From assembly GCA_040182905.1 (NCBI GenBank), contig JARQWU010000044.1, forward strand, positions 1 through 50,548: DNA of 50,548 nucleotides, read 5' to 3'. Both the position numbers and the translations under genes were made by a program. This DNA is from Barthelona sp. PAP020 (lineage: Eukaryota). The notes beneath the pieces were generated by a model that was given only the letters and a program-made list of their open reading frames with translations, searched no databases and was not told the origin of the DNA. The stretch's first letter is position 1, and each line of letters begins with the position of its first letter. This document shows, piece by piece, positions 1 to 50,548 of this stretch.

Positions 1-164
1 TTTTTTGTTCTTTTTTTTTTTTTTTTTCATTTATTTCATGAACAGAATTTTTTTCCAGTATTGTAATAAAATTGAGTAAAAAAAGGTACTTCAAATTGTT
101 AACAAAAATGAAATTGAAGCTAATCAGCCCATTTGACAATTTATCAACACTTTCAAAAGAAATT

Positions 165-368
165 TGATCAACTTATGAAATTTCTATATAAATTTCCAAA
201 GAAAGAAAAAAGAGAAAACGTATTTAAGCAAAATTATATAGTTTTAACTTTCACTTTTGAAACATTAAAGGTCTTAAGAGATCAATCGACTTGAAGGCCT
301 TTAACCAAATAAATATTCTTATTTCTTATTCACTCATACGTTCAGTGCTTCTTCTTGACTTGAAAATA
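165..368 (+). repeat. Dispersed non-coding repeat, copy A (inverted relative to copy B)
   Basis: Aligns by eye to the reverse complement of 1632-1830: aagcaaaattatatagttttaacttt vs aagcaaaattttaaagtttaaacttt; agatcaatcg; ttaaccaaataaa; core ttattcactcatacgttcagtgcttctt. Outer boundary approximate. Confidence 0.75.
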
Positions 369-488
369 GACAACTTTAAAATATTAAACAAAACCTTCTT
401 CCAACAATAAAAACTAAATAAATATTTTTACATATGGTAGATACGTATACCCAACACTGTTAAGTACAATAAATAAAATGAAAAAAAT

Positions 489-1490
489 TCACCTGGACAT
501 CTGAGAAAATTGATTAGGCATATGACTCTGTTGTTGTGGTTGTTGCCCTTGAAATAATTGACTAGCAGGAAAGCTGAACTGCTGATTCATTGGGTTGTGT
601 GTTGTTTGTCTCACTTGAGGGGCAAATTGAGGTGAAATAGCATTTGGCATTGTAGTAAACATTTGATTAGGTACATTACTCACATTAAAATTATTAAAAC
701 CACGGTTTATTTGCAGTTGAGGAGGATAATAGAAAGGTTGTTGATTTCTATTGGGAACATTCCGTATTAAATGTGATTGTTGTGGTGGTTGATTTACAGG
801 ATATGTGTAAGGTGATTGTTGTTGTTTAACTTGTTTTAATTGTTGTTGTGGTAGTACTTGTTGTTGTTGTTGTTGTTGTTGTTGTTGAGGTAATGATTGT
901 GGTTGAGAAAATTGTTGTTGCGGCTGAATTTTGCTCATCGCTGTTATATTAACACCTGTTTTGATTGTGTTGTAACTTTCACTTGGATTTTGAGAGTCAA
1001 AAACCTGATTATTCTTTGGAACAACATTTGAATTGTTTGAAACAACTGTCTTTAACGAAATTAATGGAGAAACATTCCTGGAAGATAAAAGATGCGATAA
1101 ATTCTTTTGTTGATTCAAATAACGAGGAATACCAAGAGGGAAGATTACAGAATTAGTCTTGGAAATAACCATTTTTGTATTTTTTAATGAGTACTTATCA
1201 TTAGGTAAAGAATGCTCAAGCGATTTAAGGAATTTTTTTCGACATGCACTGTTATTTTGTCGGTTTCGACTGAAAACAGTTGCAGAATCTAAATATTTTG
1301 ATGTCATTATTGATGCAAATATACCATCATCATCAAGTTTGGGTAGATTATAATTAAATAAAAAATTTTTTGGAATTTGAAGATTAGCATATTTGGAACT
1401 TGGAATCGTAAATGTAGGATTAACTCCAACACTCACATCAGAATTTAAAAACGTTTGAGGTACAATTCCATAATCAGAGGAGGTATTCAT
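489..1490 (-). CDS. Hypothetical 333-aa protein with Gln/Pro/Asn-rich low-complexity C-terminal half
   Basis: ORF track 489..1850, with the start moved to the ATG at 1488-1490 (MNTSSDYG...). The upstream in-frame part is homopolymer-derived F/K-rich sequence overlapping repeat copy B. Stop TGA at 489-491. No recognisable domain. Confidence 0.7.
   Translation of the reverse strand: MNTSSDYGIVPQTFLNSDVSVGVNPTFTIPSSKYANLQIPKNFLFNYNLPKLDDDGIFASIMTSKYLDSATVFSRNRQNNSACRKKFLKSLEHSLPNDKYSLKNTKMVISKTNSVIFPLGIPRYLNQQKNLSHLLSSRNVSPLISLKTVVSNNSNVVPKNNQVFDSQNPSESYNTIKTGVNITAMSKIQPQQQFSQPQSLPQQQQQQQQQQVLPQQQLKQVKQQQSPYTYPVNQPPQQSHLIRNVPNRNQQPFYYPPQLQINRGFNNFNVSNVPNQMFTTMPNAISPQFAPQVRQTTHNPMNQQFSFPASQLFQGQQPQQQSHMPNQFSQMSR
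858..887 (-). repeat. (CAA)10 coding microsatellite, poly-Gln
   Basis: Ten perfect ttg units on the + strand, translating to PQQQQQQQQQQV. Confidence 0.95.
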
Positions 1491-1631
1491 AAGAAAAATA
1501 TTTTGTTGTAAAAAAAAAAATTGTTTTACTTTACACTTGCAAATTAGAACTTGTAACTTTTTTTTTTCACTCTTAATAACAAAATTCTTCCAAAAAAAGC
1601 AAACAAAAAAAAAATAAAATGGTAACCCAAT

Positions 1632-1830
1632 ATTATTTCCAAGCCAAGAAGCACTGTGCGTATGAGTGAATAAAAAAGAAGTGTTTATTTGGTTAAGCTT
1701 TTGAGGCCGATTGATCTGTTGAAAAACTTTAGATTTTCTAAGGTAAAGTTTAAACTTTAAAATTTTGCTTTTGCAAAAATACAAAAAAATAGGAATGAAG
1801 AATTTTTCCGAAATTTTCATACTTGATGAC
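1632..1830 (-). repeat. Dispersed non-coding repeat, copy B
   Basis: Reverse complement of 1632-1673 (ttattcactcatacgcacagtgcttcttggcttggaaataat) matches 1961-2002 at 40/42 nt. Looser similarity to 165-368 over about 200 nt. Confidence 0.8.
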
Positions 1831-1920
1831 CAAAGTTCAATTGCAGTCACTCATTTTCTGTGGCTGAGATTTAATGAAATGAGTTATCTATGATCACTTT
1901 TTCTTTGTAAATAAATATAG

Positions 1921-2070
1921 TTGTTTCACAACTTGACCAATTGTTTCAAAACTTAACCAATTATTCACTCATATGCACAGTGCTTCTTGGCTTGAAAATA
2001 ATCCAGTTGTTTCAAAATTGGACCAATAAACACCATTCTTTTTTTGTTCACTCATACCCACAGTACTTAT
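1921..2070 (+). repeat. Tandem partial copies C and D of the same repeat, plus a 20-mer present three times
   Basis: 20-mers ttgtttcacaacttgaccaa (1921-1940), ttgtttcaaaacttaaccaa (1941-1960) and ttgtttcaaaattggaccaa (2007-2026). Cores at 1961-2002 and about 2044-2070 (ttgttcactcatacccacagtactta). Confidence 0.8.
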
Positions 2071-2154
2071 TCCTAAGAAAAGGTACCTTACAACTAATTT
2101 CCAAAGGTTCAAAGAAAAAAAAGATTTAATTAATTTAATTTTCTTTTTTTTCTT

Positions 2155-2862
2155 TTAATTTCCATTGAAGAATAATACAAATATCCATGTTCCTGAAAAC
2201 AAAAATAAAAAATTCACATCATCTGTCTTCAAACTTGATCTTTTGACATGAAGTCTTCAAAATTTCCAAATTGGATTGGATTCCCAAATTCTCACTTTAG
2301 TTTGATAATCCTTCAAGAGCACCCATTTCAAGATTAATTCAAATGGCTTTTGTTCTTTGATAAAAAAGTCTTCCGTATCAGCTTGTGTATGTTAAATGTC
2401 ATTTGCAGAACCATTGAATTTGAAAAAGAAACCAAAACAATATATATGATAAACTAATGTAAATTTTGTTCACAATACTTCAAACATCTCAATCAAACTC
2501 TTCCCTTGACGATTTTTATAACCATTAAAACAATTTTGGGTCTTTTGCCAGCTGCAGTTTCTCTTTTGAATCACATTAGTTTGAATACCCATTTTTCTTC
2601 TGAATTTTTTTTCGTTCTGTGAAAATTGATCAATGTTTCAAAAAAGAAGTAAGAAAAAATGGTGTGTAAAAAATAATGTGAGAGTTGTCCACAAGCTGTC
2701 TATCTTTGACAAATTGAAATTTGCTGCTATTCCCTTTTCCTTGAATACGAAACTTAACCATTTATTTTTCCAAAATTTTTGACCTTCAACAAGTGACCAG
2801 AAGAAACTTTGCACTTTTAAAATATATATTTCAAATATATTGCAGTTAACAATTTCCCACAT
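2155..2862 (-). pseudogene. Possible decayed coding sequence, product unknown
   Basis: One minus-strand frame runs 236 codons from ATG 2860-2862 to TAA 2155-2157 with only four internal stops (2638, 2470, 2392, 2257). Part reads protein-like (DTEDFFIKEQKPFELILKWVLLKDYQTKVRIWE). No homology recognised. Confidence 0.25.
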
Positions 2863-3164
2863 CGAATAGGACTGTCCTCTCCGCTGGACAACAATGGAAC
2901 AAAAGAGTAAAAACTGAGAGGTTCCTGCAAGGAACGCTTTACCAAGTTCAATAAAGATAAAGATTTGTTATTTACGAATCACTTGAGGGGTTAATTCTCA
3001 AGTTTGGAAAGTTTTGGAAAACTTTTCGTACAAAAGAAAAATAAAAATATAAACTTTTTACAGAACTTCAACTTCATGTAAAATAAATATGTTTTGAAGA
3101 AACAAAACAAAACCATAGAGGGTTGCTTTTTTCTTTCTTTTTTTTGAAGTGCTTAACAAATGAA

Positions 3165-6100
3165 TTATTCGTCATCACTACTCTCTTCATCACTGTCATC
3201 AAGTGTGTTGAGTGTTCTCTTGTTGACATTTATCTTACGTTTTCCAGCCAATTTGAGAGCAGAGGCAAACGTTTGAGCTGTAACTTTAGGTTCATCACCA
3301 GAAACCATTTCATCAACAAGTTTTTTGGCTTTTTGTTCGGCTTTGACTGATTGCAAAGCTGATTTGAAAGCACCAATAGCATTTCCAAGTTCTTGATCCT
3401 TGTTTTCACGAGCAGACTTGATGAGGCTTTCCTTATCCGTACTTTCACCTTTAACTTTAGCAGAAAGACTGGCAGAAACCAATTTGGACACAATTCCCTT
3501 GAATTGCTTCTTAGCAGCCTTCTTTTCTCTTAATTTGGGAAGACTGTCAATCAATTCAGGAGCATGATCTTGAATGAGATTCATCAAGAAGTTGTGAAGA
3601 ATTTTGCATTGTTCTTCATCAAGATGAAGAGGAATATGTGAAGTGAAAGCTTCTTCTGTTGCCCTGATTAAAGCCAGAATTTCATTGCTATAGTCAGACT
3701 TGAATGAAGCACCCATGACTTGAGTTAAGATGCGCAATTTGGCTGTGACAATATTATAAGGATATTGTTGTGATTCAATAGCGAAGAACAACTCGGCTAG
3801 AATTTCGGAAATGAGAGGATTTCTGAGTTGATAACCCAAAAGATCTGCATCAGTCTTTGGAGCAAGTAATTTAGGGAACACATTGTCAGTATCAACATTT
3901 GTGATAGATTCAGTCAGAGCCAAAGGTTCCAACAACTTTTGAAGAATTCTCATGAATGTAATAACTTCTTCAGCAGAAAGAGGCAATGTGCTCTTACCGG
4001 CTTGAACGAATCTGGACATTAATGCCTTTTCAGCAACATCCATAACACTAGTGGGTAAGTGTTTGAGTTGGTGACGAATCTTTTCAATCTTTGAAACAGG
4101 AATGACAAAATGATCACCTTTAGTGGAATATTCATCGAAGATTTCTTGAATAGGTGCTTGAGCATCTGCTAATAATTTCTCAAATCTCTTGAGAACATTT
4201 TCTTGTAAGTATAATACACGTTTCTTTTGATGTGATTGATTCATAGATGCCAAGACATCATCATCACCACGTCCAATACCTTTACCATCAAGGTTGGAAA
4301 TGATATTGAAAAGACGTCCAGCTTCTTCAGGAGAAATCACATGTTGAGTTTCAATAGAATCAGGAGCAATGAGTCTTCTTGGAGAAGAAATGTCCTGTAA
4401 TAGAGAAATAATAACATTTGATTGATTGGAATTCAATTTGACAGAATTGTTAGAATCAGCAGCATTCTTCATTTTCATAAGAATAGCCTTTTCAATTTCA
4501 TCAAGAGAAGTATCAGGAATTGAAGAAGTAAATTTAAGAATGAATTGAATGGCACTTGGTCCAATAGAAACGGAAGAACTGATGTGAACTTCATTACGTA
4601 ATTGTTCAATGAAATCAGAAATTCCACGTGAAGCTTGATCTAACAATTTCGAAATGGTTTGACATTGTCTTAATGTGAAATTCACATCACCAGGTTGATT
4701 TGCAAAGAATCGAGCAAACATCAACTCAATAACATCAATTTCAGCTGGAGATAATTGATTAGAAACAACTGTTTCAAGCAATCTAATAATGCTACCGAAA
4801 TCTTCTTTGTCAATAGATTCAGGGATTTCCCAATGATTGGTCAATATTATTTGTTTAGCTTCATCTGAAACTGAAGAATTTCTCAAGATCTTAATCAAAG
4901 TTTGAATTTCTTGATTTGACAACATACAAGGACTCTTTTCATTGTTGGATGAAATGATCTTTTGTAATAAAGTTGTTTCTTTTTCACTGGCTTCACTCAA
5001 TTTCAATTTTTTGAATAACTCGATCAATCTTTCCAATTCATGTACTTCAAAAGTCAACAAACTATTTCTGATCAAGGAAGTGTTGAGGGATGTCAACCAT
5101 TCATCCTTTGGATCAACAGTTTCAGCCTTCTTTTCTTCAACATTATCAGTTGGTTGCATTAAAATTTCAGCCAAGACACGTTTGGTTGGATCAAAAGCTT
5201 TCATTTTAGAATTTAACACTTCAGGATCACCAGAAACTGTAATCAAATTGGCAGGTTCCTTCTCAAACATTTCGATTACTTTCTTTAAAACAACAGCTAA
5301 TCTCCAGGCTTTCTTAGCACCTAATGGGAAAGGAGCACCAGAGCTTCTTGCATTGATTATTTCAATAGTAACAGCAGCCTGTTTCGGCTTGAGATTATTA
5401 ATATGCATTCTTGCTACAACCATAGCAATACGTTCAACTTCAACAGGAGAAAGTATCACTTTTCTTTTTGCCTTTGCGTTGTCTTCAAGATGTTCAATCA
5501 TCTTGTTGATAGCAGGATCAGTAGGAAGATAAGAAGGTTTCTTTGCTTTGTGGATAAGATCTAAAACAGAATCAACATCCTTAACTTCAAGAGAAATGGT
5601 CACACCAGCGTACAATGAACGAGATAATTTTGTGATAATGTTAGCTTCTTTGGAAGTCATGATGGGAACAGGTACTCTGTTCAACAATGTAACCAAACAT
5701 TCAGCCTCCAAGGGAGACAATGTAAATACATCAGAACCCTTACTTCTCCTACCAAAATCAAGGGAGTTAGCCAATTTAACAGCCATATTATCAACTTCTT
5801 GTGCATTGGGCAAGTTTTCATCAATAACCAAATATTTGTTCAAGACACCGAGATGATTATGAGTCAAAACCAAAGGTACATTTGCATGAATAGCTTCTGC
5901 AATATCAGCGACAACACCTGTATCTTCATCAGAGAGACGATTAGGAGCAATTGTTGTCATTAATTTAGCAATTCTCTTCAGTTGTCTAGGTTGCATTTCA
6001 GCATCTTCATTGGCTTGGTACAAAGTCTTAAGACTCTTAATTAGTTCCTCATTTTGAGTGACGATTTGTTGAACTTCTTCATCATCTTCTTCTTCATCAT

Positions 6101-9100
6101 CAGAAACATTTTTGCTACCAAGATTAACAGAACCACCAACAGTGTTGAGTAAAGCAGCAACAAGAGCTCTGCTATCACGTTTGGGAACCACAGGAGCATT
6201 TCTTTCAGCCTTACGACTTGATGTTGGTCTAGAAACAGAAACCATGACATCTTCATCAGATTCTTCATCAGAAGACAAGTTCAACATGTTGTTGAATTCA
6301 TCAATGTTACCATCAATCAAATCATCTTCTTCATCCAAATCAAGCATTGGTAAATTGCCAGTTGATTCATATAATTTTCGAAGACGAGGATCACCTAATT
6401 TGTTCTTTGTTTCCTTTTCTTGTAACTTTTCATCAAGTCTCTTTCTCATGGCAGAAGCACTAGATTCACTGGATACACGATCTCTGTTAACCATAACAGC
6501 ACCAAGAGTAAGCGCTAAAGCACCAATGGCTTTAACAGCAGGATGATCTTTTGTAACAATAATTTTGTTTTCTTCTTCTTCTTTCAGTTTTTGTTCCTTG
6601 GCTTTTCTTCTGCAAATGATAATTGTAACAATGATACCAATTAAAAGAAGAGGACCACCAATACCAGCAAACCAAACCCATGTGGGAATTTGTTCTTCAA
6701 CAACAACATAAGTTCTGAGTTCCTTTCCTTCAATATTGAAGGGTCTGATTGTATTGAATTCAGTAACTTCAGTTCCAGAAGTTACATTAAGACTGACATG
6801 AAGATATCCAGTTCTATCAAAAGACAACTTGGGAGCACTGAACCAGAAACCAGCTGCAATGATTTGGAAATCACCACCTGATGAATCAAAGTTCAGAGTG
6901 TCAGAATCCAAAGTTAATTTATTGAATCCAACCTCCAACTCATTAGTTGCATTTGGTTTTTCAACACCATATTTAATAAACACGGTGGCATCATCAATGT
7001 CATTGCAACCATAGCTACCTTCGTCAGGATTCCAAACAGGAACTGAACTAGAGAAACAATAAGAAGCGCTGTTAATGGACAAAGTGTAAGAACTACTTGT
7101 AGTAATATAATTACTGTTTATCAAAGGAACTAAATTAACATAAGATCTGACATAAACAATGGACTCATATTCAAAAGGTCCCATAAATCCAGTCAAAGCT
7201 TCTTCTTCAGTAATTTTAGCAGTTGCAGTCAAAATAGAAGGACTGAAAATAGTGTTAACAGCACTATCAAGATCAGCATCTTCAATAACATTGTAAGTTT
7301 CACCAATTTCATGCAAAATGTGAACACGCTTTTCTTCATCTTTCACACATTCACTATCAGTTTCACAATTCAATAAATCGAATGAATATCTGAATGAATT
7401 AGCAAAAGTCAAAGGATCAGTAACATCAGTAACATTACTTTCAACAATGAAATCTTGAATATAAGCAGGAAGATAGTCATCTACAACAGCAGTGATGGTA
7501 ATGTTATTTTCTCCATTGGAAGAATGGAAAGGATCAGTCAAAATTGAAGGATTCGCCAAGGCAAATATTGATTTGACTGTGACTCTCATTCGGAAATATA
7601 TGTTGAAATATCCATGACTTTCAGTAACTTTCAACTTTGTAGTTTCAACCAACACAGGGAATGAACAACCACGAGCATTATAACAAATGTTACAATTTGT
7701 ATCGTTGAGATCACATGTTCCATAGTAGACATTCTTCAAACCCAACGTAAAATCATTTGTGAATGTCTTTTTTGTTTTGTAAAGAACTGTTGGATTATCT
7801 GTTAATGAATCACCAATTTGAACAACAGAGAAATAAACACTTCCGTAGTAACTGATAATAGGTGTGTTATTATGTAAATGATATGATAAAAGTGATGAAA
7901 GATCAGATCCACGACAGACTGAAAGATCCTTCAGACTGAACTTACCATAGTAAGTCAAAGAATTGCAAGAATCATTCGTAACTTTCCAAACACTAGGCAT
8001 GGGAGGATATGAACGATAATTACCACCAAGAGCTCTTTCAACAGAGGCATGTGGTGCACTAGTCTTAAAATCTTCAACAGTACCACCAATTACGGCAGAG
8101 TACAAACGATTTTCACAATTGTTAGGTTCATTGAACTTTCTAGTGACATCATATTCTTCAAAATCAAGAATAAGAGATACACCACCACGAATATAATCAT
8201 AAGAAACAGTAAAATCAAAAGCGTTTGATTCAGTGGCTTTGAAAGTTATTGCTGTATTCTTCAATTCAGCAACATCATCTGGCATCATTAAGACACCTTC
8301 ACAAGTATCAACAACAGGATCAGTGTTATAATAGAAGTCAGGACATGTTCCAGTAATTGGTTGTCCAGAACTATCAACAGTCATACAAACACCATCAGTT
8401 CCACAATAACCACAGAATGGTTTAGAAGCACAAACAGTTGGTGAAGTAATAGAGGCACAATTCGTCAAACAATCAAGACCATCAAAACCATAGTTACATT
8501 CACATTCATCAGGAACACAATAACCATGATCAATATCAATATCACCATAACCAACATGATAACCACCAGTACGAACATAAGTTAAACCAGTTTGATTCAA
8601 AACAACATCAACTAAAGGTAAGAAAAGGATACCTTGATTGATGATCTCAAGTTTGGGGAAAGACATATTGTGACTTATGGTAACAACACCAGAATTCATT
8701 CTTAAATAATCGATAGTAGGCCAATAGGTAGAATCAGTTCTGTTTTCAACAACAAAACTCAATCCACCTTGACAGAAGGATCTCCAACGAACAGAATCTT
8801 GAATTTCATAGGTAGATAATTCTCTTGAAATAACAGGACAGCTAATGGTAACATATAAAGGAACTGAAGGATTGGTAATTGTAGTGTTATCAAGAATTTT
8901 GACAGTTCCTGCAGAAATGGTGAATTCACCACCATTCAAAATGAAATTACCTTGCAATTTAACACTATCACTCTCCAAATGAATAAAACCGTTTGAAGAC
9001 TTGGTTTCTGAAGCAGAAGTGAAAACAACATCATCAGCACCAAGAGTAATATTTCCTTCATTGGTAAGTTTACCGGCATTGGTAAAATCACTTCCATCAT

Positions 9101-12100
9101 AGAATATCAATTGTGAATTTGCCTTGACAGTCATGTTGCCATAATTGGATAATGCAATGTAGTTTCCAAACAAACCATTAGTATTAACCACTAACTCACC
9201 ATAATTGACCATGCTACCAACACCTGATATGTAAATTGTGTTTGTAACTGTACAAACACTGTCTTTCAATATCGTAATTACAGAACCAGAGAGTAAATTG
9301 AAATTGCCTGCTTGCAATGAACAAGACAAACCATCAATGTTCAAATACATTCTGCTCAAAGAAACAGTACCTTCAACGGTAATGTCGCTAACAGTGAGAT
9401 TGGTTCTTGAACCACCAGTACTTTCAATTGCAGCACCTGCCTTCAAAGTCAATTTATTGACTGTTGACACCAATGAAGTGGGATAACTAATCTTACCTCC
9501 ATTGTGAATTTCAACAGTTTCCAAATCAATACCAAATGTGGGCTTCAAAGTAGATTGAAGAACCAAAGGAACAGAAGCAATAACATTAAATTGCCCACCA
9601 GTTAGTATCTTGTGTTCACTTCCAGTTAACAATAATTGTGTTGCAGATCCACCAACAGAAATCTTACCACTGATAATTGAATGTTCATCCAATTGAACCG
9701 TACCATCAGTGACAATCAATTCCCCAGAAATTTCAGAAGCAGGTAATAACAAAGATCCAGCAGTATCTTTTCTAAGAGTTCCTTCAATAAGAATCTTACC
9801 ATTGTCAGAAACACCAAATTGTGCATCAGTTTCTGTTAAAGAAATAACAGCACCAATACCAATAGCCAATTTAGCATCATCTGAAATTTTAATACCTGTG
9901 TTTCCAATGCTGCGTGTACTATTCAAAGACAATACAGCGTTGTCACTGACAAAACGAGGACCAGCACCAACCAAATTAATTTCTCCAGGTGTTTGAACTG
10001 AACTGTCACCAGTGATGTTGGTTTGAGTCCATGTGAAATTGTTGCATTGAAGAATACCTTCTCCCTTTACAATACCGTCATCCAAAAGACATTTTCCTAC
10101 TGTACCATTAGTTTTATCAGATAAAACAATAGTTCCGCTGGCTGAAAGTTGTACTTGATCAATATATGAAGTACCACCTTCAACAAATTCAAGACGACCA
10201 TTTTCTATGGTTAGAATATCGACTGGATTGTGGAAAGTTGCGTTATCAAGTGATAAAGCACCTGACTTGAAATCAAATCCTTGAGAACAGCTCATTTGAG
10301 CATCTTTGATATTCATTGTACCTTGGAGTTCAATTGGTTGAGTAACAGTAAGATCAACATGTTCACCACTGAAAACATGGAAACCACTTCCAAGAATAAG
10401 TTTACCATTGATGTTTTCAGTTCTTGTGTGAATTGAATCTCCTCCTAATGTCAAACTATGAGCAGTAAGAGTCAAATTACCATAATTATTCAGTTCATTC
10501 AAGGTAACATCACCAACAGGGTCAATATATAATTCACCATAATTGGTCATTGTTGGACAACTGCCAATAATTTCATTTTCAATGGCTCCGTTGATTGTCA
10601 AATTAGCTGAAGGATTCACAAAGATGGATGAACAATCATCTTGAATGATGTTACCATCTTTCCAAACAACATTACCGTCAATAGTGAGATTAATGTTGCT
10701 CTTCAATTCTTTGGCAACAGCACCAAAGATTTCACCAGATTTAACAACAACAGATCCATATCCAGTCATATAGCCTTCATTACCCCAATCAAGTTTGTTT
10801 AAAGTCAATAAATCATCAGATTTAATAACACCATAAGTGGCATTCAAATAATCAATGGTTGTATTACCATAATTGGTAACTTGTGAGCTACTGCCAATCA
10901 AAGTGACATTTTGTGCAACAATAACAGCACCTTCACTTACTTCAATTCCGGAGTTCTCATGAATATTAATATTGTTCACAATATAAGTATATGTACTTCC
11001 ATCTGTGGGTCTCATAAACTTGGCAACACCAGATTTAACATCCAACAAAGCACTTGGCATACCAAAAGGCACATCAAGAATCAAGTCAGAATTGTCTTCA
11101 ACAACAAGTCCATTGGAACATCTGAAATCAGACAAAGTAATTTTGGTCAAAGTCTTTCTTACAATACCAGTACAATCTCCATTTATAGTTCCAGTACCAA
11201 CAAGTCTACCACCATCAAAAATAATATCACCTGATGTTTCAATTTCACCATTAACGGTTAAATATCCACCATTGAGAGTGACTGTAGACAACTTAGTCTT
11301 ATTCTCAGCATAAACATAACCATTGTTGAGAATAAGTTCTTTGAAAGTAGCAGGATTATTGCTGATTGGTTCAGGATAAATAGTTAAACTACCAGAATTA
11401 ATGACAAGAGAGATAGTATCAGCAACAATCTTTGAATCATCATGTTCTAAAGTCACGGTTCCATCATCAACCTTAATTTCTTTGACAGTTAATTGTCCCT
11501 TGATATTTAATATGGTATTTTCACCATCAACAGAAATAATACCATTGCCATCACCTAAGACATCTGAGAACAAATCATGAGAACCACCAGAATAACGCAG
11601 TTCACCACCATTGTTCAATCTTAATTCACCAGATGATAAATCAGATAAAGTTTCAAAAGCAACAATACCACCAGCAATATCAATTATACCGTTATTGGAA
11701 ATACCACCAAGAGTAGTGGTACCAGCAACAACTTTCTTCAAAAGACCTTCATTGATGAACCCAAAATGTCCTGCATTAGATGTGAAAGATGAATCACTCA
11801 ACAACTCAAAAGTTCCATAATTGATGAAAGATCCAGTGGTAGCTTGAATGTCACCTTGTCTCCAATAACAATTTCCATAACTGATGAAAGATAAACCTTC
11901 AAGAACAACACCTTCTTCACTCAAAGTAATATCCAGTGTGGTTTGAACAGTAACATTTGCACCAATGGAAAGATATCCACCATTCCAAACGAAATTATCA
12001 GCGAAAATTTGTCCAACACCCTGAACTTGACCTCCAACAAGAGTCATGCTTCCCTTGACATCAAAGTCATCAGAAAGACCAAGAATACCATTGGCAACAC

Positions 12101-15100
12101 GAATGGAACCAATAGTTTGATTGACGCTAGAGGGATCATCTTCAAAAGTGACAGTACCTCCATTGATTTCAAAGTAAGGATCAGTGGCAGTACAATCAAT
12201 AAATGAAGAAGTAACATAAACTGAACCACTTTGAACAACAACATCAGTATCAATGGAACTACAATTAGCGAACTCAACAATAGATGAAGACAAATAAGGA
12301 TTGAGTGTTATGTTGTAGAAATGAGCATCTTCGAAGATGAACTTACCATTTGGAATGAATACAGTACTATCATTACCATTGAGTGAACCCTTAATGGTTG
12401 CTTCATCTGTAAATGTCAATGAGCCACTAGTAATATTCACATTAGAACCACTATAACCATAGAAATTGGAAAGAATGCAACTACCACTTGTGACTAATGT
12501 TCCTTTGAGAATGAAACAATGAGAAGCATCAACTACCAATTCAAAATCATCCCCAGAATTAACAATACCTTGAGAACGAACTTCAATAGATGAACTGGAC
12601 ATCACAATAAATTTGTTACCAGGTAAATTTAAAGTACCATTGACATAGAAAATAGGGCCATCCAAAGTGTTACTGCTAATTGTTGCAACAGCATTGTCTA
12701 AAACGTATATTTTCAGAGCAATATCCAAAGATATGTATTGTTCATAGTTGTTGTTCACATAAATTATTGAATTTTCAGGCAATTCAAATAATACAGCACT
12801 TGCTATTTGAAGGTTATCAATTGTTAATGTAATTGGATTATAATCAGCAAATTGTACTCTACCGCCATTGAAAGTCCAACTCTTTGCAGTCACAGTTCCA
12901 GTAGGTAAGGTTAAAATACCAGCATTTACAGTAATTTGACTGGAAATGTTAGTTGATTCAACAACAACACGTGCTAAAGTATCATTAAGAACAAAACCTA
13001 ATTCAGGATTAAGAAGACTGATTTCACCAGAAATAGTGATATCAGCTTCATAAACACTGACCAAACCATTTCCAAACAGATTGACATTGTTATCAAATAG
13101 AAGGTTAGAAGCACTAGTATCAATACGTAATTCACAAGAAGTGTTTACTTCAATGTTTCCTGATAATAAAACATTACTTTCGAGAATCAAAAGTCCAGAT
13201 TTGCATGACATACCATTATTAATCGTGAATCCCCATTCCAAATGTGTTTCATAAGAACCATCAACAATAACAGTACCATCAACAATAATTTCATTAGAAG
13301 ATCCGTACAAGGTTTGAACAGTAGGATGAGCAAACTTCAAAGAAGCAGCTTCACGAATATAAATTGTCGCTGTGCCATCAGAAATGATGACACCATCTTC
13401 AATGGCAAATACACCTTCATGCATGTTCAAAACTGGATTCAATTTCAAATTGATTGAACCAGTCAATGTAAAATCTTGTGTAATATTCAAAGTAGCAGCA
13501 GACAATACACCATTAGTCCATTCAAGACTCTTGGTGTGAATAAAACCATCTCCTGAGATTTTACCACCATTCATTGTTAATAAATTACCAATGTAAAGTG
13601 GTTCTTTCACCTCAATGATACCATTCATTATTTGTAAGTTGTTATCAATAACAAGAGATGCGTCTAATGTTTCAACTTCAGCAGTAGCACCAAGCATGTT
13701 AATAGATCCAATATGATACACATTTCCATCAGAACGATCTTCAAATTTGATGGTACCACCGGATAATGAAACAGCACCAGGACAACTCATAGTGTTTCCA
13801 AACCAAAGAATACCTCCTTTGAGATTAAGTCCAATTGAAGAAGATAATCCTAATGCACCTTCAATGTAAAGATATCCACTCTCCAAAATGACGGTACCAG
13901 TTCCACTCAATGAACCTTCAGTTGTAATATTATGATTATAAGCAGGAAGCACTAATTCAGCATCACCATTGATGGTAATGTTACCAGAAGATATGGTGCT
14001 TGTTGCAAAAACTATATCACCATTAGAGCAATTGAAAGTGTTTGTGTTGTTCAAACTCCACAACAAAGTGAATTTACGGGCAACATCCATAGTAAATTTA
14101 CCGTTATTTTCAAGATAACAATCTGAAGATATATCACAACCAAAAGTGAATGTTGAAGCACCAGAGCTGAACAATATTTCTCCAGAAGGATGAACAATCA
14201 TATTTGCGATCATGTTTGGTGGTACAGTAATATCACCAATGAGGGGTGTAAAGTATCCATAAACATTGATTGTAATATTGTCTTCAAAACGCAAATTACC
14301 TTGAACTTTCATATTGCCTTGAATATCTAAGATAACATCATCTTTAATTCTACCACCTTTCCAAAGAAGGAGAGTTTCAACATTTAAAGTTTTGTTTCCT
14401 TTAATTGTAATACCAGAAATATCACCATTGACAATATTGATATCATTTGTAAGTTCCAAAACACCACCTTGTGAATTGAATTGAGTTACGTTGACTTTGT
14501 GATAAGGAATAATTGTACCTTCACGAAGTAAAATTTCAGCAACGGAATAAGGTGAAATATCAGCTCTAAGTTCAAATGTTAACACTGCATCCGTATGTTT
14601 CAAAGCAAGGGGAGTATCCACATCTGCTTTCAATTCAAAAGCATTAGCACATCTTAAAGTACCATCCAAAATGGTAGCTGTAGCACCACTTTCCAACCAT
14701 AAAGGTAATGAAACCAAAACTGAAGCTTTACCTTCGACAGTAAATGTGAAGGCTCCTTTAATATAACTAGAACCAGTGACTTCACCACCAACAAGTTCCA
14801 ATTTAGTTGAAACATAAAGAGGTTCTTGAATTGTTGCAACACCAGATGTAATACGGAAGTTTGAGGTATAAAGAGGAGCAAAAACGTTCAAGTTACCACC
14901 ACTGACATAGACTGTATTAATGGAGCAACTTGAATATTGAGGCAATGTAGTGTTTAAAATACCATCAACATATACAGGTAAATTGGAAGAAACACTACCA
15001 TAATCAGTGATCAACAATTCACCAGCAAGAGAAACATTGAATGTTTTTCCAGTGGCCATTCTGATGGGAGATTTCAAATAGAAAACATCATTGACAGTAA

Positions 15101-18100
15101 AATCTTTCATAAGTACTAATTCATTATTACCACTGATGTCAGAGTTTGTGTTCCATTGAAGTTCTTTGTTGATAGTTAACTCATCATTCAAAACGACAAA
15201 AGCGTCCAAAATGCTCAGTTTTTCAACAATCTTTGTGGGGCAATCAACTTGTAATATGGCAGTAGATTCTAATGTTAATTTAGGTAAAGTAACATAATTG
15301 GTTCCATCGCAACCTGTTGTGGTCATCTTCTTGGTAGCTTTTACTAACAAATCAGCAGCACCACTGAGAACAAATTGAGCGGTAGGATAAATATTTGAAT
15401 CGCTTAAGAATTCAATCACACCTGTTGAACCAACAGTTAAAGTTCCCTTGAATGTTGAAACATCGGTCAAAATTAATGTACCATCAATAACAGTTTGTCC
15501 ACTATTGCCAAATTCAACTACAGCATCAACATTAAATTGAGCACCTTCACTGACATACAGTAAACCATTATTAACTAAGCTTTCCGTTACAGTTAAAATA
15601 CCTGAACTAACATTCAATTTGTTAGTGATTTCAAGAACATCAATGAAAACAGTTGCTGAGAGGGTAACTTCACCAGAAACTGTGACGTTTCCAGTTCCAG
15701 ATGAACTAACATTGAAATTGCTATTAATTTCATTGGCAAAATCTGAATTGAATATAATAGTTGCACTGTCTAAAACGAAATTATGAGAATTACTTTCAAA
15801 CGAATTTGAAACTTCAATTACATTATTGGAGAATGTGACATCATCAAAAGCAACCAAATTTTCAATAATAGCATAAATTTCAGTAAACTTAGCATTGGTT
15901 CCAGAAACATAATTTTCAATATTAACAATAGCATCAGTTGAAGAAGTTGTAAGTTCAGCATTGTCAGCAATGTACAAATTGTCAACGTTCAATGTTCCTT
16001 TAATATCAGATGATTGACTTGCCATCAAATTCAAGTTTTCAATACTTGCAGTAACACCAACATCCATATTCAAATGAGTGTCAGAAGCAGTATCTGGAAC
16101 AAAGGTGAAGTTTTCACCAGTAATTCTCAAATTATTCTTCAAATTGATGATACCATACTTCCATTCGAAAGGCTGGTGTAAGATAAATTGCCCAGCCAAT
16201 GGTAAGGAATATGTTGTTTGTGCCATCTTCATTGTAACATTGTATATATTGGTAGTTAAAGAGTCATCAAATTCAATTGGCAAACTATTCCAGAAGGTAG
16301 CAAGCCCATTCATGAAATAAGCTGTAGAACTCATGATTAATCTTTCCAAGAATTGGACTTCACCATCAATCATGTAGAAAACATTGCTTGAATTGAAGTT
16401 TTCTAATTTTACGATGGCGCCAACATCAGCAAACACAGTGAAATTTTGTTGAGTATTCAACAAAGAATCAAGATCTGTTTTCAAATGACATATACCAGTT
16501 GAACAATTTATGGCAACATCTTTAACAGCTGTGGCAATAGAAGTACCTTCCAAATAGAAAATACCGCTATTGAAACTAACCTTTCTGTTGAAACTTACTA
16601 TAGTTGATGTCACAGTAAATGTGCTCAAACTTAAAGTGGATTCACAAGCGATGTTTAACACACCACCACCATAAATTGTACCTTTATTGAATAACGCACT
16701 AAATGTGACTTCAACAGAACCAATAATATTCATTGAACCATCTCTAAACCAGAGTTTATCAATTTGTAATTCACCATAAGAATTAACAACAGTGGTTGTA
16801 TCGTAAATGATGAGATTTTCAATTGTTTTTGTAGTAACAGCTTCACTCATGGCATTAATCACACCATTTTCAAGAAGATACAAAGGATTTTGCATATTAT
16901 CCACATGAGCACCACTCCACAGATTTAATTCACCACCAGAAACATTCAAATAACCATCATTGACTGACAATTTGGAGAATAGATTCAATTCTCCACCTAA
17001 CACAAGAACACTTCCATCGCTGATTAAATCACCTTGAGTAACATTCAAAGTACCAGTATTGACAATAATTTCAGCTTGTTGATTGAGTTGAATCAAACCA
17101 AGAGTTGATAAATCACCATCTAAGATCAATTTACCATCATTCAACAACAATGATTTGGTTGCAATAATGATGGCATCTTCAATTGTAACGTTAGCATCTG
17201 TTGTTTTCAGAATGACACCATTGAAGACAAATTGACAAGTGGTACAATCAACAGCAGATAATTTAGAAGAATTAGTGTTTTGAATATAGAAATTTGATCC
17301 ATCTTCAATCACAAATTCACCAGTAGTATCTAATTTAATATCACCATCATTAAGATAGGCAGTACCAGCCCTGACAATAACTTCACGGTCATATATTCTT
17401 CTGACACCATCACCATTGAAATTGAGAGTTGAAACAATAGTTTTACCATAGAAACCCTCTTGAGAACCATTTTTCCAATTATAAGTGTCAACGAAAATTT
17501 CAGATGCTTGTCCAGTAACCAATCCATTTAGATGATTTAAAGTGGTAATTTCTGCAACAGCTAAATCTGCAGCTTGGAAAATACCACCATCAGAAATTTC
17601 CATTTTGGTGATAGTACAAGTGGCTTGCTTCTCTAACTTAAGATAACTCAAAGCAGAAGTCAAATAAACATCAGGAATCAATAAAGTCTTATCTAATACA
17701 TAAGCAACTTTCATAATACCTGATTGAATATCAATTTTACTATCAGAAGCAAAAACTGTATCAGGATAAGCAGTAAGACTACTTCCAGGTCCTAAAAGAA
17801 CAGTAAAAAGACCAGAATATAAGAAATCACCACGTAAATTGGCAAAAACACTGTTTCCTTCAAACAAAAGATCAATAATTCCTGTAACCTTGAAAGGTCC
17901 ATTCTCTTCAAAAGTAAATGTTCCTTGTAGGAATTCAACTGCAGCAGGTAAATCATCAACACCACCTGTTTTAACGATATCACCAGAAATAGAACCACCT
18001 CCACGAAGTCTCAATTTAGCTTCAGGATAAAGATCAACTGTATTCATGGTAATAAACTTAGTGTATGAATTCAATTCAGAATAAACAACCAAATCCCCAT

Positions 18101-21100
18101 TGTTGATAAATGAAGCAGGTGTATTAGCATCAGTAAGAATATCATACACATCAGTACGAATTAGTAATGTGATACCACCATTAATTCTCCAAACAGCACC
18201 AAGATCAAGATAGATGAAACCACCTTCCATACCGACTTGATCTTCAAAAACAACAGTTCTGGAAGTGACATAATGATGATGACCAATAACATCAACTGTA
18301 GACTGGAAGATTAGATTTCCTTCTGAACCAGTTAATACAGTTTCATTCCAAATACTGTGTTGATTAGCTGTAACAGTACCTGATCCATCAAGAATACCGT
18401 CAATTAATCTGATTTCATTCTTAGCTAAAATACTGCCTTCAGAAACAATAGTACCATTGTTCAAAATAATACTTTGAGAAGACTGTAATTCAACACCAAA
18501 TTGAACATTGATGGTACCATTGTTTAATTTCAATCTGCAAATATTTACAACATTATCAACAGCATTGATTCCCTTGGAAATATCTAAAATACCATTTTCA
18601 ACAACATAATTGCCAAGACAATTGTTAATCGAAGCAGGTCCTTTCAAATATACAGTACCAGACTGTTGAACAATAGTAGCTTCATTCAAATTCATAGTTG
18701 CGGCTGAAACAAGAGTCATATTTGCCATGTACATTTCAACTTCACCACTAAAGGTGGCAGTTGATTGGAAATCAAAATATCCATTAACTAACTGAATGAC
18801 TGAACCTTCTTCAAAGATAGAAGAACCAGTAAATTCACCACCATTTTCAAGAATTAATTCACCAAAAGAAGTAATTTTGAGGAATCCACTCAAAACTAAT
18901 GAAGAAACTAAATGAACCTTTTCACTGACAATCAAATCACCACCAACAATGAAATCACCATCCATAGATATGGTACCTTCATTTCTGAAGAAAATATTGG
19001 AATCGGCAGAAGCCATAATTTGACCATCACTAGTGGCAATGACATCACCACCATCCCAGTACAAATCTCCAAGAGCAACTAATTTCTTATTTTGCCATGT
19101 CTTTGGATTATTTGTGGCCAAAGTGATAGTTCCATAAACAATAATTTGACTTAAATCAGTTAAAGATCCAGAATACCAATTGAAATTACCACTACTTACA
19201 GTAATATCACCATTATTGCTAATGGTACCACCTTGAACATTCAAATCACCACCAAGAATCAATGTCGTTAACAATAAATCTAATTGACCACCATACACTT
19301 CAACACCGTTCATAATATGCAAAACTGAATCTGATTTAATTGTACCATCATAAAGATACAATGAATCAACAATGAAAGGATTGGCTACAGTACCACCACT
19401 GAAAAGAGTTACACCACCCTTATTAGTGATAGGAATAGCAGAAATGAATCTTGTGGTAGATTGGAAAGTACATGAACCATCAAGAACCACCCATGAACCA
19501 ACATCAATGGCAGCTTCAACAACCACAGCAGAACCGTTTATTGTGATTAAACCTTCACCTTTAATGTCAAGATCTGTGGCCAAATGGGTACTATCAGCAG
19601 CAAATATTAACTCAGAAGTATCATAAACATTCACTAGACCATGTAAAATAACACCATCTTCTAAATAGAGATGAGTGTCATTGGCAATATTAATTACAGG
19701 TTGTAAATGTGGTTTTGTACTGAGGAAATTAGAATCAATAACCAATTCGAAATAGGCTTTTCCTGTAGAATTGAAATGCATTAAGTTGTAATTCTTAATC
19801 ATGGGACTGGAAGATTCAGGCGCACTCAAAACTAAATCAGGAGCAAATACTCTAAATTCACCGTAATTTGTAATAATAGGTGAATAAGCTAAATCAACAT
19901 TACCTTCGGTCCACAACCATTCAGCATTTTCTTGATTAATGAAACTGAGACAGTTGATATACTTTGTAGTTGTGGAATTCATGTATATTTGACCATAATT
20001 GACGAATTTCAATTGTCCACTGAGATAACCGGTTTCCCAGATCATTTGTTGTTCATTGTAAAGCCCACCATTTCCTTTGATAACACCAGCAATAATTTGT
20101 AACATTTCAAGAACAATAACATTGTATTGATTGATAGTGATACTTGCTGTTGGTTCATCAATGTATAAAGTGTTCAAAACTGTAAGAGAACCTAAAACAT
20201 TGACAGTACCATTGTGAACATAAATACTTCTGACTGTGAAACAATTATCTGCCTCAGAAACTGGTCTGTCAATCTTGAAAGTACCACCATACAAATAAAT
20301 AGTTGGACCATCACGAGTATCAGGATCACAACTACCAGATTGAAGAATCAAAGTAGCACCAGTATACAAATTATATGATGCAGGAGCTGCAGGAGCTTCA
20401 ATAGTACCCGAACCAACATCAATAGATGCACCTTTGGATACAATAGAACCACCAGACATATACAACTTTTCTTTACCAAATTCAATCTTACCTAATTCTT
20501 CAGCTTGCAGCAAACCAATTGAGAAACCACCTCCAACAAAAGTAGTAACACCATTAGAAATATTATAGACATTGTTATTTTCAATACTCCATTCTATTCT
20601 ATTTCTAGCATACTGATAATTAGTAGCGTTGAAAGGTTTCAACAAATCACAGTTACCTTTAGCAGCAAGAGGGAAAGGGAAATCGATAGTAGATTTCAAA
20701 ATGCTTCCATCTTCCTTGAAATCAACCCAAGCAACAAGATTTTCAACACGGCTATCATCGAAAGCAATATCATCATCACTTGCGAATGAAACCAAATCAA
20801 ATGAACTTAAAACACCATCGAAAATCTTGAAATCGGTAATTGTACCTTCAACATAACTTGTGATAATCTTCAAAGGATTGGAAGTTTGAATAAGTTCCCC
20901 TTCATTTTGAATACTTATAATAAGAACACCATTTTCATATAAACGAACAAAGATTTCATCAAATGTGATTGAATAGAAGACTTTTTGGTCATGTTTAGTC
21001 ATAGCTGCAGTACTACTGCTGGCGAAACATGGACTTCTTGAACAAGCACACCATCTGACGGTACTGTCAGTGACGGATTCAATACAAGTGGTTTGACCTC

Positions 21101-24100
21101 TAATAGAACTGTATCCTAAAGCATAGAACTCAGCATATAAAGTGTCTTCCCAACCTAAACCAGCAGTAAACTGATATGAAGAAGATGTTAAAATTCTTAC
21201 TCTTTGTAATGAAAGTATCATTGAGAATTCACCAAGAGTCAAATCTTCAGTACCTTCAAACAGTATTTCAGCTTCATTGAGATGTAAACCAGCAGAATCA
21301 AAGTAATAAGTGGATTTGGCACTTGAAATATATGCATCAAACTTAGGGGAATTGCAATAACCATCACTGTATTCAATAATGTTATTCAGTTTTGTAATGT
21401 TACCTTGATTACGAAGGGTGGATTTACCAGAACCTTTCAACAAATCTACATTACCAATGTCAAACAATGATAAGTTGGTGACATGAATCATGGCTCCAAT
21501 TTCACCATGAATGTGTCCTTCATTCCAAATAGCAGTACCATCAATCTTTAAAGTTCTTTCTTCAATGATTTTGGTATTTTCTGTGAAAAGACCATCATGA
21601 ACAATGGTAAAACCTTTTCCATACAAATTACCACTCTTCCAAACAAATTCACCAAAGAACTCAATAAGACCGTTACCAATTTGACTACCTTCTTCTCTTT
21701 GATATGCTTCACCATAAACCTTAGTTGTTTGAGCACTGTTAAGTTCACCACTTCCAAATAGATCAAATAATTCAGTAACTTCTAATGTAGCAGCAACTTT
21801 AACATTACCACCCTGAATGTTCAAAGAAGGAACAGAGAATTCATAGGATAAATCTTTGAATACAATGTTACCATCACTAATATTCATACCACCTAAAGAT
21901 GTTCCAAAGGCAAAATTCTTTTTAACTAAAAGATAACCATCTTCAACAACAACCCATCCACCATTAATTGTAGAAGTTGTTGTAACAGTAGAATCAGAAG
22001 AAACAAGTTTGACTGTACCACCACCACCAATTTCTGTGGTAGTTCTCAAAACGTGATTACCACTATCAAACAGAAGATAGGTTTCACCATCTACAACACG
22101 TAAGATAACATCACCACTAATGTCTGAATTATTAGCCAATCTTAAAGTACCCAGATCTACAACAATTGAAGCAATTTCTGTAAGAGTAAATTCTGCATCA
22201 AATATGGATTCAACTGTTTGATTGATGTTCAAAGTTTTGTTAACAATGATCTGGGACATTTCACCACTGACATGCTCAATCAAAGCATTATTTTGTAAAT
22301 TAATGTTGAATTCATTTTGAACAAGAAGTTTAGCCATATCTTTCAAACTGACATCACCACTCAACCAATTCAATTTTCCTTCAACTCTTAAAATAGTTGA
22401 TGAAATAGTAAATTCATCAGTTAAATCTATTTCTGATTCGTCCATGATAACAACAACACCAGCTTTGGTGATTTCACCCTTTGAAATATTCAAATGATTG
22501 TTTACCACAACAGATTTAGCAACCTCAAGAGTACCACCTGACAGAATCAAATTATCAACTTGAATATTTAAACATTTAGCATCACAAATACCAGTGTTGG
22601 AAACTTCCAGAATGGCAATGTCAAAATTAGCAGGTAATATTTCCAAACTTAAAATACCACTGTATACATTCAAGATACCATTACCACTAATTGTAGAGGC
22701 ACTGTCTAACAAAGTGAATAAACCAGCAAATATCAGATAACTATTTTCAGCAATAGTAATATCACAATTAATTGTCACTAAATTGGTGTATTTCAAATTA
22801 CCATTTATGATATTGATGGTTGCACCTGTATAAGCATTAAATTTACTGTTTATCATTGTTTCACCAATAATATCAATGTCAAGTTGACCATAATGTTCAA
22901 TTGGAATACCAAAATAGGAAGTTGTATCATTTGTCTCAAAAGTAAATGTAGCACCACTTTCAACAACAAATTTACCAATACTGAAAGAACTTTTCAAGTC
23001 AATGATACCATTTTCAAATGTGGCAGTAGATCCAGTCTTCAAAAGAATCTGAGGATTGTGCAAATCAAAACTGGTCTCATTGAAATGAATGTTGTGTGAA
23101 TTTTGTAACCAAATACCTAAACCATCAAAATGAATGCTTCCTTTTGTAGATTTCCAGAATTTAATATCTGAAGTAACAGCGATTTCATTGTCAAAAACAA
23201 AATCACCAGATTTAAATATAAATCCATGAGGCAAACTCATATCACGACTTGTAAATTCAACATATGATCCATCAAGTACAGTTGGGAATAGAATATCAGC
23301 ATCAAACAACACATTACCATCATTCATATTAATATATTGTGTTATACCAAAGTTACTGGTATAAATAACTTCTTTCATGTGCACATTACCACCACCAATT
23401 TCAAAAAGAACATCCGAAGTGGCAGCAGAATCAACAGTCCATTCATTGTTCAAATAGACTATATTAGAAGTGAATTTAATCAAAAGATTGATTGGATTGA
23501 CAGTTAAACCACTCATGAAATATGTTTTGGTGTTTCCAGCAATGGTCAAATAAGATGTTGTAGTTGCACCAATAAGTGAACCTTGCAATAGATGAACGCT
23601 ATCCATATTCCAAACAATATTTCCTTTACGCAAATCAAGAATACCACCATCAAGAATAATCTTTGAAGGATTGACATAAGTAGCGATAACATCAGTGCTG
23701 TATGACATCAAAAGAACGTATCCACCAGTGTAAATTGTTAATTGAACCGCACAATTCCAGCTGACTGAAGGATTGATTTGAACAGTACCATAAACATCCA
23801 AATTGAAATAACTAGAACCAGCATTCAAAATGACTTGAGTTGGACCTGGTGCCCAAGAAAGAGAACCTCCACTCTTGACAACAAAAGTGAAATCAGAATA
23901 GGCACTGAAAGAACCACTAACCCATGAAAAAGAACCAAAAATAGAAAGCTTTCCAGATTTAAAATTCTTGGTATAGTCATCATTTTGAATAGTGATATCA
24001 TCAACACTTAAATCAAATTCAGGATCTGCATCAATGGTTCCACAGAAATATTCAAATGTCGTCACAGTAAACTTAATTAAATTATCACCCTTCAATATGG

Positions 24101-27100
24101 GAATGGTGACGGCATCTAATGACATGACAAATGTATTGACTGTAATATCCTTCTTCATGTATAAGACACCACCAGTTAATTGAAGGTCATCCAATGTTAA
24201 AACACCATCAAAAACAACATTACCATCTTTGATTTGTAAACCACCACCAGAAGTTGTGGAAATTGTTTCGTAAATAGTGACATCAGAAGCACCATCAACA
24301 GAGAAAGTTCCTGTAATTGTAACAGTTGCACCTTCATAACCTATATATTTGGAATCTTGAATCTGCAAATAACCACTTGAAGCAATGGTAATATCTCCGT
24401 AATTCTCAAACAATTCAGAATTGAGAATTCTGAAAACTGAACTGGAATCGCCAATTGTCACAACACCACTTTCTCTAATAACAGTTTTAACTTGGAATTT
24501 ACCAACATTACCACCAACTCTATTAATAGTACCATATACATCCAACAAACTGGAAGAATCACCGCTTAAAAGAGGTGGATTACTTGTATCAGCAGGAATG
24601 TATAATTCAGCACCATTTTGAATCAACATAGTAGCAGAAACAAACACGATGTTACCTTGACTGAATTCAATGCTACTGGAAACAGTAAAGGTGAGATCTT
24701 CAAGAGTAAGGATATTGATAACGTTCAAAGTTTCAGTTTCAACAAAAGTACGGATGGAAGTTAACTTAACACCAGAAATTGAATTTGTAGCTGCTTTAAA
24801 TGTAAGAGAAGCTACAGAATCGACATAAGTAGCACGAGATGTTGCTTGAATTTCACAATTGGATAATTGAACAGAACCAGAAAAGATCAAATCACCAGAT
24901 GTCTTAACAATACCTCCAGTAGCAACAAAATCATCCAAATCACGATCAGATTCACCAAAATCTAACACACCACCAGAAATTTTAATTTTTGGCAATGAAA
25001 CAATTCCACCAAAAGTGTCAAATGCCCAATAAGTAACTTCTGGAACATCAAGTCTAATATCTATGATTTGGAATTTCAAGTTACCAGTTACAACTTCAAA
25101 ATCACCTGTAATATCAACAGTTGCTCTTAAAATTGTAGAATCAGAGGAATCAATACCAAATAAGAATTTACCATCACCTTCAATTCTGGAAGTTGAGGCA
25201 AATTGTATTGAAGCAAATTTAATGACACCAGGAGTGACAGTAGTGAAAGTACCATCAGCATAATCAACATAAGTTTGATCAAAATGTGTTCCCAAAGAAA
25301 GAGATCCTTGAGTGACTTCAATTTGTGAAGTGGAGGTTGTTCCAAGATTGACACTAATAATCGCATTAACTAAATTATTATTTTGAATACTACCAGAAGA
25401 ATATAGCATAGAAACACTATCAGCACTATAGAAACCAATTGAAGTTCCAGATGCAGCAAAATTAATTGTTCCTTGATTATTAACAAAAGAATTTGTTAAA
25501 TATAAAATACCACTGGTCACTGAATACACTGCGCCTGTTTTAACAACAAGCGTTGTTCCTTCAGTAATATCACTTCTGGTTCCGGCTTGTACAATTGCAC
25601 TTTCAACAACAACGTTACCACCACCATAGAAGTATGCACCATTGTTGATATTCAATGTTTGAATTGTCAATGTACTGAATTTATCAACATAAACTTTGCC
25701 ACTAACACTTAAAGTATCAATAGAAAGGTCATCCTCAACATACAAAGTTGAAGTTGAAGATTGAATTGATCCAGAACGAATTGAACTTTGTGTGGTGTAA
25801 AGGGAAGAAGTATCTGACAAAGACCAGGTTGTCGCCATATCAGTGAGAACACTTCCATACTTCAAAATACCATTGGAAATACCATTGATAGATAATGGAT
25901 CATTGATTGTTCCTTCCAAATTCCAAGTAACATCTTGAGAATAATAGATTAAAGAAGTAGCATCAACAGAAATCTGACCTTCTGAGGTAACTTCACCGTT
26001 CTTCAAATAAAGAGCTGAATTAACTAGTGTTAATGATGAAGCTGCAAGGAAATTTTGATTGTTTCCTTCGAAATAAACTATTGAATCTTCAATTTCGATT
26101 GAACCTTCAACATTCAAATCTACATTAGTGACAGTATTATTTTTGAAATATACTGTTTGACCACTGTTGACTTGTAACAAACCCTTCTTTGAAGTGGGAA
26201 CTTCTAAAGTTCCACTCTTGAATTCAACATCGTGTTCAGCATCAAAACGACACCAAGATTCCATTAAAATTTTACCATTTGTAAACACAGCAGTATTTTC
26301 ACCTTCAACTGTTGTTAATTGAATTCTGGTTCCAATACATTTTCTCACATTAAGTTGAGTACCAGCAACAAATTTACCAACTTGAATAGTTGATTCACCT
26401 TGAATGATACCACCTCGATAATTAAATTCGGTAATGGCCATTTCACTTTCTTCAACATAAACAAGACCGTTGTCAAATTGCAAAATTCCAATAGAACCAT
26501 CAGAATAGAATTTGACTTGAGCTGAACTGTAGTTGACATATAAAAGATCAATTGAGAATTGAGAATCCTTCTCAAATGTGTAAATCATATTGGCAATGTC
26601 AAAATTGATACTACCTTTTGAATCAACATTTGAATTGGCTTTGAAATTAACAACAGGTGAAGCTGTCAAAAGACCAGTAATAACACCTTCTTCTTCAACT
26701 TTCACATTACCATAAATATCAGCCTTTGACAAATTCATGTATCCATAATTGTCAATGAAAATCAAACCTTCAAAGACAGAGGTTGAAACAATAGTTTGAT
26801 AGAAGCGTCCATGAATGTCAATTTCACTCGCAGAATCAGCATTGATAATACCAAAAGTAAAAATACCATCTTTGGAAACATTCAATGCACCAGAAATTGT
26901 AAATGTCCAAGTAGTTTCAACCAAACTGTTACTGATATTGAAAGAAGAAGTTGAATCAATAATAAATTCTCCTGTAGTTTTGAAATTGGTATAAATATCA
27001 CAAACAATAACAGTGTTATCAACTGCTTTGAAAACTGATTGTGTATTTTGTCCAACAATAATAGCATCTTCGAACAGAACTGAAGCACTTTCAAAAATGA

Positions 27101-30100
27101 CTGGTTGAGTTTTATACTGATACTTGTTGGTAGATGAATAAATGTAAGCATCACCAGCAATATATAAAGGACCAGCACCACTAATTGTACCTTCAGACCA
27201 TTCAAATCTCTTGATAATTCTGATTGGATCTTGATTTGAAAAAGTACCCGAAGAAAGAACAAGCTCTTGAATTTCACATACAGTTTCACAAGCAATTGAA
27301 GGACTTCCTGTGAGCAACGAAATCATACCTTTTGTTGAACCTGATGTCATATATTTAAATTCAGAAGTACCAGATAATTCAACTACATCCAAACTAACGT
27401 TTCCGTAATTGTAAACATTACCACTCAATTGAATGAATTTACCTTCACCAAAGAATTCACCATTCACATCAATATTAACGGCAACAGCAGTGCTACCAAT
27501 AATATATTCAGAATCGGCAGTTAAATTAACTTTAGCACCATGTGATCCACCAGTTGATGATGCAGCCTTGAAAGTAATAACTGTCTCATTGAGAACAATG
27601 AAATCTCCCGAAGAATAGAAATCGTAATCAACAAACAGTTCTAATTTTTCATCAATGGTCAATTTATTGGTTGTTTCGAAATGACAATTTTGAGTTCCAG
27701 TTGTTTGATAAATGAATGAAGTATTTTTTCTGATGAACAAGTCACCATTATTAATAATTTTACCAGGATTACCCGACATTTCAATACATTGGAAGAAACC
27801 ATCAATTACACCTTCATCATTGAAAACAACTTGTGCTCCATCAATATATAATGGATCTGTTTCAGTAACAGAAATATTAAGGAGAGCCTTACCAACAATA
27901 CCACCTTTACCATGGATTCTACCCTTGGTAATGAAAGAATCTTCATTAAATCTCAAGATACCATCAGAAAACATAAAACCATCAGTCATATTGAATTTCT
28001 TAATGATATAATCTTTTAAAACAACAAATACACCACCGTATAAATCAACATTCACTGAAGGTGTTGTTGTTTCTTCAATATCAACTAAGAAAACACCATT
28101 ATACATGAAAATATCAGAGTTACCATTCAAAGATCCCTTCATAGTCAATTGTCCACCATATATTTCAAGAGTAGACAATAAAGTTGTGGAAATGAACGTA
28201 AAGTTTGGATAGAAATATGTAAAATCATCCCTAAGTTTTGTGAGCAATTGACTTGATACAGCAGGATCACAAGTACCAACAGGTGCAACAGAAGTTTCAC
28301 ATACAACACCATGGAAAGAAATTTTATCAGCACCAGGATTAACAATCAAAGTTTGTAAAGAGGTTTCTCCACCAATTTCAATAGAACCAAATGAATGAAT
28401 GATAGATCCGGTTCCCTTAATCTTTGAATAAAGATTGTTGGTTGTGACATCACTGGATTGAAGATCTCCTTCAATATTGATATAACCTTCACCATCGAAA
28501 GAAGAATTGGAAAGTTTCAAAGAAGCACCGGAAGGAATCATTAAAACACCGTCAACATCCATAGAAATGTTACTGTTTGTCATGAAATTTACTCCAGTAT
28601 GTAAATATAATGTTGCGTTAAGATACAAATACATGTTATTAAAATCCACAACATCACTAAATGCAACACTGCCAAAACCATTCAAAGATCCATTTAATGA
28701 TGAAAATTCTCCAACAGTTAACAATTCTTGAGCATATAATTCACCACCATTCTTCAAAACAATTCTATCAACAACAATAGGATGCATGACAGCTAATCTA
28801 CCATTGTCGATCGTAATAGTGTTGATATGAACAGACTGAGTGTCCAGATAAGGAATTGTAATTGCATGATACTTCTGTTTGTCAACAATAGTTAAATTAC
28901 CAGTGAAATCAATTAAACGAGTTGAAAGAATAACTTCACGAGCACCTAAAATAACATTACCATCACCTTTAAGGTTGGAATGAGCAGAGAACGAAATTCG
29001 ATTTGCTTGAGACAACAAATGAAGATGAACATTAGTGTTAACAAATAAGTCAGATGAAGCAATTGAATTGCCAAAATGACCACCTTTCAAAAATTTGATA
29101 TGCAAATTTTCAGTGCTTGCAAATGTAATGGCTTGTGGAACAACAACATTTACTTCAAACGTTGAATTTTGGCTGAATTTAACACCGTTATTGAATTCAA
29201 TACGAGAAACATTATCAGCATAAATCAAAACTTCACCTTCTGTGGCAAAAGGAATATCAGTACAATCAGTTGCAATATGTGCATTCGTCAAATTAATCAT
29301 TCCGCTCTTGAATGTACCCAAAGAACCCAATGAAATTAGGGCATTTTCAATTGACACATTACTGTTTTTGAAAGATGTTTGTGAACAAATGAATGTATTG
29401 TTGATTTCAGGAAGACCTATAATACTACCAGAAACAGCTTCCATATTGTTGATATAGAATTTATACATACTTTCGGATTCAATCGAACCACCATGTAATT
29501 TAACATTTGCGATGCTACATTGAGTGAATTCATTACATTTCACAACACCGCCAGTTCTAATCACAATATTTCTAAGATTCAATAAGGTACCTGCACTTTG
29601 TAAAGTAAATGAATCAACTAAAATATCATCACCACTGGATGCAACAGTACAAGAACGCAAATATAGATTGCCAAAACGTCCTGAAAAAGTACCACTTCCA
29701 ATTAAATCAACATGGCTCAAAATTAATTCACCACCAGCACCAAAACTACATGATGTGGCTATGTTAATAGTGGAATGAGTGATTTCTCCACTCATAAACA
29801 AGTGACCTTTGATACCTTCAATTGAAGCATTTGTTGCAACAATATTGAATCCAAAAATGGCATCAACATCAACATCATCATTTTCAAATTTAATACCAGG
29901 AGCCTCATTTGTCATTTCTACAAACATGTCTCCAATATAAGAACAATTAAACACACATTCAGTTGTAATATTACCAGTGACAATAATTCTAGCCTTTTTA
30001 TTGATGTATGAATAGTCACTACCATGTTCATAAGTGACATTACCATCACCAATTTTAATATAACTAGTTGTGAATGAAACAAATTCCCAATATCCAACAC

Positions 30101-33100
30101 CATCAACATCAGAAGTAAATTTGATTCCACCATCAAATTCAAGAGACATCAAATGCAATGAAATTGCACCAATATCAACTTCTGAAGTTGCTTTGAGACT
30201 AAAACCAGGGGCAATTAAATTACCACCCTTCAATTTGAAGTCAGAAGGAACATCAAAAGCATTATTAGGATATAAAGTCTGAGAATTATAAAGATGTACA
30301 ACACAAGTAGGATGAATCATGTGGAATTTAGTCAAATCATAAGCGAAAACATCCAAATATACAGTTGCACCTTCATCAACAATCAAACTAAGAGGAACAG
30401 AAGGAACTGAAGCAGAACCAGCCCAATTAAAATGAACAACAGTATTGGTAACAATAAAATCACCTGTTCCATCAAAACATGGCAAGAATACAGGAGAAGA
30501 TTTCACATTAACTCGAGAAACAAAATTCTCATTTGTGCGACCAGATAAATGAATGTTACCTCCAACAAGATCAATCTTTCCAAAGTTGTTCAAATGAGAA
30601 CTTACTAAAACACCAGAGTTAACAACAATATTTTTTGAATTCAACAAAGGTGGCAATCTGATTTCACCAGTGATAGTTAAAGTACCACTGTTGTACATAA
30701 TTGAAGGATCAACAGCGTAATTGCTTTTTAAAGATTCAATTTCAAAGGAACCTTTTTTACCCTCAGAATTTCCTTGCAACACAAATGAAACATCAGTATT
30801 CAAGGAATACATAGTGAAATTAAAAAGAACATTACTGGTAGTCCAAGCGATAAAATCAACATTAGAAATGGAACCTGATCCAGCAAAAATCAAATCTCCA
30901 TAAACATAAATTTTACCAGTACCTGTCAAAGTAATATCATTGATGGTTAAACTATCAGTAACTGATAAAACACCATCAATAATAATTGTACCATTCAAAA
31001 CTGCAATGGAAGTGTTGAAAACAACACCATTTTGAATTTCAAGAGCGGCACCATCAATAACTGTTAAGGAATGAACGTGAACATCAGATTCAACAGTAAC
31101 TGGTCCTCTGCGAATAATAACATCATCGACATCTCTAGGATACAAATAATTTGTCCAAACGTAAGGATTACCATACCAATAACCAATAGTGTCATCATAA
31201 ATAGTTGTTTGAGCTGCTAAAACGTCTTCACACCAATTACCAGCACTTGTGCCTGAACAGACACAATAACCTTCATAACATCTGCCACCATTGCAATCAC
31301 CACAATATCTACCACTACAATCATCATTAAACCAAATAGTGTTACAAACACAATTGCCCGAGACGCAAGTACCTTGTCCACTGCTACTGTGACAATCATA
31401 TGGACAGTCAGAAGTCATTCTTTTCCAATTATTAGAAGACTGTTGATAATAAATGTATGGATTGCCATCGGAGTAAATTTCAATAGTACCATGATCAAGC
31501 AAATTACTGGGGTTGTTTACAATGTAAATATTATTTATAGCAGTTGTATCATTTGAATATGAAATATGCCATTCACCCCAATGATACAAATATGTTGAAA
31601 TATGGATAGTTTCATCCCAAGATGAATAAATTTTACTTCCAGGGTAGGTGTACATTGTTTGAACAGTACTGGAATTAAGGAAATTAACTACACCTGTTGG
31701 ATAATTGTATAAAGTTCCCAAATTATTGCCATCTGCAAGAACAATTGAACCATAATTATGAATTTCTCCAGAAACGTAATTGATTTCCTCAATAGTACCA
31801 TAATTGTACAATTTCTTTGATACTGAATATGTTTGATCGGAAGTTTGTTGCATTAGACCATACAACGTTGTATATTTAGCGTAAATATTTGCATTAACAT
31901 GAACATCATCATAATAATAGACATGAGCATTATTCCAATTCACAGAAGCTGAAAAACTAACCATATATCCAAATATAATATTTGTAATATCTGAAGCTGT
32001 TGCCGTCATTGAAGATAAGAAGGATGTTGAACCTTTAAAGATAACAGTTCGAATGTCGAATTGGAACTTATTTGCTGTTTCATGTGTATAAGGAGAAACA
32101 AATGAAACAGATCCTTCAGTACCATAGAATGACCATGTGGAATCTAAAGCAAATTCATCTTCAATAGTCAAAACACTCTTTGGATTGACATTGAAAATTG
32201 GAGAAGTGTCATTAACAACCAATAACCAATTATCACTGGCAGAATATTTCTGCAAAACAACTTGACCATAAATATTATATGTTTGAACTGGTCTATAACC
32301 GATAGTAAAACCAGGATAATAAGTGTACTTTGGCTTAAAGACAGTATCAACAAGATTAACTGCAGTAATTAATGGCGAACTAAATTGATCCATAATTTTA
32401 TCAAAATCACTTCCCGAAGTTGTATCAAAACCAATAAAAGTAGAATAATAGTGATAGAATCTGTGAGCAACACTGTTTGTAATTCTTGCACCTGGAGCAA
32501 AAGCTAAATAATAGAAACTATAAACATTGCTGGAACCTCCTCCCAAAAAGGTAAATTCACCAGTTGAACCCTCCAAATTACCATATTTAATGGTGTTCCA
32601 AGGATGATTCCAACCGAAACCAACGTCTAAATTACGAGTCATTAAAAATTGACCATGATTAATAAGAATTGCAGTCGCTGTAATGTAGGAATTGAAAGCA
32701 ATATCCAAAGTACCATTAACATCAATTTTAATATATCCATCATCCAATTCTGGATAACTACCAACAGAAGTGTATTGAGTGAACATTGTTGTTGTTTGAG
32801 AATGAGTTGTAACATAATCAAAATTCCAATCAAAAGTTCCATTGATAATAAATTTGGTATATCTTTGCATGTAGAATTGGAATCTGTTATGAATAAGAAC
32901 ATCACGAACAATGAACACAGGAACTTCAATGTGCATATAATAAAAATACCAGTAGTAAGTATAACTACCAGAACCAGGATCCCAACCAGGTGCTTTAGCT
33001 TCAAAATCAAGAATTTCAACAGTACCTTTGCCAGTAAACACACTTCTTACAGCGTTTTGAGTTGAAGTAGAATAAATTTTATTGACTGGATAAGTAAACC

Positions 33101-36100
33101 TCTCAAACACTAGTCTGACATTTTCATCAATGTGGAAAGTAGGATAATAATGATAATCATTTGTTTGAGTGTAATCTTTAATTGTGTACACAACTTCATC
33201 AATTGATCCAACATCAGTATGGAAATAGTAATTTACCGTACTTGTGGAAACGATAGAGCTGTTGAACAGATCAACTGAAGTATCTGGGTAGAAATGGAAT
33301 TCTGAATTATCAACATTACCTGTCTTATTATATTTACTGCCAAAAAGACGAACTGAAGAAGATACACCTTCAACAATTGAATTGAAAAGTGTCACATCAT
33401 TAGTACGAGTAACGTCAACATTGGTTAAATAACAACTTTCATGACCAGCACAAATAACGTATGAATGAATCCAAGTATCATTGATATATGATTCAGAATA
33501 TAAATACAAATTACCACCATTGACAGTGTATGTAGTGGAAGGAACATCATGATATTCATAAAAATGACAACCGCAGAAGAAACTACCTCCAAGATTGAAT
33601 ACACCTTGATTTAAAATAGAACACTTATACATGTGATGAGTATACCATGCTGATCCTGAAACAACAGAAACTGTTCCTTTATTAGTAAAAGTAATGCATT
33701 TTTCACAATCAGGAATGATGTTCAAATTTCGAACTGTCAAAGTTACACCAGGATTAACAATAATATCCATACTTCCACGAAAACCTGAAAATTCAGTAGA
33801 TGTTCCCAAACTAATATCAGCTTCAATAGAAATCGTTGGACGACCAACAGAACGTCTAGCTTGTAAAGTTGGAGAATTATAATCAGTAGGGAATTCATAC
33901 AATTCATCAAGATCAGTTAACGACATCCAACCAATATATTGTTTCATTGCATAGCTGCGATACTTATAATGAGACATTGTCCACCAACCAGAAGATGTCA
34001 TTGAGATATCCCAGGTTTCACTTGCAGGAGCATAGTAAGTTGTGATAGCAACAATATCCGGATTAGTGTCTGAATGGGATTGTTTACCGAAACCCAAATA
34101 GTTATTTGCACCAGATTGAAGATTATATGCTCTGACAACATGTGATCCACTGGGGTTAAAAATACTAACATGATAACCAAAATACTCCTTTTTGAAACCT
34201 TGAGGATAAGTACGATAATAATCATAAATATCTCCAGTATTTAAATTGTAAGTACCATAACCATAATTTATTCTTGTATATCCACGCTCAGTAGGCACAT
34301 AAGAATCCGGTCTGGGATTCAAAGTATTGAAAATAGCAGGAGATGAAGTCATGAATTGAGACAATGATTGTTCAGAGAAAGTTTGAATCATACCACCTTG
34401 TAATGAAGAACCACTCTTTAAATGAACATCTGCATTTGTAAAAATATGAGATGTGGCATCCAAAATAATTTTGCTATCGAAATCAAAAGAATCAAACACA
34501 AAAACGGAATTGGTATCAGCATACAATAAATCTGGGAAATTCAATGTGCTTCTGCTGACTCTTGATGTTGAAGAAGGTGTGAAAACCAATTCATCCTTCA
34601 AAAACAGAAGATGAGAATTCTGATGCAATGCCAAGGATGTGGAAGTAGGATCAGCATCCAAATTACCATAATAATAAACTTGTAAGAAAATGAAAGCCAA
34701 TTGAGTGTTTTGTCCCATAATAATAGAAACAGATGAACCAATGGTAATGACTGGAACTTTAATGTTGGCACCATGATATTCTCTACCAATATTGTTGGAA
34801 AATCCTAACATAGCGTTGTCTTCCATTGTAATAGTACCGCCAATGAATTTTGACAAAGCAGAATGTGGGAAATGAACTTCTCCACTGATTCTAATATTTG
34901 AATCAACAATCATTGGGACTTTAACACGAGTATATCTAAAATCTGCCACAGAACCAGATTCAATGTGTAAATAGTTCAAACGCTGATTATAAACTGATGT
35001 GATATCATCCATATTACGAATATTAACACCTCCTCTGTCAGTAGAATCCACAGTCAAATTGGACCCACTTTTTAGAATAATGTTTGATCTTCTTAAATCA
35101 ATATAATAACTGTTGGGAATGATAACAACACCTTTAACAATCAAATCAGAATCATAAATATGGGTTGCACCAGCAGTTCGCCATTCAACCAAAGAGCCAA
35201 TTTCAAATTGAGGAATGTCAGTTTCAGGATAATATCCGATGTCAGTTTGAACATCATAATTTAAATAAATCGAACCAGTACCAACAGTTAAATAATCAGT
35301 AATCTTTAATGTCTTAAAATAATTCAGATATGTATTATCGTAAAGATTCAAAGATTTGAAAACAACATCATCATAGAAATATGTGTGACCACTTGACACA
35401 ACCAACAAAGCGTTTTCAATATTGTTAAGAACTGCTCTATGTCTTTCATAAACATAGGAGCTGCCATCAATAACTTTAACATCATCATAGAATTTATTTG
35501 TGTTGGCTAAAGTAATGGTCTTATCTGAGCCAAAATCAAATCTTCCTTCAAAATTAATATCATAAAGATAATAATGAGCAGATGCTTTGATAGCACTTGT
35601 TGAAGTAAAATCAACATCACCAAAGGTAATAGTACTTCCATCTTCGGGTGTTCCTTCAATATTTCCTTCAATAGTTGAATAATAAACTCTCAAATTTGTT
35701 GTTTGTAATGCATTGCTGATAATTTTACCACCATCTTCAACAACAAAATAGTGCAAAGAAATGTAATTGGCACCAAGATCCACTGGTAAAACAATCGAAC
35801 TTGTGAGATGAATTTGAGCAGTTGCTGTTCCAACGTAAACAAATTCAGTTACTGTAGTATGTTTTAAAGTTAAAACTGCATTAATATTCAATCTTGATGT
35901 GTCATATATATATGTATGTCCTTCTTTTGATTCACAATTTGCATTCAAATTGAAAACACATTTGTTACGCAAATAAAAAGTTTGGAAATGACATGAAGTG
36001 ACACTTGATTTGACATTCAAAGTACCAACACTTGTTGCAGTAACTCCTCTAATGTCAATAGCTGTGGAATAGAAAGAACTAAGTACATTTAACGATCCAC

Positions 36101-39100
36101 CGCTGGGTAACTGAATAATACCACCTTGTGAATTCAAATTGGCGATATCTGCTTGATCTTCAATAACCAAAGTACCAGAAGTAATGTTAACTGATTGCCA
36201 AGTCATTCCAGATATAGCTGGAATTACAACAGTACCACCAGAAATCATTAAAATTGAATTTGAACCAACCCAATTAAAGGTTAAATCAGAATCGAAATCA
36301 ATTGAACCACCAGATACATCAAAATCACCATCAAAGTTAATTGTATTTTTGAAAGACAAATCTCCAGATGTCTTAAACGTAGCGTCTGGTGAAATAGTAA
36401 CATCACAGTCAGCAATAATATGCTCACCAAAACCTGTAGCCAATTCCAAAGAACCGAAATGAAGAATATCCAAAGATTGATACCATCTCGTATTACCAGA
36501 CATCTGAACAAGCAAATTAACATTTTCTGTTGAATTTGAAATTATTGTTCCATTGAAATTGTAATAATTAACAGCAATATTTACTGAATAATCAATAAAT
36601 TCAAAACAACCATAATTATAAATACCCATAGCTGAATCAGTATTGTCATTTGTGGCCCAAGTAACGGGAGACACAACAACAGCACCAGTATGATATGCAA
36701 CAGCATTTGCAGAAATGATCAATCTGGCTCCATTATAGAAAGTAAATGTGGGATTCTCATAGGGCATGTAAGATTGGACCAAAATGGCTTTGTCATATAG
36801 ATAAGTGTTACCCGAAGATACACTTAATACACCATCAAATATAACAGCACCAGTACCCTTAAATGTCATTGTATTTGAAATGAAAGTAACATTTGAGTTA
36901 ATGGTGATATTATTATTATTGGATAAAACACCACCTGTGAAAGTCATGTTATCACTTAAAACATAATTATGATCATGGAAATCAATCAAAGCACTCGAAT
37001 CAACCAAAACAAAACCTAATTTTTCAATTGAAGCACCAGCAACCCATGCTAATTTATAATCATCAGATTCATCAGGATTTTCATAAGACATAAAATGAAC
37101 TTCATGCGTTGTCCAAATTCGCAAATACTCTGAGTACCAATTACCGTAAATATACATTGTATTTTTAGCTACAATTTGTCCATAATTCAAAATATTACCA
37201 TAAGAATAAGTAGTACTTCCAATATACACAATAGATCCAGAATGAACATGGAAATCATTAACGTTTATGAATGTATATACAAATTTAACAATTCTATTGT
37301 TCTTAACATTGATTGTGCCTTCATTTCTGACATTGCCAACTGAAAATTCGTCTTGAGAAAGAATACCATCAAAATCAATGGTACCCTTATTGATCATAAA
37401 CGTAGAAGAATAAAAAACGTAATAATATCCACCAACTTTCAAATCAACAGACGCTGTAGCACCAGATTCAATAATCATGTCAGCATAACCGTAAAGATAA
37501 CCAGATGTATGATTCCAAAAAGTTGAAACAGAAAGCTGAGTGTGGAAATAAAGCGGTGCAGTATCATCCAAATTGGTATAAAGATTATTAATCAAAATGT
37601 TGCTAGGTCCATATATTGTATGACTGTGTGTGGCATTGTATGCATCAACAGTAAAAGGAGAAATAGCATAAACAGATCCAGAATACACTTCCAAGTAACT
37701 AATTTCAAATGAAGATTCAATCTTTAATTGTGCTGTTCCAGAAAGATAGACTTTTGGAAGGGAAGCAGAACGGCTAAAATGGAATATAGCAGAACCATCA
37801 CATAACATGAAGGGGTTGCTGTCAACCAAAATAGAAGCAGAATCAAAAATGTAGATATTGTTGCTATAAAGAATGTGAACATCATACAACATATCAATAA
37901 CACCATTCAACGTGGTTTCATCATCAAAATAAATTAAATTATCATGCATTATATGACTGGTAGTTGTATGAGTAAATTCAACATGGTTGTACTTTAAAAC
38001 ACAACTGTATTCATTATTCAACATTGTAACGTCCTGTAACTCAATATAGGTAATAAAGAAATCATTTGAAGTTACATTACAGAAAACATAAGATGAATCA
38101 CTCAAAGAACCTTTCAAATCGGTTGATACACCTCCTTTAATAGTTCCTGTTCCATAAATTGTAGAATTAGTAACATCAAACATCACAGCAATGTTTCCTT
38201 GAACATTAAGTTCTGCTTTTTTACCCCTAAGATAAAAGGTTCCATCATCATTAAGGAAATATGCTCCATTTTGTACATACATATAAGATTCTCTTAAAAC
38301 AATGGATGCTCCTTCTTTTCCACGAACATAGGAATTTACATAGAAGAAAGCCTCACCTGTAAAGTGAACAGCTAAAGTTTCAATGTAGAAATCATAACTT
38401 GTTGATCCAGAATTCATTTTGAAATAATCTGTAAAAATAGCACCAGTACCACTCAAATGACTGTCACAATAAAGATCAACAGTGATATTGTGGGCAAAAT
38501 TGATAATAGAATCAGTTGCAAAGGTACCACCTCTGAAATACAAATTATTAACAGTGGTATTAACACCATAGAAATCAATAAGACCTTGTTCCAATCTAAG
38601 TTCAAAATCTAAAGTGGCTGCTGCAGAAATAAATAATGCAGTACCATACAAATTGGCTTGGAAAATATATGTGTGCAAATCATTTGAATCAAAATGAACA
38701 AATGAATCATCAACAATGATTCTTGAATTTGAACCTTCCAAATTAATTGTACCTTTCACAACAAAAGGCACTGTGTAACTGTGAGATCCATCCATATCAA
38801 AAATAACTTGACCATATCCAGAAATAGAGGCTCCAGAATCAATTAAACCGTATTTAAAATTAACAATATTTGAATCAGCAATCAAAATACTTGATCCGCT
38901 TGGCATATTAAATTCATTGTTGAAATAGATTCTGTCTGAAGTCAAATCAAAATCAACAACACCACCATTTTCGAGAGTAAATTGTGAATACATCCACAAT
39001 GTTTTACTATTTTGAGTGAAAATGACTTTACCATACAAATCCCAATGAGAAGTGGTATCTCCACTTGTTTGATAATTCCTGAAAGAATCATGAATTACCA

Positions 39101-42100
39101 ACAAAGCACCAAATTGAATATTAAACCAACTATCATAAGAATACATGCGATTGTATGCCATCGAAAAATTACCAGCAACATCAATCTTAATGTTCTCAAA
39201 ATATGGACTTCCATAAATTTCGATGAATTTATTTGTGGGAATACTGACAGTACAACGCTCACTACTGGTACCTTTAAGCAAACCATTTTGGAAATTAAAA
39301 TAATTGTCAATAGTCAACACTTTATCTTCCGAAACAGTAAGTACAGCGGCAGTAGCAAGAACGTCCAAAATATCAACAGTTGCTAAACTTTGAACATTCA
39401 TTTGATAATACAATTTGACATGTGGACGAACATTGTAATCTTCTAAAATATTCAATTCACCATACACTTCCAATAAAGCATCAATATTGGTCCATGTTTC
39501 AGAATACAAATCAAGAACACCAGTGGAATAAACTCGAACATTGATATCTTCTTTAATTTGTCCCTTGAAAGAAGAAGCAGACTTCATGTATAACCAACCA
39601 GTTCCTTTAACAATTGAGGAAGAACTGAAGATAACATCACCACTTGTAAATGTTACAGCAACACCACCAGAAAATACAACAGTACCATCAAAAACAGCAC
39701 CTTTTCTGAATTCAATAGTGTCAAAAACATTCAATGTTGCACCAGATGCTAAAAAGAATGGAATTTCAAAAATAGTTGGATTAGCAACAGCTAATGTACC
39801 ATAGACATTAAATGTTGACACAATAATGTATGGATCTGATGATGTAACCCTTAAAGTACTGGTAAAAGTATAAGTTTCTCCAAGGGGAACAATCATAGTG
39901 GATTCAAAGAATGAAACAACAGATGCAGTAATGAAACCAGAATTCAAATAAAGAGTAGAATTGCGGAAATTAGCATTGTTTGATATGGTTGTACCTGTCA
40001 AACTCAATTGAGAATTTTCAATTTCACCGCCTTTGATATCACCGGTAGTTAAAGACAAACCAGAAGTACCTTGAATTAAACCACCTTCAAAAATAAAATC
40101 TCCGTCTAATTGATTAATATCAGCTGTACCAGTGAATATATTACCACTTTTGAAAGAAAATGTTTCCAAAGAACTGAAACTGTAACCAGAAAACAAATAT
40201 AATTCTGAAGTACTTGTCATTTGGAAAACACCAACACCAGTGATCAAATTGTACAATTGAATTGAACCACTTGAGAAGTATATGTTAGAATCAATATCAA
40301 TAACACCATCAACTCTCAAAGAATTAACCATTTGAATATAAAAGCTGTTGTATACATATAAATATCCTGAACTTGCAATACTACCTCTGTTATAAAGATA
40401 GGTAGAACCTTCAGAATTGTTAAACATGGCACTTGATTCAATTTTTAAATCCCAACTTATTTTTAAAGAACTAGACAAATACTTAAATACTGAACCTTGA
40501 ATATCAAACACACATGTATCAGTAGAATCCGAAAAGACAATTGAACCGTTGAGATGTAATGTGCCTGTTGATTGAACAACCAATTTGGCATCATTTTTAC
40601 CAATAATTTCAACATTAGTCATGATAAGACCTTCATCACTGATCAAAAGATTGAATGAATCCAAAATAATTTGCAAATTGTCTTCAATTGTGAACTTCGG
40701 TGATGTCAAATAACCAGTATCAACAAAACTGGCACCATTTGAAATAATTAATTGGTCAGTAACAGTAAAAACACCTTTTCCCATTAATTCTCCATTACTA
40801 AACGATAATTTTTCAACAACAATATCATAACAATGATAATGTATGGAACCACCACTGATAGTAAGATGTGAATCAACAGGAGGGAAAGAACGCAAATCAA
40901 GTGTACCAGAATTAACATATGTGACAGGTCCGAATCCAACAATAGTTGCAGTTTCCTCAAACAAAACAAAACCTCCATCCTGAATAAATTGACCTGAAAT
41001 ATAATTAATGTCAGTCACATTCATAAAATAGACAGAAGCTCCTTTACAATGAGTTAAACCTTTTGAATTATAGTTACCAGTGATAAATCTCTGAATTCCT
41101 TCATAATAGTATGCTCTGCCTTGAGTTTCAACAACAAAATCAGAATAAGACCAAAAATCTTCATAGAAAGATAAAATACCTCTGGTGATATTCATCCATT
41201 TGTTGTTGACAATCTGAATTGCAACTTCAAATTCTATATTGATGAGATCATTGTGAATAATAAACTCACCATCATTATTAATTTGAGATGGAATTCCAGA
41301 TGCATGTTCTATTCTTGAATTTGCAGCAAGAGCAATGGTTGTTTTACAGGTTTCAGTTAATTCTAATGTAAAGGCATCAGTAGTAATCACATGTCCTTCA
41401 ATATAATTAAACTCTTCACTGACAAATATTGTTCTTTCAGAAAAATTCTTTATAGCACTGGTTGTGAAAGTCATATTGTCAACATGGATAACACCAGAAC
41501 CAATGAAAGATCCACTTTCAAAAAGTAATCCTTCCTTAATATCAATAAAACCATCACCACCAACAACACCAGTTCCATTAACAATAATACCCATATCAAT
41601 GGATGTAACATTGTTGAAAACATGGGTACCACCAGAAACAAAAATAGGATTCACAAATGTAACAGAATTAGCAAATAAAGAACCTCCACCTTGCATACTA
41701 ATATCATCAGAGAACAATACTACAGGTCTACAAACCAAAGTACCCCCCAAAATGGTAACAGTAGTAGCGAATTCAAACATATCATCACCAGTTAATTCCA
41801 ACGAAGATGTTGTGCCGTCGACAAAAATATCTCCAACTTGGAAAACAACATCATCTTGGATTTCAACCGTAGCACTACCATTGACAATCATTTTTGAAGT
41901 TCCTTCCATATACAAGGCAGAACCGGCATTCATGATAACAGAACCACTTGTGGACATAACATTACCTTCACCAGTAACATTGCAACGATCGGACATGGTG
42001 AAACCAACACCACCACCCAAATCTATTGAAGCTGATAAAGCAACTGAAAAGTTACCAACACACCAACCACCACCATCAAGCTCAAGAATACCATCTTGAA

Positions 42101-45100
42101 CATCAGTAATACCTTCAGTATGATAATACCATTCCAAGGTAGTTGTCGTTGCGCCCAATTTCAAAACTGAATTGGTGTTGGTTAATTCAGGTCTAATACC
42201 ATCATCATTCCAAAATTTCATGGTACCACCTGGATTAAATGTCAACGTACCATTAGCTATGTTGATAACAGCTGCTTGATTTCCATAAACATCACCTTCC
42301 ACATATTGAAGATCACCATTTACAGAAATTGCACGTTCACTAATAAATTTATCATCAGGTCCTAAAATATATGAATCAGTGGCCAAAGAAAGGTAATTGC
42401 CACCAGCAATTGTACCACCATACCAATAAAATTCTCCTTCTACTGAAGTAGAACCATCACCAGTAAATGTACCACCACTGATGTTCAATTTCAAAGTAAT
42501 AGTTGTGGCAGCTTCTAATTGACTCAAACCAGAAAGAATTGTAAAAGTATCCAAAACATCAACATCAGAGTCGGAAACAAAGTCACCACCATCAACTAAA
42601 ATATTATTTGCAATACATGGATAACCATGGAAATTACACATACCACCAGAAACATTTAGCAAAATACCAATGTTAGTCAATTGCAAACCTGGTTCAAAAT
42701 AGGCGTCACCACCTTCTATCACAGTATAACCACTGACATTATATCCACAGGTAAAATGTACAGACGCGCCAGAAGAAACCAACAAAGTACCCTCACCAAA
42801 AATAGTGGCAGCAGGGTAGAACTTTTGAAGAGGTCCTGATAAGACAAACTCAGCACCAGCAGAAATGTTAACAACACCATAAGCATCAATACCTTGGAGT
42901 AAAACAATTCTACCTTCTTCAACATTGATAGTACCAGAATGTGAAAAGAAAACTTCAAACTCAGCTTGACCAGAAGATTTCTTGACAATTTTACCTGCAT
43001 TTTCGATAGAAGCCAAATCACCAACATTGTCATAAAGCATGGAACCACCAGGTTGTAAAATCAATGAGGATTCACCCAAATTCTTAAACAATGATCCTTG
43101 ACGTGCAATAATATCACCACCATGCCAACGACATTCCTTATTGTTGAAAAATTCTTTAATTTCCAAGTACTTATCAACGGCACCGGGATAAATATCAACA
43201 GAACCATCAGTCAAAATACGACCAATACCTTGAAGACTACCACCATACCAAGAGAATAAACCACCAACAGAAACCTGAGAATTGTCAATAACTTGACCAG
43301 CAAACAAATCGAAAACACCAACAATTGAAAGAGAACGAAGAATCGTAAATTCAATACCAGGTGTATTGAGGAAAAGATTATTGATAGTAATCAAAGCATT
43401 AAAAGTTATGGAACCATCATAAGCAGTGACATTTGTAAATTCAAAATCACATCGATTGATGGTTAAATTACCTGAATTGAAAATAACGTTTTCACCAGGA
43501 TTCAGCATGCTTACAGTTGATTCAATCAATACAACTGAATTGGTAATAGTTGTCATCAATGTTGAATTGAAAGAAGTATATTCAAAAACAGCATCAACAT
43601 CTGTGAAATTCAAATAACCAATAACCAATAATTCAGAACCAAAACCAAATGTAGCCTCATTAATGAAGGTCAAGTTGGCATCAATGTAAGATTTAATAGA
43701 GGAGGAACAAGTCAAGAATACATCAAATGTGACATCACCTTCATACAATTCAATAGGTGAATTAGCTGCAAAAGTAATACCGCTGAAATCCAATGAACCA
43801 TTTCCATATTTGTGTAATTGAGAAGATAAAGTTAACTTGGGTATTGTGGCACCACAAGTAATCATTGAAAATTCAACATCACTTTCAACACTGATGTTTA
43901 AGAAAGATGATGGAGTAATCAAAAACTCAGCTGCACAATACAATTGAATATTTGAAGAATTCCAATTGACGTCTCCTTTCAACTCAAAAACAGTGCTATC
44001 AATTCTTAAACCTTCATCAAAAATATTTAACGTATCAAATACAACAAAGGTACCAACACTACTAATGTAAGCATTTCTAAAGTCTGCTTTATAAAGATTA
44101 AAAATACCAGCACCAATAAACTTAACATTATGACCAACCAAAATGTAATCAGAAACAACTAATTTAGTGTTAAGATTGGCATCAAGAATTGAATAACCAG
44201 TATCACCTTCTATGATCATAGTTTTAACTGTGTATGTAATTGGACTGCCAGAATCGGTCTTAAATCTATTGGTAGAAGCAGTGATATTCATCAAAGTTAA
44301 GACTTTGAAAGTATTCCAATAAATAACAGTAGAACCTTCCATATAGTATGAATCAACATTAATAACTCCATGGAAATTCACATTTGTACAATCATAGAGA
44401 TACAAATCAGTTTCAATCGTTAAAGTTGACCTAATGTCAATAATAGAACTATGGGCTGTAATTTTAGTAATATTAAATGTTTCTGATGCAGGCAAATATA
44501 ATATTGAATCTGTAAGTTCCAAATATTCACCCATGGAGTTAATTGTAGCATCCTCAATGAAAGTAACGTTACCATTTTCAACAATAACATTGCCTAAAAG
44601 ATTTACCAAAGAACCCTCTTTGAAAATAAAATCTTGATGTTGCAAAACCAAATCACCAACCCCTTTAATATCACTCAAAAATTCAAAGTTAGTGTCGGTG
44701 GAATTTAAAACCAAAGTAGAATTCGCATCAATGTAAATAGAACCAGAGTTAACAAGATAATGTAAATCTGTTTCACCAGTGTTGGGATTTAAATTGAATA
44801 AACCTCCCAAATTAATGGTTAAAAGTACAGGTAATTCCATGTCATTTGTGGCATTCTTATACAAATTACCTTTGTTGACCAAAAGCAAATTGTAGCCGTT
44901 TGTGGTAAAGAAATTAGTTTGAGTATCCATTATGATGTGGAAAGATGCATCAGCACCAATAGTCCAAGTAGCGGTTCTCAAAAGCTCCAATTTAGCCACA
45001 TTGATCAAATATACATTACTAACAAATTTAAGAGTAACATCAAATTGTAATGTCTCAATAGTATCAATAAAGAACTCATCAACAACCAACAAAGCACCAT

Positions 45101-48100
45101 TTAATTCAGATTTAACCTTACCATTCACAAAATAGTAATTGTAAACAATTAATTCATTGGATAACAAATATAACAAACCATCATTCATGTATAAATCTTG
45201 AATAGAACCTGAACAATCAACCTTAAAGGTAGACGTAGTAGAATTCAAAGTAACATTGCCACTGACTGCAACTGTTAAATCGCTTCTAAACTCAGAACTG
45301 TCTTTCAGTGTGATATTCCCGATAACACCTTGTTGCAAACGTAGTTTACAAAATTCTAACACAGCTTCATCAACAGTTAAAATTGAACCAGCATCTGTTA
45401 ACGAAAAAGTAACACCAGCAGAAGTACCAGTACAGTTAAGATATTTAACATTCAATTCATGATAGGAAATAGAGGCAGTATTTGTAACTTCAACCGAATC
45501 CAAAGTAGCAGTACCAATGAATAAGGTACCTCCAGTTTGGGTAACAGTATTAACAAAGACTTCTCCTTCAACAGTAAAAATACCTTGACTTATGACAATG
45601 TCTGGACCGTAGTAATCATTTGAAACAATGATAGTACCCCCACAAAATTCAATTTCATCAACAACTAAATTAGCATAAACTTTCAAAATACCACCACAAG
45701 AACGAAGTTTATGAATGGTGGCATCTTTTTTCACGGTTAATGTGGAACCCCACATTTCCATTGTATCCTTAACTGTCAAATCATATTGAACATAATGAGA
45801 GCCTGAATTTTTAACAGTCAAATTTTGATGAACTACAACAGATCCAACTGATAATGAACCTCCAAAAACATCAAAATTAGTAACATTTAAGGTGCTATAT
45901 GGATCATGATCCAAAGAAGATGTTTCATTAACCTTAATATAGGAAGCATTGAAAAAACCATTCATTTCAACAAGAGAATTGGACATCAACAATAAATTTC
46001 CGCCATAAGTGTTAATCTTCATGTTATCAGGGAATGTCACATCAGCATCATCAAACATGATGAAATCACCATAGGCATTCACTTGAGAAAGAGTACCGAA
46101 TCTCAAATAAGGATCGACTTCAATAGCCAGTTGGAAGAAATCTAATTTGAGTGTACCAAATATATTGATAACACAACTTGCACATTGAGCAGCACCTTCC
46201 ATAATAAATAAACCTTCATAAATACCAACAGTACCTTCAAAAGTTGAATAACTCGCAAAAACATGTCTAATTGTACCATTACCATATTTTTCCAAAACAG
46301 CTCCAGAACTGAAAGTCATTTCACAACGGTATTCATTATCAAGAATAACTCCAGAATTTCCTGTAACATTATAATGCCATAAAGTACTTGTTCTAACATA
46401 CATTTTAGAAGATAACCAACATTTCACATAATCCTCAGATCTAAACAAAAATTTCGTGTTTGTTTGCATATCTAAATGTCTACCAGCAAGCTCTTTTCCA
46501 CTTGCACTTCCGGTATCATCAGAATGAACATTAAAATTTCCATATAGATAAATTGTTGGCTTAACAATAGCAATATTGTCTCCAAGATCAGGTCTTATAC
46601 CAGAAATTCTTCCAGAATACCAATCAATTTTATCCATAATTCTTACGTTACCTCTACCTCCAAAATCAGAACCTCTTAAAATCAAATGATCAATTTGAAT
46701 GGTTGCATTATTGTCAAATAGAGCATCATTGGACATGTTTAAATAGGCAATAGAAACAACAGAATCAGCAGATATGGAAACAATGGACCTTTCCATTGTA
46801 ATATTTTCAGCAGTTAAAACAGCTGATGTATCAACGAATACACCATAATTTGTTGACCAAACGGTGGCAGATCCCGTATCCGGGAAATACATCAAAGTAA
46901 CTTCAGTTTGTCCAATAATTTCAAACAAACCCTTTTCGTAATACAATTCATCCAGATATAAAATGACAGCTGTAGATTCAGCGACGGTAAAAACAGAAGT
47001 GTCTTCCAATAGTTTAACAGTTCCAAGATTAGTTTGAAAATCAACAACAACTGTTGCATCTTTGATAAGTAAAATTGTATATTGATAGTCATTCAATTCA
47101 AGACAATTAAATGTATAAATACCACCATTAAAGGTCATATAATGGAAAAAAGATCTGGCACCTCCAATATAAGTCCAGCCAATTTCATCAGAAGTAACAT
47201 TAACACCTTTTGCAAATACAATTTGGTCCATATGATCTTCAACAGCTATAAATTTACCTCCATCAATGGTACCAGAACCTCCAAATAATACTTGTTGATC
47301 ACCAGTAACATTGATACTGTGAATATCTAAATATGAAGCTATCTCAATCGAATGATTGGCAATTATATCTAAATGAAAGGCCTCAATGTTTGTTGCTGAA
47401 GTAGATGTTGAACCAAGAACAATACTGGCAAATTCAGCATCAATTATGAAACTACAAGAGGTGTCAATGTCAATCGGATTTGTGTCAAGAGATATGACTT
47501 TATTTGTAGCATCAGCAACATCTGTTGGCTTAATCAAAAAGGTAGTGTATGATATGACCCTGGTGACATCAACAAAAATATGATTGGTATATTGAGGAAT
47601 AATGTTAAAATTGTTCACCAACAAGGAACCAACACCAGTAATCTTACCCCAAGTCATGTTGAAAGTGTCTACATTCAAAGTACTTTCAAGATAAACATAA
47701 CCACCATTTACCAAATTATATTGTCCAACTGTGGCAGAATCAAAAGTAATTTTACCACCATTTTGCTCAACAGTTGTAATCTCAAGTGAAAAAGGGTATT
47801 TAAAAGCCCCAATCGACCACGTTGTCACATTGAGCGTGTCAACTATTAACTTTGAAGTGGAAGAACTAAAGGCAACGCTAGAATCAAGAATTAAATTTCT
47901 AACATGATAGTCAGTGTTATCATCACCAGCAAGAGTAGCAGAAGTAAGACTAGAGGGCAAACCTCTTAATTCTAAGTGACTAATGACATCAAAATCAAAA
48001 ATATCCATTGAAACCATAGCAAATTGGGCTAATTTCAAAGTGCCTTCGGTAATTGAGGAAGTAGTCAACTCAGTATTAAAAAATTTGATAAAACTGAATG

Positions 48101-48977: not shown

Positions 48978-49223
48978 AATCGCTTATTAATAAATAAAAT
49001 AAAATAAATATAGTTAAAAAGTTCCCAAATCGATCAAAAAATCTATGTTCTTTATAATGACTCAAAGATAAAAATTGGAAAATCTTGGTTTTTTTTGGAA
49101 TTTCCATTTCCAACAATATCAGTCTTTTTTTTCAAATGTCTATGTTTTATTCTCATTTTTGGAGGTCGTTTACACCTTTTTTAAAAAATAAAAGTAATGT
49201 GTTAATTAATTATTTGTTCATTT
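48978..49223. promoter_or_regulatory. Divergent intergenic region, putative bidirectional promoter
   Basis: 246-bp AT-rich gap between two head-to-head ATGs. No specific element recognised. Confidence 0.5.
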
Positions 49224-49886
49224 ATGGGTTATTCCAGTAGAAGTGTTGGTGCGAAAGTTGGAAAAGCAACTTCAAGTGTTAAAGATGAAGTTAAAAGAAG
49301 TAATAGACTGAAAAAATTGACCGAACAAGTTTATGATTTGTCGAAGGACAAATATCTTCAAAAAAATCATTTGGGTGGTTTTGAATGTCGATTATGTGGA
49401 ACAAAGCACAGAAATGAAGCTAACTATATTGCACACACTCAAGGGCAGAGACATCAAAATGCTTTAAAGAGGCAGATGGCATATATTCAAAGAAAGAATT
49501 TGCAGAAAATTGGTTCTACTCCTGTAAAACAAAGTTTAAATAAACCAAAAATTCAAAAATCTTTAAATACAATTGGGATGCCTGCGTTTAAATTTTTGCC
49601 ATCATACTGTCCTGATACATTGCGCAGAACTATTCAATTTGAAATCAGTTATACAAATATCAATACCAATATTAGTCCATCCCATCGATTTGTCTCTAGT
49701 TATGAACAAGATATTGAAGAAACTAATGATATGTTTCAATACGTTGTATTCGCTGGAAGACCTTATGACAATATTGGATTTAGAATACCAAATGTTCCTA
49801 TTGATAAAAATGGTGATTGCTACTGGTTCAATTGGGATAAGGAAGACAAACTATATACATTATTTGTTACATTATGTGATGGATAA
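49224..49886 (+). CDS. SF3A2: Splicing factor 3A subunit 2 (SF3a66/SAP62/Prp11), U2 snRNP
   Basis: KDKYLQKNHLGGFECRLCGTKHRNEANYIAHTQGQRHQ (matrin/U1C-type zinc finger; cf. KNHLGSYECKLC...HTQGKKH), IGMPAFK, PSHRFVSSYEQ and QYVVFAGRPYDNIGFRIP are colinear with the SF3A2 core. Confidence 0.96.
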   Translation: MGYSSRSVGAKVGKATSSVKDEVKRSNRLKKLTEQVYDLSKDKYLQKNHLGGFECRLCGTKHRNEANYIAHTQGQRHQNALKRQMAYIQRKNLQKIGSTPVKQSLNKPKIQKSLNTIGMPAFKFLPSYCPDTLRRTIQFEISYTNINTNISPSHRFVSSYEQDIEETNDMFQYVVFAGRPYDNIGFRIPNVPIDKNGDCYWFNWDKEDKLYTLFVTLCDG

Positions 49887-50548
49887 CAAACAAATCATTC
49901 ACTAAAAATGAAAGAGTTTAACATTATTGGAGCTTACCAAATATGTGCATTTGAGGCTTTTTAGTTCCAATTTTTGATTGATTAATTTGATTATAAAAAA
50001 TTATAGCTTCTTTTTTGCATGCCACATTTTTTTGACAAATGGACAGATGTTTTGGCCTTTTAACTTTCTCCTTTAACTCTCTGTTGAGTTTGATTTTTGT
50101 TCATGTTATGATAATTGCATTCGTTAAAAGATTCAGAATAGATTCCCGAAGTGAAAGTTTGAGCAATCAGAACAAATACGTAATCACAAGTTTTCAAGAG
50201 GCTATTAACATTGGAATCTATTCGTTAGGTTTCTTGGAGAACATTCATTTCTTTTGAGACCCCCTCCAAGAAACCTGGATCTAAAAATGAAATTTACACC
50301 TTGAATAAAGACCTCAGTCATACAGAAATCAAACTCAACTTTGGAAAATGTTGAAAAAAGACAAAATGAAAAACAAAAAAAAACATCTCAACAAAAATAT
50401 ACATCTTTTATAAAAACAATGTTTAATCTTAAAAATCAAAGGCTTCATCAATGGGTTTTTTGAGAGAACGAATATTTTGTTGTTTTTGATTAAATTTAAA
50501 TTCTTTGGGTACAGTTAATTCTGGAGTCCAAGAATTTTTTTCAGGGTT

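Follow-up and report, generated by a model that had tools for sequence, protein, structure and literature searches.

Fibrocystin (PKHD1) combines one transmembrane (TM) helix with two G8 starts, each followed by a beta-helix, tandem IPT/TIG domains in its N-terminal half, and a PA14 domain. Canonical ZP modules carry eight conserved Cys (four in ZP-N, at least four in ZP-C) and, after a consensus cleavage site, an external hydrophobic patch, with an E'FG extension and a signature Tyr as hallmarks of ZP-N, and in fungal Hyr/Iff-like (Hil) adhesins the helix sits on a GPI-anchored stalk. The Hyphal_reg_CWP domain was described, in the available part of 10.1101/2022.02.09.479577, as a predicted beta-helix resembling bacterial adhesins. 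FRAS1 and FREM2 are giant type I membrane proteins with long repeat ectodomains; the name of the 'unique' domain of these Fraser-complex proteins was taken from the available text of PMC10095167, and their shedding by furin from that of PMC2855323. As far as the accessible part of PMC13361971 goes, the canonical ZP module is metazoan, and choanoflagellates have ZP-like sequences only. In the literature searched, no giant beta-helix protist adhesin was found described, titin and PKZILLA being the only giant proteins returned (the gene may yet be listed in the tables of PMC11316075), and no statement of a link between FREM2/FRAS1 and ZP was found, a link that AlphaFold DB or InterPro may already record.

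The locus described here shares single elements with each of these systems. It encodes a predicted membrane protein about five times longer than FREM2, with a predicted beta-solenoid stalk, a FREM2-related base with a predicted ZP-like fold, and a long helical tail.

Open frame, topology and transcripts

The window, a 50,548-nt stretch of DNA from the anaerobic barthelonid flagellate Barthelona sp. PAP020 (Metamonada; contig JARQWU010000044.1), contains on its minus strand, from 48977 to 3165, an ORF of 15,270 codons from ATG with no internal stop. The remaining five frames carry 761–1,925 stops across the same span, and the probability of an open frame this long by composition alone is about 1e-503. 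The original prediction of an uninterrupted 45.8-kb gene for a ~1.65-MDa protein was thereby borne out, the computed product mass being 1,666,789 Da. GC1, GC2 and GC3 were almost constant along the ORF (GC3 0.21–0.24, rising to 0.31 in the final 270 codons), and GC3 of the adjoining SF3A2 gene was 0.21, the same as that of the giant ORF. No repeated 20-mer was found within the ORF and its sole tandem-repeat row was a 40-nt match of 1.9 copies, so that a repeat-driven misjoin is unlikely. The giant ORF is real, a single gene of ~46 kb without interruption.

The two most hydrophobic 19-mers were located at aa 14103–14121 (2.52) and 13–31 (2.16), every other window scoring at most 1.78, which predicts a single TM helix, a signal-peptide-like N-terminal stretch and a 1,148-aa tail. 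The topology proposed earlier (signal peptide, long ectodomain, one TM helix, ~1,150-aa tail) agrees with these windows, the signal peptide as a signal-like stretch only. The features were assigned as follows:

3165..48977, minus strand: whole ORF, 15,270 aa; its product is predicted to be a type I membrane protein
48897..48977, minus strand: signal-peptide-like N-terminus, aa 1 to ~27 (hydrophobic window 13–31; cleavage site by eye)
31428..48896, minus strand: solenoid arm 1, aa 28–5850, degenerate ~240-aa units; first element a G8-like start motif, aa 52–89
33798..34460, minus strand: insert, aa ~4840–5060 (only weak repeat-profile matches; no Pfam match, no meaningful PDB match)
31227..31409, minus strand: two EGF-like domains, aa 5857–5917 (EGF_2 E=1.6e-4, above cut-off; EGF_TEN E=3.9e-5, below cut-off)
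8628..31220, minus strand: solenoid arm 2, aa 5920–13450; second G8-like start motif, aa 5941–6004
20628..21353, minus strand: LamG/concanavalin-A-like domain, aa 9209–9450 (Laminin_G_3 E=0.0028, below cut-off)
8328..8528, minus strand: EGF-like and PSI-like Cys-rich linker, aa ~13484–13550 (EGF_Teneurin E=0.034)
6708..8315, minus strand: FREM2-related membrane-proximal module, aa 13555–14090, three predicted beta-sandwich domains
6717-7247, minus strand: ZP-C-like last domain of the module, aa ~13911–14087 (predicted model)
6612..6671, minus strand: predicted transmembrane helix, aa 14103–14122, then RRK (hydrophobicity)
3168..6611, minus strand: cytoplasmic tail, aa 14123–15270, acidic low-complexity stretch, then alpha-helical region
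3321..18230, minus strand: transcriptome-covered part, aa 10250–15219 (P0003, 1 substitution in 4,970 aa, gapless)

Two EukProt Trinity proteins of Barthelona sp. PAP020 were identical to residues 10250–15132 and 10250–15219, with one substitution and no gaps; transcript support therefore covers only the last third, residues 1–10249 having no transcript match here. Both proteins begin at Met10250 and are labelled complete. This Met falls within a repeat unit and is not followed by a signal peptide, the sole signal-like segment being aa 13–31. At the other end, a few terminal residues of both proteins leave the frame, and in one of them the opposite strand nearby matches, which looks like an assembly fold-back.

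Two arms of degenerate repeats

About 12,900 residues were resolved into at least 37 degenerate units of ~240 aa, split over two arms with EGF domains between. Run on the ectodomain, a repeat profile trained on relatives only picked out 37 stretches; the reversed sequence yielded 4, all weak, and the locally shuffled sequence none. The same unit was found in a Crocosphaera Calx-beta protein (WP_012358621.1, 6 strong copies), in a Bradyrhizobium cadherin-domain protein (WP_247991991.1, 4 copies) and in the metagenomic protein P0005, which shares the N-terminal start motif too; in tblastn against plasmids the bacterial-type P0005 was matched and the window repeat unmatched. The bacterial proteins hold 4–7 units together with cadherin, Calx-beta or Ig domains, their function being known from annotation alone, whereas the barthelonid protein joins at least 37 units to EGF, PSI-like and predicted ZP-like elements, a TM helix and a cytoplasmic tail.

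Autocorrelation maxima were obtained at lags 6–8 (z 8–11), 13 (z 6) and 19–21 (z 3–4) for hydrophobic residues and at lag 19 (z ~7) for Gly. These periodicities are as in a three-stranded coil of ~19–20 residues per turn, pointing to a beta-helix; the estimated extended length is ~250–330 nm. The solenoid reading and its earlier length estimate of ~250–300 nm hold up (recomputed 248–326 nm), the fold being a putative right-handed three-sheet beta-helix with which the periodicity and the weak family matches agree. Hyphal_reg_CWP was matched by 1 of 18 repeat units (E=3e-4), a weak lead towards the beta-helix effector domain of Hil adhesins, and the Atlas returned this family at 0.89 but with a low recognition score (1672 vs 2300). 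According to the available part of 10.1101/2022.02.09.479577, Hil adhesins have one helix of ~9 rungs, against several hundred predicted rungs here. Nothing significant was returned by a PDB search with the repeat profile (best E=0.034) or by PDB sequence searches with aa 11401–15270, aa 3801–7800, queries A2, A3 and A4 and two inserts, and an NCBIfam scan gave nothing above cut-off.

Arm 1 contains a Tyr/His-rich stretch (aa 4500–5850) and is collinear at aa 1669–2807 with Skoliomonas P0006 (29%); arm 2 is collinear from aa 11800 with P0008 of Barthelona PCE. Locus searches yielded no confirmed relative for P0005 in genome contigs, P0021 in viral and metagenome contigs, or P0014 in metagenome contigs. 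The possibility that arm 2 is a block duplicate of the whole of arm 1 is not supported, just three weak local matches being found.

Each arm opens with a G8-like piece, covering positions 7–43 and 2–64 of the 124 in the Pfam G8 profile at 17 and 14.1 bits (cut-off 22.9), and both pieces align to the N-terminal motif of the bacterial-type repeat protein. IPT/TIG was not matched when the whole protein was scanned against Pfam as four overlapping segments (E up to 1), and no PKHD1 sequence was among the matches of any search. Fibrocystin, proposed earlier as the nearest analogue, thus stands as a loose one only. Shared are the single TM helix and a pair of G8-like starts that each lead into a predicted beta-helix, but G8 is matched in part and under the cut-off, IPT/TIG is missing, and base and tail are unlike. 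Identity with fibrocystin was rejected.

The insert at aa ~4840–5060 was presumed by eye to be PA14-like; aa 4850–5060 gave no Pfam or PDB match and no search supports the likeness, and a PA14 match at E=0.081 lay in one solenoid unit. The LamG-like domain sits within one repeat unit, the repeat profile stopping at 9208 and restarting at 9451. The EGF pair between the arms is likely a hinge. In Pharyngomonas P0013, the stretch aligned to the Cys-rich linker matched PSI at E=0.0028.

The membrane-proximal module

The ~540 residues adjoining the membrane belong to an unnamed family of Metamonada and Discoba, with members also in Pharyngomonas. The family profile matched vertebrate FREM2 in its C-terminal 'unique' region at E=2.8e-17, FREM2 accounting for 17 of its 18 matches. 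When the profile was built without the window sequence, the window protein was recovered at E=1.5e-45 and all 17 FREM2 sequences at E 8e-16 to 7e-9; hhalign of the module family against FREM2 gave 98% (E=1.4e-13). A reciprocal FREM2-only profile was weak and did not match the window protein (best relative E=0.033); the link was made via the family profile. These profile comparisons show the module to be homologous to FREM2 at family level, the corresponding part being aa 13700–14070 (within FREM2/FRAS1, FREM2 only was compared). PF16184, PF03160 and PF19309, present on 17/17 FREM2 matches, are absent from the window protein, which differs from FRAS1/FREM proteins in having no CSPG/cadherin-like, Calx-beta or Frem_N domains. 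The earlier interpretation is supported in part: it was right on size and topology, and its solenoid and length estimate stand, but it overlooked the repeat unit common to bacterial surface proteins and the FREM2-related base with its predicted ZP-C-like fold.

A module alignment of 22 rows was assembled from 23 matches, leaving out P0029 (match limited to the TM stretch). In a quick tree the three giants grouped (support 93), as did FREM2 (100), on long branches and from imperfectly trimmed inputs, one FREM2 being almost whole; the tree holds no information on the direction of transfer. R-x-K/R-R was absent from aa 1–14100 and no dibasic site occurs in the last loop. A basic site before the TM helix was present in 0/3 barthelonid/skoliomonad giants against 4/4 FREM2 examined (strict R-x-K/R-R in 3), and in 6/12 short relatives a dibasic site precedes the last strand and the anchor (strict R-x-K/R-R in 1). 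Since the FREM2-type furin site is missing, the barthelonid protein probably remains tethered to the cell membrane.

An AlphaFold model of aa 13480–14100 reached pLDDT 30 from the single sequence and a mean pLDDT of 67 with the 22-row alignment, the latter being used. It predicts three beta-sandwich domains in the base. The best structural matches of the last domain were endoglin ZP (Z 10.5, rmsd 3.2, 124 aligned), betaglycan ZP-C (10.2, 9.4), ZP2 ZP-C (9.1) and uromodulin (8.5); ZP-C/ZP modules filled the top 3 rows of a wide search and the top 4 of a second look (Z 8.3–10.5), the best unrelated structures reaching Z 8.1 and 7.7. The last extracellular domain is accordingly predicted to be ZP-C-like, placed directly before the TM helix and preceded by another beta-sandwich, as in endoglin, betaglycan, uromodulin and ZP2/ZP3. 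Foldseek with the three-domain model returned generic Ig-like rows alone (TM-scores <0.2), and there was no Zona_pellucida Pfam match.

In other respects the module departs from ZP proteins. Identity in the structural alignments is 8–12%, a cleavage site is lacking and the Cys pattern is non-canonical: the canonical set is absent, domain 3 has two family-wide Cys only (13974, 13991), and domain 2 keeps Cys13871 but misses the conserved Cys at ~13839. To domain 2, itself a beta-sandwich, the uromodulin ZP-N region aligned only inside whole-module alignments.

We consider a wider scenario tentatively, at a little short of even odds. A ZP-like module would far predate animals and survive, so far unrecognised, as the FRAS1/FREM2 'unique' region with its cleavage site and final hydrophobic strand, the Fraser-complex anchoring cords would be ZP-type polymers, and barthelonids would have fused the module to a bacterial-type solenoid, giving a ~300-nm prey-catching rod, among the longest single-chain membrane adhesins.

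Candidate functions

The reading we prefer, with a probability of roughly 55%, is that the single-TM, 15,270-residue protein forms a thin beta-helical rod of ~250–330 nm that likely binds bacteria or substrate and is probably tethered via its FREM2-related, predicted ZP-like base without a furin site. The rod of stacked repeats, if folded as a beta-helix, would project from the cell at the posterior flagellum or the groove/cytopharynx; the EGF pair would act as a flexible hinge joining the arms, solenoid faces and LamG insert would bind glycans, the uncleaved base would keep the rod attached, and the helical tail would couple it to the cortical or flagellar cytoskeleton. A role as prey- or substrate-binding adhesin is the most likely one, and the adhesin or tether proposed earlier is still the best guess from sequence. 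Base and tail are conserved in a second barthelonid. Against a surface rod counts TEM of PAP020 (PMC13087550), in which 'no extracellular structures' were reported and the flagella bore no appendages; sparse thin rods could have escaped notice in stained sections.

Unlikely, though still to be weighed, is self-assembly of the ZP-like base, either still in the membrane or once released by a non-furin protease, to give filaments or a mesh with the solenoids as branches, a bacteria-binding display in the manner of uromodulin. Domains 2 and 3 align over ~210 residues with the uromodulin filament 6tqk, across its ZP-N and ZP-C (model 214–517 to 322–576; rmsd 34, because domain orientation differs), their ~20-residue linker is near the 22–26 residues given for polymerising modules in the available text of PMC7737619, and half the short relatives have the dibasic site. 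A basic site is, however, absent from the window protein and its two closest relatives, the canonical Cys set is lacking, with just two conserved residues in domain 3, and the best matches, endoglin and betaglycan, do not polymerise according to the same part of PMC7737619.

A receptor for long-range mechanosensing or contact, comparable to fibrocystin or teneurins, is similarly improbable; its rod would sense prey or flow and its 1,148-aa tail would signal inward. The teneurin-type EGF matches fit this, as does a large tail conserved between barthelonids (28% over 238 aa against the Barthelona PCE tail, E=9e-28), but in the tail neither a kinase, cyclase or GAP domain nor any other domain of catalytic or signalling type was matched, an NPxY motif is absent, and the tail of Skoliomonas P0011 is short (~200 aa) and different in appearance. 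The tail gave no Pfam match above cut-off and no PDB or Atlas match; an IQGAP/RasGAP-like assignment made by eye found no support in Pfam. Its helical region has a 100-degree periodicity and apparent ~44-aa units. A ~44-aa repeat (15 places by eye) failed cross-validation on the PCE tail, where it scored 5.8 bits while shuffled sequence reached up to 7.8; an earlier 3-unit profile had scored 19.5 vs 3.1, but its units align directly to PCE.

Lower still we place an internal or stage-specific lining of cytopharynx, food vacuole or cyst coat, in which the protein would be a spacer or protective brush and no adhesin. An absent outer coat in TEM, the unusually large fluid-filled vacuoles and the long cytopharynx of this species are consistent with it, and the ectodomain has 183 N-glycosylation sequons; this number is within chance (shuffled mean 197, SD 12), so that sequon enrichment was rejected, and the repeat's bacterial carriers are surface proteins with cadherin, Calx-beta or Ig domains. 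Very improbable is an assembly chimera or expression as separate shorter products, which the 'complete' transcript proteins from Met10250 and the relatives' gene models of 1,069–4,545 aa would favour, against one stop-free 45.8-kb frame of flat codon composition without a repeated 20-mer, fold-back-like transcript ends, and a Met10250 inside a repeat unit without a signal peptide.

The link between FREM2 and ZP would offer a testable mechanism for the anchoring cords of furin-shed FRAS1/FREM2 in Fraser syndrome biology. An unnamed Metamonada/Discoba family tied to FREM2 by sequence and to ZP-C by predicted fold would extend ZP-like modules beyond holozoans. In the organism itself, with 13.2 Mb given for the published draft genome (PMC11316075, Table 1), a single membrane protein of 1.67 MDa would take up ~0.35% of the genome, and at least the C-terminal part of the giant is retained by a relative whose genome is 10.2 Mb, which together indicate that its role in feeding or attachment may be essential.

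The giant gene and its transcription

The giant frame was found to run from the ATG at 48977 to the TAA at 3165 on the minus strand, encoding 15,270 residues (1.667 MDa), with 761–1,925 stops in each of the five alternative frames over the same interval and a probability of about 1e-503 of arising by chance; the single uninterrupted frame of the original prediction was thus recovered, with no other frame open. Hydropathy scanning likewise agreed with the proposed topology, giving a signal-peptide-like segment (aa 13–31), a single TM helix (aa 14103–14121) and a tail of 1,148 aa. Repeated 20-mers were absent from the ORF, codon-position GC was nearly flat, as in the neighbouring SF3A2 gene, and nothing in the DNA itself points to a misjoin or contamination.

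Using the tail as query against proteins of 2,010–5,000 aa, one match was obtained among 3,049 candidates, its cluster comprising two Trinity proteins that EukProt lists under the label Barthelona sp. PAP020. These were identical to aa 10250–15132 and 10250–15219, bar one substitution and without a gap, so at least 14.9 kb of the gene is transcribed intron-free, transcript coverage being its last third. The final 10 and 2 residues of the two proteins depart from the giant frame; the longer aberrant end aligns to the nearby opposite strand, resembling an assembly fold-back.

The uninterrupted splicing-factor gene SF3A2 (Prp11; 49224–49886, +) and the giant gene are arranged head-to-head. A gap of 246 nt separates it from the start codon of the giant, and both probably share one short bidirectional promoter. 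A dispersed repeat of 36–42 nt occurs in both orientations at 318–353, 1632–1681 and 1961–2002 (arms 89–95% complementary), accompanied by a tandem pair of 20 nt at 1921–1962; it may mark the termini of a small mobile element. A Gln/Pro/Asn-rich low-complexity ORF (489–~1490, −; likely start ATG near 1487) had no Pfam match.

Predicted solenoid arms and relatives

Self-comparison of the ectodomain revealed only diverged repeats, mostly of 20–30% identity. A profile seeded on P0005, a bacterial-type metagenomic protein rich in Gly and Thr, mapped a ~240-aa unit throughout the ectodomain, with 39 units after self-training; a controlled rerun gave 37 units vs 1 in the reversed and 0 in the locally shuffled sequence, and a profile from relatives alone 37 stretches vs 4 and 0, respectively. 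By profile, six strong units were located in a Crocosphaera protein and four in a Bradyrhizobium protein, and P0005 had matches in 4 plasmid records out of 72,556, the proteins concerned carrying cadherin-, Calx-beta- or Ig-domain annotations or being listed as hypothetical.

Hydrophobic residues recur every 6–7 and Gly every 19–20 positions, which fits a three-stranded coil. One of 18 units matched fungal Hyphal_reg_CWP (E = 3e-4), listed in the Atlas at 0.89 with low recognition and predicted to be a beta-helix (10.1101/2022.02.09.479577). Periodicity, match and predicted fold together suggest a beta-helical solenoid. A beta-helix rises 0.48 nm per rung, and on this putative fold ~12,900 residues at 19–25 per rung would form a rod of 248–326 nm, in line with the ~250–300 nm first proposed.

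Two 'G8' pieces (aa 52–89 and 5941–6004), partial matches below threshold, both align to the N-terminus of P0005 and are therefore read as the putative starts of two arms, with EGF domains between them. Fibrocystin/PKHD1, named earlier as nearest architectural analogue, shares the one TM helix, but Pfam scans covering the whole protein (E up to 1) recovered no IPT/TIG repeat, and family membership is rejected. Features within the ectodomain (minus strand) were:

aa ~4840–5060: insert of no assigned family, arm 1
aa 5857–5917: two EGF domains joining the arms
aa 9209–9450: LamG-like domain, placed inside one repeat unit

The distal end of arm 1 (aa 4500–5850; window ~31400–35500) fits the repeat profile poorly and is enriched in Tyr (8.8% vs 3.4–4.9%) and His (3.0% vs 1.2–1.8%), making it a candidate ligand-binding surface.

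With aa 1860–2350 as query, two of 7,991 candidates matched, P0005 and a Skoliomonas GEM-RC1 protein, whose cluster holds three gene models; the longest has a signal-like N-terminal segment and is collinear with aa 1669–2807 at 29%. These at least three models of a related giant (P0004, P0006, P0007) are 86–92% identical, which looks like a recent expansion; P0006 carries a ~300-aa cysteine-rich insert (~980–1290) for which no alignment to the window protein was obtained. PCE1_003235 of Barthelona PCE runs parallel to the window protein over aa 11800–14866, across the TM helix into the tail, and GEMRC1_012889 comprises solenoid, EGF, a base module of the same kind and a TM helix, followed by a short tail that differs from that of the window protein. 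Because the relatives are known as gene-model pieces, full-length orthologues are only inferred.

The membrane-proximal base, FREM2 and ZP proteins

An unindexed search with aa 13480–14130 returned 23 proteins, PCE1_003235 and GEMRC1_012889 among them, a hydrophobic anchor following the base module in 15 of the 22 non-self matches; no Pfam model covers this family (aa 13555–14098). Among its members are one protein from the discoban Pharyngomonas kirbyi and others, unnamed, from metagenomes, some with C-type lectin, DUF11, PSI or thrombospondin domains ahead of the module. P0009–P0028 constitute an unnamed family of anchored proteins of ~500–1,000 aa built on this module, in Pharyngomonas and metagenomes. 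Against proteins of 1,809–5,000 aa, the family profile matched 18 of 7,979 candidates, namely the transcript protein and 17 vertebrate FREM2 (best E = 2.8e-17); built without the window sequence, it recovered the window protein at E = 1.5e-45 and 17/17 FREM2. Alignment with FREM2 residues 2678–3028 by hhalign gave 98% over 297 columns, the stretch being the 'unique' domain of FRAS1/FREM2 (PMC10095167). A reciprocal FREM2-only profile reached a best E of 0.033 and left the window protein unmatched, probably because the 17 sequences behind it differ little among themselves.

An AlphaFold2 model of the base (22-row alignment; mean pLDDT 67) showed three beta-sandwich domains. Among 48,161 chains, domain 3 best matched ZP2 (Z 9.1), betaglycan (8.8) and uromodulin (8.3; best unrelated 8.1), and in a second comparison endoglin (Z 10.5; rmsd 3.2, 124 aligned), betaglycan (10.2 and 9.4) and uromodulin (8.5; best unrelated 7.7), so that ZP-C is the closest structural match of the predicted domain. 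Aligned as a pair, modelled domains 2 and 3 cover the stretch of uromodulin filaments that holds ZP-N and ZP-C. Because the canonical ZP cysteines are missing from the base, the model is ZP-like rather than a canonical ZP module, the latter being regarded as metazoan in one review (PMC13361971).

Polymerisation of ZP proteins is set off when the last strand is freed at a cleavage site, endoglin and betaglycan being non-polymerising (PMC7737619). Where the last conserved strand gives way to the hydrophobic strand before the anchor, 4/4 FREM2 examined and 6/12 short relatives (P0009–P0028; dibasic) carry a basic site, against 0/3 giants. The entire ectodomain of the window protein also contains no R-x-K/R-R site, and the giant would stay tethered; furin sheds FRAS1 and FREM2 (PMC2855323). 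FREM2 (P0033) may itself be an unrecognised ZP-type protein: its 'unique' region (~2680–3130) has the putative layout of one (two sandwich domains, basic cleavage site(s), short hydrophobic strand, TM helix), suggesting that anchoring cords, to which FRAS1/FREM2 contribute and which routine TEM visualises poorly (PMC10095167), could be ZP-type polymers. Our literature search found no paper stating a FREM2/FRAS1–ZP link.

Tail and probable role

The tail consists of an acidic low-complexity part and a region of alpha-helical periodicity, the latter kept in Barthelona PCE (28% over 238 aa, E = 9e-28). Family, structure and Atlas searches with the tail gave no match, and an apparent ~44-aa repeat unit failed cross-validation on the PCE tail. 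As catalytic domains are lacking, a scaffold role is inferred.

Barthelona sp. PAP020, now Parabarthelona vacuolata, is an anaerobic bacterivorous metamonad. Its cells attach by the posterior flagellum and feed via a long cytopharynx; no extracellular structures are seen in published TEM (PMC13087550), so a dense coat is unlikely. The likeliest reading, at a probability of roughly 0.55, is an adhesive rod that is sparse and stays tethered: the putative beta-helical solenoid would adhere to prey or substrate, the base without cleavage site would keep it tethered, and the tail would couple it to the cytoskeleton. A ZP-type polymer, in view of the giants' missing basic site, is unlikely; so, to the same degree, is a sensory receptor, given a tail devoid of catalytic domains. 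An internal lining is less probable still, and a chimera or split gene is very improbable beside the unbroken frame. The protein would work like a giant adhesin, yet it falls outside three families: fibrocystin, FRAS1/FREM and canonical ZP.
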